Both the position numbers and the translations under genes were made by a program. From Syntrophaceae bacterium (lineage in GTDB: Bacteria > Desulfobacterota > Syntrophia > Syntrophales > Smithellaceae), in contig JANXZU010000098.1 of the NCBI GenBank assembly GCA_025355345.1, positions 960-64,959 on the forward strand: a stretch of DNA of 64,000 nucleotides, in the 5' to 3' direction. The notes under the pieces are model-generated. The model had not been told where the DNA came from. It saw nothing but the letters and a program-made list of their open reading frames with translations, and did no database searches. How positions within the stretch are numbered: the stretch's first letter is position 1; the number at the start of each line of letters is the position of its first letter. Positions 1 through 64,000 of the stretch are shown piece after piece.

Positions 1-1595
1 TGCCGATTGGTGAAAGATGGACTTTTGATCTCAAGGCCGATTACCGTGATTCGGACAGCCAGACCTTTCGGGCAACCGAAGGTGCTATCGGATATCGTGT
101 GACTGATTCGGTTAAGGTCTCCGCCGGCGTGCGTGCTGATGACCGCAAAGTTGCTGTGGCGAATTTAAGCCCGACATTATCTCAGGACGGAGACCGGACT
201 GATGCCATAGTCCGTATTGATTACAGGCGAGCAATTAAGAAAACAAATGCGGCAACAGAAGTTAATCCAGTAGTCGGGGCAGAAAAAACAGCGGCACAGA
301 CAGCTCCGCAATCTGCGGCAGTCAATACACCGCCGGTCAATGGCGCGGCTGCTGAAGCAACAACTGCGGCACAAAAAAAGAATGATGTTGCGCCTGCTGT
401 GCAATATGAACCGTGGGGGATTTATACATATCTCCAAAAGACGGTTAATCATTCCGGTGCAAGGCCCGAAAATGATCGGGTTGGCGTTGGTGCCGATTGG
501 CAGGCAACGTCGCGTTTCAAAATCGGTGGAGAGCTTTCCGAAGGTGATGAAGGGCTGGGCGCTAAGCTGACAGGAGATTATCGTATAGATGATCGCAGCA
601 ATGTTTACTTGACTTACTTAAACGAAACAGACAGACCCGATCTTGCCTACCGCGGAAGAATCGGCACTCTTGTTTTCGGCAGTGGATACAAAATGTCGGA
701 TCAAGCGAGGATTTACACGGAATCACGCTGGGCGGACGGCGCGGGACCAAATAGTCTTGCTCAGGCGTTCGGCCTTGATCTGGCGCCAAATGACCGCTGG
801 ACTTTCGGTATTAAAGGTGAAGTTGGTAAAGTTAGTGATGAAGCCTCGGGTGATTTGAAGCGTTATGCAGGGGGGCTTTCCGCAGCCTACAAGTATAAAA
901 AAATTAAATATGCCACAGCTCTTGAATATCGCCATGATGATGGCACAATGGAAGTGCGTGATACCTGGCTTACGAAGAATTCTTTAGGTTATCAAGCAAC
1001 GCCCTCATGGCGGCTGATTGGTAAGTTTAACTTCTCCCGCAGTTATTCAACGCTTGGATCATTTTATGACGGTAATTATACTGAGATAGTTACAGGCGCG
1101 GCATTTCGTCCGGTGACGCATGACCGCCTCAACATGCTTATCAAATACACCTATTATGAGAATGTGCCATCGCCGGGTCAGTTAACGCAGACCGCTATTG
1201 TTGCCGATTATGCGCAGCGCAGCCATGTATTCTCGGCCGACGCGATTTATGATCTGGTGAAATGGCTTTCGATCGGCGCGAAATACGGCCTGCGTGTCGG
1301 AGAGCTGAAGATGACCAAGGTTGACGGGGAGTGGTTTTCAAGCCGTGCCGATCTGATTATTTTGCGGGCGGATTTGCACCTGGTGCGGGAATGGGATGTG
1401 CTTCTGGAAGCACGCCGGTTGAAGGTGTATGATGCTGATGATGAAAGAACAGGATTTCTCGTCGGTGTTTACCGTCATATCAATGATAACTTCAAGATCG
1501 GCGCGGGTTATAATTTTACCGATTTTTCCGATAATCTAACTGATCTGTCGTACCGCAGCCACGGCTGGTTCATCAACGCCATCGCTTCTTTCTAA
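1..1595 (+). CDS. Outer-membrane beta-barrel protein, 5' end outside the window
   Basis: The reading frame is open from nt 3; the track start at GTG 99 is only the first start-like codon. The protein has an Ala/Pro/Thr-rich linker followed by alternating amphipathic strands. The C-terminus ...GWFINAIASF ends in Phe, as in OMP beta-signals. Confidence 0.6.
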   Translation, partial: PIGERWTFDLKADYRDSDSQTFRATEGAIGYRVTDSVKVSAGVRADDRKVAVANLSPTLSQDGDRTDAIVRIDYRRAIKKTNAATEVNPVVGAEKTAAQTAPQSAAVNTPPVNGAAAEATTAAQKKNDVAPAVQYEPWGIYTYLQKTVNHSGARPENDRVGVGADWQATSRFKIGGELSEGDEGLGAKLTGDYRIDDRSNVYLTYLNETDRPDLAYRGRIGTLVFGSGYKMSDQARIYTESRWADGAGPNSLAQAFGLDLAPNDRWTFGIKGEVGKVSDEASGDLKRYAGGLSAAYKYKKIKYATALEYRHDDGTMEVRDTWLTKNSLGYQATPSWRLIGKFNFSRSYSTLGSFYDGNYTEIVTGAAFRPVTHDRLNMLIKYTYYENVPSPGQLTQTAIVADYAQRSHVFSADAIYDLVKWLSIGAKYGLRVGELKMTKVDGEWFSSRADLIILRADLHLVREWDVLLEARRLKVYDADDERTGFLVGVYRHINDNFKIGAGYNFTDFSDNLTDLSYRSHGWFINAIASF

Positions 1596-1697
1596 GATAG
1601 TCATTCCCACAAAAAATCACGTCAGCTTTTACAGATTGAACCAACAGACTACTTATGGTATGAAATTTTAACTATCTTAAAGTAGAGGAGTTTAGAT

Positions 1698-2093
1698 ATG
1701 ATTAAAAATACGGTAGAGGCATGGCACAAAATACTTGAGACAAAAGATGCAGCCGGATTGGATAATATTCTTTCGGAGAATGTCGTCTTCCATTCACCGG
1801 TTGTCCATAAGCCGCAGGAGGGCAAGGAAATAACAAAGATTTACCTTGGCGCTGCTCTTTACGTTTTTGCTAATGACAGTTTTAAGTATCTGAGAGAAGT
1901 TATTTCCGGCAATAACGCGTTTCTGGAGTTTTCTACAGTGATAGAAGGTATTACTGTCAATGGCGTGGATATGATTACCTGGGGCGCGGATGGCAGGATT
2001 ATTGACTTCAAGGTCATGGTGCGTCCGCTAAAAGCCATCAACTTAATTCATCGAATGATGGGAGAAATGCTGCAAAAGATGAAGCCAGGTTAA
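1698..2093 (+). CDS. SnoaL/NTF2-like small protein
   Basis: 131-aa ORF with the purine-rich stretch 'agaggag' just upstream. The size and alpha+beta pattern resemble the NTF2/SnoaL fold; this is a by-eye family call. Confidence 0.5.
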   Translation: MIKNTVEAWHKILETKDAAGLDNILSENVVFHSPVVHKPQEGKEITKIYLGAALYVFANDSFKYLREVISGNNAFLEFSTVIEGITVNGVDMITWGADGRIIDFKVMVRPLKAINLIHRMMGEMLQKMKPG

Positions 2094-2122
2094 ACGCATT
2101 TATTATTTTCAGGCAACATAGA

Positions 2123-4570
2123 TTGTCAGGGGAAAAAGAGCAGCAGATGAACTACCAAGACATGAATAAAGAGCAGCTTATCAATGAAATATCCGCCTTA
2201 AAGCAGAAGAATAAGGAACTGGAACATGCTGAATCAGAGTTCAGGCAGACGGAAAAGAAATTGGTAAGCAGCGAAGAAAAATTCCGTACGCTGGCCGAAT
2301 CGAGTTCTTTTGCTATTATGATGCATCAAGGCGATAACTGGATTTACGCGAATCGTGCGGCTGTAGAAATTTCCGGATATACTGAAGAGGAACTCTGCGG
2401 CATGCATTTCTGGTCTTTTGTGCATCCGGATCATCGGGACATGGTAAAGCAAAGCGGCCAAAATCGGCAACAGGGAAAAGCCCTGCCGCGTGCTTATGAA
2501 TTTAAAATCATAGCAAAAGACGGCACGGTAAAATGGGTCAGCCTATCGGGAAGCCCTATCAAATATGAAGATAAACCCACAGCTTTGATTTCAGTTGTAG
2601 ATATCACCGAGAAAAAACTGGTGGATGAGGTGTTGCGCGAGAGCGAGGAACGCTATCGTACCATTCTTGAAGAGATGGAAGACATTTATATTGAAAGTGA
2701 TCTCAAGGGTTTTTTTACTTTTGCAAATCCTGCGAGCTCCAGAATGTTGGGGTTTTCCACAGATGAACTTATTGGCAGGCATTTTACCAAACATACCACC
2801 GTTGCTGATGCTGAAAGAATAATGATTTATTACAAAGAGATTTTCGAAACGGGCATTACCGGGAAACCATTTTCCTGGAATATTGTTAATATAAAGGGGG
2901 AAACTAGAGCCTTTGAAACAGTTGTCTCCTTGATGAAAGACAAAAAGGGTACGCCCCTAGGATTTCGGGCACTCGGACGCGATATCACCGAACGCAAGCG
3001 TATGAATGTGACGCTGAAAGAAAGTGAGCGGAAGTACCGCACTATTTATGAAGATGCTGTTTTCGGTATCTACCAGACGACGCCGGAAGGAAGATTTATT
3101 AGTGCCAATACTTCCTTTGTGCGAATGGCCGGATACGGCTCACCTCAGGAGTTGATTGATAACATAAAGAAAATAGAAACCCAGCTCTATGTGCATTCTG
3201 AAGATCGTCAAAGATTTATCGAGATCATTGCTGAAAAGGGTATTGTTAAAGGTTTTGAAGTTGAATTTTACAAAAAGGATCGAAGTATATTCTGGGTTCA
3301 GCTCAATACCCGTGAGGTGAAGGATCAACAAGGCAGAATAATTTGCTATGAAGGAATCGCGGCAGATATAACTTCCCGCAAGCAGGCGGAGGCCGAAAAG
3401 ATGGTCATGGAGGAACGTCTGAATCGTGCCGAGAAAATGGAGGCCTTGGGAACACTGGCAGGGGGCGTCGCTCACGATCTAAACAATGTGCTGGGTGTTA
3501 TCGTCGGTTATTCGGAACTGCTTTTAAATGAAGTGGATAAGGCAAGCAAAATTCGACCACGTCTGATGAAAATCATGAGCGGAAGTGAGAAGGCCGCCGC
3601 TATTGTGCGGGATTTGCTGACGCTGGCAAGAAGAGGTGTTCCCGGTCGAAAAATTATTAATCTCAACAAGATCATTGCCGATTGTCAACAGTCGCCGGAG
3701 TTTGCTAATTTATCAGTTAATCATCCATCTGTGAAGATAAAAACAGATCTTGCACCGCAACTGCTGAACATCTCCGGCTCTTCTGTACATCTTGAAAAGA
3801 CGCTATATAATCTGATTTCCAATGCCAGTGAGTCCATGGCGAAAGGCGGCATTGTAACCATCAAAACAATCAATCAGTATCTGGACAAGCCAATTCACGG
3901 CTATGACCAGATCCATGAGGGCGACTATGTTATTCTTACCGTAACGGATACAGGTGAAGGCATACCGTCTGTTGATCTGCAACGCATCTTCGAGCCGTTC
4001 TACACGAAGAAGGTTATGGGAAGAAGCGGAACTGGATTAGGCCTGGCGGTTGTCTGGGGTACGGTGAAAGATCATCAAGGTTATATTAACGTTCAAAGCC
4101 AGGAAGGAAAGGGAAGCACATTTACCCTCTATTTCCCTGTAACAAGGGAGGAAATTTCCATTGGAGCCGATTCTTTATCCATTGCCGAATATATGGGGAA
4201 AGGCGAAACCATTCTTGTGGTTGATGATGTGAAAGATCAGCGCGATCTGGCGACTGAAATGTTCAAGAAATTGAATTATAACGTGGTAAGCGTCGCCAGC
4301 GGTGAGGCCGCAATAGCTTACATCAAGGAATGTAAGATTGATCTTATGGTTTTGGATATGATTATGGATCCCGGTATGGATGGACTCGATACATATGTGG
4401 GTGTCCTAGAGATTCAACCAAAACAAAAAGCGATTGTCGTCAGTGGTTTTTCGGAGTCGGACAGGGTACATGCAGCGCAGGCCTTGGGCGCTGGCCAGTA
4501 CGTGGAAAAACCCTATGTCATTGAAAAACTCGGATTGGCTGTGAGAAATGAACTGGACCGGGTTAGATGA
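2123..4570 (+). CDS. PAS-domain hybrid sensor histidine kinase with C-terminal receiver
   Basis: Coiled-coil N-terminus followed by several PAS-like segments. H-box GGVAHDLNNVLGVIVGYSELL, ATPase motifs DTGEGI and GTGLGLAVV, and receiver ILVVDD...DLMVLDMIMDPGMDG are present. The true start may be ATG 2147 or 2162 rather than TTG 2123. Confidence 0.85.
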   Translation: MSGEKEQQMNYQDMNKEQLINEISALKQKNKELEHAESEFRQTEKKLVSSEEKFRTLAESSSFAIMMHQGDNWIYANRAAVEISGYTEEELCGMHFWSFVHPDHRDMVKQSGQNRQQGKALPRAYEFKIIAKDGTVKWVSLSGSPIKYEDKPTALISVVDITEKKLVDEVLRESEERYRTILEEMEDIYIESDLKGFFTFANPASSRMLGFSTDELIGRHFTKHTTVADAERIMIYYKEIFETGITGKPFSWNIVNIKGETRAFETVVSLMKDKKGTPLGFRALGRDITERKRMNVTLKESERKYRTIYEDAVFGIYQTTPEGRFISANTSFVRMAGYGSPQELIDNIKKIETQLYVHSEDRQRFIEIIAEKGIVKGFEVEFYKKDRSIFWVQLNTREVKDQQGRIICYEGIAADITSRKQAEAEKMVMEERLNRAEKMEALGTLAGGVAHDLNNVLGVIVGYSELLLNEVDKASKIRPRLMKIMSGSEKAAAIVRDLLTLARRGVPGRKIINLNKIIADCQQSPEFANLSVNHPSVKIKTDLAPQLLNISGSSVHLEKTLYNLISNASESMAKGGIVTIKTINQYLDKPIHGYDQIHEGDYVILTVTDTGEGIPSVDLQRIFEPFYTKKVMGRSGTGLGLAVVWGTVKDHQGYINVQSQEGKGSTFTLYFPVTREEISIGADSLSIAEYMGKGETILVVDDVKDQRDLATEMFKKLNYNVVSVASGEAAIAYIKECKIDLMVLDMIMDPGMDGLDTYVGVLEIQPKQKAIVVSGFSESDRVHAAQALGAGQYVEKPYVIEKLGLAVRNELDRVR

Positions 4571-4641
4571 ACGTTGTATAACTTAATGACAGCAATAACT
4601 AATTTGGCATTAACTCAACAATTATGGTATAAAACAAAGAT

Positions 4642-5817
4642 ATGAAAGAAACCACAACAAACTCGTTCTTTGCCCTCCGCTGGCCGTTGATAACATTGAT
4701 AATTTTAATGCTGATAATATTTCAGCATCAATCGGCCATGGCCGTTTCTCTTACGGACAGTGCAAGCCCGGTTCCTGCTGCGGCAATGAAACTTGTTGGT
4801 TTCTGCGCTGATCCCAAGGAAGGGCTTGATGCTCAGGCCATAGCTACGCTCGTTGATTATGTCCTCGAGCCTAAATCAAAGAAGGAATCAGATCTTCCAA
4901 AACTCAAAGAAACCCCGGGAGCTTATTATGAATTTGATACCCGGATCAAATTTCCCAGTTTCCTGCAATATTCCTATAGTAAACAAATTCCACCGTCTCT
5001 CACCAGCCCGGCCTCTCTTCGGTATTCAGTATGGACAGACATCCAGGGGGAATCACAAAAAAATACAGGTAGCTGGAAACTGGTCCCGCCAGGCGGCAAG
5101 CCTGTAATCATTCACGGAGTGCAACACGACGGCATTACTCCTGACCAGACCACCGGCGTCTACTATGAATACGATCTAAAAAGAACTTTTATCCTTTTGA
5201 ATTACAAGGGACGGAACGTGTTTATATCGATTTCCAAACAAATCGATATATCCGATATAGGGAAAAAAGGTGTCATTCTAGGCAACGATGATGATTGGAA
5301 TTACTATTATTCCGGTGTGCCCGGATCAACTAAAGCAGGTCTGGGCTGGGTCAAATCTTACATCTACGACTTTTTTGCGGTGGCAATCTATGTCGAATCC
5401 GGCTCTTCTCCATCCATCGTAAGATCGGGCTTTTTCCAATGGATTCGGGCTGGCTGGTCCGGGGTTAATTTTGTTCAAACAAGCCATATAATAAAGGGCA
5501 TGAAACGAAACGCCAAAACTTCAAAATCAATTCTGGAATCGCCAAAATTGCCCGCGCCTAGCCAGATAGCCTCAACTTATCAACGGATTTCGTCCTTGCC
5601 TAAAAATGATTTAGTTGACAGATATACCGCCTTGCAGCAGGCCCGGCAGTCACTGGCCGTTCTGAGCGGCAAAATTGACGCAAACGAAATAAAAAAAACA
5701 GATTCCTATGCCAACACTCCTAAGGTACAAATCGTTGAAGAATTGATGCTGGAATATTTTAAAATTACCATGGGTAAGTCATCCCTGTTAGGGAAAAAAG
5801 TAGTTTTGGGTAATTAA
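4642..5817 (+). CDS. Hypothetical exported or membrane-anchored protein
   Basis: N-terminal hydrophobic segment LITLIILMLIIFQHQSAMA. I recognise no catalytic motif. Confidence 0.5.
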   Translation: MKETTTNSFFALRWPLITLIILMLIIFQHQSAMAVSLTDSASPVPAAAMKLVGFCADPKEGLDAQAIATLVDYVLEPKSKKESDLPKLKETPGAYYEFDTRIKFPSFLQYSYSKQIPPSLTSPASLRYSVWTDIQGESQKNTGSWKLVPPGGKPVIIHGVQHDGITPDQTTGVYYEYDLKRTFILLNYKGRNVFISISKQIDISDIGKKGVILGNDDDWNYYYSGVPGSTKAGLGWVKSYIYDFFAVAIYVESGSSPSIVRSGFFQWIRAGWSGVNFVQTSHIIKGMKRNAKTSKSILESPKLPAPSQIASTYQRISSLPKNDLVDRYTALQQARQSLAVLSGKIDANEIKKTDSYANTPKVQIVEELMLEYFKITMGKSSLLGKKVVLGN

Positions 5818-5824
5818 TATTCGA

Positions 5825-6958
5825 ATGTCAACAGACAATCAAATTTACAGGCAGCTCCAGATTCAATTAGATAAGTATCCTATCGGATATCCCGCGACAC
5901 AAAGTGGTGTTGAAATTGATATACTGAAATATTTTTTTAGCCCGCTTCAGGTAAAGATTTCGCTGTGCCTTACGCTCCGTTCTATCCCCGTTGCAAAAAT
6001 CAGCAAAAGGCTCAATGAAAAATTTGATATAGAATTAGCACCTGATAATTTGCATGCAATGCTTGATGAAATGTTTATGAAAGGTGTTATCAGCCGTTCG
6101 GGTAAGATAGGGCCTCCGCGCTACAGCATTGCCATGCTGGCGATTGGCATGTTTGAATACCATGTGGATGATCTCACCCATGAACTGATTGAAATGATCC
6201 ATAAATATTTTGACGAAGCCTTCGGCGCGGAATTTTTCCGTTCATCTCTTCCACAGTTGCGGACAAGCCCGCACATGTTGGCGATTGTGCCGGAATATAT
6301 TGTTGATACCTATGACAACATGCGGCACTTCATCAACAAAACCAAAGAAACCATCCATGTGGCCAACTGCGTTTGTAAACAGGCTGAAGCTATTATGGGT
6401 CAACCATGCAAACAAACAGATAATATTGAAGTATGCCTGCTAATAGGCTCAACCAGTTACGCGGCTAGAGGCAGAGCAAGGCTTATATCCAAAGAAGAAT
6501 GCCTTAATGTTTTGGACATGGCTCAGGATAAAGGGATGGTTCTTCAGCCGGGAAATTCGCGAAAGCCTAACTGCATCTGCATCTGCTGTGGTTGCTGTTG
6601 CGGAGTAATAACTACCGCTAAAAAACAATCCCGGCCCGCACGTTTTTTTGCTTCTAATTATTATGCCCGGATTAATATGGATTTATGCAAAGGATGCGGA
6701 GTTTGTGCAAAACGCTGTCAAATGGATGCGATTATTTCAAAGGATAAAAACTTTCGTGTTGATCTTGACAGGTGTATCGGGTGCGGTCTTTGTGTGACCA
6801 AGTGTAAGTTAGATGCCGTTACGCTGATTAAAAAAGTAAAGGTTACCGTGCCGCCGATGAATACGGAGATTTTGTATTTAAGCATCCTGAAAGAAAGAGC
6901 CGGAAAGAAAAAAATGATAGTCAATATGCTCCGGCTACTTTTAGGGAAGCCTTTGTAA
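5825..6958 (+). CDS. 4Fe-4S dicluster domain protein with Cys-rich insert
   Basis: Cys cluster CICICCGCCCG plus two ferredoxin motifs, CKGCGVCAKRC and CIGCGLCVTKC. Confidence 0.75.
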   Translation: MSTDNQIYRQLQIQLDKYPIGYPATQSGVEIDILKYFFSPLQVKISLCLTLRSIPVAKISKRLNEKFDIELAPDNLHAMLDEMFMKGVISRSGKIGPPRYSIAMLAIGMFEYHVDDLTHELIEMIHKYFDEAFGAEFFRSSLPQLRTSPHMLAIVPEYIVDTYDNMRHFINKTKETIHVANCVCKQAEAIMGQPCKQTDNIEVCLLIGSTSYAARGRARLISKEECLNVLDMAQDKGMVLQPGNSRKPNCICICCGCCCGVITTAKKQSRPARFFASNYYARINMDLCKGCGVCAKRCQMDAIISKDKNFRVDLDRCIGCGLCVTKCKLDAVTLIKKVKVTVPPMNTEILYLSILKERAGKKKMIVNMLRLLLGKPL

Positions 6959-7013
6959 TAATAAGTTGCTTTCAAAAAAATATTGATTTTTTAAAAGCTT
7001 ACTTGGTATTATG
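6957..7013. repeat. REP-like long hairpin, copy 1 (degenerate)
   Basis: AATAATAAGTTGCTTTCAAAAA..TTTTAAAAGCTTACTTGGTATTATG; it starts at the stop codon of the 5825-6958 gene. Confidence 0.7.
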
Positions 7014-7031
7014 CCTGTTGTTTAATAGGTA

Positions 7032-7060
7032 TTGACATTTGCCTGTTCAGGCTCTAAATT
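7032..7060 (+). promoter_or_regulatory. Sigma70-like promoter candidate upstream of the FmdB-type gene
   Basis: TTGACA (7032-7037), 17-nt spacer, TAAATT (7055-7060), about 20 nt before the RBS and ATG 7082. Confidence 0.4.
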
Positions 7061-7081
7061 GAAATAAAAGGAAATAATGTT

Positions 7082-7327
7082 ATGCCGATATATGAATATA
7101 AATGTGATAAGTGCGCAAAAAAATTTGAAGTTATGACCATGAGCATGAATGAAAAAGCAAATGCGGTTTGCCCGAAATGTAAATCCAAAAAGACCAGCAA
7201 AATGATGTCCAGCTTTGGTCGAGGGAAGTATGGATCTCTTAGTTCGGGCGGTTCCGGTGGAGGCGATAGCAGCAGTTCTGGCTGTGGATCGTGTTCGTCA
7301 TCAAATTGTTCGTCCTGCGGGCACTGA
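7082..7327 (+). CDS. FmdB-family zinc-ribbon protein
   Basis: MPIYEYKCDKC...CPKC forms a paired-CxxC zinc ribbon, followed by the Gly/Ser/Cys-rich tail typical of this family. Confidence 0.8.
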   Translation: MPIYEYKCDKCAKKFEVMTMSMNEKANAVCPKCKSKKTSKMMSSFGRGKYGSLSSGGSGGGDSSSSGCGSCSSSNCSSCGH

Positions 7328-7357
7328 CTTTCAAACTATACAGAAGAGGGAAAACCC

Positions 7358-8008
7358 ATGATTGTGAGCATGTGGATGACACGGGATTTGGTGACGATCG
7401 AGCCTGATACACCGATCAATGAGGCAGCCTTCCTGATGGCGGTTAAACACATCCGCCGTCTGCCGGTAGTAGAAGAACACGCAAAAATTTTTCATCCCGT
7501 TGGTATTATCACTGCCACCGATATCCTTCATGCTTATCCTCCAGAGGTAAATCCGTTTGCTATTCTTTCCCGCGATGGTGATAGGGTTCATACTAAAGCC
7601 GGAGATATTATGAGCCGTTCACTACAAACCGTTACACCGGAAACGCCAATCGAGGATGCAGCCAGAATGATGCAAAGCAGGAAGATCAGTACATTACTGG
7701 TGCTTCAGAAGGAAAAACTTGTCGGTTTGATTACTGAGTCCGACATCTTCCGGGCATTTCTTGGCATATTAGAGTCAACACGGGGTGATGCGCGCATAAC
7801 CTTTGAAATAAAAAACAATGAAGACATCTTCGGGATGATCGCTCCGATTGCTCTGAGGCTGGGTGTGCGTGTGGTTAGCCTGATGTCGCTTCATCAAGAC
7901 GATCGGAAATTATGCGTCGTCCGGATTTCAGGCGCGAAGATAGAGGAGATGCTGGGCGAAATTTGGAAATCCGGGCACACTGTACTCAATGTACTCCATC
8001 TGTCTTAA
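7358..8008 (+). CDS. CBS-pair domain protein with C-terminal regulatory-like domain
   Basis: Two CBS-like repeats (..HIRRLPVV.., ..ISTLLVLQKEKLVGLITESDI..). RBS 'agaggg' lies upstream. Confidence 0.7.
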   Translation: MIVSMWMTRDLVTIEPDTPINEAAFLMAVKHIRRLPVVEEHAKIFHPVGIITATDILHAYPPEVNPFAILSRDGDRVHTKAGDIMSRSLQTVTPETPIEDAARMMQSRKISTLLVLQKEKLVGLITESDIFRAFLGILESTRGDARITFEIKNNEDIFGMIAPIALRLGVRVVSLMSLHQDDRKLCVVRISGAKIEEMLGEIWKSGHTVLNVLHLS

Positions 8009-8120
8009 AACTCTTTAATTATTTGATGTCTTAGAATCACTTTCAGTTCTATCATCACGGTGGCTTGAAATTAACAATTAAGGATAAAAAGAAGCCCGGC
8101 GATACAAGGAGTATGTTATT

Positions 8121-9500
8121 TTGTCGCTAAAGAAAAACACCCTGTGGTCATTTTTTTCTTCTGTAAAACTGACAATTGTTCTTCTGATAATAATCGTGTT
8201 TGTCTTTATTGCCGCCACTTTTATACCTCCTCATATTGTTCAAGCTTTTACCGGGCAGCTTTCACCGGGAGTGGCTGAATTATTTCTTCTCCTTCGTTTG
8301 TCTGATCTTTATCATTCTTTTCTATTCTATTTGCTAATGACCATTCTATCGATCAACCTTATAATCTGTTCCATAAATCGGTTTCCTTCATTATGGAGAC
8401 AATATAAAGCTCCGAATTTTCCGGAACCGGCCGGTATTTTCGATAATCTTCCTCAAAGCCAAATTATTATTGTAGGTAAAGATAGTAGCCAAATCAAGCA
8501 GATCATAAAATCATGTCTGAAAAAAAATTATGGGTCCACCAAAGAAGTTGATACGGGCAAAGGATACCTTTTTTATTCTGAACGGTGTCGTTTTTCTCTT
8601 TTTGGTGTTTACATAGTGCACCTGAGCATTTTAGTGATTATTGTCGGTGCAATTATCGGTTCCATCTTCGGCTTGGAGGCCGATATCAATATCAAAGAAG
8701 GCGAATCTGTTAATGTCGCTAATCTTTCGCAATACAATGCAATACATAAACTGGATTTTTCAGTACGTTGCGATAAATTTATCATTGAATATTATGAAGA
8801 CGGCACTCCCAAAACTTACCGATCCGATTTGAGCTTTATAAAAAACGGTCAAGTTGCGAAGCAGGGAACTCTGCTGGTTAACAATCCCCTAACCTTTGAT
8901 AATTATCGCTTTTACCAGTCCAGATATGGCACAGCGCCCGATATCAAGGCGATAGTCACATACACAAATATCGGCAAGAAGGGCGGTTCTTTGACGCTTG
9001 CTGTGGGTGATAGCTTTGATTTGCCGGATAGTAACGCAAAGGGTTCTGTCCTGCGTATGGAAAATAATATTATGCAAATGGGGCCGGCAATAAAGTTAAG
9101 AATCATTTCACCAAAAAAGGATATACAATTCTGGGTTTTTAAGCATATCGATAAAATCAAAAAAATGAATTCCAACCTATTAACTGAAGTTCCTATGTTC
9201 AATCCCGGCCTTTTCCATCCCTTTGTTTTTTCTATCGACCGGATGGAGCAAACTTACTATACAGGTTTGCATATTGTTCGCGATCCCGGTGTTTCTCTTG
9301 TTGCTTTGGGTGGATTACTTATGGTCGCAGGTTTAATAATCGTCTTTTTCATGGCGTATCAGCGTTTTTGGGTGAGGTTGGAACAGCTAGGAACAAAAAA
9401 CATCATCAGCATTGTTGGTCTGAGCAATCGGAATGACCAGCAACTTCAAGATAAAATCGATTGTTTGTGCAGGCGAATCCAAGAGGAGATAAAAGCATGA
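8121..9500 (+). CDS. resB: Cytochrome c biogenesis protein ResB/Ccs1 (System II)
   Basis: TTG start 8 nt after 'aaggag'. N-terminus LWSFFSSVKLTIVLL, TM helices flanking a large soluble loop, and a C-terminal TM helix. The stop overlaps the ccsA start (ATGA). Confidence 0.8.
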   Translation: MSLKKNTLWSFFSSVKLTIVLLIIIVFVFIAATFIPPHIVQAFTGQLSPGVAELFLLLRLSDLYHSFLFYLLMTILSINLIICSINRFPSLWRQYKAPNFPEPAGIFDNLPQSQIIIVGKDSSQIKQIIKSCLKKNYGSTKEVDTGKGYLFYSERCRFSLFGVYIVHLSILVIIVGAIIGSIFGLEADINIKEGESVNVANLSQYNAIHKLDFSVRCDKFIIEYYEDGTPKTYRSDLSFIKNGQVAKQGTLLVNNPLTFDNYRFYQSRYGTAPDIKAIVTYTNIGKKGGSLTLAVGDSFDLPDSNAKGSVLRMENNIMQMGPAIKLRIISPKKDIQFWVFKHIDKIKKMNSNLLTEVPMFNPGLFHPFVFSIDRMEQTYYTGLHIVRDPGVSLVALGGLLMVAGLIIVFFMAYQRFWVRLEQLGTKNIISIVGLSNRNDQQLQDKIDCLCRRIQEEIKA

Positions 9501-10345
9501 GCCACACATTGATTCTAAGCGGGGTGACTTTTGTCTATTTTGTTTCGTTTGTCTTATACCTGTTCGGGTTGATTAACGGGAAAGAATTTTGGGGGCGCGC
9601 CGCTTCATTTTTCGCGTGGGCAGGATTAGCCATGCAAACAATTGCCCTAATCTTAAGATGGAAGATGTCTTACGATCTGGGCTTGGGACATGTGCCCTTG
9701 ACCAATTTCTATGAATCCATGGTCTTCTTCGCTTGGGCCATTATTTTTACTTATCTGATTGTTGAATTGCTGACGAAAAATAAGATTATTGGTGTATTCG
9801 TCGTACCAATAGCATTCCTAGCAATGGCCTATTCATCAATCGCGCCAGATGTGAGTAATCGCATCGAACCGCTTATCCCCGCCTTGCAAAGCAACTGGCT
9901 GACTATTCACGTAGTAACCTGTTTTATGGGTTATGCCGCCTTTACAGTAGCTTTTGGTTGTGGTTTAATCTATCTGCTGAAAAATATGGAAAAAGGTAAC
10001 ACGGAAAAACCTTCTGGATTACGAGGAAAACTCCCTGCTCTGGCAATACTGGATACATTAATTTACCAGAGCACTGCTCTTGGGTTTGTCTTTCTCACCA
10101 TCGGAATAATGACAGGTTCCATTTGGGCGCATTACGCCTGGGGTAGTTACTGGAGTTGGGACCCCAAAGAGACATGGTCGCTGATTACCTGGCTTATCTA
10201 CGCAATCATGTTGCATTTGCGGCACGTGCGAGGGTTGAAGGGAAAGCGCATGGCTATCCTTGCTCTTGTCGGATTTGCCTGTGTTCTATTCACCTATCTT
10301 GGCGTTAATTATCTTCCCGGCTTACACAGCTATCTCAAGACATAA
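9497..10345 (+). CDS. ccsA: Cytochrome c biogenesis protein CcsA (System II heme handling)
   Basis: Trp-rich motif WAHYAWGSYWSWDPKETW in a polytopic membrane protein. ATG 9497 (MSHTLIL) overlaps the resB stop; the track start 9461 would overlap resB by 40 nt. Confidence 0.9.
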   Translation: MSHTLILSGVTFVYFVSFVLYLFGLINGKEFWGRAASFFAWAGLAMQTIALILRWKMSYDLGLGHVPLTNFYESMVFFAWAIIFTYLIVELLTKNKIIGVFVVPIAFLAMAYSSIAPDVSNRIEPLIPALQSNWLTIHVVTCFMGYAAFTVAFGCGLIYLLKNMEKGNTEKPSGLRGKLPALAILDTLIYQSTALGFVFLTIGIMTGSIWAHYAWGSYWSWDPKETWSLITWLIYAIMLHLRHVRGLKGKRMAILALVGFACVLFTYLGVNYLPGLHSYLKT

Positions 10346-10461
10346 ACTGTTCTTGATTATGAAAAATAATAAACACATGAGAAATAACATTGGGAAAATA
10401 TATCGTTTATTGCAAAGGCCTGATTGGCTTTTGCCAGCTGTATGTTCTGTTCAAAATTATT

Positions 10462-11415
10462 TCACGCAAATGTCAGTTTCGTTCCCGCCATATTCAAAAT
10501 AAATTGATCAGACATTTGTTTTTCCATGGCCATGATCGCTTTTCTGCCCGTACAATGTGTCGGGATGATAAAGTCCGGGTTGATCTTCTTGATCTCCTCA
10601 GTTGTGCGTTCAATAATCGGTTCAAAAAACGGCCCGGAGAGGTGAAAACCGCCCATGACGGCGTGAATCTTGTCAATGCCGGTTACAGCCATCGCGTAGC
10701 GCACTGTGTTTACAATACCCGCGTGGGCGCAACCGGAAAGAATCACTAACCCTTTGTCTTTAAGATTCATCACGATGGACGTATCATCTTCGATAGCGTC
10801 CCAGACTTCCTTGCCGTCTTTCAGGCAATGCACGATGGGCCAACCTTTTTCAAAGTCTGTCTGCTTTGGAATCTCGCCCAGGAAGAGCACAGTATTGTTC
10901 AAAAGTGGATATGGTTTATCTGATTCCACCGTAGAAAGCCCCGCCTGTTTGACCATTTCGCGCGTCAATTTCGGAAAGTTGATTTTAAAGTCCTCCCCGA
11001 ATTTGAGATAACGGGGCGATACAAATACGGACGGATGCACAATAAAGGGAATGTAACGCTTGCCGATCATTGCAGTGAGCTTTTCCATGCCGCCCGTATG
11101 ATCGCTATGTCCGTGGGAAAGAGCCACAGCCTCGACTTCGGTCATATCAACGCCCAGAGTTGCCGCGTTTTGCGCCGCGCCGTTTTCGGAGAATCCAAAA
11201 TCAAAAAGCATGGTTTTTGTCTTATCTCCCATAGTTGTTTTCACGATGGCCGAAAAACCATGCTCCGCCAGAATGGAGGCGCGAATTTCTCCGTCTTTCA
11301 GGGGCATGGCGCGGGTAACCATTGCGCTGTTGTCCATAGCGGTCATTTCGATATAGTTGTCTTGTAAGGTCAGAATTTCAACCTTGTCCACAGCGTCTAA
11401 TTTAGCTTGAGACAT
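10462..11415 (-). CDS. MBL-fold metallo-hydrolase
   Basis: HGHSDHTGG metal-binding motif in a 317-aa ORF. Confidence 0.8.
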   Translation of the reverse strand: MSQAKLDAVDKVEILTLQDNYIEMTAMDNSAMVTRAMPLKDGEIRASILAEHGFSAIVKTTMGDKTKTMLFDFGFSENGAAQNAATLGVDMTEVEAVALSHGHSDHTGGMEKLTAMIGKRYIPFIVHPSVFVSPRYLKFGEDFKINFPKLTREMVKQAGLSTVESDKPYPLLNNTVLFLGEIPKQTDFEKGWPIVHCLKDGKEVWDAIEDDTSIVMNLKDKGLVILSGCAHAGIVNTVRYAMAVTGIDKIHAVMGGFHLSGPFFEPIIERTTEEIKKINPDFIIPTHCTGRKAIMAMEKQMSDQFILNMAGTKLTFA

Positions 11416-11522
11416 GTTAACACTCCTTTTTTGTTGTTAGGAATTAACACCTAATTGCAATTGTATTGCAACTCCGCCATAATAGTTCATATCCTACTGA
11501 AAGGCTGATACACAAGGTCCAA

Positions 11523-11885
11523 TCAGCTTTGATGACAGCCGTGCTCATGAGAAGCGCAGGCAATTCCTGAATCATTCAGATTGCCCGCAAGCCAGCTTTT
11601 TGTAACATCTTTAACGTTGCCGGAACAGCCCCGCAGAACATCTATGCCCTGGTTGTTTAGAACGTTTACTGCCCCTTGTCCCATGTTTCCTGCTATCATC
11701 AATTTCACGCCCATCTGCGCCAGAGTTTGTGCGATATTCGATTTGCAGCCGCAGCCGGCGGGTGGTGTGATCTTTTCTTCCGATAGTATTTTTTTCTGAT
11801 CGTCAACAGTGAAGACAGTGAAATATTCACAGTGCCCAAAGTGTTCATCAATCTGATTCTTGTTTGACGGTAATGCGATTTTCAT
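11523..11885 (-). CDS. NifB/NifX-type (dinitrogenase FeMo-cofactor-binding fold) small protein
   Basis: N-terminus ...DEHFGHCEYFTVF... and the 120-aa size are typical of this family. It lies directly downstream of the DUF134 gene. Confidence 0.7.
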   Translation of the reverse strand: MKIALPSNKNQIDEHFGHCEYFTVFTVDDQKKILSEEKITPPAGCGCKSNIAQTLAQMGVKLMIAGNMGQGAVNVLNNQGIDVLRGCSGNVKDVTKSWLAGNLNDSGIACASHEHGCHQS

Positions 11886-11907
11886 AAAATTCTCCTTTTA
11901 AAATAGT

Positions 11908-12252
11908 TTAATTTTCTCTTTTAGCCCCGCGTCCTTTTCCGTGGCCGCATGACTCTGTTTCGTTGACAGCTACTTCTCCGCCTTCAATTTTCAGTGCTTT
12001 TCCATTAATGAGAACGTCGGCTATCTTTTTGTGCGCCGCTTCGATGATCCTGCCGAACGTCTGGCGGGAAATATTCATTCTGGCCGCTGCCTCTTCCTGA
12101 TAAAGCTCTTCGTAATCTGCCAGCCTAATTGCTTCGTATTCATCAAGGCTCAGCACCACCTCTTCAAGTTGAGAAATTGGTATTCCCCGTGGTTTGAAAT
12201 AATTTTTATCCGGAACGCCGCAAACATTACGGCAACACTTTGGCCTGGGCAT
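11908..12252 (-). CDS. DUF134/UPF0251 predicted DNA-binding protein
   Basis: Signature N-terminus MPRPKCCRNV...YFKPRGIP. Confidence 0.75.
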   Translation of the reverse strand: MPRPKCCRNVCGVPDKNYFKPRGIPISQLEEVVLSLDEYEAIRLADYEELYQEEAAARMNISRQTFGRIIEAAHKKIADVLINGKALKIEGGEVAVNETESCGHGKGRGAKREN

Positions 12253-12277
12253 TTGTCTTGATTACTCCTTTTAGTAC

Positions 12278-12306
12278 ATTATAGGCATATGCCCATAACT
12301 TGTCAA
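12278..12306 (-). promoter_or_regulatory. Near-consensus sigma70 promoter for the DUF134/NifX-like operon
   Basis: The minus strand reads TTGACA (12306-12301), 17 nt, TATAAT (12283-12278), then the RBS AAGGAG and ATG 12252. The spacer contains the palindrome GGCATATGCC. Confidence 0.65.
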
Positions 12307-12566
12307 GCATAATTTTAATGATTTGTAGACTCCATAAGATATTTATGCAATCAGGGTTGCTCCGGATATCTGTGTTGCGAGGCTGAAAAATCGCGAAGGG
12401 ATTGTCGCCATCAGGGTTTTGATAAACAGCGGCGTATTGAGAATTGGCGATGATATTATGTATCTGCTCGTTGCCGGCAGGTTTAGAATAGATATCCGGC
12501 CCATCCTGCAATAATTACTGTCCCCCGTTAAAAATGAAATTGTACACGAGGAGGAACTGCGGTCAT

Positions 12567-12596
12567 AAAAAAAGGCAGGACCATGGTGATCCTGCC
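12567..12596 (-). terminator. Rho-independent terminator after the CBS gene
   Basis: Stem GGCAGGA/TCCTGCC (12574-12596), followed on the minus strand by a T7 run (12573-12567), about 35 nt after the stop at 12631. Confidence 0.75.
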
Positions 12597-12630
12597 TAAA
12601 AAGCAAAAATGTAAATCAGCGATATGCTGT

Positions 12631-13074
12631 TTAGTACTTCCCGCCAATATAATTGCTCAATTGATCAATCAGCAAGTCCTTATGGGAGATCGTAGATTTT
12701 ACAACGTCACCAATGGATATGAGTCCCACAAATTTGCCTCCGTCGAAAATGGGAAGATGCCTTATGTGTTTCCCGGTCATCAGCACCATGCAATCCTCTA
12801 CCTGAGTATCAGGCTTTACAGTATACATTTTAGCAGCAGGCGTCATAATCTCTTTTACACTTGTGTCCAAGGATTTTTTCCCCTTTAGGGCTATTTTTCT
12901 GGCATAATCGCGTTCTGTCATAATGCCAACAACCTTATCCTTTTTATCAACTACCATCAATGCCCCGATTTCCTTTTCAGCCATTAGCTTCAGGGCGTCA
13001 AGTACCGAAGCCTCCGGCAGAATCGTCCATAGATGCTTCGCTTTGCTCTTTAAAATATCGCTTACTCTCAGCAT
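12631..13074 (-). CDS. CBS-pair domain protein
   Basis: 147 aa with two CBS repeats (..IGALMVVDKKDKVVGIMTERD.., ..IRHLPIFDGGKFVGLISIGD..). Confidence 0.75.
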   Translation of the reverse strand: MLRVSDILKSKAKHLWTILPEASVLDALKLMAEKEIGALMVVDKKDKVVGIMTERDYARKIALKGKKSLDTSVKEIMTPAAKMYTVKPDTQVEDCMVLMTGKHIRHLPIFDGGKFVGLISIGDVVKSTISHKDLLIDQLSNYIGGKY

Positions 13075-13288
13075 AACCCAACACCTCCTGATAAATTCAA
13101 AATATTTTATCTATTTTTTATTATATTAAAAGAAAAATATAAAAATGGCAAGCATTTCTATTAGGATTGTAAGGAGCAAATAATATGTCCGGTTTGTAAC
13201 ACCTAAACTGCTTGCCTCATCTGTCACCCCAATAGTGACTATTATAAATCGCACAAATTATGTGCTTCTAACACTGCCAAAGATTTAC

Positions 13289-13317
13289 TTGACGTACGAA
13301 ATATCGTTACCTATACT
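13289..13317 (+). promoter_or_regulatory. Sigma70-like promoter candidate for the enolase-superfamily gene
   Basis: TTGACG (13289-13294), 17 nt, TATACT (13312-13317), about 85 nt upstream of ATG 13405. Confidence 0.5.
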
Positions 13318-13404
13318 CTTTTTTCAATAGTATATTATTATCAAATTTAGACAAATTCTGCAGGGACGTATAGCTTTAATTGAAATTATATCAAGGAGGT
13401 TTGT

Positions 13405-14631
13405 ATGAAAATATCTTCGATTGAGCTTTTTCATGTGGAGATTCCGTTAAAACATACATTCTGGCCTACATGGATACCTGGCTATCCTCAGACGCATAAT
13501 GGATTTACCTTGATAAAACTGGTTACCGATGATGGGATTGAAGGTTATTCTGCAGGTTCCGCCTTGGGTCATGAGCGGGAAGGACTTGGGGATCTAATCG
13601 GCGGATATTTGCTGGGAGCAGATCCGAATGATATTGACTCTTGCCAAAGTTTATTAAAGCAGGCAGGCATTCTGGGATGGAGAAATTTCTGGATCGAGCC
13701 CGCGTTCTGGGACATTATAGGCAAGAGCAAAGGAAAGCCCGTATATGAACTTTTAGGCGGTGACGCAAGGCCTGTCGAAGTTTACTGCTCCACGGGAGAA
13801 ATGCATGAGCCGGCGCAGAGGGTCGAAGAGCTACTCGCTATGAAAGAACGCGGATTCAAAGTCGCAAAGCTTCGGGTAAAAAATAAAGAGCTTAAAGATG
13901 ACATCCGTCATATAGAAGTAATAAGAAGAGGTGTGGCAGATAGTCTTGTTTTAGGGGTGGATGCCAACCAGGGATGGCTTGTGACCATCGTAGATAAAAT
14001 TCCCGCGTGGGATCTGAAACGCGCAACTGCGTTTGCGGAAGCATGTTATGCGAACAACATCGCCTGGCTTGAAGAACCGCTTGACTCAAGGGATTATGAT
14101 GGCAATGCCGCCTTAAAGAAAGTTTCGAAAGTAAAGATTTCTGGTGCCGAGCTTAATTATGGCTGGGATGAAATCAAGATCATGCTGGAGAAAGACTGCT
14201 TCCATATTTATCAGCCTGATGCAACATTTGCAGGAGGAATTGCACAGGTGAAGAAAGTAATCGATGCTTGCCATACACATAATAAAGAGTACTCTCCGCA
14301 CACATGGACAAACGGGATTGGTTTTTATATTAACTGGAATATGGTACTTGCCGATAAAGGTAATACTGTTCCTCTGGAATATCCTTTGGAAGAGCCATCA
14401 TGGGTTCCTGAAGAAAGAGAAGGTATTATTGATCCGATCATCCCTGACAAAAACGCTATGCTTGCGCCATTTACGAGGCCCGGTCTTGGATTTGAGATTA
14501 ATAAAAAAATGCTTAACAAATATGGGAAACGATTCTTTAAGCTCACGGAGATAAGACAAAAAATAAAAGTGATTAGACAAAAAGGACTCAAAGCTGCATT
14601 GGCGTTAAAAAAGAGGAAAGAATCTCAATAG
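13405..14631 (+). CDS. Mandelate racemase/muconate lactonizing enzyme family (enolase superfamily) protein
   Basis: Motif pattern KLRVK, GVDANQGW, LEEPL, IYQPD (metal ligands and acid/base residues). RBS 'aaggagg' lies upstream. Confidence 0.75.
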   Translation: MKISSIELFHVEIPLKHTFWPTWIPGYPQTHNGFTLIKLVTDDGIEGYSAGSALGHEREGLGDLIGGYLLGADPNDIDSCQSLLKQAGILGWRNFWIEPAFWDIIGKSKGKPVYELLGGDARPVEVYCSTGEMHEPAQRVEELLAMKERGFKVAKLRVKNKELKDDIRHIEVIRRGVADSLVLGVDANQGWLVTIVDKIPAWDLKRATAFAEACYANNIAWLEEPLDSRDYDGNAALKKVSKVKISGAELNYGWDEIKIMLEKDCFHIYQPDATFAGGIAQVKKVIDACHTHNKEYSPHTWTNGIGFYINWNMVLADKGNTVPLEYPLEEPSWVPEEREGIIDPIIPDKNAMLAPFTRPGLGFEINKKMLNKYGKRFFKLTEIRQKIKVIRQKGLKAALALKKRKESQ

Positions 14632-15360
14632 TCAATTCATATATGTTATTGAGTTGCACTTCCTGTTATCAGTATTAATAAATGTTCGGGGAATATTAAA
14701 TCTTTCTAATGGCAATCACTAATAATATTACCTCTTTTTATATTGATCTGTTCCTTGTTGTTGATCCTAGAAAAGTTATCGGATGATGTTAACTGATGAA
14801 TATGTTCCATTGGCTATTTTTGGGTGCAAATAAAAAAACAGATTGGCAATGCTGTAGAAACTGTTATTGCTTCAATAATGATCCTGCTATGTTGGAAGAG
14901 TTTTTTAAGGGTATAAGCATTTTCAGCTCTGTAAGGGGTAGCAGCAGAGGTGATGGTGGCATCTGCAAATTCCACAATCGGTATCTCTTGCCTGTACATA
15001 GTTGTTCGGATTTCATGCGAAAGCCATAATACATTACCCAATTTTTATCACCATCTATACCACTAATAAGCATTAATCTTTAATTTAATTTCAAGCCGAA
15101 AGGTAAGGATAGGTAAATATAGCCAACAAGCACTTCTTCCTTTTATGCGTAAGGAAAGCCCAGTGGAACAGGTCTTTGTATGGCTCACCTTTGTGATTGG
15201 TGAGAGGATAAAAAAAGTTTCAGATATGAAACGAATTAAATCAACATAATTAATTTAATCTTTGTAAGTTGTAAAGGATACTATCGTTCACCCTTAACTA
15301 GTCGAAGGTTGGAGGCGACTTTTTACGAAACTGTACTTATTGCACAACAAAAAAATAATC

Positions 15361-17973
15361 TCAGTTGGCGCGAGTCTGCTTTGAGTACCATTGCAGCTGC
15401 TGGGCGCTGCTCTCTTCATCCACATTTTCCTGGGCAATTATTTTTTCACCTTGTGCCTGTGGCAATACCTCTTTGAGCTTCCAGGTCTTATCCATGCGGC
15501 CGAATGTCCAGTATTCCTCAAATGGGGATACATACTGCTGCTGGCTTAGAACAACTGTGTCTTTGCGAACAACTTTCTGGGCATGGGCGCTGATGTGGAC
15601 GGTGAACTCGTCTTTTGCCGGGTCGGCATAGTTTCTAATCAGAATTAATTCCGCCTTGCGCACGCAAAGATTGCGGTATTCAGTTGCCATATCTTCCATA
15701 TGCCATTTTTTCATCTGATTGCTCAAGCTTTCGGCAACATCCGGGAATAAGTCCGCCGCCGGTACAGCAGCCGGATCATTTCCTTCCCTTGCCAGGTAAA
15801 CGGTCAGAAATACATTACGTGCCCGCTCCAGCATCAGCTTGCGATTCCAGAGTTTATCAGTCTGCACAAGGAAGTTTAAAATTCGGTCAATGCGCGTTGC
15901 CTTTTGCTGTGTTGATTTTTCCAGCCAGGGGCCTGCGTGACCTTCTTTTGATGCTGCATCATCGTAAATTCCTTTAATTGTCTGGTCGGTCAGCATTTCG
16001 ACAAAATTATCATCCTTGAGGATATCCGATTCACCTGACTGTTCGATCTCGCGCAGCAGCCAGTGATCCCCTAAACGCTGAAATGTCCAGAACTCCTGAA
16101 ACTGCGAGGAGCTGTTGTCCCCCCTCAAGAATTTATTGGTGCGGTCGTCAATATAGTAATCACGGGCGGAAGCAGTAATGAGCGCGGTAAACTCTCGCTG
16201 GTCAGGCTTTTCTGTGTAACGGACATTGACGAGGTCCACTTGTTTGACCTTGAGCTCATCTAGTTTATTGATCTCGTTGTTCCGGATCAGCCCTTGCAGT
16301 TGTGCCGAATGCTGGGCATAGAGGTCAGCCATCAGCAGGGTCTTTATGGGCGCGTAATTCCGTTTTTGCCAGCATTCCTGAAGCTTAAGAAATGTCTCTT
16401 CGGTAAGCTTACGCAATTCCTTCGGCGATAGTGATAAATCCTGTTTGCTGATAAAATCAAGAAGCTTTTCGGTCTTGAGTGATTTTTTAGTGATTTCTGG
16501 CCGACTGTAGGAATAGTCTAAATTCTCTTCTTTGCCCGGTTTCTTTCTGATGGCAATAATAATAATTGTTCCGAAAACCCCAAGAAATATAATCCAGCCA
16601 AATATTTCATCCGAGGAAGAACCGCTCCCTGAACCGGAGCTTCTTGATCCGGACCGTCCAAAACCTCCACCACCCTTGTTATGTACAACAAAATCATCCG
16701 CGAGAAACGTATGTGGTTGGTTTACGCTGAGGTTATAGACCAGCTCTTTTCCATTGCTCTGCGATGTTCCCAGAACTGTGGCCGGAATCAGGATGCCATT
16801 ATCCCGGAAAAATATTCTATCGTCGGGACGAAGCCTGCCTGCTTCAAGAAATGTTCCGTCAGCTAATCCCACCGGATGTTCAGTGGTTGTTCGCAACTCA
16901 CCCAAGGTTGTTTTAACCGATAATACATGGCTGCGTGTGGCGAATAGTTTTTCCACACGGGTACTGATAATATGCCCCTCCCGATCAACGGCCTGTACTG
17001 TATCGTTTGCGGAAAGTTTTTCTATAGGGATATGTCCCGCAGGTGTGCCAATTATGGTGCCGGCAGGAAAACATCCACCACCACCTTTGTTATGGACAGC
17101 AAGACCTGCAGCAAAGAATGTGTTGGGCTGATCGGTTTGGAGATTAAAGACACGTACTCGCTTAGAAATTTTCTGTAAAGAAACTATACGCTGCCCTGAA
17201 AGTGCATGACCATCCCAGGCGAAAATTGTATCACCAGTTTTCAGGATATCAAGCGTCTTGAAAGTGCCGCGCCCCGTATAGAATGGGTGTTCCTCAGTTA
17301 CCGCAAGTGTGTTCCGGTCGGTCTTGAGCAGAATGTACTCGTCCACTTTATGACTAATAACTTCTTTAACTTTTGTATGGACAATTTTCCCTTCCGTTGA
17401 ATAAGACAATAATGTATCCCCGTGCCGCACCGCACTGATCATAATTTTTGTGCCATCCGCTTTTAAAATTGCACTATCCGGGAGAAAACATCCCTTGTTG
17501 TGAACAACGATATTAGCGGGAAGAAACGTTCCGCCGGGGACGACAAGCAAATTATAAGCAGGCTGGTTGGATTGAATTTGTCGAACAGATTTGATGGGAA
17601 CGGCATTAATGATGCCTTCTTGAATTTGATAAACATTATCTCCAGGTTTAAGAAATCGCGCGATACGGAATTCGCCAGGGGCAACCATTATCGGATGCTC
17701 CGGTGTAATTAAAAATTTGTTTTCGCCTGTGGAAATTTCCAGATAACCATCAGGGTGAACTTCAGTCAGCACTTGTACGGTGCCTGTTTGCAACTTGCCT
17801 GCGGCGATGCTCCAGACCGGATCGCCCACGCGGAGCTTATCAATGGCGATTGCGCCAGAGGGCGTCATTACCAGTGTCCCCTTTGCGAGGCAACCGCCGC
17901 CGCCGCGCGCAAAAGCAGGAGAAGAAATAAAAATAAACAGCAATATAAACGCCGCAACAGCGCATCTTTTCAT
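15361..17973 (-). CDS. Membrane protein: signal peptide, three tandem Hint (intein-like) domains, one TM helix, two C-terminal Tim44-like domains
   Basis: The likely start is ATG 17973 (MKRCAVAAFILLFIFISSPAFA), rather than the track start 18060, which would overlap the DUF350 gene. See the Hint domain features below. TM helix IFGWIIFLGVFGTIIIIAI is followed by RKKPGK. Two Tim44-like segments end in ..FQEFWTFQRLGDHWLLREIEQ and ..FEEYWTFGRMDKTWKLKEVLP. Confidence 0.8.
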   Translation of the reverse strand: MKRCAVAAFILLFIFISSPAFARGGGGCLAKGTLVMTPSGAIAIDKLRVGDPVWSIAAGKLQTGTVQVLTEVHPDGYLEISTGENKFLITPEHPIMVAPGEFRIARFLKPGDNVYQIQEGIINAVPIKSVRQIQSNQPAYNLLVVPGGTFLPANIVVHNKGCFLPDSAILKADGTKIMISAVRHGDTLLSYSTEGKIVHTKVKEVISHKVDEYILLKTDRNTLAVTEEHPFYTGRGTFKTLDILKTGDTIFAWDGHALSGQRIVSLQKISKRVRVFNLQTDQPNTFFAAGLAVHNKGGGGCFPAGTIIGTPAGHIPIEKLSANDTVQAVDREGHIISTRVEKLFATRSHVLSVKTTLGELRTTTEHPVGLADGTFLEAGRLRPDDRIFFRDNGILIPATVLGTSQSNGKELVYNLSVNQPHTFLADDFVVHNKGGGGFGRSGSRSSGSGSGSSSDEIFGWIIFLGVFGTIIIIAIRKKPGKEENLDYSYSRPEITKKSLKTEKLLDFISKQDLSLSPKELRKLTEETFLKLQECWQKRNYAPIKTLLMADLYAQHSAQLQGLIRNNEINKLDELKVKQVDLVNVRYTEKPDQREFTALITASARDYYIDDRTNKFLRGDNSSSQFQEFWTFQRLGDHWLLREIEQSGESDILKDDNFVEMLTDQTIKGIYDDAASKEGHAGPWLEKSTQQKATRIDRILNFLVQTDKLWNRKLMLERARNVFLTVYLAREGNDPAAVPAADLFPDVAESLSNQMKKWHMEDMATEYRNLCVRKAELILIRNYADPAKDEFTVHISAHAQKVVRKDTVVLSQQQYVSPFEEYWTFGRMDKTWKLKEVLPQAQGEKIIAQENVDEESSAQQLQWYSKQTRAN
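16678..17073 (-). other. Hint/intein-like domain 3
   Basis: Begins CFPAGT, contains TTEHP, and ends FVVHN followed by KGGGGFGRSGSRSSGSGSG. Confidence 0.7.
17089..17490 (-). other. Hint/intein-like domain 2
   Basis: Begins CFLPDS, contains VTEEHP, and ends LAVHN followed by KGGGG. Confidence 0.7.
17497..17892 (-). other. Hint/intein-like domain 1
   Basis: Begins CLAKGT immediately after RGGGG, contains ITPEHP (block-B-like TxxH), and ends IVVHN followed by KG. Confidence 0.7.
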
Positions 17974-18016
17974 ATATCTGTTCCTCAATATTTGTCTGAA
18001 ATCAAATCGATATCGC

Positions 18017-18286
18017 CTAATGAAGCGCCGCCAATATCCCGCCCAGCACGGCGGCAGCAATTACTATACTCATTCCGATAATGCATGCTCCAACTATTCT
18101 TCCGAAGTATTCCGCGACTGCGGTGTTGCCCCGGATTATTTCTTTCTCCTCATCAATGTTGGGGGTCAACCTATCCATCAGTTTAGGCACTAGGGCGGAG
18201 CTAACCAGCACAAGAATCATACCGAACAAACCGCCGATCAGTGAAAAGACTATGGACCATCCGATATTGCTTATTGTTTCTGTCAT
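18017..18286 (-). CDS. DUF350 small membrane protein
   Basis: Internal ATG 18286 (MTETISNIGW...) gives an 89-aa protein with two TM segments and the DUF350-type EIIRGNTAVA motif. The longer track ORF would run through the LemA stop. Confidence 0.7.
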   Translation of the reverse strand: MTETISNIGWSIVFSLIGGLFGMILVLVSSALVPKLMDRLTPNIDEEKEIIRGNTAVAEYFGRIVGACIIGMSIVIAAAVLGGILAALH

Positions 18287-18338
18287 ACAAACCCCTTTCT
18301 TTTTTCGGCAGAGGATATCTTTGCCGGTTTTAGTCTGA

Positions 18339-18902
18339 TTATAATTTAACCTGCGGAGTTTCACGTTCTCCGGCCTTTTCCAGTTGAAAGAATGGTTCAA
18401 TCCTAAAGTTGAACATACCGGCAACCAGGTTGCCGGGAAAAGTTTGAACGCGATTATTATAGCGTAGAGTAATATCATTGTAATACTGGCGGGCAAATCC
18501 GATTTTATTTTCAGTCGCCGCTAATTCTGTCTGCAAGGCAATAAAACTTTCATTGGCTTTAAGGTTCGGGTATGCTTCGGATAGCGCGAAGAGAGAGCGC
18601 AAAGAACCGCTTAAAGCGTTTTCCGCTTTTGCCCGCGCTTCTAATGATCCAGAAGATGCTATTGCCTCCTGCCGCGCCTTTATCACGGTATCCAATGTCT
18701 GTCGTTCGTGAGCAGCATAGCCTTTGACGGTCTCTATAAAATTGGGAATCAGATCATGCCGCCTTTTTAGCTGCACATCAATAGCGCACCAGGCATTTTT
18801 TACTTCATTGCGGCCGCGGACGAGGTGATTATAAAGGTTGATGACAAAGATGCCAACGGCAGTTAGAGCAATTAAACAAATAAGGATTATTAACATTTTC
18901 AC
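18339..18902 (-). CDS. lemA: LemA family membrane protein
   Basis: N-terminal TM helix followed by NEVKNAWCAIDVQLKRRHDLIPNFIETVKGYAAHE, typical of LemA. Confidence 0.85.
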   Translation of the reverse strand: MKMLIILICLIALTAVGIFVINLYNHLVRGRNEVKNAWCAIDVQLKRRHDLIPNFIETVKGYAAHERQTLDTVIKARQEAIASSGSLEARAKAENALSGSLRSLFALSEAYPNLKANESFIALQTELAATENKIGFARQYYNDITLRYNNRVQTFPGNLVAGMFNFRIEPFFQLEKAGERETPQVKL

Positions 18903-18937
18903 TCCTGCTCAAATAACGGACAAGATTTATAGTAAGA

Positions 18938-18967
18938 TTGTAATACAAAAGATAATTTTGTGTCAAC
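18938..18967 (-). promoter_or_regulatory. Sigma70-like promoter candidate for the lemA operon
   Basis: The minus strand reads TTGACA (18967-18962), 18 nt, TACAAT (18943-18938), about 35 nt upstream of ATG 18902. Confidence 0.45.
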
Positions 18968-19102
18968 CACGTTTTTATTGTGAGATTCAAATTTCGGGTG
19001 TGGGTGCGAGAGACAGGGGGGATGCCCTTAAGTTTTTAAGTTACTGCTGATGAGTTGCTGCATTTGCAATCTTTACCCCAGCAGGTGACGTTTGTAAACT
19101 TA

Positions 19103-19672
19103 TCAGGGCGTTGCCGCTTTCCTGCCCAGTTCCAGGGCCTGTTTTTTGGCTGCTTCGTTTTGGGAGATTTCTCCCTTTTCGTTGGCTGTGGCCATGACGG
19201 CTCCCAGCCAATTCATTTTGGTCATTTCCACTGTTGATTTAAAACTGTGGACAATAGGGTCTGCCGTGTGGACGTTGGGATCGCCGCAAACCGTGATCAA
19301 TCCAATGCGTTTGCCTTTCATTTTGGGGTAGTAAGTCTTTTGCCATCTCCACTGCGCGTCGAAGAAGGCGCACCACCTGTCAAGATAAGCTTTCATCTGC
19401 GAGGTCATAGACCAGAAGTAAACAGGCCCGCTGTGAATAATAGCATCTGCATCCAGAATCTTCATCTGGATTTCGTGCATATCGTCCTTCAGCACGCAGA
19501 TGCCTGTTTCATTGCATTTTTTGCAGTCTTTGCATCCGGCAATTTTCTTTCTATCAAGAATAATTTTTTCCACTTCCGCACCCATTGCTTTGGCGCCGGC
19601 CAGTGCCTCGTCCAAAAGGATATCGCTGTTACCGCCGATTCGTGGACTTCCCATAATGCCTAGTACTTTCAT
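19103..19672 (-). CDS. Iron-sulfur flavoprotein (flavodoxin-like NAD(P)H-dependent FMN reductase fold)
   Basis: MKVLGIMGSPRIGGNS N-terminus plus the compact Cys motif GCKDCKKCNETGIC. Confidence 0.75.
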   Translation of the reverse strand: MKVLGIMGSPRIGGNSDILLDEALAGAKAMGAEVEKIILDRKKIAGCKDCKKCNETGICVLKDDMHEIQMKILDADAIIHSGPVYFWSMTSQMKAYLDRWCAFFDAQWRWQKTYYPKMKGKRIGLITVCGDPNVHTADPIVHSFKSTVEMTKMNWLGAVMATANEKGEISQNEAAKKQALELGRKAATP

Positions 19673-19956
19673 ATCTGTTCTCCCGATTTTGTTGGTTAAT
19701 GTTTGTCAAATTTGTACATCTTTCGGTATAATTTGTAAACAATAAAAAAGTTGAAGTACTCAATTCCTTGTTAGGTCGCGTCTATTCAACGTCGGGCAGG
19801 TCGCGTGACCCTATAGTGATCTTCAGGCTATTGAGTTTGTTGATGCAGGCTCAGGCGGCGTTAACTTATACCTTGACATAAACAATAAAAGGCTATTTAA
19901 GAAAACTAACGCATCATAATTTTACACTAAAAATAAAATAATGGCATAAAGCATGC

Positions 19957-19977
19957 ACAGACAGACAGACAGACAGA
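19957..19977. repeat. (ACAG)5 tetranucleotide microsatellite
   Basis: acagacagacagacagacaga read directly; it is intergenic, about 185 nt upstream of ATG 20162. Confidence 0.95.
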
Positions 19978-20053
19978 TTTAACCTTATTGGTCATTGCGA
20001 AACGCCTCTCAGGCGTTGTGGCAATCTCTGTTTCCAAACTTTTTTCAGCCGGA

Positions 20054-20088
20054 GAAGCGCGATTATTATTCCGCGCCTTTTTTTTAAT
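20054..20088 (+). terminator. Weak terminator-like hairpin with T8 run
   Basis: GCGCG (20057-20061) pairs with CGCGC (20072-20076) across a 10-nt loop, followed by TTTTTTTT. Confidence 0.4.
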
Positions 20089-20100
20089 ACATTTACAATA

Positions 20101-20140
20101 AAACCCATGTGTCTTTAGCGGATACATGGGTTTTGTTATT
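20101..20140 (+). terminator. Terminator- or attenuator-like hairpin immediately upstream of the RBS at 20148
   Basis: 10-bp stem AAACCCATGT/ACATGGGTTT with a 13-nt loop, followed by the T-rich stretch TGTTATTTT. Confidence 0.5.
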
Positions 20141-20161
20141 TTAAAAAAGGAGAGTGAAAGA

Positions 20162-21355
20162 ATGAAAAAAATGTATATGTTATTAGCGGCAGTATTATTC
20201 ATGGCTATTACTGGTTGCGGTAGTGGGGGGGGTGGTGCCGTACCGCCTGCGTTATCATCGGAGAAGGCTATAACCGCGTTTGACTTTGCCGCACTTCCGG
20301 CAAATGGCACCGTTACGGAAGCAGCGCATACCATTGCGGTAACAGTGCCGTTTGGCACGGACGTAACTGCTCTTATCCCGACAATCACCATTTCTGTCGG
20401 TGCAAGCATCAGCCCTGATACAGGCGTGGCCAATAACTTTACCACGCCTCAGACATACACAGTTACAGCTGAAGATACTACGACACAGGAATATACTGTG
20501 ACTGTGACGATAGCATCCGGTGATTACACCTCCGCCTACATCGGCACATTAAAACATGTTCCTGCCGGAAGCTTCCAGCGGGATGGCGCAACTGCCAGCA
20601 TCAGCACAGTAGCAACAGCATTCCGCATGAGCCAGTACGAGATCACCAGAGCACAGTTTCTTGCAGTAATGGGAACTGATCCCAGCGATACAACTATTTC
20701 CATGGGGCTCAATGATCCGGTACAACAGGCAAACTGGTACCATGCCATCGCCTTCTGTAACAAACTGAGCATTGCTGAAGGCCTGACGCCTGTGTACAGT
20801 GTAGCTGGCGTTAACTTTACGACCTTGACGTATGGGGACATTCCTACCAGCAGTGATGCGGCCTGGAATGCCGCTAGCGCCAACTGGGCTGCCAATGGTT
20901 ATCGCCTGCCGACAGAGATGGAATGGATGTGGGCGGCTATGGGCGCAACCAGTGACCGTTCCAATGGATATACCGGAACAGGCACAAACACTACAGGCTA
21001 TACAAAAGGCTATGCCGGCAGCACAGAAACAGGCGGCACGCAGGTAAATATTGATGATTATGCCTGGACATGGGAAAACGCCACTTCAACTCACCAGGTA
21101 GGCACAGCGGGACATCCTAATGAACTAGGCCTTTATGACATAAGCGGTAATGTTTGGGAGTGGGTTTGGGACAGGAATGGCGCCTATCCCGCGGGAACAC
21201 AGACCGACTATAGGGGAGCGGCTTCGGGCACGGACCGTGTCGTCCGCGGCGGCAGTTGGAACTACTTTGCGTCTTTCGCCTCGGTTGTTTTTCGTAACCA
21301 CTTCCTCCCGAGTGACGTGCACGAAGGTATCGGTTTCCGGGTTGTGCGCCCCTGA
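20162..21355 (+). CDS. Lipoprotein with C-terminal formylglycine-generating-enzyme (SUMF1/FGE-sulfatase) domain
   Basis: Start at ATG 20162 after 'aaggagag'. Lipobox LFMAITGC followed by a Gly run, then an Ig-like N-terminal domain. FGE-type motifs GYRLPTEMEWMWAA, YDISGNVWEWVWD and RVVRGGSW...GFRVVRP. Confidence 0.8.
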   Translation: MKKMYMLLAAVLFMAITGCGSGGGGAVPPALSSEKAITAFDFAALPANGTVTEAAHTIAVTVPFGTDVTALIPTITISVGASISPDTGVANNFTTPQTYTVTAEDTTTQEYTVTVTIASGDYTSAYIGTLKHVPAGSFQRDGATASISTVATAFRMSQYEITRAQFLAVMGTDPSDTTISMGLNDPVQQANWYHAIAFCNKLSIAEGLTPVYSVAGVNFTTLTYGDIPTSSDAAWNAASANWAANGYRLPTEMEWMWAAMGATSDRSNGYTGTGTNTTGYTKGYAGSTETGGTQVNIDDYAWTWENATSTHQVGTAGHPNELGLYDISGNVWEWVWDRNGAYPAGTQTDYRGAASGTDRVVRGGSWNYFASFASVVFRNHFLPSDVHEGIGFRVVRP

Positions 21356-21432
21356 GCCCTGCGGCATGAACCTCAAGCATCTGCAGAACCAGGCAGCTTC
21401 ATGTGGCTCTATAGCCGCGAATATCGAGTTAT

Positions 21433-21476
21433 ACCTTCCTGCCGGTACCAAACGGGAAAGCCGGAAGGTGTTTTTT
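21433..21476 (+). terminator. Terminator candidate after the FGE-domain gene
   Basis: Stem ACCTTCC/GGAAGGT with a large loop, followed by GTTTTTT. Confidence 0.45.
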
Positions 21477-21621
21477 GGGGGGTTGAAGCTAAACATTGCG
21501 GAGCAATCAAGGGCGGTTGTATGCCAGGTAATTACTCCAGCAAAATGTTTTAAAAAAGTTGAAGAACAATGTCATTAAATGTGATAAAAGTTATCATTAA
21601 ATTATCAATTGGTGACATTCT

Positions 21622-22233
21622 ATGAACAAGATTCTTATCCTTTTTGCTCATCCGCGTTTTGAGAAATCAAAAACTAACCGCGCGTTGCTCCATAATGTCG
21701 AGCAGCGTCAAGGTGTAACTTTAAACGATTTGTATGAGCAATATCCGGATTTCAATATCGATGTTGATCGTGAAAAAGAACTGCTTACTTCCCATCAGAT
21801 TATTATCTGGCATCATCCTTTATATATGTACAGCGCTCCCGCTCTGCTCAAACAGTGGATTGATCTGGTGCTGGAATATGGCTGGGCGCATGGTAAAGAC
21901 GGTAATTTTCTTAAAAGTAAAATTATCTTTAATGTTATAACTACGGGCGGAACCAGAGAGGTTTATGCTCTCGGCGGTTACAATCGTTACACTATTAAAG
22001 AGTTCTTATTTCCTTTTGAGCAAACAGCAACTTTGTGTAAAATGGTTTATTTGCCGCCTTTTGCTGTGCAGGGGACGCATTTGCTGACTGACGAGAAGCT
22101 GAAAGATCATGTGACAATGTATCACACCCTTTTAGAAAAAATGATTGCGGGTGATTTTGATATCGAAGCAATGAAGAAAGTTGAATTTCTTAACGACTGG
22201 CTTTTATCGGGAACAGGACTTATAAAACCATGA
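21622..22233 (+). CDS. kefG: Glutathione-regulated K+ efflux ancillary protein (quinone-reductase-like, flavodoxin fold)
   Basis: LILFAHP...DLYEQYPDFNIDVDREKELL...HPLYMYSAPALLKQWID closely parallels my recollection of E. coli KefG. The stop overlaps the next gene's start (ATGA). Confidence 0.8.
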   Translation: MNKILILFAHPRFEKSKTNRALLHNVEQRQGVTLNDLYEQYPDFNIDVDREKELLTSHQIIIWHHPLYMYSAPALLKQWIDLVLEYGWAHGKDGNFLKSKIIFNVITTGGTREVYALGGYNRYTIKEFLFPFEQTATLCKMVYLPPFAVQGTHLLTDEKLKDHVTMYHTLLEKMIAGDFDIEAMKKVEFLNDWLLSGTGLIKP

Positions 22234-24113
22234 GCAATGTTTTTTTACATGACGCATTAATCTATCTGGCGGCCGCTGTGCTCTTTGTTCCTATTGCCAA
22301 AAAACTGGGAATGGGATCTGTATTGGGATATCTAATGGGCGGAATAATTATCGGTCCTTTTTTTCTTAATTTTATCGGTCAGGAAGGAAAGGACATTATG
22401 CATTTTGCCGAATTCGGCGTGGTGATGATGCTGTTCCTCATTGGATTGGAACTGGAGCCTTCCCACTTCTGGCGCATGCGCAATCTCATTTTGGGAACAG
22501 GTTCCGTGCAGCTGGGCGCAACAACGATACTTGTTTTTGCGGTTTTTCTGTTTGTCGGATTTAGCTGGCAGGCGGCACTGGCTTGCGGTCTGGCCATGGC
22601 CATGTCGTCTACCGCCATTGTCATGCAGACGCTGCGGGAAAAAGGTTTAACCAGGACAGAATCGGGAAAGAGTTCCTTCGCCGTACTTCTTTTTCAGGAT
22701 ATCGCCGTCATTCCTATTTTAGCGCTGCTGCCGCTCTTAGCTATTTCCGCTGTTCACGCGTCGGGTGCCGGAGCGATCACGCTTATTTCAGGGCAACCCG
22801 GTTGGGTGCAAACTTTAACAGTGCTGGGCGCGGTGGGGGTAGTAATATTGAGTGGGCGCTTTGTGATTGTTCCCTTTCTGCGCTTCATTGCACGGATTCA
22901 TTTGCGGGAATTGTTTACGGCGGCGGCTCTGTTGATCATCATCGGTACTGCCTCTATCATGATGCTTGTGGGTTTGAGTCCCGCATTGGGGACGTTTCTT
23001 GCAGGAGTAGTGCTGGCCAACAGTGAATTCCGGCATGAACTGGAAAGTGATATCGAACCGTTTAAGGGAATTCTGCTCGGTTTGTTTTTTATTTCTGTGG
23101 GCGCCTCGATTAACTTTAGTTTGATTGTCGATAACCCGTTGAAAATAGCTGCCCTGGTCTGCAGCATCATCGTGATCAAGGCGAGCGTGCTGTTTTTTAC
23201 CGGCAAACTTGTACGGCTCAGTTTTGATCAAAATCTTTTATTTACTTTGGGGTTGGCGCAGGTTGGCGAATTTGCCTTTGTTCTCTTTGCCTTCATTTCT
23301 CAACTCAATATTCTGCCTGTCCGGCAGACTGATATGATGATGGGTGTTACAGCGATCAGCATGACGGTAACGCCTTTGCTTCTGCTAATTAATGAGAGAT
23401 TTATTGAGCCGCGTTGCGGTACAAAGGCCAAAGAAGAAAAAGAAGCTGATGAAATTGATGTTTCCAACCTTGTGATAATTGCGGGGTTCGGTCATTTTGG
23501 TTCTACTCTTGGCCGGTTTTTACGAGCAAATGGAATTTCCGCTACAATTCTGGATAATGATTCTGATCGCGTAGATCTTTTAAGAAAAATGGGGTTTAAA
23601 GTTTTCTATGGTGACGCGACGCGCATTGATATCCTGAAATCAGCCGGGGCCGATGAAGCCAGAATTTTGATTGCCGCGATTGATTCACCAGAGACTAATT
23701 ACGATCTGGTTGAAAAAACGAAAAAATTGTTTCCCAACCTTACAATCATGGTGCGTGCCAAAAGTCGTCTGGATGCCTATGAACTAATCGATATGGGAGT
23801 AAAAGATATCTATCGGGAATCACTAGATACATCAGTAAGACTGGGCATTGATGTTCTTACCAAACTGGGTATACGCAAGTACGCTGCCACTCGTGCCGGC
23901 CAGAACTTTATCAAGTACGATGAAACGGCTCTGGATCAGCTTGCCTCGCACAGGCATGATCAGGATACATATATTTTCAACAGCCGCGAGCAGATTCAAC
24001 TCCAGGAACAACTATTAACTAACGACAGAGAGGTTAACCCAACTCTTCATGATCATGCCTGGGATAGTGACCAAATGGCCAATGAATATGAAGGCGATGG
24101 TTCGAAATACTGA
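22230..24113 (+). CDS. kefB: Glutathione-regulated K+/H+ antiporter (CPA2 family with KTN/TrkA-N domain)
   Basis: About 12 TM helices followed by the Rossmann motif IIAGFGHFG and a KTN domain. It is translationally coupled to kefG. Confidence 0.85.
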   Translation: MSNVFLHDALIYLAAAVLFVPIAKKLGMGSVLGYLMGGIIIGPFFLNFIGQEGKDIMHFAEFGVVMMLFLIGLELEPSHFWRMRNLILGTGSVQLGATTILVFAVFLFVGFSWQAALACGLAMAMSSTAIVMQTLREKGLTRTESGKSSFAVLLFQDIAVIPILALLPLLAISAVHASGAGAITLISGQPGWVQTLTVLGAVGVVILSGRFVIVPFLRFIARIHLRELFTAAALLIIIGTASIMMLVGLSPALGTFLAGVVLANSEFRHELESDIEPFKGILLGLFFISVGASINFSLIVDNPLKIAALVCSIIVIKASVLFFTGKLVRLSFDQNLLFTLGLAQVGEFAFVLFAFISQLNILPVRQTDMMMGVTAISMTVTPLLLLINERFIEPRCGTKAKEEKEADEIDVSNLVIIAGFGHFGSTLGRFLRANGISATILDNDSDRVDLLRKMGFKVFYGDATRIDILKSAGADEARILIAAIDSPETNYDLVEKTKKLFPNLTIMVRAKSRLDAYELIDMGVKDIYRESLDTSVRLGIDVLTKLGIRKYAATRAGQNFIKYDETALDQLASHRHDQDTYIFNSREQIQLQEQLLTNDREVNPTLHDHAWDSDQMANEYEGDGSKY

Positions 24114-24311
24114 TCTGTCTCGCGCAAAAAAACTGGAGAATTCTTGAATTAAATGTGTTAAAAATGTGATCAGTTCCAGTTGTAACGTTGTTGTTGCTTC
24201 GCTGGATATCCACGGGCATCTGAAATGCCCTCTGTCTGCTGCGGGATAATTCGACTAACAAATATTACCGCACTATGTTTGTAATATTTGAGTCTCAATA
24301 AAGGAGGGTTT

Positions 24312-24683
24312 ATGAAAACATCAAGAATGGCGTTAATTGTTGCTGTACTTTTCTGGCTGGTTCCATCAATTGCTCAAACTCAGGAAGTAAACAGAAAAGG
24401 ACCGTGCAGGGCCGATATTGAAAAATATTGTAAAGATGTGAATCCTGGGCAGGGAAGAATAGTCAATTGCATACGGCAGCATGAAGGTGAATTATCGCCG
24501 GCATGCAAGAATTATATTGCCGAAGAAAAAGAAAAGCAGAAAGAATTTGTAAGAGATTGTAACGCAGATGCTTCTAAACTTTGCAAGGATGTGAAACCTG
24601 GCGGTGGCCGTATTGTTCATTGTTTGAAACAACATCAAACGGAGTTATCCGCGGGGTGTAATGCTCACTTCCTAAAGAAATAA
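24312..24683 (+). CDS. Secreted cysteine-rich repeat protein (two repeats)
   Basis: ATG 24312 follows 'aaggagg'; a signal peptide is present. The unit C-x7-C-x(2)-V-x-PG-x-GRIV-x-C-x(11)-C occurs twice (CRADIEKYCKDVNPGQGRIVNC / CNADASKLCKDVKPGGGRIVHC). Confidence 0.75.
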   Translation: MKTSRMALIVAVLFWLVPSIAQTQEVNRKGPCRADIEKYCKDVNPGQGRIVNCIRQHEGELSPACKNYIAEEKEKQKEFVRDCNADASKLCKDVKPGGGRIVHCLKQHQTELSAGCNAHFLKK

Positions 24684-24707
24684 AGCTTCCCAAATTGTAC
24701 CTAAAAG

Positions 24708-24743
24708 TAGAGCCCTTCCTTAATAGAATGAGGAAGGGCTCTA
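24708..24743. terminator. Bidirectional terminator-like hairpin between convergent genes
   Basis: Perfect 13-bp stem TAGAGCCCTTCCT/AGGAAGGGCTCTA with a 10-nt loop. Confidence 0.6.
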
Positions 24744-24780
24744 GTAATTTTACCAACGTAATTTACTATTAGAATTGGTA

Positions 24781-25752
24781 TTACTTTGTGGCGCGTCTGA
24801 AATCATAAAACCAGTCAGCCTTCATATGATTTTCATGTTGCTCTCCGTAAAGATAGGTCTCATAATTTTTGTCGCCATCCAGATAAAACTTCATCCAGGA
24901 GGTTATATATACTTTGGCGTGCATTTGATTGACTGGGTCACCAGAATTGATCCAATCCGTATGGGGAAAGTTTTTGAAATAAGCGAGCGCCTTCTCGAAA
25001 GAAAAATCTTTGTACATACTGACAACTTTGCCCGGAGGCGAGTTATCATCGTTTCTGCCGGCGTAACATATTGTTGCCGATTTAATATCGTCCAGATCGT
25101 AACCTGAGTCCATATAGGGAGCCAATGCCTGAGTGGACTTCACTTCCGAACCTAAATTGGTTGCGGCGAGTAACGCTCCGCCTCCGCCCTTACCGTAGCC
25201 CATGAGTTGGAGTTTGTTAATATCGACAAGACCTTTAATTTTGCTATCGCTGCGGATATTTTCGGTTTTGAGCATCGCGATACCGGCTTTATGGGCATCT
25301 GTCCATAGCGGAGTATTGCCCATGACATCTGTAGGCGTCATGGCAAAGATGATATATCCGTGGGTGACAAGGTGGTAGGCAAGCCACCTTATGTCGTCAT
25401 GAGAATTAAAAAAGCCGGACATCAAAGTTGTTGCGGCAAATGGACCCTTGGCCGTTTCACACGGGTACCACACTTCCGCTGCTAAGTAAGCTGGATTGGG
25501 GGGTGGTTTGTAGGAACATCTGGTAAACGCGCCCTTCAGTGCTGGATCAACTGTGACAGGCAAAGTTACGGCAGGGGCAGTTGCAGCAGGAGTAGCTGCT
25601 GTAGGCACGTCTGTAGCAGGTACAGCAGCAGGAATGGTTGCGGCAGGCACAGTTTTGACAGGTTCCGCTGCGGTTGCATATGCCCCTGCAAAAAGCATAG
25701 TCAGAATACCTAATAAAGCCAATGCTCTAGGAAATAATTTTTTTTCTTTCAT
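24781..25752 (-). CDS. Secreted alpha/beta-hydrolase of the dienelactone hydrolase/cutinase (PETase-like) type with Gly at the nucleophile position
   Basis: Signal peptide and a Pro/Ala/Thr-rich linker. By eye it is colinear with cutinase/PETase blocks (VWYP.., HGYIIFAM, LMGYGKGGGG, RNDD, PH..). The nucleophile elbow reads G-Y-G-K-G instead of G-x-S-x-G. Confidence 0.65.
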   Translation of the reverse strand: MKEKKLFPRALALLGILTMLFAGAYATAAEPVKTVPAATIPAAVPATDVPTAATPAATAPAVTLPVTVDPALKGAFTRCSYKPPPNPAYLAAEVWYPCETAKGPFAATTLMSGFFNSHDDIRWLAYHLVTHGYIIFAMTPTDVMGNTPLWTDAHKAGIAMLKTENIRSDSKIKGLVDINKLQLMGYGKGGGGALLAATNLGSEVKSTQALAPYMDSGYDLDDIKSATICYAGRNDDNSPPGKVVSMYKDFSFEKALAYFKNFPHTDWINSGDPVNQMHAKVYITSWMKFYLDGDKNYETYLYGEQHENHMKADWFYDFRRATK

Positions 25753-25972
25753 AATGAGGTTAACCTCCTACTTTTAGAAATAGTTTAGATTGGTTTTAAT
25801 CGATCTATGGACAATATTGTTTATACTTATACTTTTTTTATCAAAAATCAATATTGAATTTCGGCTGAAAAAAATTCGCCTTGAAATATTTTTCTGCTTT
25901 AATCTAGCATCGTAAAATTTTTATACCAATTTGTCAGCGAAAGGTATAATACATCAAATCACAGGAGTTAAA

Positions 25973-26386
25973 ATGAACATAATAAAAAAAATAGCGGTTT
26001 ATTTTGCCCGGAAAGAATTTTGCAGAAATGCAATATCCGAGAAGGCTGATCTGAGTGTTTTTGAGAAAAAACTTACAGCAAAAGTAATTACCGGTTTAGT
26101 TTTGATTTTTGTTAGTTATCTGATAGGTCTCCCTACTGCTGTTATTATAGGTGGAATTGCAGGAGCTAAATTTAATGCTTCAATTGCCGCTTTCATTATT
26201 ACTGTGATTTATGGTATTTCTTGGCTTATTCTTATGCTGGGAGCGTACCTTGCCGGCCCTAAATATGGAAAGGCGATAAGCCGTTGGGCAGTGCGGGTTG
26301 TTTTGGAAAAAATACTCGGGGCTGAGGCGAAAAAAATCGCGGCTTTACCGGTGCAAAATCCGCAAAGATCGGACACAAAAAAATAA
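25973..26386 (+). CDS. Small integral membrane protein (first gene of the lipid cluster?)
   Basis: ATG 25973 follows 'aggag'. There are three hydrophobic helices and no recognisable motif. Confidence 0.5.
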   Translation: MNIIKKIAVYFARKEFCRNAISEKADLSVFEKKLTAKVITGLVLIFVSYLIGLPTAVIIGGIAGAKFNASIAAFIITVIYGISWLILMLGAYLAGPKYGKAISRWAVRVVLEKILGAEAKKIAALPVQNPQRSDTKK

Positions 26387-26425
26387 GGCGTTTTTAAAAG
26401 CGCCGGATTAAAAATGAGGTGTTAA

Positions 26426-26698
26426 ATGATTCAGATTGAAGAATTAGTTAGTGAACTTAAAGTTAATATTATTAAAACACTGGGTTTGATAGACGTTACT
26501 CCTGAAGACATTAAAGATGATGCTGTGCTTGTTGGCGGCGATACGGGAATTGATTCTATTGATGTGCTGGAACTGGTAATGATGATTGAAAAAGATTATG
26601 GCGTTAAAATTGACAGCAAAGAACTTGGCGCCAAAGTATTCGCGTCAGTACGCGCGCTGGCTACTCATATTTTCAATAATCAGAGGCAGAAAGCTTAA
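26426..26698 (+). CDS. Acyl carrier protein (phosphopantetheine-binding)
   Basis: 90 aa with GIDSIDVLELV, the DS(x) attachment Ser in helix-II context. Confidence 0.8.
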   Translation: MIQIEELVSELKVNIIKTLGLIDVTPEDIKDDAVLVGGDTGIDSIDVLELVMMIEKDYGVKIDSKELGAKVFASVRALATHIFNNQRQKA

Positions 26699-26880
26699 TA
26701 CCAAGGCGCTTTCTTAGGTTAACTTTGCCGATCTCGCTTTTAGCGGGATCGGCTCATCCAATCACACTAAAGCGTAACCAGTCGGAGTCTCCTTCTTGGA
26801 GAATTGTTATCCATTGGAATCGAAATGGTATAAGGTGGCAAACAAAAACAATCCTATAGAATTTTGAGCATTTTACCCCT

Positions 26881-28233
26881 ATGACGAAAGTATTGCTAAT
26901 CTCTGCAAACACTTTGAGAATGCCCTATCCGGTATATCCACTGGGGCTTGACTATGTTGCCGGTTCTCTGGATTCCCGTTATTCGACAAAAATAGTAGAT
27001 TTGAACACTGTTTTAGATCTGGATGAAGTGGGTGCGATTATTCGAGAATTTTCTCCCGATTTTGTCGGGATATCAATTCGAAATGTAGATAATACCGATA
27101 CAATGAATAGTCGCGCTTTTTTATCCGATTATCAAAACCTTGTACGCGAGATTCGGAAAAATTCACAAGCGAAATTGATATTAGGCGGTAGCGGTTATAC
27201 AGTTTTTCCTGTTGAATTTTTACAGGCGCTGGATGCCGATTACGGCATTGCCGGCGAAGGAGAAAGATTATCTTTACTTCTGGATGCATTGGAAAAGAAT
27301 GAAAGTGTGCAATTCATGCCCGGAGTTGTGACTAAGGAGACTGTAACTGTTTCTTATGATCCATGGGGCGGTGACGTCCAAAGACGTTTTGATCCCGAAG
27401 GTGTAAACACCGGTTTTTATCTTTCCTACGGGGGGATGCTTAACCTGCAAACAAAAAGGGGCTGTCCCTTCCGCTGCAGCTATTGCACCTATCCGCATAT
27501 TGAAGGCAGCCGGATGCGGTTTTTCCCCGCCCGCGAAATAGCCCAAAAAGCCCGCGAATTGCAGGATGCCGGAGCTAAATATATATTCATCACCGATTCC
27601 GCCTTTAATGCCAGTTATGACCACAGCAGGCTTGTCGCCGAGGCTTTTATTGCAGCTCACGTATCGATTCCTTGGGGTGGATTCTTTGCTCCCACCATAT
27701 CTCCCGCAGATTATTATAAGTTACTGGCTGATGCGGGGCTCACGCATGTGGAATTTGGGACGGAATCTTTATCCGATACAATGCTCACAAATTTGCAAAA
27801 ACCTTTTGCCTCCCGAGATGTTTTTGCCGCTCATAAGCAAGCGCTGAAAGCTAATCTGCATATTGCCCATTATTTCCTTTTAGGTGGTCCCGGTGAAAAC
27901 GCTCAGACACTTCAGGACACACTAAATGGAGTGGATACACTGGAAAAATCAGTTTTTTTCTTTTTTTGCGGTATTCGGATTTACCCTCATACCGCCCTAT
28001 ATGATGTAGCCTTGAAGGAAGGCCAAATTTCGCACTCTCAAAGTCTTTTGCATCCTGTATTTTACTCCTCCCCGCATATATCTGGCAAAGAAATTATGCA
28101 AGCAGTAGAGAATCATGCCAATGGCCGTTTTAATTGGATAGTTGGTTCCGGTGAAAATAAAGCAACCCGTGTTTTGCCCAAGCTCTATGAACGGGGATTT
28201 ACAGGGCCACTTTGGGAACATTTGATTCAGTGA
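26881..28233 (+). CDS. B12-binding-domain radical SAM protein
   Basis: N-terminal Rossmann-like B12-binding segment (KVLLISAN..PLGLDYVAGSL..KIVDLN) and the CxxxCxxC motif RGCPFRCSYCTYP. Confidence 0.8.
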   Translation: MTKVLLISANTLRMPYPVYPLGLDYVAGSLDSRYSTKIVDLNTVLDLDEVGAIIREFSPDFVGISIRNVDNTDTMNSRAFLSDYQNLVREIRKNSQAKLILGGSGYTVFPVEFLQALDADYGIAGEGERLSLLLDALEKNESVQFMPGVVTKETVTVSYDPWGGDVQRRFDPEGVNTGFYLSYGGMLNLQTKRGCPFRCSYCTYPHIEGSRMRFFPAREIAQKARELQDAGAKYIFITDSAFNASYDHSRLVAEAFIAAHVSIPWGGFFAPTISPADYYKLLADAGLTHVEFGTESLSDTMLTNLQKPFASRDVFAAHKQALKANLHIAHYFLLGGPGENAQTLQDTLNGVDTLEKSVFFFFCGIRIYPHTALYDVALKEGQISHSQSLLHPVFYSSPHISGKEIMQAVENHANGRFNWIVGSGENKATRVLPKLYERGFTGPLWEHLIQ

Positions 28234-28243
28234 GGGCGACTTG

Positions 28244-29053
28244 ATGAAACGAAAGCTGCTTTCTAGCAATCCGGCTGTAGTTACGGGAATAGTTCTCCTG
28301 GCTGTCAGCGCCCTGGTATTTGCGGTTAATCCTCTATTTGCTGCGGCTATTGCCCTTTTTTATATTCTTCTTTGCGTCAGCGCATGTTTTTTGCCGCAAA
28401 CCAATTTTCTCCTGCCCGAGATCAGCCGTGGTCAAACCGGCAAAAATCTGGTTGCGCTCACTTTTGACGATGGCCCCGCCGAACCGACAACAAGGCAAAT
28501 ACTTGATTTGCTCGACAAGTATTCAGTTAAGGCGACTTTCTTTGTTTCCGGTATCAATGCCTTGCGCTATCCCGAAATCATCAAAGAAATAGTTTCCCGT
28601 GGCCATAGTATTGGTAATCATTCGTTTAGCCATAATCCTTTTTTGATGCTGACAAACTTTAATAATCTGTATCGGGAGATTTCTATGGCTCAGGAAATAT
28701 TACGGAAAATGGGTATAAACACAAAGGCATTTCGGCCGCCGGTAGGTATTGTGAACCCCAAGCTGTCCCCAATTCTGGATAAATTAGGGATGTTTTGTCT
28801 GACCTTTAGTTGTCGCGCTTTTGATGCCGGTAATTTCCATGTAAAAGAAATTGGTTCTAAAATCCTGAGAAAAGTTAAGGCCGATGATATTATCCTGCTT
28901 CACGATGTGCCGCCCCGCAGGAAAGAAGACAGTGCGTTTTTTTTGCCGGAGATTGAGCGGCTGCTTAACGGAATTATTGCTAAAGGTTTATGTATTGTTC
29001 CTCTTGCCGATTTGATCAATCAAGAAGTCATGAACAGGAGTGATAATCTTTAG
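28244..29053 (+). CDS. Membrane-anchored polysaccharide deacetylase (NodB homology domain)
   Basis: Two N-terminal TM helices plus NodB motifs TFDDGP and GHSIGNHSFSH. Confidence 0.8.
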   Translation: MKRKLLSSNPAVVTGIVLLAVSALVFAVNPLFAAAIALFYILLCVSACFLPQTNFLLPEISRGQTGKNLVALTFDDGPAEPTTRQILDLLDKYSVKATFFVSGINALRYPEIIKEIVSRGHSIGNHSFSHNPFLMLTNFNNLYREISMAQEILRKMGINTKAFRPPVGIVNPKLSPILDKLGMFCLTFSCRAFDAGNFHVKEIGSKILRKVKADDIILLHDVPPRRKEDSAFFLPEIERLLNGIIAKGLCIVPLADLINQEVMNRSDNL

Positions 29054-29087
29054 GAAATAAATAATCATTGACCTAATAAAATATTTT

Positions 29088-29116
29088 TTGATTGAAAAAA
29101 TAATCAGTGATATATA
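29088..29116 (+). promoter_or_regulatory. Possible internal promoter of the lipid cluster
   Basis: TTGATT (29088-29093), 17 nt, TATATA (29111-29116) in an AT-rich 102-nt gap. The spacer contains the palindrome TGATT-n8-AATCA. Confidence 0.4.
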
Positions 29117-29155
29117 ATAAAATTACTGATATGCATTTTAATTGGCAAGCGAACA

Positions 29156-29545
29156 GTGAAGGGATATGATTTGAAAGATTCAAGGCAATTGCTCAGGGAG
29201 GTTAATTCAATTACTCCCAATAAGATCGAAGCGTTAGCTTATGTGCCAATTGATTCGTCCTGGTTTCTGGGTCATTTTCCCAATGAGCCGATTCTTCCGG
29301 GGATAGCTTTAGTTGATATGGTCCAGCAGGCCATTATTCAGGATGCCGTTGCCAAGGGCGAAGAAATTACTTTTTTAGCTCTAAAAAGAGTTAGGTTTAC
29401 CCAACCTGTTCGTCCCGGTGAATCTTTAAAGATGACTGTAACTCGGGGGGAAGCAGGCGAAGAAACCATATTTACCTTTAAAGTAGCTCATGAGCAAAAT
29501 ATTGTCTGCAGCGGGCAAATCGTCGCGAAGAAGAAAAAAAGATAA
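29156..29545 (+). CDS. FabZ/FabA-like hot-dog 3-hydroxyacyl-ACP dehydratase
   Basis: FLGHFPNEPILPGIALVDM matches the HFPxxPxxPG catalytic-His motif. GTG start. Confidence 0.75.
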   Translation: MKGYDLKDSRQLLREVNSITPNKIEALAYVPIDSSWFLGHFPNEPILPGIALVDMVQQAIIQDAVAKGEEITFLALKRVRFTQPVRPGESLKMTVTRGEAGEETIFTFKVAHEQNIVCSGQIVAKKKKR

Positions 29546-29568
29546 ACAAATATATAAGGAGGGAAGAG

Positions 29569-29841
29569 ATGCCTGAAACAAATGATATACAGGGCATTAT
29601 AAGGAAGGTAGCTGAAATTATCATTGGAGAACTGAAGCTGGAAGATGTTACAGTAGATACGTTCAGTCCGGAGATGGATTTGGTTGATGAATTGGGTATT
29701 GACAGTATGGATTTGGCGACAATCGCTCTGGTTCTGCAAGATGAATACAAAATTGTGATTGACGAAGACGATTATCCGAAATTAAAATCCATTCGCATGA
29801 TAGCTGAATATATTTCCGAAAAACTTACCGCGAAGGGTTAA
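29569..29841 (+). CDS. Acyl carrier protein (second copy)
   Basis: 90 aa with LGIDSMDLATI attachment-site context. RBS 'aaggaggg' lies upstream. Confidence 0.8.
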   Translation: MPETNDIQGIIRKVAEIIIGELKLEDVTVDTFSPEMDLVDELGIDSMDLATIALVLQDEYKIVIDEDDYPKLKSIRMIAEYISEKLTAKG

Positions 29842-29861
29842 TTTACAGAAGATAATTGTCT

Positions 29862-30935
29862 ATGACCATTAACAATAAAACAGTTTCTGAAACAGCCAAA
29901 CCAAAATTCGCCGAACTTTTAGCAAATCCTGCGGTGAGAGCTCGCTGGGAAAAAGTAAGAAAATATTTTTTTCTGCGGGAATCCACGTACGACATGAGTA
30001 ACCGTTGCAATATACGATGTGACGGCTGCTATTACTACGAAGGAGAAAAGCAGTTTGCGCCGGAGAATTTGGACGCACAGGCATGGCGCAAGCTTATGCA
30101 GGATGAAAAGGCCCGCGGCATTACTTACGTGGTATTGGCCGGCGCTGAACCGTCACTGGTACCGGAGCTCCTCGATGTTTGCTATTCGGAAATGCCGCTG
30201 GGAAGTATTGCCACCAATGGATTTAAAAAAATACCGGAATCTGTCGGTTACAAGATTCATATTTCAGTTTGGGGAAACGATGAAACCAGCCTGCGCGTGA
30301 GAAAAGCCAGGAATCTTTTGTCAAAACAAATCGAGAACTATCAGAATGATCCACGTGCTGTCTTTGTTTACACATTTACACGGGAAAATATTGAAGAAGC
30401 ATATGAAGTTGCCGGAAAGCTCGGTGCGAGCAGTTGCAAACTGACTTTTAACGTATTTTCTTCTCCGGTAGGTTATACCGGTCCTTTGCGTCATAACGAA
30501 GAGTCGCTTCAAAAAGTTCAGTCAACAATGATCGCGCTACTTAAAAAATATCCGCAAAATGTTATTTTTTCCGTTTACAATGCTGTAGCCCATGCGCACA
30601 AGGGATCCTTGCATGATCTCTACAGTTGTTCTTATCCCCGGCAAAACAGTTCACAGGACATCGGGTTAGGAAGATCATTCCGGCAATATCGAACGGACTT
30701 AAACTGGGACAGGTCGGTTGCCTGCTGCGTGCCGGATACGGACTGTGCTGATTGCCGGCATTATGCTGCTGGTTCGGCAGTTGTTACCGCCCGACTTTAC
30801 CGTCATGTAAGTAATCTGGCCACATTTCAATCATGGCTTGATTATGTAGATACTTATCTGGCGGTTTGGGTAATGGGTTATGAAAAAGGGGATAATCTTT
30901 GCGCGGAATTAATCAGTCCGCCGCAATCGGTTTAA
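29862..30935 (+). CDS. Radical SAM protein with C-terminal auxiliary Cys motif (paralogue A)
   Basis: YDMSNRCNIRCDGCYY (CxxxCxxC) and C-terminal ACCVPDTDCADCRHY (CC-x5-C-x2-C). Confidence 0.8.
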   Translation: MTINNKTVSETAKPKFAELLANPAVRARWEKVRKYFFLRESTYDMSNRCNIRCDGCYYYEGEKQFAPENLDAQAWRKLMQDEKARGITYVVLAGAEPSLVPELLDVCYSEMPLGSIATNGFKKIPESVGYKIHISVWGNDETSLRVRKARNLLSKQIENYQNDPRAVFVYTFTRENIEEAYEVAGKLGASSCKLTFNVFSSPVGYTGPLRHNEESLQKVQSTMIALLKKYPQNVIFSVYNAVAHAHKGSLHDLYSCSYPRQNSSQDIGLGRSFRQYRTDLNWDRSVACCVPDTDCADCRHYAAGSAVVTARLYRHVSNLATFQSWLDYVDTYLAVWVMGYEKGDNLCAELISPPQSV

Positions 30936-30983
30936 AGTAAAATTTACATGCTGCTTTGTCAGCCGTAAAAAAGGGTAAGGTAA

Positions 30984-31979
30984 ATGAAGACAATAAGTTC
31001 ACTTTTGGACAAGCAGTGGCATGATCGCTATAAACGAATATCTACTCTTAATATTCGGAGTTCTATATACGATGTAACCAACCGCTGCAATTTACGTTGC
31101 AAAGGATGTTTTTTCTTTTCTTCCGGGGAACATCAAGTGGAAGAGGAAACCGATATAAAAAAATGGGAAGACTTTATTGATGCGGAAAAAGAACGCGGAG
31201 TAAATCTGGCGATTTTGATCGGCGGTGAACCAACTTTGTGCATGGATCGAGTGGAATCCTTCTACAGGCGATTGCCCAGTTACTGTGCCACCAACGGTTT
31301 GATTAAACTTGACCGGAAAAGGTTTCCTGATTTGATGGTTGGCATTTCCCTATGGGGCGGCGGTGAAGATGAAAAGATTCTCCGTGGCCGTGATACTTTT
31401 GCCATTTCCAGTAAAAATTATGCCGGAGATCCATACACCTATTATCTTTATACCATAACGCCAAAGCAGGTAGGCAAGATTGAACCGGTAATAAAGCAAA
31501 TCGTGGATGTCGGATTAAAGGTGCACCTCCAACTTTTATCAAACGATGAAAGCGTTGATGGATTTTCCTGGCAGCCAAGTGAGCTCAAAGATTTACGCTC
31601 TGAGATGGACGGAGTGCTCGATAGGTACCCGCGAACTGTGATATCCAGTAAATATTATCACGAGGTAATCACTACGGGGATGATGATGGGGCGGAATTTT
31701 TGTTGGAACGAATGCCCGTCGGTTACCGAATCGCTTGATAATAGAAAGCCACAGCCTAGGCGTTTAATTCGCTTTGCCCGCTGGGCAGCCGATTTAAAAA
31801 CGGTGCATCGCTGCTGTACATCAGCAACGCGCGATTGTTCCACCTGTAAAGATGGCGCGGCACATATGAGCTGGATTATGGTCAACAAACGTGAACATAT
31901 GAAATCAACAAAAGATCTACAAAACTGGATCGAAGTTTATGAAATGTTTGCAAAGCTATACAGCTTTATTCCCTGGTAA
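30984..31979 (+). CDS. Radical SAM protein with C-terminal auxiliary Cys motif (paralogue B)
   Basis: YDVTNRCNLRCKGCFF (CxxxCxxC) and C-terminal RCCTSATRDCSTCKDG (CC-x6-C-x2-C). It is colinear with paralogue A. Confidence 0.8.
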   Translation: MKTISSLLDKQWHDRYKRISTLNIRSSIYDVTNRCNLRCKGCFFFSSGEHQVEEETDIKKWEDFIDAEKERGVNLAILIGGEPTLCMDRVESFYRRLPSYCATNGLIKLDRKRFPDLMVGISLWGGGEDEKILRGRDTFAISSKNYAGDPYTYYLYTITPKQVGKIEPVIKQIVDVGLKVHLQLLSNDESVDGFSWQPSELKDLRSEMDGVLDRYPRTVISSKYYHEVITTGMMMGRNFCWNECPSVTESLDNRKPQPRRLIRFARWAADLKTVHRCCTSATRDCSTCKDGAAHMSWIMVNKREHMKSTKDLQNWIEVYEMFAKLYSFIPW

Positions 31980-32050
31980 CATCTAATTGCCTTTATGATC
32001 GGATCCCTCTCCCTGAGCATGAATGGGTTTTTGACTTGAGGATTGTAGTA

Positions 32051-33301
32051 ATGGTTTCAAAAAAAGCAGTAGTATTAGGTTATGATGCCGTCTCTTCCTT
32101 AGGCACTGACTTGGAAGACCAATGGCAGAAGGCTTTGCTAGGTGAAAGCGGCATTGGATGCCTGACTCGATTTCCACTTACAGCCGATTTTCCGGTGCGT
32201 GTGGCGGGGCAGGTGGCGGACGTGGATATCCGTCCCTATCCTTTTTTACAACCACGGGAAATGGCACACTGGACATCGCCGATATTCAAATACGCCCTTT
32301 TAGTGGTTTACAGGGCGCTGCAAAAAAGCGGCATAGAAATAACGCCCGCAATTGCGCCGCGAGTGGCAGTTACATTCAGTACAGCGGTTGGTGGATTGGA
32401 CGCATTGCTTGCGGCAGACCGCCTGTTGATTGCCGAGCGGAAAATGCCTCATCCATTTGCCAACCCCAATTCCTGTATCAACATGGTTGGAGGTAAGATC
32501 TCTATTCTTGCCGGTGCAACGGGTCCTATTTGCTCGACGGTTACTGCTTGTGCTACAGGTATTACATCTCTTATTATCGGCGAAATGATGCTCAAATGTG
32601 GTATGGCTGATATTGTCATCGGTGGCGCAGTTGACTTTCCTTTGGTTGAACCGATCGTGGCCGGATTTTCCACAATGAACGGTACTTATCGCCAAAAAGA
32701 AGGGCAGGATTTGGAACTACCCGGAAAAATCAGCAGACCGTTTTCGGTAAATAGAAGAGGTTTTGTTGTTTCCGAAGGAGCCGGCTGCATTATTTTAGCG
32801 ACTCAAGCTTTTGCCAAAGCCCATGGGCTTAAGCCACAGATTGAAATAGCCGGATCGGGAATGACTTCCGACGCGAGTCATGTTGTTTCGCCTAACCTTT
32901 CGACTGTCCAGAGATGTATTGGAGAGTCTTTGGCCGATGCCGGATTGCAGCCGTCGAATATCGACGCAATCAACGCGCATGCGACATCCACCAAAGTAGG
33001 TGATAAGGTGGAAGCTGATGCTCTTGGCAATATTTTCGGGAAAAAAGTGCCGCCGGTCTCAGCAAACAAATCACAGTTAGGGCACGCCATGGGAGCATCC
33101 AGCGCCATCGAAGCAATTCTCGCTATGGAAGGAATGCTCAAAGATACCGTGCTGCCCACAATAAACTACAAGCATGATCCGGCAATTGATATCGATTGTG
33201 TCGCGGAAGGAGCAAGAAAACTAAAACAGGAATTTGTGCTGAAAAACGCTTTTGGTTTTGGCGGATGCAATTCCTGTTTGGTCTTGCACAGAATCGCATA
33301 A
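32051..33301 (+). CDS. Beta-ketoacyl-ACP synthase (KAS I/II type)
   Basis: Active-site Cys in TACATG and His residues in NAHATST and LGHAMGAS. ATG 32051 lies 8 nt after 'gagga'. Confidence 0.85.
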   Translation: MVSKKAVVLGYDAVSSLGTDLEDQWQKALLGESGIGCLTRFPLTADFPVRVAGQVADVDIRPYPFLQPREMAHWTSPIFKYALLVVYRALQKSGIEITPAIAPRVAVTFSTAVGGLDALLAADRLLIAERKMPHPFANPNSCINMVGGKISILAGATGPICSTVTACATGITSLIIGEMMLKCGMADIVIGGAVDFPLVEPIVAGFSTMNGTYRQKEGQDLELPGKISRPFSVNRRGFVVSEGAGCIILATQAFAKAHGLKPQIEIAGSGMTSDASHVVSPNLSTVQRCIGESLADAGLQPSNIDAINAHATSTKVGDKVEADALGNIFGKKVPPVSANKSQLGHAMGASSAIEAILAMEGMLKDTVLPTINYKHDPAIDIDCVAEGARKLKQEFVLKNAFGFGGCNSCLVLHRIA

Positions 33302-33319
33302 AGAATATATAGTGAAATT

Positions 33320-34585
33320 ATGAGAGCACCTAAAAACAGAAAAGTATTCGTTGTTGGTTACGGCACAGCAACGCCGCTGGGCGGCAGCTTTGAAAAAACC
33401 TGGAAGAGGGCTGTAAAAGGCGAGGCTGGTTTTCGCAAGGTAACACGCTGCAAAGTGGAATCGGCCTGTGATGTTGTCGGCGAGATTCCTGATTGGTATC
33501 CGCTGGAGCTGGATTTTGCCGATGCCAAAGAGGTATATAACTGGAATGCGTCGTTTGTAATATTAACTATGGCCGTTTGCAAAGAGGCTCTGGAAAATTC
33601 AGGCATAATTGTTGATGAAAAGATTGCCCCGCGCATGGCCTGTCTTATCGGTTCAGCGCTTAACGGTGCCGATGCTTTCCGCACAGCAATGCACGATCTA
33701 GAACACCGCGGCCCGCTGAGAGTAAGTCCTTATCTACTACCTAATCTTTGCGCGAATATTCCTTCCGGAAAAGCCGGGATGATGCTGAAATTTACTGGTC
33801 CGATATTTTCACCGCAGGGTGCTTGTGCTTCAGGTAATTATGCTATCGGTATCGGGGCGCGGATGATTCGGGATGGTGATTGTGATTTTGTTCTTGCCGG
33901 CGGCGCTGACGCGCCGATCTTACCCGAGCTTATTCACGGTTTTGCCAATATGAACGCCACGATTAAGGTGCACCACGAAGATCGAGGTTTTAAAGATCAT
34001 GGGCAGGTATCCCGTCCTTTCAGTATTGACCGTAAAGGATTTGTCCTTTCCGAAGGCGCCGGGGTCATTGTTCTGGCAGCTGAAGAAACAATCAAAGCTT
34101 ACGGTCTTACACCCAAAGCTGAAGTGTTGGGTATAGGATGGAGTTCGGATGCTCATCATTACACCAGCCCCAATGCCGGAACAATTATTCGCGCGATCAA
34201 AGAGACAATCGATGATGCCGGTTTAAAGCCGGAAGATATTCAGTATATCAATGCTCATGGCACTTCCACGCCCAAGGGTGACAGTACCGAGGTAAAGTGT
34301 TTAAGAGAAGTATTCGGCAAAAACATAGAAGACATTCCGGTTTCCTCCAATAAGTCGCAATTGGGACACACGTTAGGAGCAACTGCTGCAATTGAGGCTG
34401 CGCTGACTATTGAAGGTATGCGCAAGGGAATAATCTTACCTACAATCAATCATATTCCCGATCCACAGTTTTCCGATATAGATGTTGTACCTAACGTCGC
34501 CCGCAAAAATAAGTACGAAATCGCCTTATCCAATGCGTTTGGTTTTGGCGGTACAAATTGCTGTGTAATTTTTCGAGGAGTTTGA
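33320..34585 (+). CDS. Beta-ketoacyl-ACP synthase (second KAS I/II-type)
   Basis: Cys in GACASG and His residues in NAHGTST and LGHTLGAT. Confidence 0.85.
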   Translation: MRAPKNRKVFVVGYGTATPLGGSFEKTWKRAVKGEAGFRKVTRCKVESACDVVGEIPDWYPLELDFADAKEVYNWNASFVILTMAVCKEALENSGIIVDEKIAPRMACLIGSALNGADAFRTAMHDLEHRGPLRVSPYLLPNLCANIPSGKAGMMLKFTGPIFSPQGACASGNYAIGIGARMIRDGDCDFVLAGGADAPILPELIHGFANMNATIKVHHEDRGFKDHGQVSRPFSIDRKGFVLSEGAGVIVLAAEETIKAYGLTPKAEVLGIGWSSDAHHYTSPNAGTIIRAIKETIDDAGLKPEDIQYINAHGTSTPKGDSTEVKCLREVFGKNIEDIPVSSNKSQLGHTLGATAAIEAALTIEGMRKGIILPTINHIPDPQFSDIDVVPNVARKNKYEIALSNAFGFGGTNCCVIFRGV

Positions 34586-34586
34586 A

Positions 34587-35066
34587 ATGAAACCAAAGCC
34601 ATTTAAACCGGAGATATTTAATGACGATGAGCGTTATATCCGCGACGAGACCACGGGGCTTATATGGCATCGTACCTGCCACCGGACGCTATATGCCGAT
34701 ACGGATCGCTCCGAGGTTGTTTATCATTCCAATTATCTGCGCTATTTTGAGTTCGGCAGGACGTCTCTTATGCGTGACGCCGCATATACTTACAAGGAGA
34801 TAGAGGAAAGCGGCTATGTTTATCCGATAATAGATTTAGGCATAAATTTCTATCAGCCGCTTTATTATGATGATCTGATGTATATTCATAGCCGACCTGT
34901 TAATCTGGAGCGGGTGCGCCTGCAGTTTGATTATTTAATAACACATGCGGCAAATGGTCATATCGTTTGCATCGGGTTTACGAAGCATTGCGCTTTGAAT
35001 CAGTCTGGTAGGCCTGTTGCAGTTGACCCCAAAACGGTTCATCTATGGAAATCATTTCCGGCGTGA
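34587..35066 (+). CDS. Hot-dog (4HBT/YbgC-like) acyl thioesterase
   Basis: YADTDRSEVVYHSNYLRYFE catalytic-Asp region. The start lies 1 nt after the preceding stop. Confidence 0.7.
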   Translation: MKPKPFKPEIFNDDERYIRDETTGLIWHRTCHRTLYADTDRSEVVYHSNYLRYFEFGRTSLMRDAAYTYKEIEESGYVYPIIDLGINFYQPLYYDDLMYIHSRPVNLERVRLQFDYLITHAANGHIVCIGFTKHCALNQSGRPVAVDPKTVHLWKSFPA

Positions 35067-35905
35067 AGAAAAAAGAACGCTATCCTCTGGAAATTAAGAC
35101 GTATTCTTATCTGCAGGATCATTGCTTTGAAGGGCAGGCAATCTTTCCGGCTGTGGAAGCTCTTATTATACTGGCGGGTGTGGCTGCGGCAAACTTTTCG
35201 CAAATAAATGTTTGCCTGCAGAGGCAAGCACGTTTCCCCCGCTTTTTATCGATTGATCCACAGGAGCAAGTGAAAAAAGTATTTGCCGATATCGGAGAGA
35301 TAACAGAAGGTTCGCTCAGTGTCGCAATTGCCACCAAGGCCAAGAGCGGAACAATTAGTAGGATGATGGAACACGCTTATGTGGAATTTGCGGATTCGCA
35401 AGCGCCTGGGTTCTTGCCAGCGCCATCAGCGGATTTTATGCATTTGGGCGGTAAGCGCTTCACTTTATCCGCGGCGGCGATTTACCGTGAGCTTGTGCCT
35501 TTCGGTAAGGCCTATCAAAATATTGTTGGTGAACTTTCTTTATCGCCTCAAGGTGCAATTGCTAATCTTTATGGTGGAGAAGGTGAAGCAAATGACGATC
35601 TTATTGGTTCACCCTTTCCGTTGGATGCAGCTCTGCATGCTGCCTGCTCGTGGGGACAGCGCTACGCCGGTATTGTTGCTTTTCCGGTGGGTTTTACAGA
35701 AAGAATAATTTACCGAAAAACAAAAAAGAGAAGTAATTATATCGGGAGAATTATCCCGGTTAATATCAGCCGCGTGCCACTTATATTTGATGCGTCTATT
35801 TATGATTTAGATGGTATATTATATGAAAGCATAAGTGGTATTAAAATGCGTGATGTTTCGCAGGGGCGACTGCGGCCTCCGGATTGGATAAAGGCAGATT
35901 TGTAA
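35045..35905 (+). CDS. PKS-type double hot-dog dehydratase domain protein
   Basis: HCFEGQAIFP matches the PKS DH motif HxxxGxxxxP, and the later LDAALHAA resembles DxxxQ/H. The start is ATG 35045, or GTG 35063 overlapping the upstream stop. Confidence 0.65.
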   Translation: MEIISGVKKKERYPLEIKTYSYLQDHCFEGQAIFPAVEALIILAGVAAANFSQINVCLQRQARFPRFLSIDPQEQVKKVFADIGEITEGSLSVAIATKAKSGTISRMMEHAYVEFADSQAPGFLPAPSADFMHLGGKRFTLSAAAIYRELVPFGKAYQNIVGELSLSPQGAIANLYGGEGEANDDLIGSPFPLDAALHAACSWGQRYAGIVAFPVGFTERIIYRKTKKRSNYIGRIIPVNISRVPLIFDASIYDLDGILYESISGIKMRDVSQGRLRPPDWIKADL

Positions 35906-35962
35906 AAACTATTGATGGTCTCATCCACGTTGTCTATGATAAAGTAAAAGGAGAAATATTTG

Positions 35963-38047
35963 ATGGAAAAGTTTTTTTATCCCCGCAGTTTAGTGGTATT
36001 CGGGGCTTCGATTACAAAAATGAATCTGGGACAGATCGTCCTGCTCAATAACAAGCAAAACGGTTACGAAGGCGCACTTTACGGTGTTGGTAGCAAAGCG
36101 GGAGTTATAGATGGTATACCAGTTTATACTGACATTGCCGATCTTCCGGAAACCCCTGATGTCGCCATCTTTCTAACGCCGGCCAAAACCATCCCCGCTC
36201 TTATGGAAGCCTGCGGCCAAAAGGGAATTGAGCGTATCGTCATTGAATCAGGCGGCTTCAGCGAATATTCGCGTGGCGATTACTCTCTAGAAAATGAAGT
36301 TCTAAAAGTTGCTAAAAAATATGGGATGAAGGTAATCGGCCCCAACTGTGTCGGGACCATAAATTTTGATATCAAAATGATGATGCCGTTTACTTTTTTT
36401 AAGGATATACCCACAGGAGGCCGTGTAGGGCTTATTGCCCAGAGTGGTGGTATTGGCGCGACTTACCTGCGCGCCATGACCGGTTACGGAATCAAGCCCG
36501 GAAAATTCGTGGCAACAGGCAACAAACTTCAACTGGACGAAGTTGATTTCCTGGAATATTTTGTTCATGATGACAAGACCGAAATAATCACTGTCTATCT
36601 TGAAGGTTTCAAAAGAGGAAGAGCCTTTTTTGATCTGGCGATGCAATCGGAAAAACCCATAATCGTACAAAAATCCAACCGCAGTCCCTTAAGCGCAAAA
36701 ATTGCCCAATCCCACACCACAGCACTATCGAACAGCGATGAAGTGGTCGATGGTTGTTTTCGTCAGGCAGGGGTTATCCGGATTGAAGATGAGTTGGATT
36801 TAATTAACGCCACCAGGGTTGTCCGTCTCCCGCTGATGAAGGGAAGGCGCGTAGCTGTTCTTTCACGCTCCGGTGGGCACGCGGTTCTTTCGGCTGATGC
36901 CTGTGCCAGATACGGTTTTGATATCATTCCCTTTCCTCCATCATTCATCGAAAAGCTTAAAACAATTTACAATACCCGTGTCATTGCCCACCAGAACCCT
37001 CTGGATCTGGGAGAAATTTTTGACTACACAATATTCATCGCTATTCTCGAAGAAACTCTGAAGTTGGATACTTATGACGGCGTTTTGTTCAACCATCTTT
37101 ATGCAGCCAATTTTGAAGCTGAAATGTCGCGGACTTTCCTTTCTGGTGTGGAGAAGCTCGTTGCCAAGTATCAAAAGCCGGTTTGTCTGGCCATGATTTC
37201 CTCCCGCGAGGAAATTCTGGATATTTCGAAAAATCACACGTACCCAACTTTCACCTCGCCGCTTGAGGCCGCTGCCGCTCTTCATGTTTCTTTGACTTAT
37301 TATGAACGCAAAAAAGCGCGCGATGCCAGAGGCAAGATACCATCTTATAAGATTGACCTGCCCGCAATTTCGATTATCAGAGAGCGCTGCCTGCTGGACG
37401 CACGTATACCACTTACGGATGATGCCCTGAACATTTGCAGTGCTGCAGGATTGCAACCGGTAAAAAGCATGGTCATTAAAAATGCTAAAACAGTTGGACG
37501 CATCCAACTTAAATACCCTGTGGCCTTAAAACTAGTTTCTCGCGATGCATCGCATAAATCCGACGTCGGTGGCGTGAGAATAAATATTCTAAACAGGGGA
37601 TCTCTGATTGCGTCCATTGCCGAAATGGAAAAAACAATAAAGCTTCTGAAGCCGCGTCCCGTAATCGACGGTTTTATGGTTCAGGAGATGGCGCCTTCGG
37701 GCATCGAATGTTTTGTGGGTGGTCGCAGGGATAAGGCTTTCGGTCCCATCATTATAGTTGGCTTGGGAGGAATCTTTATTGAGATATTCAAAGACACAAC
37801 AATTGCCTTGGCTCCGGTTACAAAAAAGGAAGCATCTGATATGCTCAAAGAACTTCAGGCCTATCCGCTTCTTCAGGGAGTTCGAGGCAAAGGTCGGGCC
37901 GATGTAAAAGCTTTGGTCGACGTTATCTGCCGTGTATCAACCCTTTTGACAAATTGTCCCGAGATTAGCGAACTGGATCTCAATCCTGTGATTGTCCATC
38001 CTGATGGGCAGGGCGTCTCAATTGTTGACGCGCGGATATTTTTCTAA
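35963..38047 (+). CDS. ADP-forming acyl-CoA synthetase family protein (CoA-binding + succinyl-CoA-ligase-like + ATP-grasp)
   Basis: N-terminus PRSLVVFGAS (CoA-binding Rossmann), GPNCVG, and a C-terminal ATP-grasp-like half, in a 695-aa ORF. ATG lies 8 nt after 'aaggag'. Confidence 0.75.
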   Translation: MEKFFYPRSLVVFGASITKMNLGQIVLLNNKQNGYEGALYGVGSKAGVIDGIPVYTDIADLPETPDVAIFLTPAKTIPALMEACGQKGIERIVIESGGFSEYSRGDYSLENEVLKVAKKYGMKVIGPNCVGTINFDIKMMMPFTFFKDIPTGGRVGLIAQSGGIGATYLRAMTGYGIKPGKFVATGNKLQLDEVDFLEYFVHDDKTEIITVYLEGFKRGRAFFDLAMQSEKPIIVQKSNRSPLSAKIAQSHTTALSNSDEVVDGCFRQAGVIRIEDELDLINATRVVRLPLMKGRRVAVLSRSGGHAVLSADACARYGFDIIPFPPSFIEKLKTIYNTRVIAHQNPLDLGEIFDYTIFIAILEETLKLDTYDGVLFNHLYAANFEAEMSRTFLSGVEKLVAKYQKPVCLAMISSREEILDISKNHTYPTFTSPLEAAAALHVSLTYYERKKARDARGKIPSYKIDLPAISIIRERCLLDARIPLTDDALNICSAAGLQPVKSMVIKNAKTVGRIQLKYPVALKLVSRDASHKSDVGGVRINILNRGSLIASIAEMEKTIKLLKPRPVIDGFMVQEMAPSGIECFVGGRRDKAFGPIIIVGLGGIFIEIFKDTTIALAPVTKKEASDMLKELQAYPLLQGVRGKGRADVKALVDVICRVSTLLTNCPEISELDLNPVIVHPDGQGVSIVDARIFF

Positions 38048-38070
38048 AGCAAGATATTGGGATATAACTT

Positions 38071-39255
38071 ATGAAAATATTCTGTCCTAAAATTATTATT
38101 TTTGCCGTATTGCCGATTCTACTTTCCTGCGCAATCGTGACGGATTTAGGAGCAGCCACATTACAAACCAATCGATATCATTCCTATCTCAAACAGGGAA
38201 TCGATAAGGCTTTCAACATGGAAACTGCAGTTGCTAATAGTCTGCTGAAAAAAGCGGTGGAGCTGCAACCTGACAATCCGATGGGCTATGCCTTCTTGGT
38301 CATGCTGCACTTATTTTCTTATGAGATGAGTTATGATCTTGAGGGGAGAAAGAGAGATCAGGAAGCAATCACGCGCTATGTCAGTGAAACAATCTTACGG
38401 GGAGAAAAAAGGCTGGAAATCAATCCTAAAGACTCTGATGCATACATGTCTATGGCGCTGGCTAAAGTTGCCAAAGTGCACTGGGGTATTCGTGAAAAAC
38501 GATACCTGATGATGGCGCAGGAAACATCAAATATCTGGTATTATCTGGAAAAGGCAAGTGCGGCCGAGCCAAATAATTTTGATATCTATTTTTTGATGGG
38601 GCTTCTGCATTACCATCTTGATTATCTGCCCGGATTAGCCCGCGTTGCATCCTCTGTATTTATTACCTCGGGTGACAGCCAACAAGGGCTGAGGGAAATT
38701 GAACTGGCGGCGCAAAAGGGTGATCTATTGAAAACTATCGCGCAAACTGAGCTCCAATCAGTTTATTTGATTTTTGAAAAACAGCCTCAGCGTGCGTTGC
38801 CGGTTATTCGCAAATTACGCGAAAAGTATCCCAACAACTATAATTTTGTATTTGCCGAGGCGAATGTTTTTGCCGAACTGCAACGATTCGACGAAGCTTT
38901 TGCTTTAGCCCAGGAAATAAAAAATAATGTTGAAACTGCCAAACCTCCCTATATTATACAGCTTCAGCCGAGATATAATCAGTTAATGGGCAGAATATTT
39001 TTTTCCCGTGGTGACTACAACAAGGCAACGGAGTATTTTCAGAGGGCTCTGCAAGATATGGCTTTTTATAATACGCGGGTTCGTGTCTGGTCGCTAGTGA
39101 GGTTGGGCATGATTCAGGATGCCCGTAAAGACAGAGCCAGGGCACAGGACTATTATTCGCAGGCGCTGGAAATAGAAAATGGTGAAGGCACAGCAAAGAT
39201 TGAGGCAAAAAAATATCTTCAGACGCCTTATGTGCCGACAAAAAATATTAATTAG
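38071..39255 (+). CDS. TPR-repeat exported protein
   Basis: N-terminal hydrophobic signal (IIIFAVLPILLSCA) followed by repeated TPR-like helices (..YNKATEYFQRAL.., ..RAQDYYSQALEI..). Confidence 0.65.
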   Translation: MKIFCPKIIIFAVLPILLSCAIVTDLGAATLQTNRYHSYLKQGIDKAFNMETAVANSLLKKAVELQPDNPMGYAFLVMLHLFSYEMSYDLEGRKRDQEAITRYVSETILRGEKRLEINPKDSDAYMSMALAKVAKVHWGIREKRYLMMAQETSNIWYYLEKASAAEPNNFDIYFLMGLLHYHLDYLPGLARVASSVFITSGDSQQGLREIELAAQKGDLLKTIAQTELQSVYLIFEKQPQRALPVIRKLREKYPNNYNFVFAEANVFAELQRFDEAFALAQEIKNNVETAKPPYIIQLQPRYNQLMGRIFFSRGDYNKATEYFQRALQDMAFYNTRVRVWSLVRLGMIQDARKDRARAQDYYSQALEIENGEGTAKIEAKKYLQTPYVPTKNIN

Positions 39256-39281
39256 TTAACGTTCAACAAAGGGGGTAAACC

Positions 39282-40265
39282 ATGAAAAGATTTTACTTCA
39301 TCTCAGTATTGTTACTAATGATCGGAATTACGGGTTGCGCGGCGCCAAAAGTAAACTTATTCAGCACTGTGCCTGAACCGCTTAAGGAATTCACACTGGA
39401 AGGCACAGGTTCTGATAAAGTCTTGTTGATCTCGGTAACCGGCACAATCTCCGACTCTCCCAAAAAAGATTTGATCAGCTCATCACCTGGTGTTGTGGAA
39501 GAAGTGGTGGCACAAATCAATAAAGCTAAAAGAGATAAGCAAATCAAAGCGATTTTGTTCAAAATAAATTCACCAGGAGGAACCATTACCGCAAGTGATA
39601 TCCTGTACCATGAAATTTCCGCGTACAAAGCGAAAGCGGGTGTTAAAATAGTGGTTTCGATGATGGATGTCGCTGCATCCGGCGCCTATTACATATCTCT
39701 TCCCGCGGATTTGATCATGGCTCATCCTACAACAATCACGGGTTCGGTAGGCGTTATTTCTCTGCAACCTAAAGTTGCCGGCTTAATGGAAAAAATCGGT
39801 CTTGGTGTCACCGTGCAAAAGTTTGGCAAATATAAAGACATGGGGTCACCATTCCGTGAGAGCAATACCGAAGAGCAAAAACTGTTGCAAAAGACAGTGA
39901 ACGATTTTGGCGATAGATTCATTAGTTTAGTAAAAAAACATCGCAAGCTCACTCCGCAGGCGATTGCGGAAGTCTCTACAGCACGAGTGTTCCTGGCTGA
40001 TGAGGCACTTACGCTTGGTCTTGTAGACAAAATCGGCTATATAAGTGAAGCGTTCAAGGAAATAAAAATAATTGCCGGAATATCTGAAGATGCCAAAGTT
40101 GTAGTTTACCGACGGATGGAATTTCCCGAAGATACTTATTATAACAATGCCGAAGCCATATCAGGAAAGTTGAACATTACGGGAATCAACATTGAGCTCC
40201 CGGAGGCCTTCAGGCTGAAAGCCGGTTTTTATTATCTCTGGCCAGGGGCAATTGGTATGGATTAA
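39282..40265 (+). CDS. sppA: Signal peptide peptidase SppA (36K type), lipoprotein
   Basis: Lipobox GITGC, INSPGGT, and the Ser-nucleophile context MMDVAASGAYYIS. Confidence 0.8.
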   Translation: MKRFYFISVLLLMIGITGCAAPKVNLFSTVPEPLKEFTLEGTGSDKVLLISVTGTISDSPKKDLISSSPGVVEEVVAQINKAKRDKQIKAILFKINSPGGTITASDILYHEISAYKAKAGVKIVVSMMDVAASGAYYISLPADLIMAHPTTITGSVGVISLQPKVAGLMEKIGLGVTVQKFGKYKDMGSPFRESNTEEQKLLQKTVNDFGDRFISLVKKHRKLTPQAIAEVSTARVFLADEALTLGLVDKIGYISEAFKEIKIIAGISEDAKVVVYRRMEFPEDTYYNNAEAISGKLNITGINIELPEAFRLKAGFYYLWPGAIGMD

Positions 40266-40473
40266 AGAGTGTCGATTTATTGAGAGGCGTTGTAGAAATA
40301 TAAAATGTGTTGTCAAAACTGTAATTTAGTCAAATCCAAGCTTCAGCAATGGATTGGACACAAGCTTGTTGGCCGAATTAATGACATTGGATGAAAATGA
40401 GTGAAACGAAACTTGAAGTGTAAATGGAATTGATCCCCGAAGTGTGAGTAGTGGGATTAGGGGGCATAAGGGC

Positions 40474-41667
40474 ATGAATATAAATGTTAAGATAAATTTT
40501 AGATCATCTGATCTGGCGAAAAAAACAATCTTGTTTGGCTTGTCGCTATTATTTATCACGCAAGTCTCGGGCTGCGCAGGTTGGAAAGAAACATTATTTG
40601 CGCAATATAATGAAGCTGTATGCCTTCCTGATTTTCCCGATAAAGACGGCTGGTACGGCGGTGACGGAGCATACTCCATTGCCCTGGACAAAGAGCGCAC
40701 CCTCTGGCTTTTTGGCGATACATTTGCGGCAAGTGAGAATGGTAGAAAAGATAGGATTGGTATGGACGTGGTCATGGGAACAACGCTGGCTATTTCCACC
40801 TGCGGGGAAAACGGACCATTCAAAATTAAATATTTTCTGAACAAGAAAAACGGGAAATTCTTATCATCATTTGGCGAAAATGAATGGTTGTGGCCGCAAG
40901 ACCCTTTTATTGTCAATCATGTTTTGTATGTCCCTCTGCTGGTGGTCAAAGCCATGCTGGACTTGAGCGAACCGATTAACTTCAAGATTGTGCGGCAGAA
41001 AATCGCCCGCATAAAAAACTATAACCTTAGTGATCCCCGTCAGTGGACTATCGATTATATTGACTTAAAGGAAGCAATTCCGCCGGGTATTGAAGCCTTT
41101 GCTACCACTTCCGTCGTTTTTCAAAATCATGTCTATTTTTATCCGCTCTACACTGCTGTTAAGAAAACTGGGAAAATTTCGGGCAATGTTCTGGTTCGCA
41201 TTCCGGCAGATAAAATTGATGATCCCGCCAATTTCATGGAGTATTTAAGCAAGGCAGGAAAATGGGAAACTGGTATGGTGCCAGCCAAAGCAATGATTGT
41301 TCTTCCCGCAGGCGTTTCCGAACTGAGCGTCAGATACCATGCTGATGACAATAAATGGATCGCCGTTTACATGTCTTCCATTATGACCGGTAATCAGCTT
41401 TTGTATCAGACGGCGGACAAACCGGAAGGACCATGGGGTAAACCAATAGTGCTGATTGCGACTGTGCCTGAAGTCGACCCCCAAAGCACCCGCTATGACA
41501 AACATAATTTTTGTTATGCCGGTAAAGAGCACATTGAATTTGCGCGCCCGGGAAATCTTGTTGTGACGTACGTCTGCAATTCAGCTGAAAATTTTCAAAA
41601 GAAAAATAATTTTATCAGGCGCAATCTTTTTCTTTACCGCCCGGTTGTAAACAATATCCGGTATTAA
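40474..41667 (+). CDS. Lipoprotein with beta-propeller-like (DUF4185/DUF5005-like) domain
   Basis: ATG 40474 and lipobox TQVSGC. GWYGGDGAYSIALDKERTLWLFGDTF resembles sialidase-like propeller families; this is a by-eye call. Confidence 0.5.
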   Translation: MNINVKINFRSSDLAKKTILFGLSLLFITQVSGCAGWKETLFAQYNEAVCLPDFPDKDGWYGGDGAYSIALDKERTLWLFGDTFAASENGRKDRIGMDVVMGTTLAISTCGENGPFKIKYFLNKKNGKFLSSFGENEWLWPQDPFIVNHVLYVPLLVVKAMLDLSEPINFKIVRQKIARIKNYNLSDPRQWTIDYIDLKEAIPPGIEAFATTSVVFQNHVYFYPLYTAVKKTGKISGNVLVRIPADKIDDPANFMEYLSKAGKWETGMVPAKAMIVLPAGVSELSVRYHADDNKWIAVYMSSIMTGNQLLYQTADKPEGPWGKPIVLIATVPEVDPQSTRYDKHNFCYAGKEHIEFARPGNLVVTYVCNSAENFQKKNNFIRRNLFLYRPVVNNIRY

Positions 41668-42118
41668 CCTTCATCACGGCTTTTTTGATGAGCTCCGATT
41701 TACCCTCAACTTGCAGTCTGGGCATGTGCGCATCGCCTGGCCAAAACATGGCAAACATTCCAGGATACATGTTTAACCTGCCGCAGGCGTTTTGTGGCTT
41801 TTCATAATAAACCGCATCTTCAATCGCATCGTAAGGCTTAATGATTTTTAATTCACCTGCCGGACACCAATCTATCCGTTCACTTCTTGTAATAGTTGTG
41901 TGGATATCGATATATTTTTTGTGTGTTTCCATCTCAGCTTCCGGATCGGCAGGATCAATAGTTTCATAACTAAACACTTTAAGAATTATATCATTGTCTT
42001 TTATCTTTTTTTCCATGGCGGGCGTGTTTTCATCCAAAGCCTTCAAGTGCTCAAAGATTATTCCCCAAACAGGTTCTCTGAAATATATTTGCCAATTATC
42101 AAGGCGATCAAGAATCAT
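41615..42118 (-). CDS. YhcH/YjgK/YiaL family protein
   Basis: ..FWPGDAHMP...IKKAVMKV parallels E. coli YhcH (FYPGEVHKP...VRKAVVKM, from memory). A roughly 16-aa C-terminal tail overlaps the convergent gene. Confidence 0.75.
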   Translation of the reverse strand: MILDRLDNWQIYFREPVWGIIFEHLKALDENTPAMEKKIKDNDIILKVFSYETIDPADPEAEMETHKKYIDIHTTITRSERIDWCPAGELKIIKPYDAIEDAVYYEKPQNACGRLNMYPGMFAMFWPGDAHMPRLQVEGKSELIKKAVMKVNTGYCLQPGGKEKDCA

Positions 42119-42331
42119 GTGTAATTACCCCTATTAATATTTTAATGCCATTACTAAATAAAACATGATATCTAGACATCAATAAGTAACGAGTTCATGT
42201 AAACCTCATGTGTTTTTGATATTTAACATTAGCTAATTGTATATAACTTTTCAACAAATTAATTTTTACTATCTTTTGACACACAATTATATTATCATTC
42301 AATCAACTTAAACAGCAAAGGAGATATTCTT

Positions 42332-42892
42332 ATGGGCAATCTCATCAGATGCAAAGCTTGTGGATATGTAACCAGCGAAGGCAAGATCAAAGATATCTGC
42401 CCTGCCTGTGGAGTACCGGCAAAAATGTTTGCGCCCTATACAGACCCGGTATCAGAAAAAAGGCGTATGCTTCTTGACCTCCATACTCATCCCATTATGG
42501 TGCATTTCCCGGAAGCATTTTCAATTACACTTTTTCTCTCGGCCGCTTTATCTTATTTTGCCCCCGGAGCGATTAAGGAAACATTGTTTGGAGCCATACA
42601 AGTACTTTCACTTCCTCTGCCGTTTTTTGTGCTTCTGTCTATTCTTACCGGACTATTTGACGGCAAAATTAGATTCCGTAAAGTAACAACGCCTTTATTA
42701 AAAAAGAAAATTATTGTCGGAGTGCTTTTGTTGATCGTATCCATAGCCATTGCTTTTATAGCTTTTTCCGGAGGACTTGCGGTCTCGCCTGTTCGTGAAT
42801 ACTTTATCCTGCTGACCATCATTGCAGTAGCCTGTGGAACGGCATTGGGATTACTTGGTGGCAATCTTATGGATGCAAAATTCCCCGGCTGA
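42332..42892 (+). CDS. Rubredoxin-like zinc-ribbon domain fused to a DUF2231 membrane domain
   Basis: The N-terminus has CKACGY...CPACGVPAKMF (rubrerythrin-type CxxCG/CPxCG). This is followed by HTHPIMVHFPEAF and four TM helices. Confidence 0.7.
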   Translation: MGNLIRCKACGYVTSEGKIKDICPACGVPAKMFAPYTDPVSEKRRMLLDLHTHPIMVHFPEAFSITLFLSAALSYFAPGAIKETLFGAIQVLSLPLPFFVLLSILTGLFDGKIRFRKVTTPLLKKKIIVGVLLLIVSIAIAFIAFSGGLAVSPVREYFILLTIIAVACGTALGLLGGNLMDAKFPG

Positions 42893-42956
42893 TATTTATT
42901 GATCGTGCCTGGGGGGTTGATTTAGAATTGTAATTAAAAATTTAAGGAGGTTTACT

Positions 42957-43340
42957 ATGAAAAGAACATCAGCAATTTCCACATTTATTTTTGGCGCGTT
43001 GCTATTTGTTTTAATGGTTCTATGTTTTTATCCGCAAATATCTTATGCCGATGCACCGCAGGATGTAAAACTTAGCTATGATTTCAGCACGCAAACTCTG
43101 GCGGTAACAATCACGCACAAAGCTTCATTCCCCAGCATGCATTATATTAAATCTGTTGAAATCAAGAAAAACTCCGCCATGATCAGCACGACTAAATATG
43201 ACACTCAACCTGCTGAAGCGCCATTTACTTATACATATAAAGTGGCGGCAGCAGAAGGTGATAAGCTGGAAGTAAACGCAACCTGTAGTCTATCCGGAAG
43301 TAAAGTAGCTACTGTTACAATATCACGAGCATCGAAATAA
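42957..43340 (+). CDS. Small exported beta-rich protein of unknown function
   Basis: RBS 'aaggagg' and a signal peptide ending SYA|DAP. The mature part is about 95 aa of beta-strand-like sequence containing ITHKASFPSMHYIKSVEI and ATCSLSG. Confidence 0.6.
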   Translation: MKRTSAISTFIFGALLFVLMVLCFYPQISYADAPQDVKLSYDFSTQTLAVTITHKASFPSMHYIKSVEIKKNSAMISTTKYDTQPAEAPFTYTYKVAAAEGDKLEVNATCSLSGSKVATVTISRASK

Positions 43341-43342
43341 AA

Positions 43343-43402
43343 ATAATACCAAGTTGCTTTCAAAAATAAACTATAAATTTTTGAAAGCGTACTTGGTATT
43401 AT
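43343..43402. repeat. REP-like long hairpin, copy 2
   Basis: ATAATACCAAGTTGCTTTCAAAAA-loop-TTTTTGAAAGCGTACTTGGTATTAT; it starts 3 nt after the stop at 43340. Confidence 0.8.
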
Positions 43403-43449
43403 GCCCGGTAAATCACCCTTTTAATATTTGATAGCATCTTGGTATAAAC

Positions 43450-44781
43450 ATGCGGGATGATAATTGGGACATAGTTATCAAAGGCGGAACTCTTTTGACC
43501 ATGTCCGCAAAAATGGAAATTATTGAAGATTCCATTGTCGGCATTAAAGACGGTCTTATTGTAGCGGTCGGCCAAAATGGTGATCGAGGATTTACCAATC
43601 TCAAAACAAAAGATACAATCGATGCATCCGACTGCATCGTTATGCCCGGATTAGTCAATACGCATACCCATCTGCCGATGGTCTGCTTCCGGGGCATGGC
43701 TGACGATCTGCCTTTAATGGAGTGGCTTACCAACAATATTTTTCCGGCAGAGGCACTTTTCGTCAACAAGAAAATGGTTTACGAAGGTGCAACACTCGCC
43801 ATGGCGGAGATGATTCTATCCGGCACGACGACTTTTTGCGATGGCTATTTCTTTGAAGATACAATTACAGAAGCCGTAAGTGCTGCTGGAATGCGTGCTG
43901 TTGTATCGCAGGGCTTTGCGGATTTCGCCACGCCGGATAATCCCCGATTAGAAAAAATGCTGGCAGCAGCCAGGCGTTTTGTGACACGTTGGCAGTCACA
44001 TGCACCGATGATTACACCGGCATATTTCTGCCATTCTCCCTATACCTGTTCTCCGGAAACACTAGTTAATGTTAAAGAAGCCGCCCGCGAAGCAGGTATC
44101 CTCTACTTGCTGCATTTGCTGGAAAATAAAGATGAGATCGATACCATATTAAATCGTTACGGCAACACACCTGTCCAGCATCTGCTGAATCTGGGCATTT
44201 TTGATGATCAGACTGTTGCCGTCCACTGTAACTGGCTTACAAGTGATGATATGGATGTCTTTGCAAGTCTGGGCGTCCGGGTTTCGCACAACCCGGAGAG
44301 CTCCATGAAACTTGCTGCCGGAGTCGCCCCTGTCCCGGAAATGATGAAGCGCGGCATTAAAGTGGGATTGGGAACTGATGGCTGTGCCAGCAACAATGAT
44401 CTGGATATGTTCCGCGAAATGGATACAGCTGCAAAAATTCACAAAGTCACGTCACTGGATCCTACCGTGATGAGCGCACAGACAGTTCTAAAAATGGCCA
44501 CGACAGGCGGTGCGCGGGTTCTGGGGCTTGATAAATTTATCGGTTCTATCGAGACAGGGAAAAAAGCCGACATCATCTTGGTGGATATAAACCAACCGCA
44601 TCTTACACCTCTCTATAACTGCTATTCTCAGCTTGTCTATGCCGCAAGGGGAGCGGACGTTAAAACCAGTATTATCAATGGCAAGATAGTAATGAAAGAC
44701 CGTCAACTGTTCACAATTGACCTGTCTGCGGCTATGGAAAATGTCCGCGGTATCGCTGCTAATATTATTGCCGGTAAATAG
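43450..44781 (+). CDS. mtaD: 5-methylthioadenosine/S-adenosylhomocysteine deaminase (amidohydrolase superfamily)
   Basis: NTHTHLPMVCFRGMADDLPLMEWL (HxH metal site), with the later ..HCNW.. and GTDGCASNN motifs. Confidence 0.8.
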   Translation: MRDDNWDIVIKGGTLLTMSAKMEIIEDSIVGIKDGLIVAVGQNGDRGFTNLKTKDTIDASDCIVMPGLVNTHTHLPMVCFRGMADDLPLMEWLTNNIFPAEALFVNKKMVYEGATLAMAEMILSGTTTFCDGYFFEDTITEAVSAAGMRAVVSQGFADFATPDNPRLEKMLAAARRFVTRWQSHAPMITPAYFCHSPYTCSPETLVNVKEAAREAGILYLLHLLENKDEIDTILNRYGNTPVQHLLNLGIFDDQTVAVHCNWLTSDDMDVFASLGVRVSHNPESSMKLAAGVAPVPEMMKRGIKVGLGTDGCASNNDLDMFREMDTAAKIHKVTSLDPTVMSAQTVLKMATTGGARVLGLDKFIGSIETGKKADIILVDINQPHLTPLYNCYSQLVYAARGADVKTSIINGKIVMKDRQLFTIDLSAAMENVRGIAANIIAGK

Positions 44782-44799
44782 TTCAATAAGTTTAAATTA

Positions 44800-45909
44800 T
44801 TATTTTTTAGGTACAAATAAATTTAAATACTTTCCGTAACCTTCTTTTTTCAGATCCTCTTTAGGAATGAAACGCATTGCCGCTGAATTCATGCAATAGC
44901 GCATTCCTGTGGGCTTCGGGCCGTCAGGGAAAACATGACCTAAATGGGAGTTTGCTTTCGTGCTTCGAACTTCGGTACGGGCAGAAAGAAGACTTCTGTC
45001 CTCTTTCTTAATAATATTTCCCGGCTCCAGTGGTTTGGTGTAGCTGGGCCAGCCTGTGCCGGAATCATATTTATCAAGCGAACTGAAAAGCGGTTCACCG
45101 GAAACAACATCCACGTAGATGCCATCTTTTTTGTTATTCCAATACTCATTATTAAATGGTTCCTCTGTGCTGCTTTGTTGAGTCACTTCGTATTGAGTCG
45201 GAGTAAGTTTATTTTTCATTGCAGCATCAACAGGTTTAGGGTTATTTGATTTTATCTTGCATATGGGCTGAAGGCCTTTGTCTTCTCCCCACAATTTCTT
45301 GATGGTTTGATCACGCCCGGACCCGTTACGGTAGGATTTATAACGCGCAGGATTTTGGATATCATAATCCTGATGATAATCTTCCGCCGGATAGAATCCG
45401 GACAATTTAATTAGATTTGTGGCAATACGCTGCCCGACTTTGCCTGATTTCTCCAACGCCTGTTTTGATTTTTCGGCAATCTGCCGCTGCTTGTCGTCTG
45501 AATAAAATATGGCACTGCTGTATTCATGACCGCGGTCGGCAAACTGACCTCCTGCATCGGTAGGATCAATATGTCGCCAGAAATAATTTAAAATTTGTTC
45601 ATAAGACAGTATCTTGGGATCATAATAAATCTGTACAGCTTCAATGTAACCCATTTGGGCATACGTTTCGTATATTGGGTTTTCACCTTTACCTCCCGTA
45701 TAACCGGATACAACTTTTATCACCCCGGTCAATTTTTTAAAATCAGACTTCACGCACCAAAAACATCCTCCGGAAAGTGTTGCAATATTTTCAGATGTTA
45801 TTTCATTTTGTTTAGCCATTTTGATTTTCTCCTCCGTCTGGCCGGAATTGGCGTTTTGACAACCTAACATAAAACTAAATATTATTAGATATATGAATAG
45901 ATTTCTCAT
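44800..45909 (-). CDS. msrAB: Bifunctional peptide-methionine sulfoxide reductase MsrA/MsrB, lipoprotein
   Basis: Lipobox MLGC, MsrA motif GGCFWC, and MsrB motifs GWPSY and RYCMNS. Confidence 0.9.
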
Positions 45910-46054
45910 TGTTCGCCTCCTGAGACAGTTCCTATAGAGATAGTAACTATAATATCGGCATTGTCAAATAGGACTGTGGATTCAAGATGGGTAACGTCAC
46001 TGATAAAGATATTGTTTTAATTTAGAAATAGTACTAATTGTTTATTTAACGATT

Positions 46055-46088
46055 CAAAAAATGCGGGGAAAGAAGACTTATTCCCTGC
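46055..46088 (-). terminator. Second (distal) terminator-like hairpin
   Basis: GCGGGGAA/TTCCCTGC stem with 1 mismatch, followed on the minus strand by T6. Confidence 0.4.
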
Positions 46089-46101
46089 TCCGGCACATAC
46101 T

Positions 46102-46142
46102 AAAAAAATGCGGTTGCCCTAGGATGTCCCTTGAGCAACCGC
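46102..46142 (-). terminator. Rho-independent terminator after the 94-aa gene
   Basis: Perfect 8-bp stem GCGGTTGC/GCAACCGC, followed on the minus strand by T7 (46108-46102). Confidence 0.7.
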
Positions 46143-46165
46143 AATCAATTTCTTATTGGCTGTGC

Positions 46166-46450
46166 TTATTTCTTCTTCTTGGTATCAGCCTTTTTGTCTG
46201 CTTTTACTTCAATGGTTGTTGCTTTCATCGTATATTCGATGGTAACTTTAGAACCTACTTTTAGATCGCCTGCAACTTTGGTTGCAGCGTCACGGTTGAT
46301 TTCCCATTTGTCTTTACCCTTCTGCACAAAGATTTTATCCGCTGTTACTTCCAGAACCGGTCCGGTTACCTGATATGTCTTTGGTCCCGCAGCAAACACC
46401 ACCGTGGCAACAAAAACAAACGCGCATACTAACATCAAAATATTTTTCAT
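46166..46450 (-). CDS. Small secreted protein with Lys-rich tail
   Basis: RBS 'aaggagg' and signal peptide MKNILMLVCAFVFVATVVFA. The mature part is beta-rich and ends KADKKADTKKKK. Confidence 0.6.
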   Translation of the reverse strand: MKNILMLVCAFVFVATVVFAAGPKTYQVTGPVLEVTADKIFVQKGKDKWEINRDAATKVAGDLKVGSKVTIEYTMKATTIEVKADKKADTKKKK

Positions 46451-46489
46451 AAATAAATCCTCCTTATAAATTTAGTTTTACAAGTTAAC

Positions 46490-46548
46490 ATAATACCAAG
46501 TTGCTTTCAAAAAATATGAATTTTTGAAAGCTTACTTGGTCTAATATG
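46490..46548. repeat. REP-like long hairpin, copy 3
   Basis: ATAATACCAAGTTGCTTTCAAAAA-loop-TTTTTGAAAGCTTACTTGGTCTAATAT; it abuts the stop (46549) of the minus-strand ComEA-like gene. Confidence 0.8.
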
Positions 46549-47445
46549 CTAGACAGCGAGATATTCTTTGATTGCATCGAAAGTCTTTTGTTTGATTCCT
46601 TTGATCTTCTTAATGTCTTCAATTGATTTGTACGGTCTGCCGTCAATAATCGACTGGGCCTTTGACGAGCCGATTTCCGGCAGAGCTTCCAGAGTTGCCT
46701 TATCGGCGGTGTTAATATTAATTTTTGTTCCCGGTGCCAGTTTGGTGGCAGTGGATTTAGCGGCCGATTTGGTCTTGCTAACAGCCTTGGTCACATCAAC
46801 TTCGCTCGCTTTCGTGGCAACAGATGATTTTACGGATGATGTCTGTGCTGCACCGACTGTTAATAAAGGTTTTATTGCCGCCACCGCTTTTGCGTCCAGT
46901 CCGGCTTTAGTCGTCAGTTCGTCTGTTGATGTATAAGGACGGTTGGCGATGATCTTCTTGGCAGTTGGAACACCGATACCTTTAACGGCTACCAGTTCTT
47001 TTTGTGTGGCGTTGTTGATATCCACAAGTCCGGCAACGCTCTTTTGCGCATCCGCTTTCTTTTCATTTACTGCTGAAGTCGCTTTTGCCGTTGCGGCAGT
47101 CAAGGTTGCAGGCTGATCCTTGCCTACTGTTAAAAATGGCTTTATTGCCGCAACCGCTTTTGCGTCCAGTCCGGCTTTAGTCGTCAGTTCGTCCGTTGAT
47201 TTATAAGGACGGTTGGCGATGATCTTCTTGGCCGTTGGAACACCAATGCCTTTAACGGCTACCAGTTCTTTTTGTGTGGCGTTGTTGATATCCACAAGTC
47301 CGGCAACGCTATTCTTTGTATCGACCTTTTTAGCAGCCTGCGCCGGAGTTGGATACGCACCGAAAATTAATGCAGTACTGATCAGTAAAGCAAAAGACAA
47401 CAAACAAAAATTATTCAACGATTTAATACATCCTCTTTTTAACAT
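46549..47445 (-). CDS. Secreted ComEA-like protein with three helix-hairpin-helix modules
   Basis: Signal peptide, then three modules of the form (D/N)IN(N/T)A..ELVAVKGIG...AKKII..RPY. The first two modules are nearly identical. Confidence 0.75.
   Translation of the reverse strand: MLKRGCIKSLNNFCLLSFALLISTALIFGAYPTPAQAAKKVDTKNSVAGLVDINNATQKELVAVKGIGVPTAKKIIANRPYKSTDELTTKAGLDAKAVAAIKPFLTVGKDQPATLTAATAKATSAVNEKKADAQKSVAGLVDINNATQKELVAVKGIGVPTAKKIIANRPYTSTDELTTKAGLDAKAVAAIKPLLTVGAAQTSSVKSSVATKASEVDVTKAVSKTKSAAKSTATKLAPGTKININTADKATLEALPEIGSSKAQSIIDGRPYKSIEDIKKIKGIKQKTFDAIKEYLAV
46855..47040. repeat. Internal direct repeat unit 2 (ComEA-like gene)
   Basis: Same 62-aa unit with 2 amino-acid differences, offset exactly 270 nt from unit 1. 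Confidence 0.9.
47125..47310. repeat. Internal direct repeat unit 1 (ComEA-like gene)
   Basis: Encodes SVAGLVDINNATQKELVAVKGIGVPTAKKIIANRPYKSTDELTTKAGLDAKAVAAIKPFLTVG. It is near-identical at the DNA level to 46855-47040. Confidence 0.9.
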
Positions 47446-47561
47446 ACTACCTCCCTTTATTTTTTAGTGATATTTTTTCTGTGTAAGACTTTGTGATGTA
47501 GGTTTTTACCAGAGTACAGTAACCTTGTCAAATGTAAATCTAACAAACAGATAGAAAAATA

Positions 47562-47590
47562 TTGACAAGCTGTTAAGCCGATGTTAAACT
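47562..47590 (+). promoter_or_regulatory. Sigma70-like promoter candidate for the porin gene
   Basis: TTGACA (47562-47567), 17 nt, TAAACT (47585-47590), about 50 nt upstream of ATG 47642. Confidence 0.5.
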
Positions 47591-47641
47591 TATTACATTG
47601 TGCCCAAATCAAAAATTTTAGTAAATAAGAGGAGGAAAGTA

Positions 47642-48982
47642 ATGAAGAGATTTTGGTTAGTAATGCTGTCGCTGGGGTTGGTCCTGGCTTTCAGCGCGCA
47701 GGCTCTCGCAGTCGATGTAAAGTTCAGCGGCGAGTTTATGGTTGGTGGTATGTATTTAGATAAAACCACCGTAAAGAAAGACACCTCATCAGATGGTCCC
47801 AGCACAGCCTTCTACTTTCAGAGACTGCGAGTTAATACAGATTTTGTTGTTTCTCCGGGCCTGAAGCTGGTCACCCGACTTGATGCCATGGAAAGAGTCT
47901 GGGGTGGTGCCAGATCCACTGCCACAGCTGCGGTTCCATCTGACCAATCAGCTCAATCTGCTTATGAAACTGAAAACATCGCTTTCGATCATGTTTACCT
48001 TCAGTATGATTCACCTATCGGTACTTTCAAGGTCGGGTATATGGATGACCTGGTTTGGGGAACCGTGTTTTGTGATAGCGCAACGCCCAGAGGGGTGATT
48101 GGCTGGAACAAAATAGTGGGACCGTGGAACTTTATCGTAAAAGTAATCAAGGCGAATGACAATAGTAAAACGGCAATAACCCCGGGCGCAAATGCGGATT
48201 TGGATAACGACAAGTATGCCGCTGCCGTGAAATATACATGGAACACCGGAGAAGCAGGATTGCTGGGCGCTATGTACCGTGATGCTAGGAAAAGAAATAC
48301 AGGGACACCGAATGATGATTACAATGCGAAGTATTACGCATTGCTGCCCTACGCCAAAGCTCAGGTAGGCCCGGTTAAAGTTCAGGCGGAAGTTGTTTAC
48401 GCCTGGGGCAAGTGGATGGAATATGAATCCGGTAGCACACAGACAGATATTAGTATGCAAAATTTGGGCATCTTTATTGATGCCGTTGCCGATTTCAATA
48501 TGTTTTATGCAGGCGGCACCTTGGCCTACATGTCCGGCGATGATCCCGGTACTTTGGATAAATATGAAGGCACCGCTGTTGTTACCGGCGGCTATGATTG
48601 GAATCCGTGCTTGATTATGTTCAATCAGGAACGTTCCTACTGGGCAGGCGCAATTGCTGGTTATGATACTGCTTCTAATTCCAGTTATATGAGCAATGCC
48701 TGGTTTGCCCAGGGCAAAGTTGGTGTACGCCCTTTTGCTAATTTGGACATTATGGCTTCACTTTCTTTCGCGACAGCAGACAAGAAACCAACCCCAACCT
48801 GGGTTGGCAATGCTTATGGTTATGAACTTGACGTTACCGGTACTTACAAAATCACCAATAACCTCTCCTACATGCTGGGCGTAGGTTATCTGTTCACCGG
48901 TGAGTTTTACAAAGGCACAAACGCTGCTAACTCACTCAGAGACGACTACATGCTGATCAACAAGCTGACGCTGACTTTTTAA
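47642..48982 (+). CDS. Outer-membrane beta-barrel porin-like protein
   Basis: ATG 47642 follows 'gaggagga'. Signal peptide ..AFSAQALA, alternating beta-strand pattern rich in aromatics and Gly, and a C-terminus LINKLTLTF ending in Phe. Confidence 0.7.
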   Translation: MKRFWLVMLSLGLVLAFSAQALAVDVKFSGEFMVGGMYLDKTTVKKDTSSDGPSTAFYFQRLRVNTDFVVSPGLKLVTRLDAMERVWGGARSTATAAVPSDQSAQSAYETENIAFDHVYLQYDSPIGTFKVGYMDDLVWGTVFCDSATPRGVIGWNKIVGPWNFIVKVIKANDNSKTAITPGANADLDNDKYAAAVKYTWNTGEAGLLGAMYRDARKRNTGTPNDDYNAKYYALLPYAKAQVGPVKVQAEVVYAWGKWMEYESGSTQTDISMQNLGIFIDAVADFNMFYAGGTLAYMSGDDPGTLDKYEGTAVVTGGYDWNPCLIMFNQERSYWAGAIAGYDTASNSSYMSNAWFAQGKVGVRPFANLDIMASLSFATADKKPTPTWVGNAYGYELDVTGTYKITNNLSYMLGVGYLFTGEFYKGTNAANSLRDDYMLINKLTLTF

Positions 48983-49010
48983 GAGCAAAGTTTTAAAACT
49001 GTTAGATTCA

Positions 49011-49046
49011 AATCCCCGGGGCTTCTTATCTCCCGGGGATTTTTTG
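49011..49046 (+). terminator. Rho-independent terminator after the porin gene
   Basis: Stem AATCCCCGGG/CCCGGGGATT with an approximately 10-nt loop, followed by TTTTT. Confidence 0.85.
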
Positions 49047-49254
49047 TTAGTTCCAAGTTTCAGCAGCGAAATAATATCTGAGTTTCATTGATCCTGCGTA
49101 AGCAGGGATTAAGATAAGTCACAAGTCCTTTTGACTAATCCTGATAAAATGTGGTAGGTAAATTTCAATTGACCAGTCATATACTTTGCTGACGGAACCC
49201 AACGCGGCAGGCAAAATGGGGCATGACATGGCAAATTGAAAAGGACCAGCTACT

Positions 49255-50925
49255 ATCAATAAAATTTCTGGAAATACAGCAGGATTAGGTGCCGCGCAAA
49301 TCAAACAAATCGAGCGCTTAGGGCACAAACGCATTCCTCCTGATGATGTTATCAGCCACGATCTGGCGAAGCAATTATCCTTTTTTTCCCGGGAAATAAA
49401 CCGCCAAATTGGCCTGCTCATCAGCCGCAATGGTGAAATAAATACGATAATTATTGGCGATTACAAAAGCGTTTTAATTCCTGCTCTTGAAGGATTCCGC
49501 TCGTCCTCACAACGATTCAAAGGACTTCGGTTAATTCACACTCACTTGAATAATGAAGAATTATCGGACGAAGATTTAACCGACTTATCGCACCTGCGGC
49601 TCGACCTTATCGGCGCGCTGGAAGTGCGCGAAGATGGTTTGCCGGGGAAGTTGCATCTTGCGCATCTAGTTCCGGAAAATCCTGCAGGTGATTATTGGCA
49701 GATCATGAAACCTGCGGAACATCACCTGATAACAATCAACTTTCTTTCCTTCATTGCCGCGCTGGAAGATGAATTTGCCAAAAAACAAAAAATACGCAAA
49801 ATTGAAGCGGTGGAAAAGGCCATTCTTTTACGCGTGGAGAAAAATCCTCTGGCTGACGCGCAAGCCTCTCTGGAAGAACTTACTCAACTAGCGCGCACCT
49901 GTGGTGTGGAAGTGTTTGACGCTCAAATTCAATACAGGCCGAGCCCTGACCCCAAATATATGGCAGGCAAAGGAAAACTCGAAGCAATAAGCCTGCGGGC
50001 GACACAAATCGGCGCGAATATGCTTATCTTTGATCATGAACTGACGCCGGCACAAATGCGTTCAATTAGCGATTTTACCGGGTTAAAAATCCTCGACCGC
50101 ACCCAGATTATTCTGGATATTTTTGCCAGGCGTGCCCATAGCCGGGAAGGGAAAATCCAAGTTGAACTGGCGCAATTAAAATATTTACTGCCGCGGCTTT
50201 CGCATCGGGACGATTCTCTTTCACGCCTTGCCGGAGGCATTGGCGGTGTCGGACCGGGAGAGACAAAACTGGAAATTGACCGCCGCCGTATTCGTGAGCG
50301 AATTACCCGCCTGGAAAAAGATCTCAAAGCGATCACTAAATCGCGGCATGAGCGTCGCGGCAAAAGACAGAAATCAGGTTTGCCGGTTATTTCCATTGTC
50401 GGTTACACTAATGCGGGCAAATCCACGCTGATCAATACGCTCACAAAAAGTGTCGTTTTGGTGGAAGATAAACTTTTTGCCACACTCGACACAAAAAGCG
50501 CCCGCCTGCGTTTTCCTCGCGATACTCAGGCAATCATCACCGATACTGTTGGGTTCATCCGTAATTTGCCTGCAGAATTATTCAGCGCTTTTCGAGCGAC
50601 ACTCGATGAACTCAAAGAAGCAGATATGCTTTTGCATGTAATTGATATCAGTAATAATCAATTTGAAGACCAGATAGCCGCAGTGGAAAAAATACTGGAA
50701 GACCTAGAAGTTAATAATAAACCGGCAATTCGAGTTTTTAACAAGGCTGACCGCTTCCCGAATAAAGATTTACTGGAAAAACTTGCTTTGCGCTTTGATG
50801 CCATTGCTCTTTGCGCGCTGGACAAAACAACACTTTATGCGCTATTAGAAAAAATAGAATGTTCGCTGCCAGGCAAAAACTTTGCAACGCCCGATTTTTA
50901 TGGTAGTAAAGAAACTATTGATTGA
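49255..50925 (+). CDS. hflX: GTPase HflX with long N-terminal extension; start codon uncertain
   Basis: G motifs GYTNAGKST, DTVGF and NKAD. The frame is open and protein-like from nt 49240, after TGA 49237, but has no ATG/GTG/TTG before TTG 49546. ATC 49255 lies 9 nt after 'aagga'. Confidence 0.7.
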   Translation: MNKISGNTAGLGAAQIKQIERLGHKRIPPDDVISHDLAKQLSFFSREINRQIGLLISRNGEINTIIIGDYKSVLIPALEGFRSSSQRFKGLRLIHTHLNNEELSDEDLTDLSHLRLDLIGALEVREDGLPGKLHLAHLVPENPAGDYWQIMKPAEHHLITINFLSFIAALEDEFAKKQKIRKIEAVEKAILLRVEKNPLADAQASLEELTQLARTCGVEVFDAQIQYRPSPDPKYMAGKGKLEAISLRATQIGANMLIFDHELTPAQMRSISDFTGLKILDRTQIILDIFARRAHSREGKIQVELAQLKYLLPRLSHRDDSLSRLAGGIGGVGPGETKLEIDRRRIRERITRLEKDLKAITKSRHERRGKRQKSGLPVISIVGYTNAGKSTLINTLTKSVVLVEDKLFATLDTKSARLRFPRDTQAIITDTVGFIRNLPAELFSAFRATLDELKEADMLLHVIDISNNQFEDQIAAVEKILEDLEVNNKPAIRVFNKADRFPNKDLLEKLALRFDAIALCALDKTTLYALLEKIECSLPGKNFATPDFYGSKETID

Positions 50926-50944
50926 AATTAAAACAGGAGGAAAG

Positions 50945-52918
50945 ATGAAACTGTTGCGAATAGGTATAATTTTTGCCGCCATATTCATTTCAACAAACAT
51001 ATTTGCTGCCGAAAAACTTCTTACCATTGTGCACACCAATGATTTACACTCACACTTGCAGGGCTTTTCTCCAGAAATAGACTATCGCCCTTTTGATGTA
51101 GGTGCCGATAAAACCGTCGGCGGTTGGTCGCGCATTGCAACGGTAATTAAAAACACAAAAAGGGAAAGAAAAAATCCTGTGCTTGTTCTGGATGCGGGAG
51201 ATTTCTCCATGGGCTCGCTTTTTCATATGCTGGCTCGCGAAGAAGCTTTTGAATTACGTCTGCTTAAAGACATGGGTTATGATGCCGTTACTTTGGGCAA
51301 CCACGAATTTGACCTGAAACCGGATGGACTGGCGCGGACTCTAATGGCGGCCAAAATCAAAGGAGGAATGCCGCAAATCGTTTTTGCCAGTGCCGTTTTT
51401 TCCAAAAAAGATCATGCCAATGATTCTCTGATGGAAGCTTTTCGTGAAGTAAATGTAAAAAATTACACCATCATTGTCCGGGATGGTATTAAAATAGGCA
51501 TTTTCGGAATCATGGGCAAAGATGCCGCCGCTGTTGCCCCTTTTGCCGCACCGGTAACCTTTCGCGATCCGATTGAAGTTTCCCGCGAGATGGTCAGTAT
51601 CCTGCGGGAAAAAGAAAAAGTTGATATTGTCATTTGCCTTTCCCACAGCGGCCTTTCTGCCAAGCCTGATAAATCTGAGGACGAAATACTGGCCCGTAAA
51701 GTCAAAGGAATCGATATAATCATCAGCGGTCACACACATGCATTGCCTAAAACTCCGGTTCAAACAGGCAGCACTATAATAGTCCATGCCTGGGTTTATG
51801 GAAAACACGTGGGCGTTCTGGACATATCCTACGACGGTCATAAGACAGCAATGAAAAGCTATAAAACTTTGTCCATAAACAGCGACATTAAGGGAGACGC
51901 AACAATTCAACAAACGATCGATGGATTCAAACAAAAAATTAATAAGCAATTCCTCGCGGGTTACGGATTTAAGTATGATCAGGTTATTGCCCAGACAAAT
52001 CATGACTTAGTGATTGCCACAGATGAATCGCCACTGGGGAACATGATTGCCGATTCCATCCGCTGGTATATAAATAAATATGACTCCAATAAAAATGATC
52101 CATCAAGCCGCGTTGTCGTTGCTGTTGAATCAAATGGCGTTATTCGTGATAGTTTGCTTGCCGGTAAAACCGGTAAAGTAACAGTTAGTGATTTGTTTCG
52201 TACTATACCTTTGGGCATCGGCAGCGATGACACCCTGGGTTACCCCCTGATTTCTTTCTATCTCTACGGCTATGAATTAAAAAGAGCTCTCGAAATTTTA
52301 ACCAGCGTGCAACCGCTTAAAGGAGACGACTACTTTCTGCAAATCTCGGGGTTACGCTTCACTTATAATCCACACCGCGTTATTTTCGATCGCGTGACCG
52401 GTATTGAAATGGGTTCGGAAGAGGAAGGATACAAACCGCTGGACTACAGCAAATCAAATCTTCAGCTCTATCGGGTTGCCGCCAATATCTATAATGCTAC
52501 TTTCCTGAAAGTAGTCGGGAGCTACACTTATCATCTGTTGGATATTGTTCCTAAAGATAAAAAAGGTAATCCTGTAAAAAGACTGAGTAATCTCAGGGTT
52601 GATGCCAATAAATCTAAGCAAGGTGTTCAGGAACTCAAGGAATGGCAGGGCGTGATTGATTACGTCCAATCATTTAAGGACGAGCATAATCCCAATGTAC
52701 CACCCCGTCTGCCGGAAAAATATAAAGGCACGCTGGGACGCATTGTAGCAATGCCAAGCTGGAATCCGGTTAAGCTCTTATCGCGTCCTAATATTCCCAC
52801 TATTTTAGCCATGGTATTTGTTGGATTTGTTTTCTGTGGAATAATACTGATCACGACCCTGATTCTTTCAGGGAAAAAACGGCGAAGACGAAGACGAGGC
52901 TCCAGAATTATTCTTTGA
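50945..52918 (+). CDS. Bifunctional metallophosphatase/5'-nucleotidase with C-terminal TM anchor
   Basis: ATG 50945 follows 'aggagg'; a signal peptide is present. Motifs HTNDLHSH, DAGD and GNHEFD. The C-terminal TM helix is followed by KKRRRRRRGSRIIL. Confidence 0.85.
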   Translation: MKLLRIGIIFAAIFISTNIFAAEKLLTIVHTNDLHSHLQGFSPEIDYRPFDVGADKTVGGWSRIATVIKNTKRERKNPVLVLDAGDFSMGSLFHMLAREEAFELRLLKDMGYDAVTLGNHEFDLKPDGLARTLMAAKIKGGMPQIVFASAVFSKKDHANDSLMEAFREVNVKNYTIIVRDGIKIGIFGIMGKDAAAVAPFAAPVTFRDPIEVSREMVSILREKEKVDIVICLSHSGLSAKPDKSEDEILARKVKGIDIIISGHTHALPKTPVQTGSTIIVHAWVYGKHVGVLDISYDGHKTAMKSYKTLSINSDIKGDATIQQTIDGFKQKINKQFLAGYGFKYDQVIAQTNHDLVIATDESPLGNMIADSIRWYINKYDSNKNDPSSRVVVAVESNGVIRDSLLAGKTGKVTVSDLFRTIPLGIGSDDTLGYPLISFYLYGYELKRALEILTSVQPLKGDDYFLQISGLRFTYNPHRVIFDRVTGIEMGSEEEGYKPLDYSKSNLQLYRVAANIYNATFLKVVGSYTYHLLDIVPKDKKGNPVKRLSNLRVDANKSKQGVQELKEWQGVIDYVQSFKDEHNPNVPPRLPEKYKGTLGRIVAMPSWNPVKLLSRPNIPTILAMVFVGFVFCGIILITTLILSGKKRRRRRRGSRIIL

Positions 52919-52945
52919 AGCATCGTTATATATAAGGATGTATTT

Positions 52946-53506
52946 ATGAACAAGGAATTTATTGAAATCCGCTGGCATGGACGTGGCGGTCAGGGCGCAA
53001 TAACGGCAGCAAAGATTGTTGCTGCAGCTGCCTTCGTCTCAGGCTATGCCGGGGTTGTCATGGCGCCAAGCTTTGGCACAGAGCGCAGAGGCGCACCGGT
53101 CATGACATCCCTGAAAATATCCAGAGAAAAAATTTATGATTTGTCACCAATCGAGACACCGGACATAATTGTAGTTCTTGACCACCTGCTTTTAAACGAG
53201 TCGGATGTAACCTGTGGCCTGAAACCTGGTGGGATAATCGTTCTGAACACACCAAATGCTGTTGAATCTTACAAATTTATTAATTACAGGATGGCAATCG
53301 CAGATATTACGGCCATATCTGTTGAAGCAGGTCTGCCACATGGCATGGTAAATACAGGGATAATCGGATCGCTGGAGAGGGCCACAAGCCTTCTGGGAAT
53401 GGATATCCTGATAAAAGGTATTGAAGAGGAGTTTAGTTCAAGAAGACCCCAAAATAATTCATCGGCTGCAAAGATTGCTTTTGAAAGAACTGTGGCGAGA
53501 GGTTGA
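52946..53506 (+). CDS. 2-oxoacid:ferredoxin oxidoreductase, gamma subunit
   Basis: IRWHGRGGQGAITAAKI motif in a 186-aa ORF. It is the first gene of a gamma-delta-alpha-beta operon. Substrate (pyruvate, 2-ketoisovalerate or another 2-oxoacid) is not assignable by eye. Confidence 0.85.
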   Translation: MNKEFIEIRWHGRGGQGAITAAKIVAAAAFVSGYAGVVMAPSFGTERRGAPVMTSLKISREKIYDLSPIETPDIIVVLDHLLLNESDVTCGLKPGGIIVLNTPNAVESYKFINYRMAIADITAISVEAGLPHGMVNTGIIGSLERATSLLGMDILIKGIEEEFSSRRPQNNSSAAKIAFERTVARG

Positions 53507-53507
53507 A

Positions 53508-53822
53508 ATGGGCACTAGAAATTACAGAAGAAAAACTTCACACAGTGAACACGGGCCGGGTGACGGCGGAAGAACCGGGGCATGGAGGGTGGAGCGGCCG
53601 GTATTGGATAAAAACCTCTGCATCCCTTGTAAACGCAATACAGAGGCCTGCTTCATCTGCTGGCTGTTTTGTCCGGAGATTGTCATCTCCAGGACGATAC
53701 CGCCGAAAATTGATCTGGAATATTGCAAGGGATGTGGCATTTGCGCTGAAGAATGTCCGACCAAGGCCATAACCATGGTTGACGAAGCAAAGTTCTCAGA
53801 TGAAGATAAGGACGAGGAGTAA
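53508..53822 (+). CDS. 2-oxoacid:ferredoxin oxidoreductase, delta (ferredoxin-like) subunit
   Basis: ATG 53508 lies 2 nt after the gamma subunit's stop. Cys motifs CIPC...CFICWLFCP and CKGCGICAEECP. The track start 53421 overlaps the gamma gene. Confidence 0.8.
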   Translation: MGTRNYRRKTSHSEHGPGDGGRTGAWRVERPVLDKNLCIPCKRNTEACFICWLFCPEIVISRTIPPKIDLEYCKGCGICAEECPTKAITMVDEAKFSDEDKDEE

Positions 53823-53827
53823 ACGCA

Positions 53828-55027
53828 ATGCATATTATAGAAAATGGAAACGTTGCGGCAGCTCTGGGAGTCTTGCTTTGTCGTGCCAATGTCATCGCCG
53901 CCTATCCCATAACCCCGCAGACCCCACTTACAGAAAAACTTTCCGAGTATGTTGAATCAGGTGAAATGAAGGCCGAATACATACCTGTTGAGAGCGAACA
54001 TTCCGCGCTTGCCGTTTGCATTGCCGCATCATCGGCCGGCGCGAGGGCTTTTACCGCAACTAGCGCCAACGGGCTTCTTTACATGCATGAACAGGTTCAG
54101 TGGGCAGCCGGCGCAAGGCTTCCTCTTGTGATGTGTGTCGTCAACAGGGCGGTAGGCGCACCATGGAATGTTTGGAATGACCAGCAGGATTCGATTTCAC
54201 AGCGTGATACCGGCTGGATACAGATGTATTGCTGTGACCACCAGCAGATAATCGATTCAGTCATCAAAGCTTACTGGCTTGCAGAGAAGGTAAGTATCCC
54301 GATCATGGTTTGTTATGACGGATATATTCTTTCTCACACGTACATGCCGTTTGAAGTGCCGGATCAGGAAAAGGTCGATGCCTTTTTGCCGCCATTTCGG
54401 CCGGACTATGCACTTAACCATGAGGAACCAGCAAATCTTAATACCGTGACTCTACCTGACGTACGCATGGATGTCCGTGGTGAGATTGCTCACGGATATA
54501 TGGAAATTAGATATCTGCTTCAGGAGGAAATGCGGACATCGCTTACAGTCGTGGCTGAGGCGGAAAAAAGGTTTACCGATATATTTGGCAGAGGCGGCGA
54601 TCCGTTTATCGAACCTTATCTTTGTGATGACGCGGAATATATTGCTGTAGGTTTGGGTTCTCTAACCTATCAATTGCGGGTTTCTGTTGATGTCTTGAGA
54701 AAAGAAGGAATCATGGTGGGTGTCATGGGTATTCGCTTTTACAGACCTTTTCCTGATGTGGCCATTGCCAATGCGCTAAAAGGGAAAAAAGGCGTGATCG
54801 TTTTTGAAAAGGCGCTGAGCTACGGTTATGAAGGCGCGCTGGTATCTGATTTAAAGTCTGCGCTTTATGAACACCTTGCAGGAACAGGTGCGTTGCCGGT
54901 TGTCCAGAATTTTATTTTGGGAATAGGTGGCCGCGATATTCGAACTGAAGATTTGACACAAACCCTCCGGGCGGCTACCAAAAGTAGAGTGGCTAAAGAA
55001 CCCGTATGGATAGGACTTAAAATTTAG
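53828..55027 (+). CDS. 2-oxoacid:ferredoxin oxidoreductase, alpha subunit
   Basis: N-terminus GNVAAALGVLLCRANVIAAYPITPQT is typical of PorA/VorA-type alpha subunits. Confidence 0.85.
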   Translation: MHIIENGNVAAALGVLLCRANVIAAYPITPQTPLTEKLSEYVESGEMKAEYIPVESEHSALAVCIAASSAGARAFTATSANGLLYMHEQVQWAAGARLPLVMCVVNRAVGAPWNVWNDQQDSISQRDTGWIQMYCCDHQQIIDSVIKAYWLAEKVSIPIMVCYDGYILSHTYMPFEVPDQEKVDAFLPPFRPDYALNHEEPANLNTVTLPDVRMDVRGEIAHGYMEIRYLLQEEMRTSLTVVAEAEKRFTDIFGRGGDPFIEPYLCDDAEYIAVGLGSLTYQLRVSVDVLRKEGIMVGVMGIRFYRPFPDVAIANALKGKKGVIVFEKALSYGYEGALVSDLKSALYEHLAGTGALPVVQNFILGIGGRDIRTEDLTQTLRAATKSRVAKEPVWIGLKI

Positions 55028-55113
55028 TAAGTTAGGAATTATTTTCTGCTCTTTTCTACACAGCGAGGGGGTAATGTAAAAAGCGGCGGAAAATAATTTC
55101 GTTAACGCATTAG

Positions 55114-55151
55114 TAAGTTGAATTTGCTTTCCATAGAAAGCAAATTACTTA
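55114..55151. repeat. Hairpin within the alpha-beta intergenic insert
   Basis: TAAGTTGAATTTGCTTTC-CATA-GAAAGCAAATTACTTA, a bulged stem that shares the AAGT..GCTTTC core with the REP-like hairpins. Confidence 0.6.
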
Positions 55152-55208
55152 ACGCACTTATCCCGCATGGGCGGGACTTATCCCGTTTATCGGGAATAGG
55201 AGAATCAA

Positions 55209-56111
55209 ATGCAGGCAAAGACAACTATTTTAAGCTTACCAACGGAAGAATTTGTCCATCCAGGGACAAGGGCTTGCACAGGTTGTGGCCTGGCTATTGC
55301 CTACCGCGTTGGTCTTAAGGCCATGGGGAAAGACACAATCCTTGTTGTGCCTCCCAGCTGTCTTACCGTATTGCAAGGGCTCTTTCCGATTGCCTCGACA
55401 AAGCTTGCCTGCCTGAATGTGACGTTTGCATCCACAGCGGCCGCAGCCTCCGGAATTCTGGCAGCACTTAAAGTTCAAGGAAAAGATAAAATCAAGGTGG
55501 TTGCATGGGCGGGTGATGGCGGAACAAGCGATATAGGCCTGCAGGCTTTATCGGGTGCCGCAGAACGAGGCGAGAATTTCATCTATCTGTGCTATGACAA
55601 TGAAGGATACATGAATACCGGCGTTCAGCGATCAGGCACAACCCCAATCGGTGCGCTGACAGCAAACACACCGTTCAAGGGAAAGCTGCAACAAAAAAAA
55701 GATGTGCCGGCAATAATGGCGGCGCATAACTTAAGCTATATTGCCACATGTTCTGCCGCATACCCTCTTGATCTTTTTGACAAGATAAGAAAGTGCGTTG
55801 ATATGCCGGGTACCAAGTATTTCCATATACATATTCCCTGCCCGCCTGGTTGGGGATATGATCCGAAATACGGTATAAAGATTGGCCGGCTTGCCGTGGA
55901 AACCGGATACTATGACCTCTACGAAATTGTTAATGGTGAGTTCAAACTTACCGCTGCATCCGAAAAGCTGGTTGAAAAACGCAAACTCAAACCTGTTCGT
56001 GAATATTTCCGTTCGCAGTCACGGTTCAGGATTATTACAGATGAGCAGATTGCAGACATCCAGAATTCGATCGATGCGAAGTGGGCAACTTATTATAAAA
56101 AGGACGAGTAA
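55209..56111 (+). CDS. 2-oxoacid:ferredoxin oxidoreductase, beta (TPP-binding) subunit
   Basis: CTGCGLAI near the N-terminus and the TPP motif WAGDGGTSDIG...CYDNEGYMNTG. RBS 'aggag' lies upstream. Confidence 0.85.
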   Translation: MQAKTTILSLPTEEFVHPGTRACTGCGLAIAYRVGLKAMGKDTILVVPPSCLTVLQGLFPIASTKLACLNVTFASTAAAASGILAALKVQGKDKIKVVAWAGDGGTSDIGLQALSGAAERGENFIYLCYDNEGYMNTGVQRSGTTPIGALTANTPFKGKLQQKKDVPAIMAAHNLSYIATCSAAYPLDLFDKIRKCVDMPGTKYFHIHIPCPPGWGYDPKYGIKIGRLAVETGYYDLYEIVNGEFKLTAASEKLVEKRKLKPVREYFRSQSRFRIITDEQIADIQNSIDAKWATYYKKDE

Positions 56112-56174
56112 TCCATCAATTCTGTTATTACGCGGCTTTGTGGCTGTCGAATTCTCGGGGGAGGGAGATATTTT

Positions 56175-56747
56175 ATGAAAGTGTTCGCTTTAAACGCCAG
56201 TGCTCGCAAAGATGGTAATACTGCCATACTGTTGGGCACAGTTTTAGATGAGCTTAAAAATGAGGGCATGGAAACAGAACTTATTCAACTTGGTGGAAAG
56301 ACGATCAATGGCTGTCGGGCATGCTACAAGTGCATGGAGAATGTGGATAAGCACTGTGTGGTCAAATCTGATATGCTCAATGAAATTATGGATAAGATGG
56401 TTGAGGCCGACGGTATTCTGCTGGGATCGCCTACTTATTTCTCTGATGTCACGGCTAATATGCGGGCGGTAATCGAGCGCTGCGGATTTGTCGCGCGGGC
56501 AAACGGTTACATGTTGAAGCGTAAAGTAGGAGCAAGTGTTGTTGCCGTGCGTCGCGCCGGGGCCATTCCCGCTTTTTCCGGCATGAATTTATTCCTGCAT
56601 TATATGCAGATGGTCATGCCCGGTTCCAGCTACTGGAGTCTCGGTGTCGGCAGGGATATTGGGGAAGTTCTTCAGGATGAAGAAGGGCTGCAGACCATGA
56701 AAACTCTGGGGCAAAATATGGCCTGGTTACTCAAAAAACTTAATTAA
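56175..56747 (+). CDS. Iron-sulfur flavoprotein (second paralogue)
   Basis: MKVFALNASARKDGNT N-terminus and the compact Cys motif GCRACYKCMENVDKHC. Confidence 0.75.
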   Translation: MKVFALNASARKDGNTAILLGTVLDELKNEGMETELIQLGGKTINGCRACYKCMENVDKHCVVKSDMLNEIMDKMVEADGILLGSPTYFSDVTANMRAVIERCGFVARANGYMLKRKVGASVVAVRRAGAIPAFSGMNLFLHYMQMVMPGSSYWSLGVGRDIGEVLQDEEGLQTMKTLGQNMAWLLKKLN

Positions 56748-56796
56748 AATGCAACCGTTTTGAAAACGGTAATAAATTCCACATAGGAGGATATAC

Positions 56797-57564
56797 ATGA
56801 GCTACAGCAACATCATTGTTTCCACTAATGATTTTGTAACCACCATTACCCTCAACCGTCCACCCACTAACTCGGTCAACCTTGGCGTCCGTGAGGAGTT
56901 ATTTCAGGCTGTAACCGAGCTGGAAAAAAGCAAGGAAACCAGAGTCGTTATCATTACCGGAGCCGGTGAAAAAGGTTTTTGCGCTGGCATGGATCTTTCA
57001 GATGTGGCCAATATTAGTAATGGCCCTAACGGCAACACCATTATGAATGCCATATCGCGGTCACGAAAACCGTATATTGCTGCCATCAACGGTTACGCGC
57101 TCGGTGGCGGCTGCGAAACAGCACTGGCCTGCCATTTCCGCTTGATGACAGATAATCCCAAAGCGTTGATCGGCCTTCCGGAAGTCAATCTTGGTATCAC
57201 ACCCGGCTGGGGAGGTGTTCAGCGTATGCCGAGACTTTTGGGAAAATCCAAAGCTCTAGAGATTATTCTTTTCAGCAAAAGGCTCTCCGCACCGGAAGCT
57301 CTGGCTGTAGGTCTTGTAGATAAAGTATGCCCCGCGGCTGATTTGATGAAAGAGGCCGAGGCATTTGCAGCGGTACTGGCCAAACGTCCACCGCTGGCAG
57401 TCGCGGCAGTTCTGGACGGAATGAATGTCGGGTTGGATAAGGGCATTGATGAAGGTCTGCGTGTTGATACGGAATGGATAACCAAGCTTGTCATCAGTAA
57501 AGACGCCACGGAAGGCATAACAGCCTTTCTGGAAAAACGCGAAGCGAAATTCATCGGCGAATAA
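56797..57564 (+). CDS. Enoyl-CoA hydratase/isomerase (crotonase) family protein
   Basis: Oxyanion-hole motifs GAGEKGFCAGMDL and GYALGGGCE. Confidence 0.85.
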   Translation: MSYSNIIVSTNDFVTTITLNRPPTNSVNLGVREELFQAVTELEKSKETRVVIITGAGEKGFCAGMDLSDVANISNGPNGNTIMNAISRSRKPYIAAINGYALGGGCETALACHFRLMTDNPKALIGLPEVNLGITPGWGGVQRMPRLLGKSKALEIILFSKRLSAPEALAVGLVDKVCPAADLMKEAEAFAAVLAKRPPLAVAAVLDGMNVGLDKGIDEGLRVDTEWITKLVISKDATEGITAFLEKREAKFIGE

Positions 57565-57641
57565 AAAATAAGATATATTTTATCAAAGGCGCATGACCTG
57601 TGACTCTTTATCCTGTAGAGTTGCCGGTCGGCGCCGTTTTT

Positions 57642-58406
57642 TTATTTCATCCTGCTAAACAAAACGCTTCCCAGCCCAAACATAACTATCGCAAAAATAG
57701 TGATGACAGACAGGTTAACATAAAAGGGGAAAATTTGAACGTTGAGCAACGCGCCTCGAACTCCGTCCACCGCATAGGTTAACGGATTTAGTTTTACCAT
57801 GCCCTGCAGCCAGACAGGAAGCTTATCATCAACAGGAAAGAGAGCTCCGGATAAGAAGAAGAGCGGGAAGACAAGAAAAGATGAAATCACCTGAAATCCT
57901 TCCAGGCTCTCCAGCATTGAACCCAAAGCAAGACCCATTGATACCAGTGCGATGGATGTAATGAGCAGTAACAGTAGCGCCAGTGGAATGCCCCAGGGGT
58001 TCACGGAAGGAAACAAAAAAGAGAAGCAAAACAGTATTAAAACCTGAAGGATGACGTCTGTGCAGCCGCCCAGAACCTTTCCCAAAAATATGCTTAAACG
58101 AGATACCGGCGCCACAAGCACGGCTTTCAGCACATCGAGTTTGCGGTCCCAGACAATATAGAGACCGAAGAAGACCGACCCGAAAAGTACCGACATGGTT
58201 AACACTCCTGGGTAGATGTAGTCCCGGTAGTTGACATCGCTAACACTAATACTCGCGCCTATGCCGCTGCCGAAAAGAAACAGCCACATCAGTGGTTGAA
58301 CAATGCTGGAGATGATTCTGCTTTTTTCGCGCTGAAAGACTTTGAACTCCCGCCACCAGACAGCGTAAATGCCCATCAATTCTTTTTGAAGACGTCGCTC
58401 TCCCAT
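57642..58406 (-). CDS. ABC-2 type transporter permease
   Basis: ATG 58406 (MGERRLQKEL..) lies 4 nt after the ATPase stop. The protein has six TM helices. Confidence 0.75.
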   Translation of the reverse strand: MGERRLQKELMGIYAVWWREFKVFQREKSRIISSIVQPLMWLFLFGSGIGASISVSDVNYRDYIYPGVLTMSVLFGSVFFGLYIVWDRKLDVLKAVLVAPVSRLSIFLGKVLGGCTDVILQVLILFCFSFLFPSVNPWGIPLALLLLLITSIALVSMGLALGSMLESLEGFQVISSFLVFPLFFLSGALFPVDDKLPVWLQGMVKLNPLTYAVDGVRGALLNVQIFPFYVNLSVITIFAIVMFGLGSVLFSRMK

Positions 58407-58410
58407 TTTA

Positions 58411-59388
58411 TCAATTACCTTTCTGTCGGTACCGGGCAACAGAATCAACCCAGCTGCCGGAGTCTTCAGAACCATCTTCCCGGATATCACGTCCGGTCAG
58501 TTTGATAAATACATCACTGAGTGTAGGCACTCTCACCTCCACGCACTCAACATCCCTGAGCATTAAGAGAAGCTCCGCCAGATGCAGATGAGCCTCTTTC
58601 ATCGTTACTTCCAAAGCGCCATCAGAAAAATTTACTGTACTGACATAATGCAACGCTTTGATTCTCTCCACAGGTGGATCTTTGGCCCGAATTACGACCA
58701 GATCTCCGCCCATTGATTCCTTGAGATTATCGGGTGCGTCAATAGCGATTATCCGACCATGATCAATAATCCCCACACGATCACAGACCTGTTCGGCCTC
58801 TTCCATATAATGAGTGGTGAGTACTACTGTGGTCTGTTCCATCTTGGCCATTTTTTTGATGTATTCCCAGGTGCGCGCTCTTGTCTGCGGATCAAGCCCT
58901 AGCGTTGGTTCATCCAAAAAGAGAACAGCCGGTTTATGTAAAAGGCCGCGTGCCAGTTCAAGTCGTCTGCGCATTCCGCCGGAATAGGTGCGGGTTATAT
59001 CATTGCTGCGATCTTTTAAATCAACAAGTTCCAGCATTTCATCAATTCTGTTTTGGCGATAAGCGGCGGAAATGCCATAGAGACGCGCATGCAGTTCAAG
59101 ATTTTCGCGTCCGGTAAGAACGGTATCTAAAGTGGGATCCTGGAAGACAATGCCGACCTTGCGTCTTACCCGGTCAGGCTCTTTGATTACGTTACAACCG
59201 GCGATGAATGCGCTGCCCGAAGTCACATTGATAATAGTGCAGAGCATGCCGATGGTTGTGGTCTTGCCCGCGCCATTGGGGCCGAGCAACCCGAATATTT
59301 CGCCCTTTTCGATATTAAGATCAATACCCCGCACAGCTTGTATCTTGCCATACGTTTTTGTCAGAGACTTAGTTTCTATAATAGCCAT
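58411..59388 (-). CDS. ABC transporter ATP-binding protein (DrrA/ABC-2 type)
   Basis: Walker A GPNGAGKTT, signature YSGGMRRRL and Walker B VLFLDEPT. Confidence 0.9.
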   Translation of the reverse strand: MAIIETKSLTKTYGKIQAVRGIDLNIEKGEIFGLLGPNGAGKTTTIGMLCTIINVTSGSAFIAGCNVIKEPDRVRRKVGIVFQDPTLDTVLTGRENLELHARLYGISAAYRQNRIDEMLELVDLKDRSNDITRTYSGGMRRRLELARGLLHKPAVLFLDEPTLGLDPQTRARTWEYIKKMAKMEQTTVVLTTHYMEEAEQVCDRVGIIDHGRIIAIDAPDNLKESMGGDLVVIRAKDPPVERIKALHYVSTVNFSDGALEVTMKEAHLHLAELLLMLRDVECVEVRVPTLSDVFIKLTGRDIREDGSEDSGSWVDSVARYRQKGN

Positions 59389-59583
59389 ATCTTAAACGAA
59401 TTCCTTTTGGATATTAGATTATTATAAGGAGCAATTGCCTTATTCGTCAAGAACAAAGATGGGATATTGATTATAATAATTTTAAATAGCTTTTGGCAAA
59501 AATAACTGCTAGAAAAACACATTGATACAGTTTTCTATGTAATAATTTGCTGATATAGTAACTATATAAGGAGGAACGTGATA

Positions 59584-61281
59584 ATGGCAGGAGTTGTATC
59601 TTACGCATCGAGGCCTTGGTTGAAGTCCTACGACAAAGGTGTTCCCGAAAAAATTAACTATGAAGAAATTTGTATGCCCGATATTCTGGAGAGGTCGGCT
59701 GCAAAAAATACCAATCGCATGGCCCTGAATTTTCAAGGGTATAACTTATCGTACAAAGCGTTAAAAGATATGGTAGACCGTTTTGCAACTTGCCTTGCCG
59801 ATTTTGGCATCAAAAAAGGTGATTCTGTCGCCATTATATTGCCGAACATGATCCCCTGTGTTGTTGCTTATTATGCTACATTAAAACTGGGTGCCATTGT
59901 TGTTTTAAATAATCCCACTTATACCGATCGTGAACTGGAACACCAACTCAATGATTCCGGATCAAAAATTATTATTACGCTCGATCTTCTGGCCAACAGA
60001 ATGATTGATTTAAGGCCAAAAACAGGCGTTAAACAGATAATATATACGACATTGGGAGATTATCTTCCTTTCCCGAAAAACATTTTGTTTCCACTTGTCG
60101 CCAAGAAGAAAAAGCTTGCCGCTCATGTTAAACCGTCCAATGATGTTTACAAATGGAAGGAATGTATCGCTAAATATCAACCCAATTCACCCAAAGTAAA
60201 GTTAAGCTTCGATGACACAGCAATGTACCAATACACAGGCGGAACTACAGGTGTTTCCAAGGGGGTCATTTTGACTCACGGAAATTTAAGCAAGCAGGTG
60301 CAACAGATCAATGCCTGGTTTCCGATGTTTGCCGATATTGAATATGGCGTCAATCTCGGGGCATTGCCAATCTTCCATGTTTTCGGCATGAGTTGTGCGA
60401 TGAATTTTTCTATTTTCCAGGGATGGGGTGACGTTCTTGTTCCTAGGCCTCAGCCAGAACCGCTTCTGGAAGCCATTCGAAAATGCAAGCCATCTTTTGC
60501 AGCTCTTGTTCCCACCATGTACATCGGCATGCTCAGTCATCCCGATTTGAAGAAAACTGATATGACTTGTCTTAAAGGTTGTTTTTCTGGAAGTGCTCCG
60601 CTGCCGGTTGAAGTTATCCATACTTTTGAGAAAGCTACCGGGGCGGTGATTGTCGAAGGTTTCGGTATGACGGAAACAACGCCGGTTACGCATACCAATC
60701 CGTTCGGTGGTATCCGGAAAATCGGCAGTGTTGGCCTACCACTTTCCGATACCGAATGCCGGATTGTCGATCTGGAAACCGGTGAAAAAGATATGCCTAT
60801 CGGTCAGCCGGGAGAGCTAATTATTCGTGGTCCGCAGGTTACCAAGGGCTATCTAAAAAAACCGGAAGAAACGGCAAACCTGTTGCGCGACGGCTGGTGC
60901 TATACCGGTGATATCGCAACTATGGATGATGACGGATACTTCTATATTGTGGACCGGAAAAAGGATATGATTATTTCGGGTGGGTTCAACGTATATCCAC
61001 GGGACGTTGACGAGGTTTTCTATGAACACGAGAAAGTGCTGGATGCTTGTGCGATAGGCATTCCCGATCCTAAGCGTGGGGAAAATATCAAAGTATTCAT
61101 CGTTTTGAAAAGTGGTGAGACGGCAACTCAATCGGAATTGTTAGAATACGCCAAGACAAAACTTGCCACTTATAAACTGCCTACGGAAATAGAATTCCGT
61201 AAAGAGTTGCCCAAAACAACAGTTGGTAAGATATTACGTAAAGAACTGCGAGCTGAAGAATTGGCTAATAGAAAAAAGTAG
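59584..61281 (+). CDS. fadD: Long-chain fatty acid-CoA ligase (AMP-dependent synthetase)
   Basis: AMP-binding motif YTGGTTGVSKG, plus GYFYIVDRKKD and a C-terminal ..GKILRKEL. ATG 59584 lies 8 nt after 'aaggagga'. Confidence 0.85.
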   Translation: MAGVVSYASRPWLKSYDKGVPEKINYEEICMPDILERSAAKNTNRMALNFQGYNLSYKALKDMVDRFATCLADFGIKKGDSVAIILPNMIPCVVAYYATLKLGAIVVLNNPTYTDRELEHQLNDSGSKIIITLDLLANRMIDLRPKTGVKQIIYTTLGDYLPFPKNILFPLVAKKKKLAAHVKPSNDVYKWKECIAKYQPNSPKVKLSFDDTAMYQYTGGTTGVSKGVILTHGNLSKQVQQINAWFPMFADIEYGVNLGALPIFHVFGMSCAMNFSIFQGWGDVLVPRPQPEPLLEAIRKCKPSFAALVPTMYIGMLSHPDLKKTDMTCLKGCFSGSAPLPVEVIHTFEKATGAVIVEGFGMTETTPVTHTNPFGGIRKIGSVGLPLSDTECRIVDLETGEKDMPIGQPGELIIRGPQVTKGYLKKPEETANLLRDGWCYTGDIATMDDDGYFYIVDRKKDMIISGGFNVYPRDVDEVFYEHEKVLDACAIGIPDPKRGENIKVFIVLKSGETATQSELLEYAKTKLATYKLPTEIEFRKELPKTTVGKILRKELRAEELANRKK

Positions 61282-61344
61282 TCGGAAACCAGCTCAGGCG
61301 AAAACATAATTGATTAACATAAAGATATTTTTACCTGAAAACGC

Positions 61345-63024
61345 GTGAAAAAAAGTATGCCACAAAAAGAGCACAAGACTACCGACCGTAAAGCAAAACA
61401 TATCGAGCTGCTGCGGGATATCGATATATACCGAAACATGGTAGAAGCGACAACCGATTCCATTTATATGATTGATCGCCTTTGCCGTTATATTTATGTT
61501 AACCCGAAACATTGCCAGCGCCTGGGTATTTCCCAGGAAAAGCTCGTGGGCAGTTACTATAAAGATTTTCACTCAGCTGAAGAAACACGCGATTTTTCCG
61601 AGAATGTGAACGAAGTTTTTAAAACAGGATTATCATTTCAGCGAGAGCATCGTTCTGTGCGGGATGGGAACGAATTTCTGCGCACATTCAGCCCGGTACA
61701 GTCATCGGGCGGTGGTGAGGAAGTCACAGCGGTATCCGTCATCTCCAAAAATGTTACGGAATGGAAACGTGCCGAACATCTTTACACCACTCTGGCTGAA
61801 AAATCACCTATTGGCCTTTTTATAATTCAAGACGGTCGTTTTGCCTGGGTGAATCCCCGGTTTGAAGAAAGTGTCGGATATAAAGCCCATGAAATAGTGG
61901 GTTTGCCCTCATTGTCTTTAGTTAAAGAAGACGATCGTGAGCTTGTGAAAATGCGCGCCGTTGCCATGCTTCGTGGTGAAAACATGCTTCCTTATGAATA
62001 CAGGATCACTACCAAAAAGAAGGGCACTTTATGGTATATGGAAACGGTTACATCTATCAAATTCAATGGACGGCGTGCCACTCTTGGCAGCCAGATGGAT
62101 ATCACACGCCAGAAAATGGCGGAGGAAGCCCTGAGGCAAAGTGAGGAACGCTCAACTACAATTATCGATACCATCGCCGATGCCTATTACGAGAATGATC
62201 TGGCAGGAAATACGCTGATGTTCAACGATGCTTTCGTGAAAATGTTTGGTTACACCAGCGAGGAAATGCAAGGGACAAATTATCGGCAATATGCGGATAA
62301 AAAGAACGCTGATATCGCTTTTCGCATTTTTCATCAGGTTTTTAAAACGGGAAAACCTGTAAAAAAGATGGACTGGGAGATCAACACAAGAAAAGGGGAG
62401 AAGAAAAACGTGGAGCTCTCTGTAGCTCTCGTTTACGATGGTCACGGAAAGCCTCAGGGATTTCGCGGAATTATTAGTGATGTTACCGAGCGGCATAAGG
62501 TGGATGAAGTTATACGGCAGCAGGCATTTTATGATTATTCGACGGGTCTTGCCAACCGGACACTCTACTATGACCGTCTGCATATGGCAATTAAGCGAGC
62601 AAAACGGGATAAAAATATGATTGCTGTAATCATCCTTGATCTGGATCGCTTCAAAGAAGTCAATGACAACTGGGGTCACGCAACGGGAGATGCCCTTCTT
62701 AAGGCGGTTGCCCAAAGGCTGCAGGCGATGGTCCGTGATGCCGATACCGTTGCCCGCTATGGAGGCGATGAATTTACCTTTATTCTGCCGTCTATTAATC
62801 TAAAACAAGACGCTTTGCAGATCGCGCGCAAGATTATCAAGTCATTCAGAGAGCCTTTTGTGCTGGATGCCTGCAAACTCTTGGTCACTTCCAGTTTGGG
62901 AATGGCGATCTATCCCACGCACAGCGATGACATTGATACTCTCATGAAAAAAGCCGATATCGCCATGTATCGCGCCAAGACTCGCGGCCGTAACCGGTTT
63001 TGCTGCTGGAGCAATCGGGCATAA
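61345..63024 (+). CDS. PAS-domain diguanylate cyclase (GGDEF)
   Basis: Three PAS-like segments followed by a GGDEF domain with RYGGDEF. GTG start. Confidence 0.85.
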   Translation: MKKSMPQKEHKTTDRKAKHIELLRDIDIYRNMVEATTDSIYMIDRLCRYIYVNPKHCQRLGISQEKLVGSYYKDFHSAEETRDFSENVNEVFKTGLSFQREHRSVRDGNEFLRTFSPVQSSGGGEEVTAVSVISKNVTEWKRAEHLYTTLAEKSPIGLFIIQDGRFAWVNPRFEESVGYKAHEIVGLPSLSLVKEDDRELVKMRAVAMLRGENMLPYEYRITTKKKGTLWYMETVTSIKFNGRRATLGSQMDITRQKMAEEALRQSEERSTTIIDTIADAYYENDLAGNTLMFNDAFVKMFGYTSEEMQGTNYRQYADKKNADIAFRIFHQVFKTGKPVKKMDWEINTRKGEKKNVELSVALVYDGHGKPQGFRGIISDVTERHKVDEVIRQQAFYDYSTGLANRTLYYDRLHMAIKRAKRDKNMIAVIILDLDRFKEVNDNWGHATGDALLKAVAQRLQAMVRDADTVARYGGDEFTFILPSINLKQDALQIARKIIKSFREPFVLDACKLLVTSSLGMAIYPTHSDDIDTLMKKADIAMYRAKTRGRNRFCCWSNRA

Positions 63025-63235
63025 GGTCATGTATAGATCTCAATGGCAATAACTTAATTATTTTGAGAAATATACCGATATGCAAATAAGGCATAGATGA
63101 CCTTGTGTAGTGCTGTTTTTTAACAAACTAAATCAATATTCAATTGTAATTATTTATTTTTCATTTATATTTCAACTTAATTCTGTAGTTATGGAAAGAT
63201 CGCATGAATAACATTTCTAAAGGTAGTCATGATAA

Positions 63236-63349
63236 AACAGAACGGTTGTTAATGCTCATCGTGGGCTAATTGATGTAAAGAGTCTTCCCGGTGCGGGCTT
63301 GACGTTTATTTTTTGCCTGCCAATTAATCCCGGGAAAGCCGATAATTAA
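63236..63349 (+). pseudogene. Remnant of a histidine kinase C-terminus (HATPase_c tail only)
   Basis: Translates to NRTVVNAHRGLIDVKSLPGAGLTFIFCLPINPGKADN*, which matches the IVxxHGGxIxVxSxxGxGTxFxFxLP tail of sensor kinases. A stop lies immediately upstream at 63233 and no upstream kinase domain is present. Confidence 0.55.
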
Positions 63350-63434
63350 TATACTGAAAAAATCCAGACGCGGTGTGGTTGTGAAAAAAGCTCATCTGTT
63401 GTCACTACTTTTTCTTAAAGGACAAAAGGGAACG

Positions 63435-63746
63435 ATGGATATTTCGAAGTGGTTGGATCAAAAGGAATTCGCAGGCATTGATGTTTCTCAAATCGTATTG
63501 CCTGATGATCTGGCAAATGATGATGTGCCGGACGAAACGATCTATTATAAAGAAATTAATACTTGCGGTATTCTCTGCACCGGTAGCCATCCGTTTTCTA
63601 CGGTCGAGCGATTTGGGCACTGGTATTATAGTCGAGGCCGCGATAAAGAGGCCGGCCCGCACACCACAAAATCTCAGTGGCGGCTTTTTACAAGAGACAA
63701 AGACCGCGCGATTAAAATAGCAAAATCACATATAGAAAAAGACTGA
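63435..63746 (+). CDS. Hypothetical protein
   Basis: Probably starts at ATG 63435 (MDISKWL..). No motif is recognised. Confidence 0.4.
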   Translation: MDISKWLDQKEFAGIDVSQIVLPDDLANDDVPDETIYYKEINTCGILCTGSHPFSTVERFGHWYYSRGRDKEAGPHTTKSQWRLFTRDKDRAIKIAKSHIEKD

Positions 63747-63807
63747 CAGATAATTTGGTTTGGTGTTCCGGTATTTAATTGATGTCATTAGTGTTAAGGA
63801 GATGCCG

Positions 63808-64000
63808 ATGAAAAAATCAGCAATTAACCTTCCATTTTTTTGGATCATCCTTTTTGCTTTCTTGTTCCCGTGTTTATTCCGGGGAAATTGTATAGCTCAA
63901 CCTTCGGATGTCAATTCTGTCAAAAGCATACGTGTGAGCAGTGACCACGATTATCCGCCTTATGAGTTCAATGATGAGAAAGGAAGGCCAACCGGATTCA
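63808..64000 (+). CDS. Periplasmic substrate-binding (family 3 SBP-like) domain protein, 3' end outside the window
   Basis: Signal/TM segment followed by SSDHDYPPYEFNDEKGRPTGF, typical of SBP_bac_3 N-termini, which are often the sensor module of kinases. ATG 63802 is an alternative start. Confidence 0.6.
   Translation, partial: MKKSAINLPFFWIILFAFLFPCLFRGNCIAQPSDVNSVKSIRVSSDHDYPPYEFNDEKGRPTGF

Follow-up and report, generated by a model that had tools for sequence, protein, structure and literature searches.

The gene described here lies on the minus strand of DNA from a Syntrophaceae bacterium and was analyzed within a window of 64,000 nucleotides (i.e., the whole stretch of DNA under study). 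It encodes 870 amino acids plus a stop codon, and the genes upstream of it encode a DUF350-like membrane protein and a LemA-family protein (Table 1). Read from an upstream TTG, the open reading frame (ORF) covers 15361..18060; the ATG at 17973, with GAGGAA 5' of it, is a plausible start, and residues are counted from it here (numbers in the initial annotation, counted from the TTG, are higher by 29). Nearly every related locus, whatever its phylum, has a DUF350 homolog directly upstream; the one in this genome has two hydrophobic helices according to hydropathy. The lemA gene occupies an upstream position only in Syntrophales-type loci (L001-L006, L018, L020, L040, and L063).

TABLE 1 Features of the Hint array gene and of the region upstream of it (aa, amino acids of the 870-aa protein)
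Feature	Position	Strand	Basis
Promoter-like site TTGACA-18-TACAAT (11/12), upstream of lemA; candidate operon promoter	18937..18966	-	Consensus match only
LemA-family gene, first gene of putative operon	18339..18902	-	Pfam LemA E 1.4e-56
DUF350-like small two-helix membrane protein, 89 aa from ATG 18286	18017..18286	-	Pfam DUF350 E 7e-5, below gathering
Whole gene: signal peptide, RGGGG, 3 Hint modules, Gly/Ser tail, TM helix, 2 Tim44-like domains	15361..17973	-	
Predicted Sec-type signal peptide MKRCAVAAFILLFIFISSPAFA, aa 1-22, ends A-F-A	17908..17973	-	Sequence and hydropathy
RGGGG, aa 23-27, N-flank of module 1	17893..17907	-	Sequence
Hint module 1, C28-N159, 132 aa, type T1, C28...IVVHN159	17497..17892	-	Profiles, family HMM
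Linker Lys160-Gly161, modules 1/2	17491..17496	-	Sequence
Hint module 2, C162-N295, 134 aa, type T2, C162...LAVHN295	17089..17490	-	Profile and PDB sequence matches
Linker KGGGG, aa 296-300, modules 2/3	17074..17088	-	Sequence
Hint module 3, C301-N432, 132 aa, type T3, C301...FVVHN432	16678..17073	-	Profiles, family HMM, AF2
Predicted extracytoplasmic Gly/Ser-rich tail KGGGGFGRSGSRSSGSGSGSSSD, aa 433-455	16609..16677	-	Sequence
Predicted TM helix, aa ~456-475, then RKKPGK (positive-inside)	16549..16608	-	Hydropathy; AF2 helix 459-473
Tim44-like domain 1, aa ~507-645	16039..16455	-	PF04280 best stretch 507-645; Foldseek Tim44 2cw9, 3qk9
Tim44-like domain 2, aa ~688-838, boundaries approximate	15460..15912	-	Second PF04280 stretch; AF2

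Profiles, sequence matches to solved bacterial intein-like (BIL) domains, and the predicted fold support the identification of the three modules as Hint domains. Against Pfam, the whole protein matched PT-HINT (E 4.9e-21), Hint (3.4e-17), Hint_2 (6e-15), and Intein_splicing (1.6e-14), all of which, together with Vint, scored above gathering; its NCBIfam matches were TIGR01445 intein_Nterm (2e-12) and TIGR01443 intein_Cterm (1e-5). PF07591 PT-HINT was the best-scoring Hint family (75.9 bits for the whole protein; gathering, 27.7). Each module obtained Hint-family matches when searched alone; for PF07591, module 2 scored above gathering (40.9 bits, E 3e-10), and modules 1 and 3 scored just below it (26.3 and 23.1 bits). 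Module 2 also matched the PDB entries 6y75 (E 2.4e-5) and 2lwy (E 1.3e-4) by sequence. The full-length AF2 model was moderately confident (mean pLDDT of 63; ~60-90 within the modules, highest in module 3). By predicted fold, the best Foldseek matches were Tetrahymena BUBL BIL2, mini-inteins, and the Clostridium thermocellum BIL, with E values (Hedgehog included) of 3e-10 to 1e-6. TM-scores normalized to the target were about 0.76-0.88 for BIL2 (6tmm/6y75), the Npu and Ssp DnaB inteins, the BIL 2lwy, and Hedgehog (1at0).

The initial annotation had proposed, from the sequence alone, three tandem Hint/BIL modules at 16678-17892, and this proposal was borne out. Profile matches far above chance, PDB sequence matches, and Foldseek matches to Hint folds agreed, and the span runs exactly from Cys28 to Asn432. 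All of the motifs on which it drew are present (CLAKGT, CFLPDS, and CFPAGT; TPEHP, TEEHP, and TTEHP; and VHN followed by K). They correspond to the N-terminal nucleophile (C28, C162, and C301), to block B (TPEH, TEEH, and TTEH), and to an intein block G-like His-Asn terminus (VHN159, VHN295, and VHN432), and each of the three modules has Lys at +1 instead of Cys, Ser, or Thr. Homing endonucleases are absent from the modules, for which 132-134 aa leave no room. Type A BIL domains are defined by an N-terminal Cys (or Ser) nucleophile, a block B TxxH, a C-terminal His-Asn, and a nonnucleophilic +1 residue (PMC4031507). The modules were confirmed to carry every tested sequence feature of this type, and autoprocessing is predicted. 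A recent tandem duplication, which the initial annotation had also discounted, was ruled out: the modules are 27-33% identical to one another (BLASTP E 1e-16 to 1e-18), they represent three old orthologous types, and no DNA repeat was found beyond a 15-nt Gly-codon linker. Within the 64,000-nt window, the family HMM matched this ORF only, and no other Hint gene was found.

The C-terminal half consists of two Tim44-fold domains. The whole protein matched PF04280 in two stretches (E 5e-22), and Foldseek, applied to an AF2 model of the C-terminal part (pLDDT of 80.6), gave human Tim44 (2cw9, E 4.5e-6) as the best match, with yeast Tim44 (3qk9/2fxt), mitoribosomal chain d, and the NTF2-like domains of ARC6/PARC6 as further matches. 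The helices-plus-sheet pattern is repeated in the AF2 secondary structure of domain 2, in agreement with the two Tim44-like domains originally annotated. A PDB sequence search with this half gave nothing significant, whereas the fold search gave Tim44; NF033779 scored 44 bits, below its cutoff of 80.

The protein contains only two hydrophobic segments by hydropathy, and the TM helix is preceded by acidic and followed by basic residues. This pattern supports a topology, already suggested in the initial annotation, in which the Hint modules are predicted to lie outside the cytoplasm and the Tim44 domains inside it. Cys28 was also considered as a lipoprotein cysteine. This reading was rejected, as R-G-G-G-G precedes the residue without a lipobox (L-[AS]-[GA]-C), and it is also opposed by the family-conserved AxA-type signal peptidase I site located 3 to 5 residues upstream.

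The architecture is not peculiar to this genome. Although described correctly from a single sequence, it belongs to a large, old family, with hundreds of homologs carrying 1, 2, 3, 4, or 6 modules in at least eight phyla, including Thermodesulfobacteriota, Nitrospirota, Planctomycetota, Verrucomicrobiota, and relatives. The module types are arranged in patterns such as 2, 12, 123, 1233, and 121212. We evaluated conservation across 229 proteins, whose 642 HMM-defined modules included 614 unique ones. Cys1 and the terminal His-Asn were present in 100% of the modules, the block B Thr in 99.8%, and the block B His in 99.5%; 524 of the 642 modules contained a single Cys. The flanking positions, which lie outside the HMM that defined the modules, were equally constrained: Gly at -1 in 99.7%, and Lys at +1 and Gly at +2 in 100%. 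Thus, the Lys-Gly pair that had been noted after each module of this protein is invariant in all 642 modules. Such invariance is specific to the family, since the flanks of canonical PT-HINT domains vary (K, K, N, N, T, and Q at -1 and C, S, T, A, D, and S at +1 in six of them).

The surroundings of the array are similarly constant. Of the 198 homologs with a complete N terminus, 180 have RGGGG immediately before the first module, and small residues are kept at -3 and -1 of the signal peptide end (SWA, AWA, AFA, ALA, and others). The linker between T1 and T2 was KG in 181 of 183 cases, and those between T2 and T3 consist of K and then 1 to 7 Gly. No cargo was found between modules, where linkers comprise only K plus 1 to 7 Gly; with no payload there, any action of the modules would fall on the tail itself. 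Equivalents of the Gly/Ser tail follow the last module in all of the loci compared. In the protein under study, N432 is followed by KGGGGFGRSGSRSSGSGSGSSS and then by the hydrophobic helix. Purifying selection constrains the modules and the host domains to a similar extent, with dN/dS values of 0.13 for modules and 0.11 for the Tim44 region (comparison against L001) and cross-phylum identities of 39-55% and 47-60%, respectively. Our search of the literature on Hint/BIL domains (BIL work being covered via reviews), polymorphic toxins, DUF350, and LemA/COG4395 with Tim44 did not find this architecture; the family is widespread and undescribed in the literature found.

Comparison with Hint-less Tim44-like relatives, proposed earlier as a check, located the array. 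In P0195 (ALA/RGVGFSGRYGSRHTS; the slash marks the signal peptidase site), P0203 (TYA/RGGGGGGTGGGGGGGFGGGYSGS), P0201, and P0218, the tail runs uninterrupted from the signal peptide to the TM helix, and one continuous A/RGG...Gly/Ser stretch forms the whole ectodomain; the array therefore sits inside a Gly-rich linker. P0195 has a DUF350 gene upstream, and P0203 is without a DUF350 neighbor. Two other Hint-less members, P0158 and P0146, have a TM anchor only, and their gene neighborhoods are uninformative, so that the contexts of the Hint-less relatives are mixed. The description of the array as an insertion holds in that the linker is contiguous in these relatives; it does not hold in a recent sense, as the segment is conserved under purifying selection, and "insert" applies only in a deep evolutionary sense. 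The low-complexity linker site fits type A BIL domains, for which the conservation of both the host family and the array across phyla is atypical. Modules are still present in about 80% of those family members that are complete. Hint-bearing and Hint-less members were interleaved in a crude UPGMA ordering of the Tim44 region, which is not a proper phylogeny, and repeated loss or gain of modules is tentatively suggested.

The analysis showed the nature and fold of the domains, the topology signals, the conservation and distribution of the family, and the position in the linker; processing as such, its order, the ligation step, and the biological purpose are inferred. Each module probably excises itself after export, possibly rejoining its flanks on the invariant Lys. 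The product of the gene would be an inner membrane protein with two cytoplasmic Tim44-fold (NTF2-like, membrane-associating) domains and an extracytoplasmic tail bearing three modules of the type A BIL class in series. Sec export would be followed by signal peptidase cleavage after A-F-A and by the folding of each module. The Gly(-1)-Cys1 peptide bond would then be converted to a thioester with the assistance of the block B Thr and His, and the Asn-Lys(+1) bond would be broken by Asn cyclization, with the penultimate His assisting, to excise the module. What remains would be a short Gly-rich tail, the TM helix, and the two Tim44 domains, as made directly by Hint-less relatives.

In the variant of self-excision that we prefer, the upstream Gly carbonyl would be passed to an amine of the +1 Lys, rejoining the flanks. 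The acceptor may be the Lys alpha-amine after Asn cyclization, as proposed for type A BILs, or the epsilon-amine, yielding an isopeptide, as reported for Tetrahymena BIL2 (PMC8616854). Type A BILs are reported to cleave, and to be able to splice without a +1 nucleophile via a free amine (PMC4031507); those studied are described as giving mostly cleavage products, not ligation (PMC4031507, PMC7664689). As the module and the upstream piece would be untethered after Asn cyclization, alpha-amine ligation in the periplasm would compete with hydrolysis. The epsilon-amine route would have to contend with the weak nucleophilicity of this Lys group at neutral pH. The invariance of Lys and Gly could instead serve Asn cyclization, folding, or recognition by another enzyme. 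Self-excision also leaves unexplained the presence of 1 to 6 copies and any advantage over Hint-less relatives.

The same G/C...HN/K-G junctions might, although we consider this unlikely, define a Hint subfamily for lysine-directed extracytoplasmic ligation, with either the +1 Lys epsilon-amine or a lysine or other amine in trans (e.g., on peptidoglycan or a partner protein) as the acceptor. This would yield either a Gly/Lys tail with isopeptide branches or a covalent anchor in the envelope, with as many ligation events as there are modules (1-6). In bacteria, such a system would parallel, without a need for ATP, the ubiquitin-like conjugation reported for Tetrahymena BIL2.

A trans-conjugation in the manner of Hedgehog or BUBL seems distinctly improbable. 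Here, an external nucleophile (e.g., a peptidoglycan or lipid amine or a Lys of another envelope protein) would resolve the Gly-Cys thioesters and couple the upstream piece (RGGGG or the modules before it, together with their K-Gly tails) covalently to an envelope component. The array would then be a multishot ligation device that works outside the cytoplasm without ATP. Conjugation of the Ubl domain that lies upstream to lysines in other proteins is reported for BIL2 (PMC8616854), the closest relative with a solved structure, and the Hedgehog Hint domain attaches cholesterol through the same G/CF thioester (PMC5874633). Gly at -1 of 99.7% of the thioesters resembles ubiquitin-type C termini, and the modules are predicted to be located where ATP is absent. 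However, module 1 would pass on a mere five-residue peptide, and the modules are minimal (132-134 aa), with no Ubl domains and no adduct recognition region comparable to the sterol recognition region of Hedgehog. The conserved C-terminal His-Asn implies a C-terminal cleavage needless for Hedgehog-type transfer, and an invariant acceptor-like Lys is already available in cis at +1.

It is similarly improbable that the modules are persistent selfish elements resembling mini-inteins, without host function and excised harmlessly from a tolerant linker, and conserved only because an inactive copy would disable the host protein. Their location where Hint-less relatives are contiguous, the changes in copy number by duplication and loss, the interleaving of Hint-bearing and Hint-less members in the crude clustering, and a catalytic residue set exactly suited to clean self-removal would all fit. 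Yet no homing endonuclease or sign of mobility was found, the three types are vertically conserved across at least eight phyla, and purifying selection covers the modules in their entirety, at a strength equal to that on the host domains. In-frame deletion from a Gly-rich linker should be tolerated and loss should be easy, whereas modules persist in most members. Inteins, moreover, are usually found at conserved sites within essential proteins, with Cys, Ser, or Thr at +1.

A noncatalytic ectodomain, in which the Hint folds would serve as a periplasmic structural or binding domain and never be cleaved, is very improbable. Some natural Hint-fold domains have lost their activity, and conservation here extends over the full length of the modules, beyond the active site; nevertheless, a structural domain would not be expected to keep all of the catalytic residues of both junctions and their flanks (nearly) invariant in 642 modules. 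A polymorphic toxin context, in which the modules would release a C-terminal toxin as implied by the NCBI name, by the best score of PF07591 among Hint families, and by the polymorphic toxins that contain the nearest nonfamily Hint domains found in plasmids, is effectively refuted by the architecture, i.e., a conserved TM helix and two predicted cytoplasmic Tim44-fold domains downstream in place of a variable toxin tip, flanks unlike those of canonical PT-HINT domains, and neighbors (lemA, DUF350, and housekeeping genes) that include no immunity-like or secretion genes.

Hint domains drive the splicing of proteins, the lipidation of Hedgehog, and the release of toxins, and they are major tools of protein engineering. 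The present family offers a natural, ancient, and widespread case in which minimal Hint modules are stacked 1 to 6 deep without cargo, are predicted to be exported, and are flanked by an invariant Lys-Gly (+1/+2) and a near-invariant Gly (-1). It is a testable system for BIL-type thioester resolution without a Cys, Ser, or Thr acceptor and for the question of lysine-directed (isopeptide) splicing in bacteria, which, if it occurs, would offer a new ligation chemistry at Gly-Lys junctions. The family also defines a conserved membrane module of DUF350 and double Tim44. The database name "polymorphic toxin-type HINT domain-containing protein" is misleading for hundreds of these proteins and is corrected here.

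Among known systems, Hedgehog/Hog is matched (1at0) at the fold level only; the modules here end in His-Asn followed by K-Gly linkers and have no sterol recognition region. Mini-inteins (Npu/Ssp DnaB and Mtu RecA) share the fold (TM of 0.81-0.86), the N- and C-terminal catalytic residues, and an excision that would restore a contiguous host sequence. Unlike mini-inteins, the modules have Lys instead of Cys, Ser, or Thr at +1, which makes the canonical branched (thio)ester intermediate impossible, and they occur in tandem, predicted to be exported, at a host site that is a linker of low complexity and not a conserved active-site motif. They thus fall outside class 1 inteins, with Lys at +1, a Gly-rich linker site, no endonuclease, and vertically conserved types. 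PT-HINT domains (PF07591; Zhang, Aravind, and coworkers) have the same CF(L/P)xGT start and VHN end; their flanks are variable, and the array has no downstream toxin domain, immunity gene, or polymorphism. Tetrahymena BUBL (Dassa, Yanai & Pietrokovski 2004) provides the best PDB match in both sequence and structure (BIL2, 6tmm/6y75), despite an identity of only ~21-22%. It also has several BIL modules in series per polypeptide, an upstream flank ending in Gly, and a Lys amine reported as the acceptor of an isopeptide (PMC8616854). BUBL proteins are, however, eukaryotic and cytoplasmic, and their BILs alternate with ubiquitin-like cargo domains, in contrast to a bacterial, predicted extracytoplasmic array without cargo domains. 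Type A BILs (Amitai et al. 2003; Dassa et al. 2004) share a minimal Hint fold of ~130-140 aa without an endonuclease, Cys1, the block B TxxH, a C-terminal His-Asn, and the lack of Cys, Ser, or Thr at +1; C. thermocellum BIL4 (2lwy) is similar in sequence (E 1.3e-4) and fold (TM of 0.85). Placement in a nonconserved extracytoplasmic linker of a bacterial protein would be a further similarity, although the array and its host family are conserved across phyla. Type A BILs are scattered in hypervariable proteins, whereas the modules described here form arrays of 1 to 6 with only K-Gly(n) between them, keep an invariant Lys(+1) and Gly(+2) and a near-invariant Gly(-1), and occupy a fixed position just after the signal peptidase site (A/RGGGG) in one vertically conserved host family, the DUF350-partnered double-Tim44 proteins.

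The mechanical open reading frame of the Hint-Tim44 gene (15361..18060, minus strand) begins at a TTG codon at 18060; its stretch from 18060 to 18017 lies over the end of the upstream DUF350 gene (minus strand). The true start is most likely the ATG at 17973, with GAGGAA in front of it as ribosome-binding site, which yields an 870-aa product with a classical N-terminal signal peptide. Because the start was set at this ATG, residue numbers in the initial annotation are 29 above those used here; its nucleotide coordinates, 16678-17892, correspond exactly to Cys28 to Asn432, and each motif that it quoted was found in the protein. On the basis of the two hydrophobic segments in the whole protein, the second with acidic charge on its N-side and basic charge on its C-side, the modules are predicted to be extracytoplasmic and the C-terminal half cytoplasmic.

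Features of the window protein (870-aa numbering) and tails of Hint-less relatives (P-handles, related proteins from the family searches)
Feature	Position (aa)	Strand	Sequence or remark
Signal peptide	1-22	minus	ends A-F-A
RGGGG	23-27	minus
Module 1	C28-N159	minus	then Lys-Gly
Module 2	C162-N295	minus	then KGGGG
Module 3	C301-N432	minus
Tail after module 3		minus	KGGGGFGRSGSRSSGSGSGSSS
Hydrophobic helix	~456-475	minus	RKKPGK directly after
C-terminal remainder after RKKPGK		minus	~390 residues
Tail of P0195			ALA/RGVGFSGRYGSRHTS
Tail of P0203			TYA/RGGGGGGTGGGGGGGFGGGYSGS
Tail of P0201			ACA/RGGLLSSDSGSSGS
Tail of P0218			CFA/RGGSYDGGGGSGFSS

The proposal that the insert comprises three Hint domains of the bacterial intein-like (BIL) kind was borne out by profiles, PDB sequence matches, and predicted fold, which agree. 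The whole protein matched PT-HINT (4.9e-21), Hint (3.4e-17), Hint_2 (6e-15), Intein_splicing (1.6e-14), Vint (1e-9), and Tim44 (5e-22) in Pfam, as well as the N-terminal (2e-12) and C-terminal (1e-5) intein splicing regions in NCBIfam, and each module matched Hint families when searched separately. The modules are 27 to 33% identical to one another (E values of 1e-16 to 1e-18), with no DNA-level repeat among them except the Gly-codon linker. Module 2 matched the sequences of Tetrahymena BIL2 (6y75/6tmm; E value, 2.4e-5) and a Clostridium thermocellum BIL (2lwy; 1.3e-4). In the AlphaFold2 model of the whole protein (mean pLDDT, 63; modules mostly 60 to 90), BIL2 was again the top PDB match by Foldseek (3e-10); the Ssp and Npu DnaB mini-inteins, 2lwy, the Mtu RecA intein, and Hedgehog 1at0 were also among the top matches, and target-normalized TM-scores for these Hint structures were 0.76 to 0.88. 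Type A BILs are defined by an intein-like C-terminal His-Asn and the lack of a +1 nucleophile (PMC4031507). All type A sequence features were found, and by every sequence criterion examined the modules are classed as type A BIL domains.

A sequence search of the C-terminal half against the PDB gave no significant match. Its model (residues 477 to 870; pLDDT, 80.6) has two repeats, each with helices packed against a curved sheet, and the best Foldseek matches were human Tim44 (2cw9; E value, 4.5e-6) and yeast Tim44 (3qk9 and 2fxt), followed by mitoribosomal chain d and further NTF2-like membrane-proximal domains.

A HMMER scan of the C-terminal 438 residues against 1.84 billion representatives gave 1,535 matches. 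A minority of the complete relatives carry no Hint modules and have a single unbroken tail from the signal peptide to the transmembrane (TM) helix. Deleting the modules from the window protein conceptually leaves AFA/RGGGG^KG^KGGGG^KGGGGFGRSGSRSS..., a tail of the same kind, and this resemblance supports the earlier suggestion that the array is inserted in a Gly-rich linker. The DUF350 neighbor is present at P0195 and absent at P0203. Members with Hint modules are found throughout the family, even where identity in the Tim44 region falls to ~30%, and a crude clustering of that region (not a proper phylogeny) mixes them with Hint-less members. This pattern suggests an ancient Hint-Tim44 association followed by losses and/or gains. 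Two Hint-less proteins differ in other ways. In P0123, a close relative (489 aa; Tim44 region, 59% identical), several Gly-rich hydrophobic helices replace the signal peptide and tail; a small membrane protein may have been fused on or have taken the place of the usual N terminus. The TM-anchored P0158 has a different partner gene: upstream lies a 427-aa (or 132-aa) protein lacking Pfam matches (related loci L051, 304-1587, and L050/L052, upstream ORFs), not DUF350.

Of 933 matches among 5.8 billion proteins searched, the best 120 all combined Hint and Tim44, at lengths of about 870, 1,010, or 1,270 aa. Databases carry family proteins under generic or misleading names. The one-genome-per-species scan yielded 48 loci, from Syntrophaceae/Smithella, Nitrospirota, Sedimentisphaerales/Phycisphaerae/Planctomycetia, Verrucomicrobiota, Lentisphaerae/Victivallales, Kiritimatiellota, Myxococcales, and Thermoanaerobaculales. 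The family HMM found one to six modules per protein, which sort into three orthologous types; the window array is 1-2-3. The patterns included 123 (95 proteins), 1233 (55), 2 alone (19), 12 (18), and 121212 (2), and these types and counts indicate that the window array consists of three ancient paralogues and that copy number is altered by duplication and loss. The metagenomic proteins P0032 (1,264 aa) and P0076 (1,286 aa) carry six modules in strict 1-2-1-2-1-2 alternation, which implies that a two-module unit was duplicated, not single modules. At L030, a locus in a Proteobacteria MAG (ORF 1-4953), the frame of a single-module homologue stays open for ~1,260 residues upstream to the contig end, either as a much longer N-terminal extension or as a chance ORF in GC-rich DNA.

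Junctions were compared across 642 HMM-defined modules of full length, 614 of them distinct in sequence, with the flanks lying outside the HMM. Cys1 and the terminal His-Asn were invariant, and the block B Thr and His were present in 99.8% and 99.5%, respectively; 524 of the 642 modules have a single cysteine. Flanking residues were Gly at -1 (99.7%), Lys at +1 (100%), and Gly at +2 (100%). Linkers between modules consist of Lys and one to seven Gly residues and nothing else, that between types 1 and 2 being KG in 181 of 183 cases. RGGGG precedes the first module in 180 of 198 complete proteins and comes directly after a site whose -3 and -1 residues are small (SWA, AWA, AFA, and ALA, among others). 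As a control, the nearest nonfamily plasmid matches were used: six canonical pretoxin-HINT domains from polymorphic toxins, which vary at both -1 (K, K, N, N, T, and Q) and +1 (C, S, T, A, D, and S). Judged against this small sample (n = 6), the Gly and Lys-Gly flanks appear to be a family signature and not a general Hint property.

Relative to a Syntrophaceae orthologue (L001; 82% identical), dN/dS was 0.15, 0.11, and 0.14 for modules 1 to 3 (0.13 overall) and 0.11 for the Tim44 region, and cross-phylum identity was 39 to 55% for the modules versus 47 to 60% for the Tim44 region. These values argue that constraint on the modules extends over their full length and is nearly as strong as that on the host domains.

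A gene for a DUF350-like 89-aa two-helix membrane protein lies directly upstream in nearly every locus with sequence there, in all phyla; a LemA gene before it is confined to Syntrophales-type loci, and a strong promoter-like site was found upstream of the window's lemA. The LemA-family protein (18339-18902, minus strand) has a weak match to the magnetosome family MamQ of NCBIfam (76 bits; cutoff, 250), which reflects common LemA ancestry. The wider neighbors (ResB/CcsB, an enolase-superfamily enzyme, flavoproteins, and a KefC-like exchanger) are those of an ordinary chromosome. Among them are adjoining ResB-like and CcsB-type genes of system II cytochrome c biogenesis (8121-10345, plus strand) and a flavodoxin-like (KefF-type) gene overlapping the start of a Na/H-exchanger and TrkA-N protein (21622-24113, plus strand); the latter two genes resemble a glutathione-gated K+ efflux pair of the KefF/KefC kind. 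The window also encodes a lipoprotein-like FGE-sulfatase (SUMF1-type) domain protein with a DUF5018 N-domain (20126-21355, plus strand) and a PET-hydrolase-like alpha/beta hydrolase (24781-25752, minus strand; PF12740; E value, 5e-24).

Sequence and structure prediction thus describe exported minimal Hint modules, with no cargo between them, within a tail that relatives have module-less. The amino acids needed for the two reactions at the junctions (a thioester forms at Gly-Cys, and Asn cyclizes at Asn-Lys) are intact. Following export and signal peptide removal, each module would most likely excise itself, leaving a protein of Gly-rich tail, TM helix, and two Tim44 domains as the partner of DUF350. 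We favor rejoining of the flanks onto the +1 Lys over mere cutting, because an absolutely invariant residue beside the scissile bond, where linker length is otherwise free, would most simply have a chemical role. Ligation via a free amine has been proposed for type A BILs (PMC4031507), and a Lys-epsilon isopeptide was reported for BIL2, the closest solved relative (PMC8616854). Attack by the epsilon-amine ahead of Asn cyclization would prevent loss of the cleaved module by periplasmic diffusion. Against rejoining, lysine is a weak nucleophile at neutral pH, and the BILs studied so far chiefly cleave (PMC4031507 and PMC7664689).

Hedgehog- or BUBL-like transfer to an external acceptor is an unlikely alternative to rejoining on lysine. 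That the modules are functionless self-removing elements is likewise improbable: the mechanism would be compatible with excision and rejoining, but long retention in a deletion-tolerant linker and constraint on whole modules fit such elements poorly. A noncatalytic ectodomain is very unlikely given the invariant catalytic residues, and the polymorphic toxin of the database name, contradicted by architecture and gene context, can practically be dismissed.

The modules differ from canonical inteins in lacking a +1 nucleophile and in being sited in a linker, and the protein differs from functional pretoxin-HINTs in lacking a toxin domain. Unlike BUBL arrays, the array has no Ubl cargo; unlike Hog domains, the modules end in His-Asn and have no adduct-recognition region. 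Each of these four identities was ruled out by these features. The domain type is already known; literature searches on Hint/BIL, DUF350, polymorphic toxins, and LemA/COG4395 with Tim44 found nothing on this architecture. As far as that literature shows, what is new is a cargo-less tandem array at a fixed extracytoplasmic site after the signal-peptidase site, with invariant G/C...HN/KG junctions and a conserved DUF350/double-Tim44 host, and it raises the concrete, testable question of lysine-directed Hint chemistry in bacteria.

What the first reader, a model, noticed from the sequence alone, without database searches (positions are those of the whole stretch)
25973..40265. FAS/PKS-like lipid gene cluster with three radical SAM enzymes and no KR/ER/AT: product not deducible
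Fourteen consecutive same-strand genes make up the cluster. In order they are: a membrane protein, ACP, a B12-binding radical SAM, a NodB-type deacetylase with TM anchor, a FabZ-like dehydratase, a second ACP, two paralogous radical SAM enzymes, two ketosynthases, a hot-dog thioesterase, a PKS-type dehydratase, an ADP-forming acyl-CoA synthetase, a TPR protein and the SppA lipoprotein. Most junctions are under 50 nt or overlap, but a 182-nt gap at 26699-26880 and a 102-nt AT-rich gap at 29054-29155 (with a promoter-like element) may split it into more than one unit. Dedicated ACPs and KSs combined with radical SAM enzymes suggest chemistry on an unactivated acyl chain, such as C-methylation, cyclisation or C-C coupling. 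This goes beyond ordinary fatty-acid synthesis. As I recall, clusters combining FabF-like KS, ACP, FabZ and B12/radical SAM genes were proposed as candidates for anammox ladderane lipid synthesis (Rattray et al. 2009), with homologues noted in non-anammox bacteria whose products remain unknown. Aryl-polyene-type clusters share the 2xACP, 2xKS, DH and TE core but normally lack radical SAM genes. I cannot assign the product. Whether the TPR and SppA genes belong functionally is uncertain.
Basis: partly seen in the sequence, partly recalled or inferred. Interest (0 to 1): 0.75.

Follow-up and report, generated by a model that had tools for sequence, protein, structure and literature searches.

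The report
Radical-SAM fatty-acid gene cluster in Smithellaceae
This is a conserved 12-gene operon block of an uncultured syntrophic sediment bacterium that pairs a private fatty-acid-type assembly line with three radical SAM enzymes; its probable product is a modified membrane lipid that nobody has identified.

Summary
The window carries 15 (not 14) consecutive same-strand genes with the stated domains, and none is a KR, ER or AT.

Comparison with 80 Smithellaceae/Syntrophales genomes redraws the borders. The conserved unit is 25973-35905, from the small membrane protein to the PKS-type DH. ACS, TPR and SppA are not conserved neighbours. In 38 of 39 relatives a divergent PlsY (glycerol-3-phosphate acyltransferase) paralogue follows the DH; the window lacks it.

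- The B12-radical SAM passes NCBIfam TIGR04072 ("rSAM_ladder_B12").
- Both ketosynthases keep Cys-His-His and resemble FabF, so they are not the KS/CLF pair of anammox Cluster I.
- No phytoene-desaturase-like gene is present.
- ACP1 and the small dehydratase are ApeE- and ApeI-like.
- The two paralogous radical SAMs belong to a rare SPASM/twitch-type family that sits beside, or is fused to, carrier-protein machinery.
- An orthologous Smithella cluster is covered by digester metatranscriptome contigs.

Best reading: a two-module type II FAS-like pathway that makes a radical-SAM-modified acyl chain for glycerolipids. The exact chemistry is not deducible. It is a compact non-anammox variant of the known but uncharacterised "ladderane-type" clusters.

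The parts
25973..26386 (+). g01: small membrane protein of 137 aa with two hydrophobic helices and no known family. First gene of module 1.
   Evidence: There is a GGAG ribosome-binding site before the ATG at 25973. No Pfam or NCBIfam hit. It is conserved at this position in 73 of 80 relatives at 39-68% identity and is called as 137 aa in L092.
26426..26698 (+). g02: ACP1, an ApeE-like (starter-type) acyl carrier protein.
   Evidence: PP-binding 37.1 bits. NF006617 scores 64.3 bits against a cut-off of 70. The best PDB match is 9LS6, ApeE of A. baumannii. Median identity to relatives is 78%.
26881..28233 (+). g03: B12-binding radical SAM enzyme, family TIGR04072 ('lipid biosynthesis B12-binding/radical SAM protein').
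   Evidence: TIGR04072 scores 392.3 bits against a cut-off of 360. It carries PF02310 and PF04055. The CPFRCSYC cluster motif is invariant. More than 5,600 homologues were found, and NCBI names the Smithella ones by this family.
28244..29053 (+). g04: membrane-anchored CE4/NodB-type deacetylase. The N-terminal helical hairpin probably places the catalytic domain in the cytoplasm.
   Evidence: Polysacc_deac_1 scores 111.5 bits. The motifs TFDDG, HSFSH, RPPVG and LLHD are all present. It lies 7-10 nt after g03. Median identity to relatives is 62%.
29054..29170 (.). Intergenic gap between module 1 and module 2. In relatives it is a hot spot for insertions.
   Evidence: Relatives carry 1.0-3.6 kb inserts exactly here. 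These include a minus-strand SDR in Smithella, a radical SAM, an HNH gene and Abi-like genes.
29171..29545 (+). g05: small hot-dog dehydratase, ApeI/FabZ-like. The ORF is open from the GTG at 29156.
   Evidence: FabA scores 42.1 bits and ApeI-like 35.6 bits against a cut-off of 28.5. The best PDB matches are 3esi and 6qsr (ApeI-type). amxFabZ 7qv0 is weaker. It contains HFPxxPxxPG.
29569..29841 (+). g06: ACP2, a FAS-type acyl carrier protein.
   Evidence: PP-binding 38.3 bits. The best PDB matches are ordinary FAS ACPs. Median identity to relatives is 80%.
29862..30935 (+). g07: radical SAM 'a', SPASM/twitch-type, paralogue of g08.
   Evidence: It has CNIRCDGC plus a C-terminal CCx6Cx2C motif and is 25% identical to g08. 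An orthologue at 46% identity sits in the same a-b-ACP order in L090/L091.
30984..31979 (+). g08: radical SAM 'b', SPASM/twitch-type.
   Evidence: It has CNLRCKGC, and the invariant cysteines are C35, C39, C42, C277, C285 and C288. The AF2 model has pLDDT 85.4. The nearest folds are SkfB, anSME, BlsE, SuiB and MoaA. The family has only 554 hits among 1.84 billion representatives.
32051..33301 (+). g09: KS1, a FabF-like ketosynthase with an intact Cys-His-His triad.
33320..34585 (+). g10: KS2, a FabF-like ketosynthase with an intact Cys-His-His triad. It is the most conserved gene of the cluster (median 86% identity).
34587..35066 (+). g11: hot-dog thioesterase of the YbgC/4HBT family.
   Evidence: TIGR00051 scores 78.3 bits against a cut-off of 68.7. 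PDB matches are YbgC and 4-hydroxybenzoyl-CoA thioesterases.
35063..35905 (+). g12: stand-alone PKS-type double hot-dog dehydratase. It overlaps g11 by 4 nt and is the last conserved gene present in the window.
   Evidence: The motifs HCFEGQAIFP and LDAALH are present. Orthologues carry PF14765/PF21089 and are named 'polyketide synthase dehydratase domain-containing protein'. All top Foldseek hits are PKS DH domains, though the model has pLDDT of only 54.5.
35960..38047 (+). ADP-forming acyl-CoA synthetase. It is adjacent to the cluster but is not a conserved member. It occupies the place where relatives have the PlsY paralogue.
   Evidence: Domains. It is absent downstream of the DH in all relatives examined. 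The junction is spanned by independently assembled contigs.
38071..40265 (+). TPR protein (38071-39255) and SppA-type S49 peptidase (39282-40265). Neither is a conserved neighbour, so both are probably unrelated to the cluster.
   Evidence: Domains. Neither is found in any of the 80 related loci.

Best explanation
The unit is 25973-35905. It is a vertically inherited pathway of the family Smithellaceae (Syntrophales), and an orthologous copy is transcribed. It builds a special fatty-acyl chain on its own carrier proteins, and three radical SAM enzymes modify that chain. In relatives a private PlsY-type acyltransferase then places the chain on glycerol-3-phosphate, so the end product is a specialised membrane glycerolipid.

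I read the unit as two modules.

- Module 1 holds the small membrane protein, the ApeE-like ACP1, the TIGR04072 B12-radical SAM and the membrane-anchored CE4 hydrolase. It prepares or modifies a unit on ACP1. The most likely reaction is cobalamin-dependent C-methylation of an unactivated carbon.
- Module 2 holds the ApeI-like dehydratase, the FAS-type ACP2, the radical SAM pair a/b, two catalytically intact FabF-like ketosynthases, a YbgC-type thioesterase and a PKS-type dehydratase. It elongates and dehydrates the chain with malonyl units.

The housekeeping FASII enzymes FabD, FabG and possibly FabI are borrowed in trans. The SPASM/twitch-type pair abstracts hydrogen from the ACP-bound chain to make a C-C bond or a double bond. 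The thioesterase releases or proof-reads the product.

Shown: the gene content, the conservation, the family memberships, the intact catalytic motifs, the PlsY linkage in relatives, and RNA coverage of an orthologous cluster.

Inferred: the division of labour between the modules, the use of FASII enzymes in trans, the type of radical chemistry, and the final lipid.
For: Conservation:
- 42 of 80 Smithellaceae loci carry all 12 genes, 41 of them collinear. Among the 49 loci long enough to judge, 40 carry all 12.
- The identity of the B12-radical SAM falls from 90% to 63% in step with taxonomy.
- The flanks are not conserved.

Lipid destination:
- A PF02660 glycerol-3-phosphate acyltransferase gene directly follows the DH in 38 of 39 loci. 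It scores 121.8 bits on Pfam but only 99.4 on TIGR00023 (cut-off 137.2), so it is a paralogue.

B12-radical SAM:
- It passes TIGR04072.
- Its next-best characterised relatives include several methyltransferases, namely TsrM-type, PhpK, the MCR Gln C-methyltransferase and HpnR, together with BzaD.

Carrier proteins:
- ACP1 is ApeE-like and ACP2 is FAS-like, the starter-plus-elongation ACP layout of aryl-polyene systems.

Ketosynthases:
- Both keep Cys-His-His and are closest to FabF.

Radical SAM pair:
- It has a CxxxCxxC motif plus invariant C-terminal cysteines and a SPASM/twitch-like fold.
- In every context read, a member of this family sits next to an ACP gene: L090/L091, L087, L083 and L085.
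- One relative is fused to a TubC docking domain and a thioesterase, and another to an AMP-binding domain.

Expression and coupling:
- Metatranscriptome contigs from four digester runs cover the orthologous Smithella cluster from the start of g01 to just past the DH and vanish beyond it.
- Short or overlapping junctions suggest translational coupling.
Against: - No product is known for any member of this cluster family.
- The window itself lacks the PlsY paralogue.
- No KR, ER, AT, PlsX or PPTase is encoded, so the pathway cannot run without borrowed enzymes, and that borrowing is assumed.
- Without an enoyl reductase the chain could stay polyenic, as in aryl polyenes.
- B12-radical SAMs also catalyse ring contractions and cyclisations. 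HpnJ and BchE are among the weaker hits.
- The role of the CE4 hydrolase is unexplained.
- Three of the 49 loci have module 1 without module 2 within 10 kb (L031, L060, L079). The modules can therefore be separated.
- The RNA evidence comes from assembled contigs of an orthologue, not from the window organism, and contig depth is a poor measure of expression.
Confidence: 0.5

Rival explanations
1. The cluster is an aryl-polyene-like type II PKS. With no enoyl reductase, it makes a conjugated polyene acyl chain, which the radical SAM enzymes then tailor. The product would be a pigment-type or protective envelope lipid, not a bulk phospholipid.
For: - ACP1's best solved relative is ApeE.
- g05 passes the ApeI-like Pfam model, and its best PDB hits are ApeI-type proteins.
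- The cluster has two ACPs, two KS, two dehydratases and a 4HBT thioesterase, but no ER.
Against: - There is no ApeH-type adenylating enzyme, KR (ApeQ), methyltransferase, LolA/MMPL export genes or LPLAT/glycosyltransferase in the conserved unit.
- Both KS have intact triads and are closer to FabF than to PKS KS/CLF pairs.
- The conserved terminal gene is a PlsY paralogue.
- Aryl-polyene clusters, as I recall them, have no radical SAM genes.
Confidence: 0.15
2. The cluster follows amino-lipid or glycolipid logic, as in Nod factor or lipid A synthesis. The CE4 deacetylase frees an amine on an N-acetylated head group or precursor, and that amine is then N-acylated with the special acyl chain. 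Alternatively, the deacetylase and the B12-radical SAM remodel a sugar head group, as HpnK and HpnJ do in hopanoid cyclitol ether synthesis.
For: - The CE4/NodB protein is intact, probably faces the cytoplasm and is tightly coupled to the B12-radical SAM.
- HpnJ is among the weaker hits of g03.
- From established knowledge, rhizobial NodF (ACP), NodE (KS) and NodB occur together.
- A g07-like radical SAM plus an ACP sits inside a glycan/sulfotransferase cluster in L087.
Against: - The conserved unit has no glycosyltransferase, N-acyltransferase or sugar-nucleotide gene.
- The conserved acyltransferase is of the PlsY type, which acts on glycerol-3-phosphate.
Confidence: 0.12
3. The cluster synthesises ladderanes (cyclobutane lipids), as proposed for the anammox clusters.
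For: The B12-radical SAM belongs to the family named after the ladderane hypothesis. By the published gene lists, the order FabZ-ACP-radical SAM-radical SAM and the ACP-plus-deacetylase pairing resemble kuste3339-3343 and kuste3350-3351.
Against: - The host is a Smithellaceae bacterium, not an anammox planctomycete.
- Ladderanes are reported only from anammox bacteria, and D. psychrophila, which has a syntenic cluster, has none.
- The hallmarks of anammox Cluster I are absent: a KS/CLF pair with a mutated triad, a phytoene-desaturase-like enzyme and an amxFabZ-type dehydratase.
Confidence: 0.02
4. The genes do not form one system. Two unrelated operons (g01-g04 and g05-g12) merely lie side by side.
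For: - The gap between them is an insertion hot spot.
- Three loci have module 1 without module 2 nearby.
- The radical SAM pair with ACP and KS genes occurs without a B12-radical SAM in L090/L091.
Against: The two blocks stay adjacent, in the same order and on the same strand, in 40 of the 49 loci long enough to judge, although the flanks are not conserved. Each block carries one ACP of a complementary type.
Confidence: 0.06

Closest known systems
Anammox 'ladderane candidate' FAS clusters of Kuenenia stuttgartiensis (Cluster I kuste3603-3608; kuste2802-2805; kuste3335-3352) and the syntenic Desulfotalea psychrophila cluster (Rattray 2009, PMC2649909; Javidpour 2016, PMC4790861)
   Same: - Private ACPs, FabF- and FabZ-type enzymes and radical SAM enzymes lie in one cluster.
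- The B12-binding radical SAM is of the TIGR04072 family.
- By the published gene lists, the order FabZ-ACP-(FabG)-radical SAM-radical SAM and an ACP next to a polysaccharide-deacetylase-like gene recur in kuste3339-3343 and kuste3350-3351.
- The product is unproven in both.
   Different: - There is no KS/CLF pair; both KS triads are intact.
- There is no phytoene-desaturase-like gene, SAM methyltransferase, phenylacetyl-CoA ligase, FabG or glycosyltransferase.
- The KS and dehydratase are no closer to amxFabF and amxFabZ than to ordinary FabF and FabZ.
- The host is not an anammox bacterium.
- Relatives carry a PlsY paralogue.
- I could not test orthology of g07/g08 with kuste3342/3343.
Aryl polyene (APE) type II PKS clusters (ApeE/ApeF ACPs, ApeI:ApeP dehydratases, ApeK thioesterase)
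   Same: - The two-ACP layout includes an ApeE-like ACP.
- There is an ApeI-like small dehydratase plus a second dehydratase, a 4HBT thioesterase and two KS genes.
- No ER is present.
   Different: - Three radical SAM genes and a CE4 hydrolase are present.
- ApeH, ApeQ (KR), the CLF, the methyltransferase, the LolA/MMPL export genes and the LPLAT/GT genes are absent.
- The KS are FabF-like.
- The terminal gene is a PlsY paralogue.
antiSMASH 'ladderane'-type BGCs reported in non-anammox MAGs (Desulfobacterota and others; Cariaco Basin study, PMC9902471)
   Same: Clusters labelled 'ladderane' were found and expressed in Desulfobacterota MAGs, with unknown function. The present cluster is very probably of that class.
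   Different: I could not run antiSMASH here, and that paper gives no gene-level anatomy. The PlsY linkage, the two-module structure and the rarity of the radical SAM pair are not described there.
Radical SAM lipid modifiers Tes/GrsAB/Mss (membrane-spanning and cyclised lipids) and Jaw5/C10P (cyclopropanation on a PKS)
   Same: Radical SAM chemistry acts on inert lipid chains. Jaw5 works on a carrier-bound polyketide.
   Different: - Only the cluster-binding core of g07/g08 matches Tes (22-31 bits against a cut-off of 450).
- Tes, Grs and Mss act on finished membrane lipids and are not clustered with ACP or KS genes.
- Jaw5 is HemN-like, which is a different class.

Membership tests
NCBIfam TIGR04072 (rSAM_ladder_B12; lipid biosynthesis B12-binding/radical SAM protein) | Full-length HMM score above the curated cut-off | tested here: met
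   g03 scores 392.3 bits against a cut-off of 360, aligned over 3-450 of the protein and 1-443 of the model.
NCBIfam TIGR04072 (rSAM_ladder_B12; lipid biosynthesis B12-binding/radical SAM protein) | N-terminal B12-binding domain, a radical SAM core with CxxxCxxC, and a setting among ACP, KS and dehydratase genes | tested here: met
   PF02310 scores 51.1 bits and PF04055 76 bits. C195, C199 and C202 are invariant. The neighbouring genes are shown.
Anammox ladderane Cluster I (kuste3603-3608 type) | A KS/CLF-like heterodimer, meaning one FabF homologue with a mutated Cys-His-His triad | tested here: not met
   Both KS have TACATG/GACASG, NAH and GH motifs.
Anammox ladderane Cluster I (kuste3603-3608 type) | A phytoene-dehydrogenase-like flavoenzyme in the cluster | tested here: not met
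   No amine-oxidase or phytoene-desaturase domain occurs in any ORF from 21.6 to 44.8 kb.
Anammox ladderane Cluster I (kuste3603-3608 type) | amxFabZ-type dehydratase and amxFabF2-type KS, i.e. specific similarity to the solved anammox proteins | tested here: not met
   g05 scores 31 bits against amxFabZ 7qv0, compared with 51 for ApeI-like 3esi and 40 for ordinary FabZ. KS2 scores 206 bits against 9s5h_B, compared with 276 for T. thermophilus FabF. I assumed 9s5h to be the amxFabF heterodimer but could not confirm this.
Anammox ladderane Cluster I (kuste3603-3608 type) | The host is an anammox planctomycete that makes ladderanes | tested here: not met
   All 80 nearest loci are Smithella, Smithellaceae, Syntrophaceae or unclassified deltaproteobacterial MAGs.
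kuste3335-3352 / D. psychrophila DP185x type cluster | Orthology of the radical SAM pair (kuste3342/3343, DP1853/DP1855), of the deacetylase-like protein (kuste3351) and of the ACPs | not testable with these tools
   Only the gene order could be compared, from published tables. No anammox-labelled protein appeared among the family members whose names I looked up.
Aryl polyene (APE) cluster | ApeE-type and ApeF-type ACPs and an ApeI-type dehydratase | tested here: met
   ACP1's best PDB hit is ApeE 9LS6 at E 4.4e-9. PF22818 ApeI-like scores 35.6 bits against a cut-off of 28.5. ACP2 is FAS-like and not specifically ApeF-like.
Aryl polyene (APE) cluster | Aryl starter activation (ApeH), KR (ApeQ), a KS:CLF pair (ApeO:ApeC), and export and attachment genes (LolA-like, MMPL, LPLAT, GT) | tested here: not met
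   None of these domains occurs in the conserved 12 genes or in the orthologous locus L092. The ACS in the window is lineage-specific.
Canonical FASII operon | fabH, fabD and fabG with acpP and fabF | tested here: not met
   No FabH, FabD or FabG domain is present. Both KS score below the fabF equivalog cut-off (320 and 376 bits against 494).
SPASM/twitch-type radical SAM enzymes (g07, g08) | CxxxCxxC plus a C-terminal cysteine motif for an auxiliary Fe-S cluster, and a fold like anSME, SkfB or MoaA | tested here: met
   The invariant cysteines are C35, C39, C42 and C277, C285, C288. Foldseek gives probability 1.0 for SkfB, anSMEcpe, BlsE, SuiB and CteB, but TM-scores are only about 0.5. No curated SPASM model reaches its cut-off.
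PlsY (acyl-phosphate:glycerol-3-phosphate acyltransferase), the gene that follows the cluster in relatives | The Pfam G3P_acyltransf domain and the equivalog score | tested here: inconclusive
   PF02660 scores 121.8 bits against a cut-off of 24.1. TIGR00023 scores only 99.4 against a cut-off of 137.2. This is a divergent paralogue whose activity is untested. It is absent from the window.

The most novel reading that the evidence does not exclude
The cluster makes a class of bacterial membrane lipid not yet described. Its fatty-acyl chain would be methylated and/or cyclised, cross-linked or desaturated by radical SAM enzymes while still on an acyl carrier protein. The g07/g08 pair would found a new family of ACP-dependent radical SAM enzymes, with distant relatives in Burkholderia, Streptomyces, Sorangium and Blastocatellia thiotemplate clusters. 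Because Smithellaceae are abundant in peat, lake sediment and digesters, such a lipid could be the source of an orphan sedimentary biomarker.
Probability: 0.3. Interest if true: 0.8.

Novelty: new variant of a known kind. Interest (0 to 1): 0.58.

Why it matters
[quoted passage not shown] Even for ladderanes no enzyme has been tied to the product. Anammox bacteria have no genetics, and their radical SAM proteins have resisted expression.

The cluster here is a compact, family-wide relative of those clusters, and its orthologue is transcribed. It occurs in a different lineage and is linked to a glycerol-3-phosphate acyltransferase. That offers a simpler system for two questions:
- what the TIGR04072 B12-radical SAM and the paired SPASM-type radical SAMs do to an acyl chain;
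- what the "ladderane-type" clusters reported from many anaerobes actually make.

If the product is a distinctive lipid, it would also be a candidate biomarker for syntrophic Smithellaceae in peat, sediments and digesters.

Tried and rejected
- **Riboswitch or other RNA in the two gaps.** Rfam found nothing at E <= 1 over 25000-41000.
- **Promoter and terminator scans.** Hit counts did not exceed those in shuffles. The promoter-like site at 29142-29170 abuts the probable start codon.
- **The hairpin at 26727-26753.** It is unique in the window and lies in a window-specific insertion, so it is not a conserved regulator.
- **RNA evidence for the window itself.** Only DNA metagenomes hold this sequence, so I used an orthologous Smithella locus instead.
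- **Chimeric assembly at the DH/ACS junction.** Rejected: independent contigs from two runs span it.
- **Upstream ABC/FtsX/LolA-like block as an export system.** It is present in the 91%-identical relative L092 but not conserved elsewhere.
- **The minus-strand SDR in the NodB/FabZ gap as the missing KR.** It is present only in some Smithella genomes and is a generic SDR, so the question stays open.
- **Reaching anammox and Desulfotalea homologues.** The single genome scan and the top-120 hit lists were filled by Smithellaceae. Name look-ups on 20 distant representatives gave no anammox label.
- **The g08-like subfamily at 35% identity.** It occurs in Burkholderia, Streptomyces, Tistrella, Sorangium and Blastocatellia beside a PaaA/PaaC-like protein. 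That is a different context of unknown function, so I used it only as evidence for carrier-protein association.
- **AF2 model of the DH.** Its confidence is low (pLDDT 54.5), so I treated the fold matches as supportive only.
- **Mss- or Tes-type tail coupling.** Only the radical SAM core matches, so I did not pursue it.

Full report
**Observation.** The region holds 15 consecutive + strand ORFs from 25931/25973 to 40265.
- two PP-binding ACPs;
- a B12-binding plus radical SAM protein;
- a Polysacc_deac_1 (NodB/CE4) protein;
- a FabA/ApeI-like hot-dog protein;
- two weakly scoring radical SAM proteins;
- two ketosynthases;
- a YbgC/4HBT thioesterase;
- a PKS-type dehydratase;
- an ADP-forming acyl-CoA synthetase;
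- a TPR protein and an SppA-type peptidase.

The first gene has no family hit and encodes a 137-aa protein with two hydrophobic helices. The CE4 protein keeps all catalytic motifs and has an N-terminal two-helix anchor.

The dehydratase scores just under the Pfam cut-offs but carries HxxxGxxxxP and DxxxH. Its orthologues carry PF14765/PF21089 and are named "polyketide synthase dehydratase domain-containing protein". All 50 best Foldseek matches of a low-confidence model are PKS DH domains.

The two radical SAMs are true paralogues, 25% identical with E 5e-33. No KR, ER or AT domain is present in the cluster or its flanks. Gene calls on identical or near-identical contigs suggest starts at 28244, 29171, 29862, 32051 and 35063.

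**Host and borders.** A scan of one genome per GTDB species with a profile of the B12-radical SAM found 400 relatives. The best 80 are all Smithella, Smithellaceae, Syntrophaceae or unclassified deltaproteobacterial MAGs from peat, lake sediment, aquifers and digesters. The closest is a fen MAG at 90% identity. The window's own sequence occurs only in sediment metagenomes.

Mapping the window's proteins on these loci shows that g01 to g12 (membrane protein to DH) are kept in the same order and strand. All 12 are present in 42 of the 80 loci, 41 of them collinear, and in 40 of the 49 loci long enough to judge.

Median identities are highest for KS2 (86%), radical SAM b (83%), radical SAM a, ACP2 and TE (80% each). 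They are lowest for the membrane protein (47%), the DH (49%) and the small dehydratase (52%).

The upstream and downstream flanks are not conserved. ACS, TPR and SppA are found next to the cluster in none of the relatives. A gene of about 196 aa directly follows the DH in 38 of 39 loci; in the 39th one extra ORF separates them. This gene is a glycerol-3-phosphate acyltransferase of the PlsY family. It scores 121.8 bits on PF02660 but falls below the PlsY equivalog cut-off (99.4 against 137.2), so it is a divergent paralogue.

The window has no trace of this gene. The DH-to-ACS junction is nevertheless real, because contigs assembled independently from two runs span it. The conserved unit in the window is therefore 25973-35905, and this lineage has lost or relocated the usual last gene.

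**The two gaps.** The 182-nt gap between ACP1 and the B12-radical SAM is 46-83 nt in most relatives. The window carries an extra stretch of about 130 nt with a unique hairpin, absent from its four closest relatives. No Rfam family matches anywhere in the cluster.

The gap after the CE4 gene is different. In many relatives it holds 1.0-3.6 kb of inserted DNA. The inserts include a minus-strand SDR in several Smithella genomes, another radical SAM, an HNH gene and Abi-like genes. Three loci (L031, L060, L079) have g01-g04 (L031 also keeps g05) without the remaining module 2 genes within 10 kb. I therefore treat the cluster as two modules, g01-g04 and g05-g12, which normally travel together.

**Components.**
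- *B12-radical SAM.* It passes the curated NCBIfam equivalog TIGR04072, [quoted passage not shown] (392 bits, cut-off 360). NCBI already names the Smithella orthologues this way. Its next-best characterised relatives include several methyltransferases (TsrM-type, PhpK, the MCR Gln C-methyltransferase, HpnR), together with BzaD, HpnJ, AprD4 and BchE as further or weaker hits.
- *Ketosynthases.* Both keep the Cys-His-His triad. They are closer to ordinary FabF structures than to PKS ketosynthases or to the entry I take to be the anammox FabF heterodimer.
- *ACP1.* Its best solved relative is ApeE, the starter ACP of the aryl-polyene pathway of A. baumannii.
- *ACP2.* It resembles FAS ACPs.
- *Small dehydratase.* It passes the ApeI-like Pfam model and best matches ApeI-type structures. 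amxFabZ matches more weakly than ordinary FabZ.

**The radical SAM pair.** g08 belongs to a strikingly small family. Among 1.84 billion representative proteins only 554 match at E <= 1e-3 and 32 at E <= 1e-30.

Both paralogues have CxxxCxxC and a C-terminal CCx6Cx2C motif. Across 55 family members C35, C39, C42, C277, C285 and C288 are invariant. A confident AF2 model (pLDDT 85.4) is closest to SPASM/twitch enzymes such as SkfB, anSMEcpe, BlsE, SuiB, CteB and MoaA, with TM-scores near 0.5. That class typically performs hydrogen abstraction leading to cross-links, dehydrogenation or related reactions.

Every genomic context I could read places family members beside a carrier protein.
- An a-b pair at 46% and 34% identity, followed by an ACP and flanked by three KS, a MaoC dehydratase and a FabH, with no B12-radical SAM within 10 kb (L090/L091).
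- A g07-like gene plus an ACP inside a glycan/sulfotransferase cluster (L087).
- A subfamily 35% identical to g08 in Burkholderia, Streptomyces, Tistrella, Sorangium and Blastocatellia, next to a PaaA/PaaC-like protein with AMP-binding, ACP or thioesterase genes nearby.
- One relative fused to a TubC docking domain and a thioesterase, and another to an AMP-binding domain.

This is Rosetta-stone-type evidence that the family works on carrier-bound acyl substrates.

**Expression.** No RNA run holds the window's sequence. The orthologous cluster of a digester Smithella (L045, 70% identity for the B12-radical SAM) is present in several metatranscriptomes.

Contigs from four such runs cover it from the start of g01 to just past the DH. 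Single contigs bridge g01-ACP1-B12, ACP2-radical SAM a, radical SAM a-b, KS1-KS2 and KS2-TE-DH. Coverage falls to zero beyond the start of the PlsY paralogue and is low just upstream of g01. These are assembled contigs, so depth is only indicative, and some DNA carry-over cannot be excluded.

**Mechanism.** The best-supported reading is a private type II FAS-like line in two modules.
- Module 1 (membrane protein, ApeE-like ACP1, B12-radical SAM, membrane-anchored CE4) prepares or modifies a unit on ACP1. C-methylation is the likeliest chemistry, judging by the enzyme's relatives.
- Module 2 elongates and dehydrates on ACP2 with two active FabF-like KS and two dehydratases. It borrows FabD, FabG and perhaps FabI. 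The SPASM/twitch pair acts on the tethered chain, and the thioesterase releases or edits the product.
- In relatives the PlsY paralogue points to glycerol-3-phosphate as the acceptor, so the end product would be a membrane glycerolipid.

The gene content, conservation, motif integrity, family memberships and RNA coverage are shown. The order of steps, the borrowing of FASII enzymes, the type of radical reaction and the final lipid are inferred.

The rivals are:
- an aryl-polyene-like polyene lipid;
- an amino- or glycolipid route in which the CE4 enzyme frees an amine;
- ladderane synthesis;
- two unrelated operons lying side by side.

The first two cannot be excluded. The last two are unlikely for the reasons given in the Rival explanations section.

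**Comparison with what is known.** The closest known systems are the anammox "ladderane candidate" clusters and their deltaproteobacterial counterparts (Rattray 2009). By the published gene lists they share the FabZ-ACP-radical SAM-radical SAM order and an ACP next to a deacetylase-like gene.

Anammox Cluster I, the one now being studied structurally, is defined by a KS/CLF heterodimer, a phytoene-desaturase-like enzyme, amxFabZ and amxACP. The present cluster fails those tests and is not a member of that type.

It shares the ACP/DH/TE core with aryl-polyene clusters but lacks their starter activation, KR, CLF and export genes. antiSMASH-labelled "ladderane" clusters have been reported and found expressed in Desulfobacterota MAGs, with unknown function. 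I found no paper that describes the Smithellaceae cluster or assigns it a product.

**Verdict.** It is a compact non-anammox variant of a cluster family that is known but uncharacterised. Four things are new here:
- the corrected borders;
- the PlsY linkage;
- the two-module anatomy with an ApeE-like starter ACP;
- the recognition that the paired radical SAMs form a rare family associated with carrier proteins.

The product remains unknown. Interest is moderate to high because the cluster offers a simpler handle on a long-standing question, namely how radical SAM enzymes modify fatty-acyl chains and what "ladderane-type" clusters make. The existence of such clusters outside anammox bacteria is not in itself a surprise.

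Noticed in passing
window 26705-26845 (hairpin 26727-26753): A stretch of about 130 nt between ACP1 and the B12-radical SAM is absent from the four closest relatives. It contains a perfect 8-bp-stem hairpin (GCCGATC...GATCGGC) that occurs only once in the window. Its origin is unknown; it could be a small insertion or a MITE remnant.
   Followed up: partly
L083 10001-11167 (Burkholderia ambifaria), L085 5793-6905; proteins P0131, P0308, P0349, P0380, P0401: A subfamily 35% identical to g08 occurs in cultured aerobes (Burkholderia ambifaria and stagnalis, Streptomyces, Tistrella, Sorangium) and in Blastocatellia. In the two contexts read it directly follows a PaaA/PaaC-like ferritin-type gene, with AMP-binding, ACP or thioesterase genes nearby. 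In B. ambifaria it lies next to an AHL synthase and an isonitrile-lipopeptide-like gene set. I do not know of a function for it.
   Followed up: partly
protein P0133 (724 aa, Logan contig) and P0160 (562 aa): These are natural fusions of a g08-like radical SAM. P0133 carries an N-terminal TubC docking domain and a type II thioesterase. P0160 carries a C-terminal AMP-binding fragment.
   Followed up: partly
L024 12314-13174 (-), L026 12367-13224 (-): Several Smithella genomes carry a 285-aa classical SDR on the opposite strand, exactly in the gap between the CE4 gene and the small dehydratase. It could be the missing ketoreductase or an unrelated insertion.
   Followed up: partly
L087 8824-11255: A g07-like radical SAM (39% identity), preceded by an unannotated 391-aa gene and followed by an ACP, lies inside a glycan cluster with sulfotransferases, GT47/GT61-like glycosyltransferases and an epimerase.
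   Followed up: no
L031 11332-13403: One Smithella MAG shows a shortened arrangement of CE4, small dehydratase and PlsY paralogue, without ACP2, the radical SAM pair, the KS genes, TE or DH. The locus contains 121 masked bases, so an assembly or masking artefact is not excluded.
   Followed up: no
window 21622-24113: This is a KefF-like flavodoxin-fold protein followed, with a 4-nt overlap, by a KefC-type Na/H-exchanger plus TrkA-N protein. It looks like a glutathione-gated K+ efflux pair and is conserved only in the closest relatives (L003, L092).
   Followed up: no
window 24288-24683 and 24781-25752 (-): A small protein with cysteine-rich repeats (Cys_rich_FGFR) and a PETase/dienelactone-hydrolase-like esterase lie just upstream of the cluster on the opposite strand. 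The esterase is kept in L003 and L092 only.
   Followed up: no
L092 3384-8673 (-): In the 91%-identical relative a block of ABC ATPase, FtsX permease, alpha/beta hydrolase, TP_0789/LolA-like protein and an unannotated 448-aa protein sits between the esterase and the cluster. It is absent from the window and from the other relatives.
   Followed up: yes
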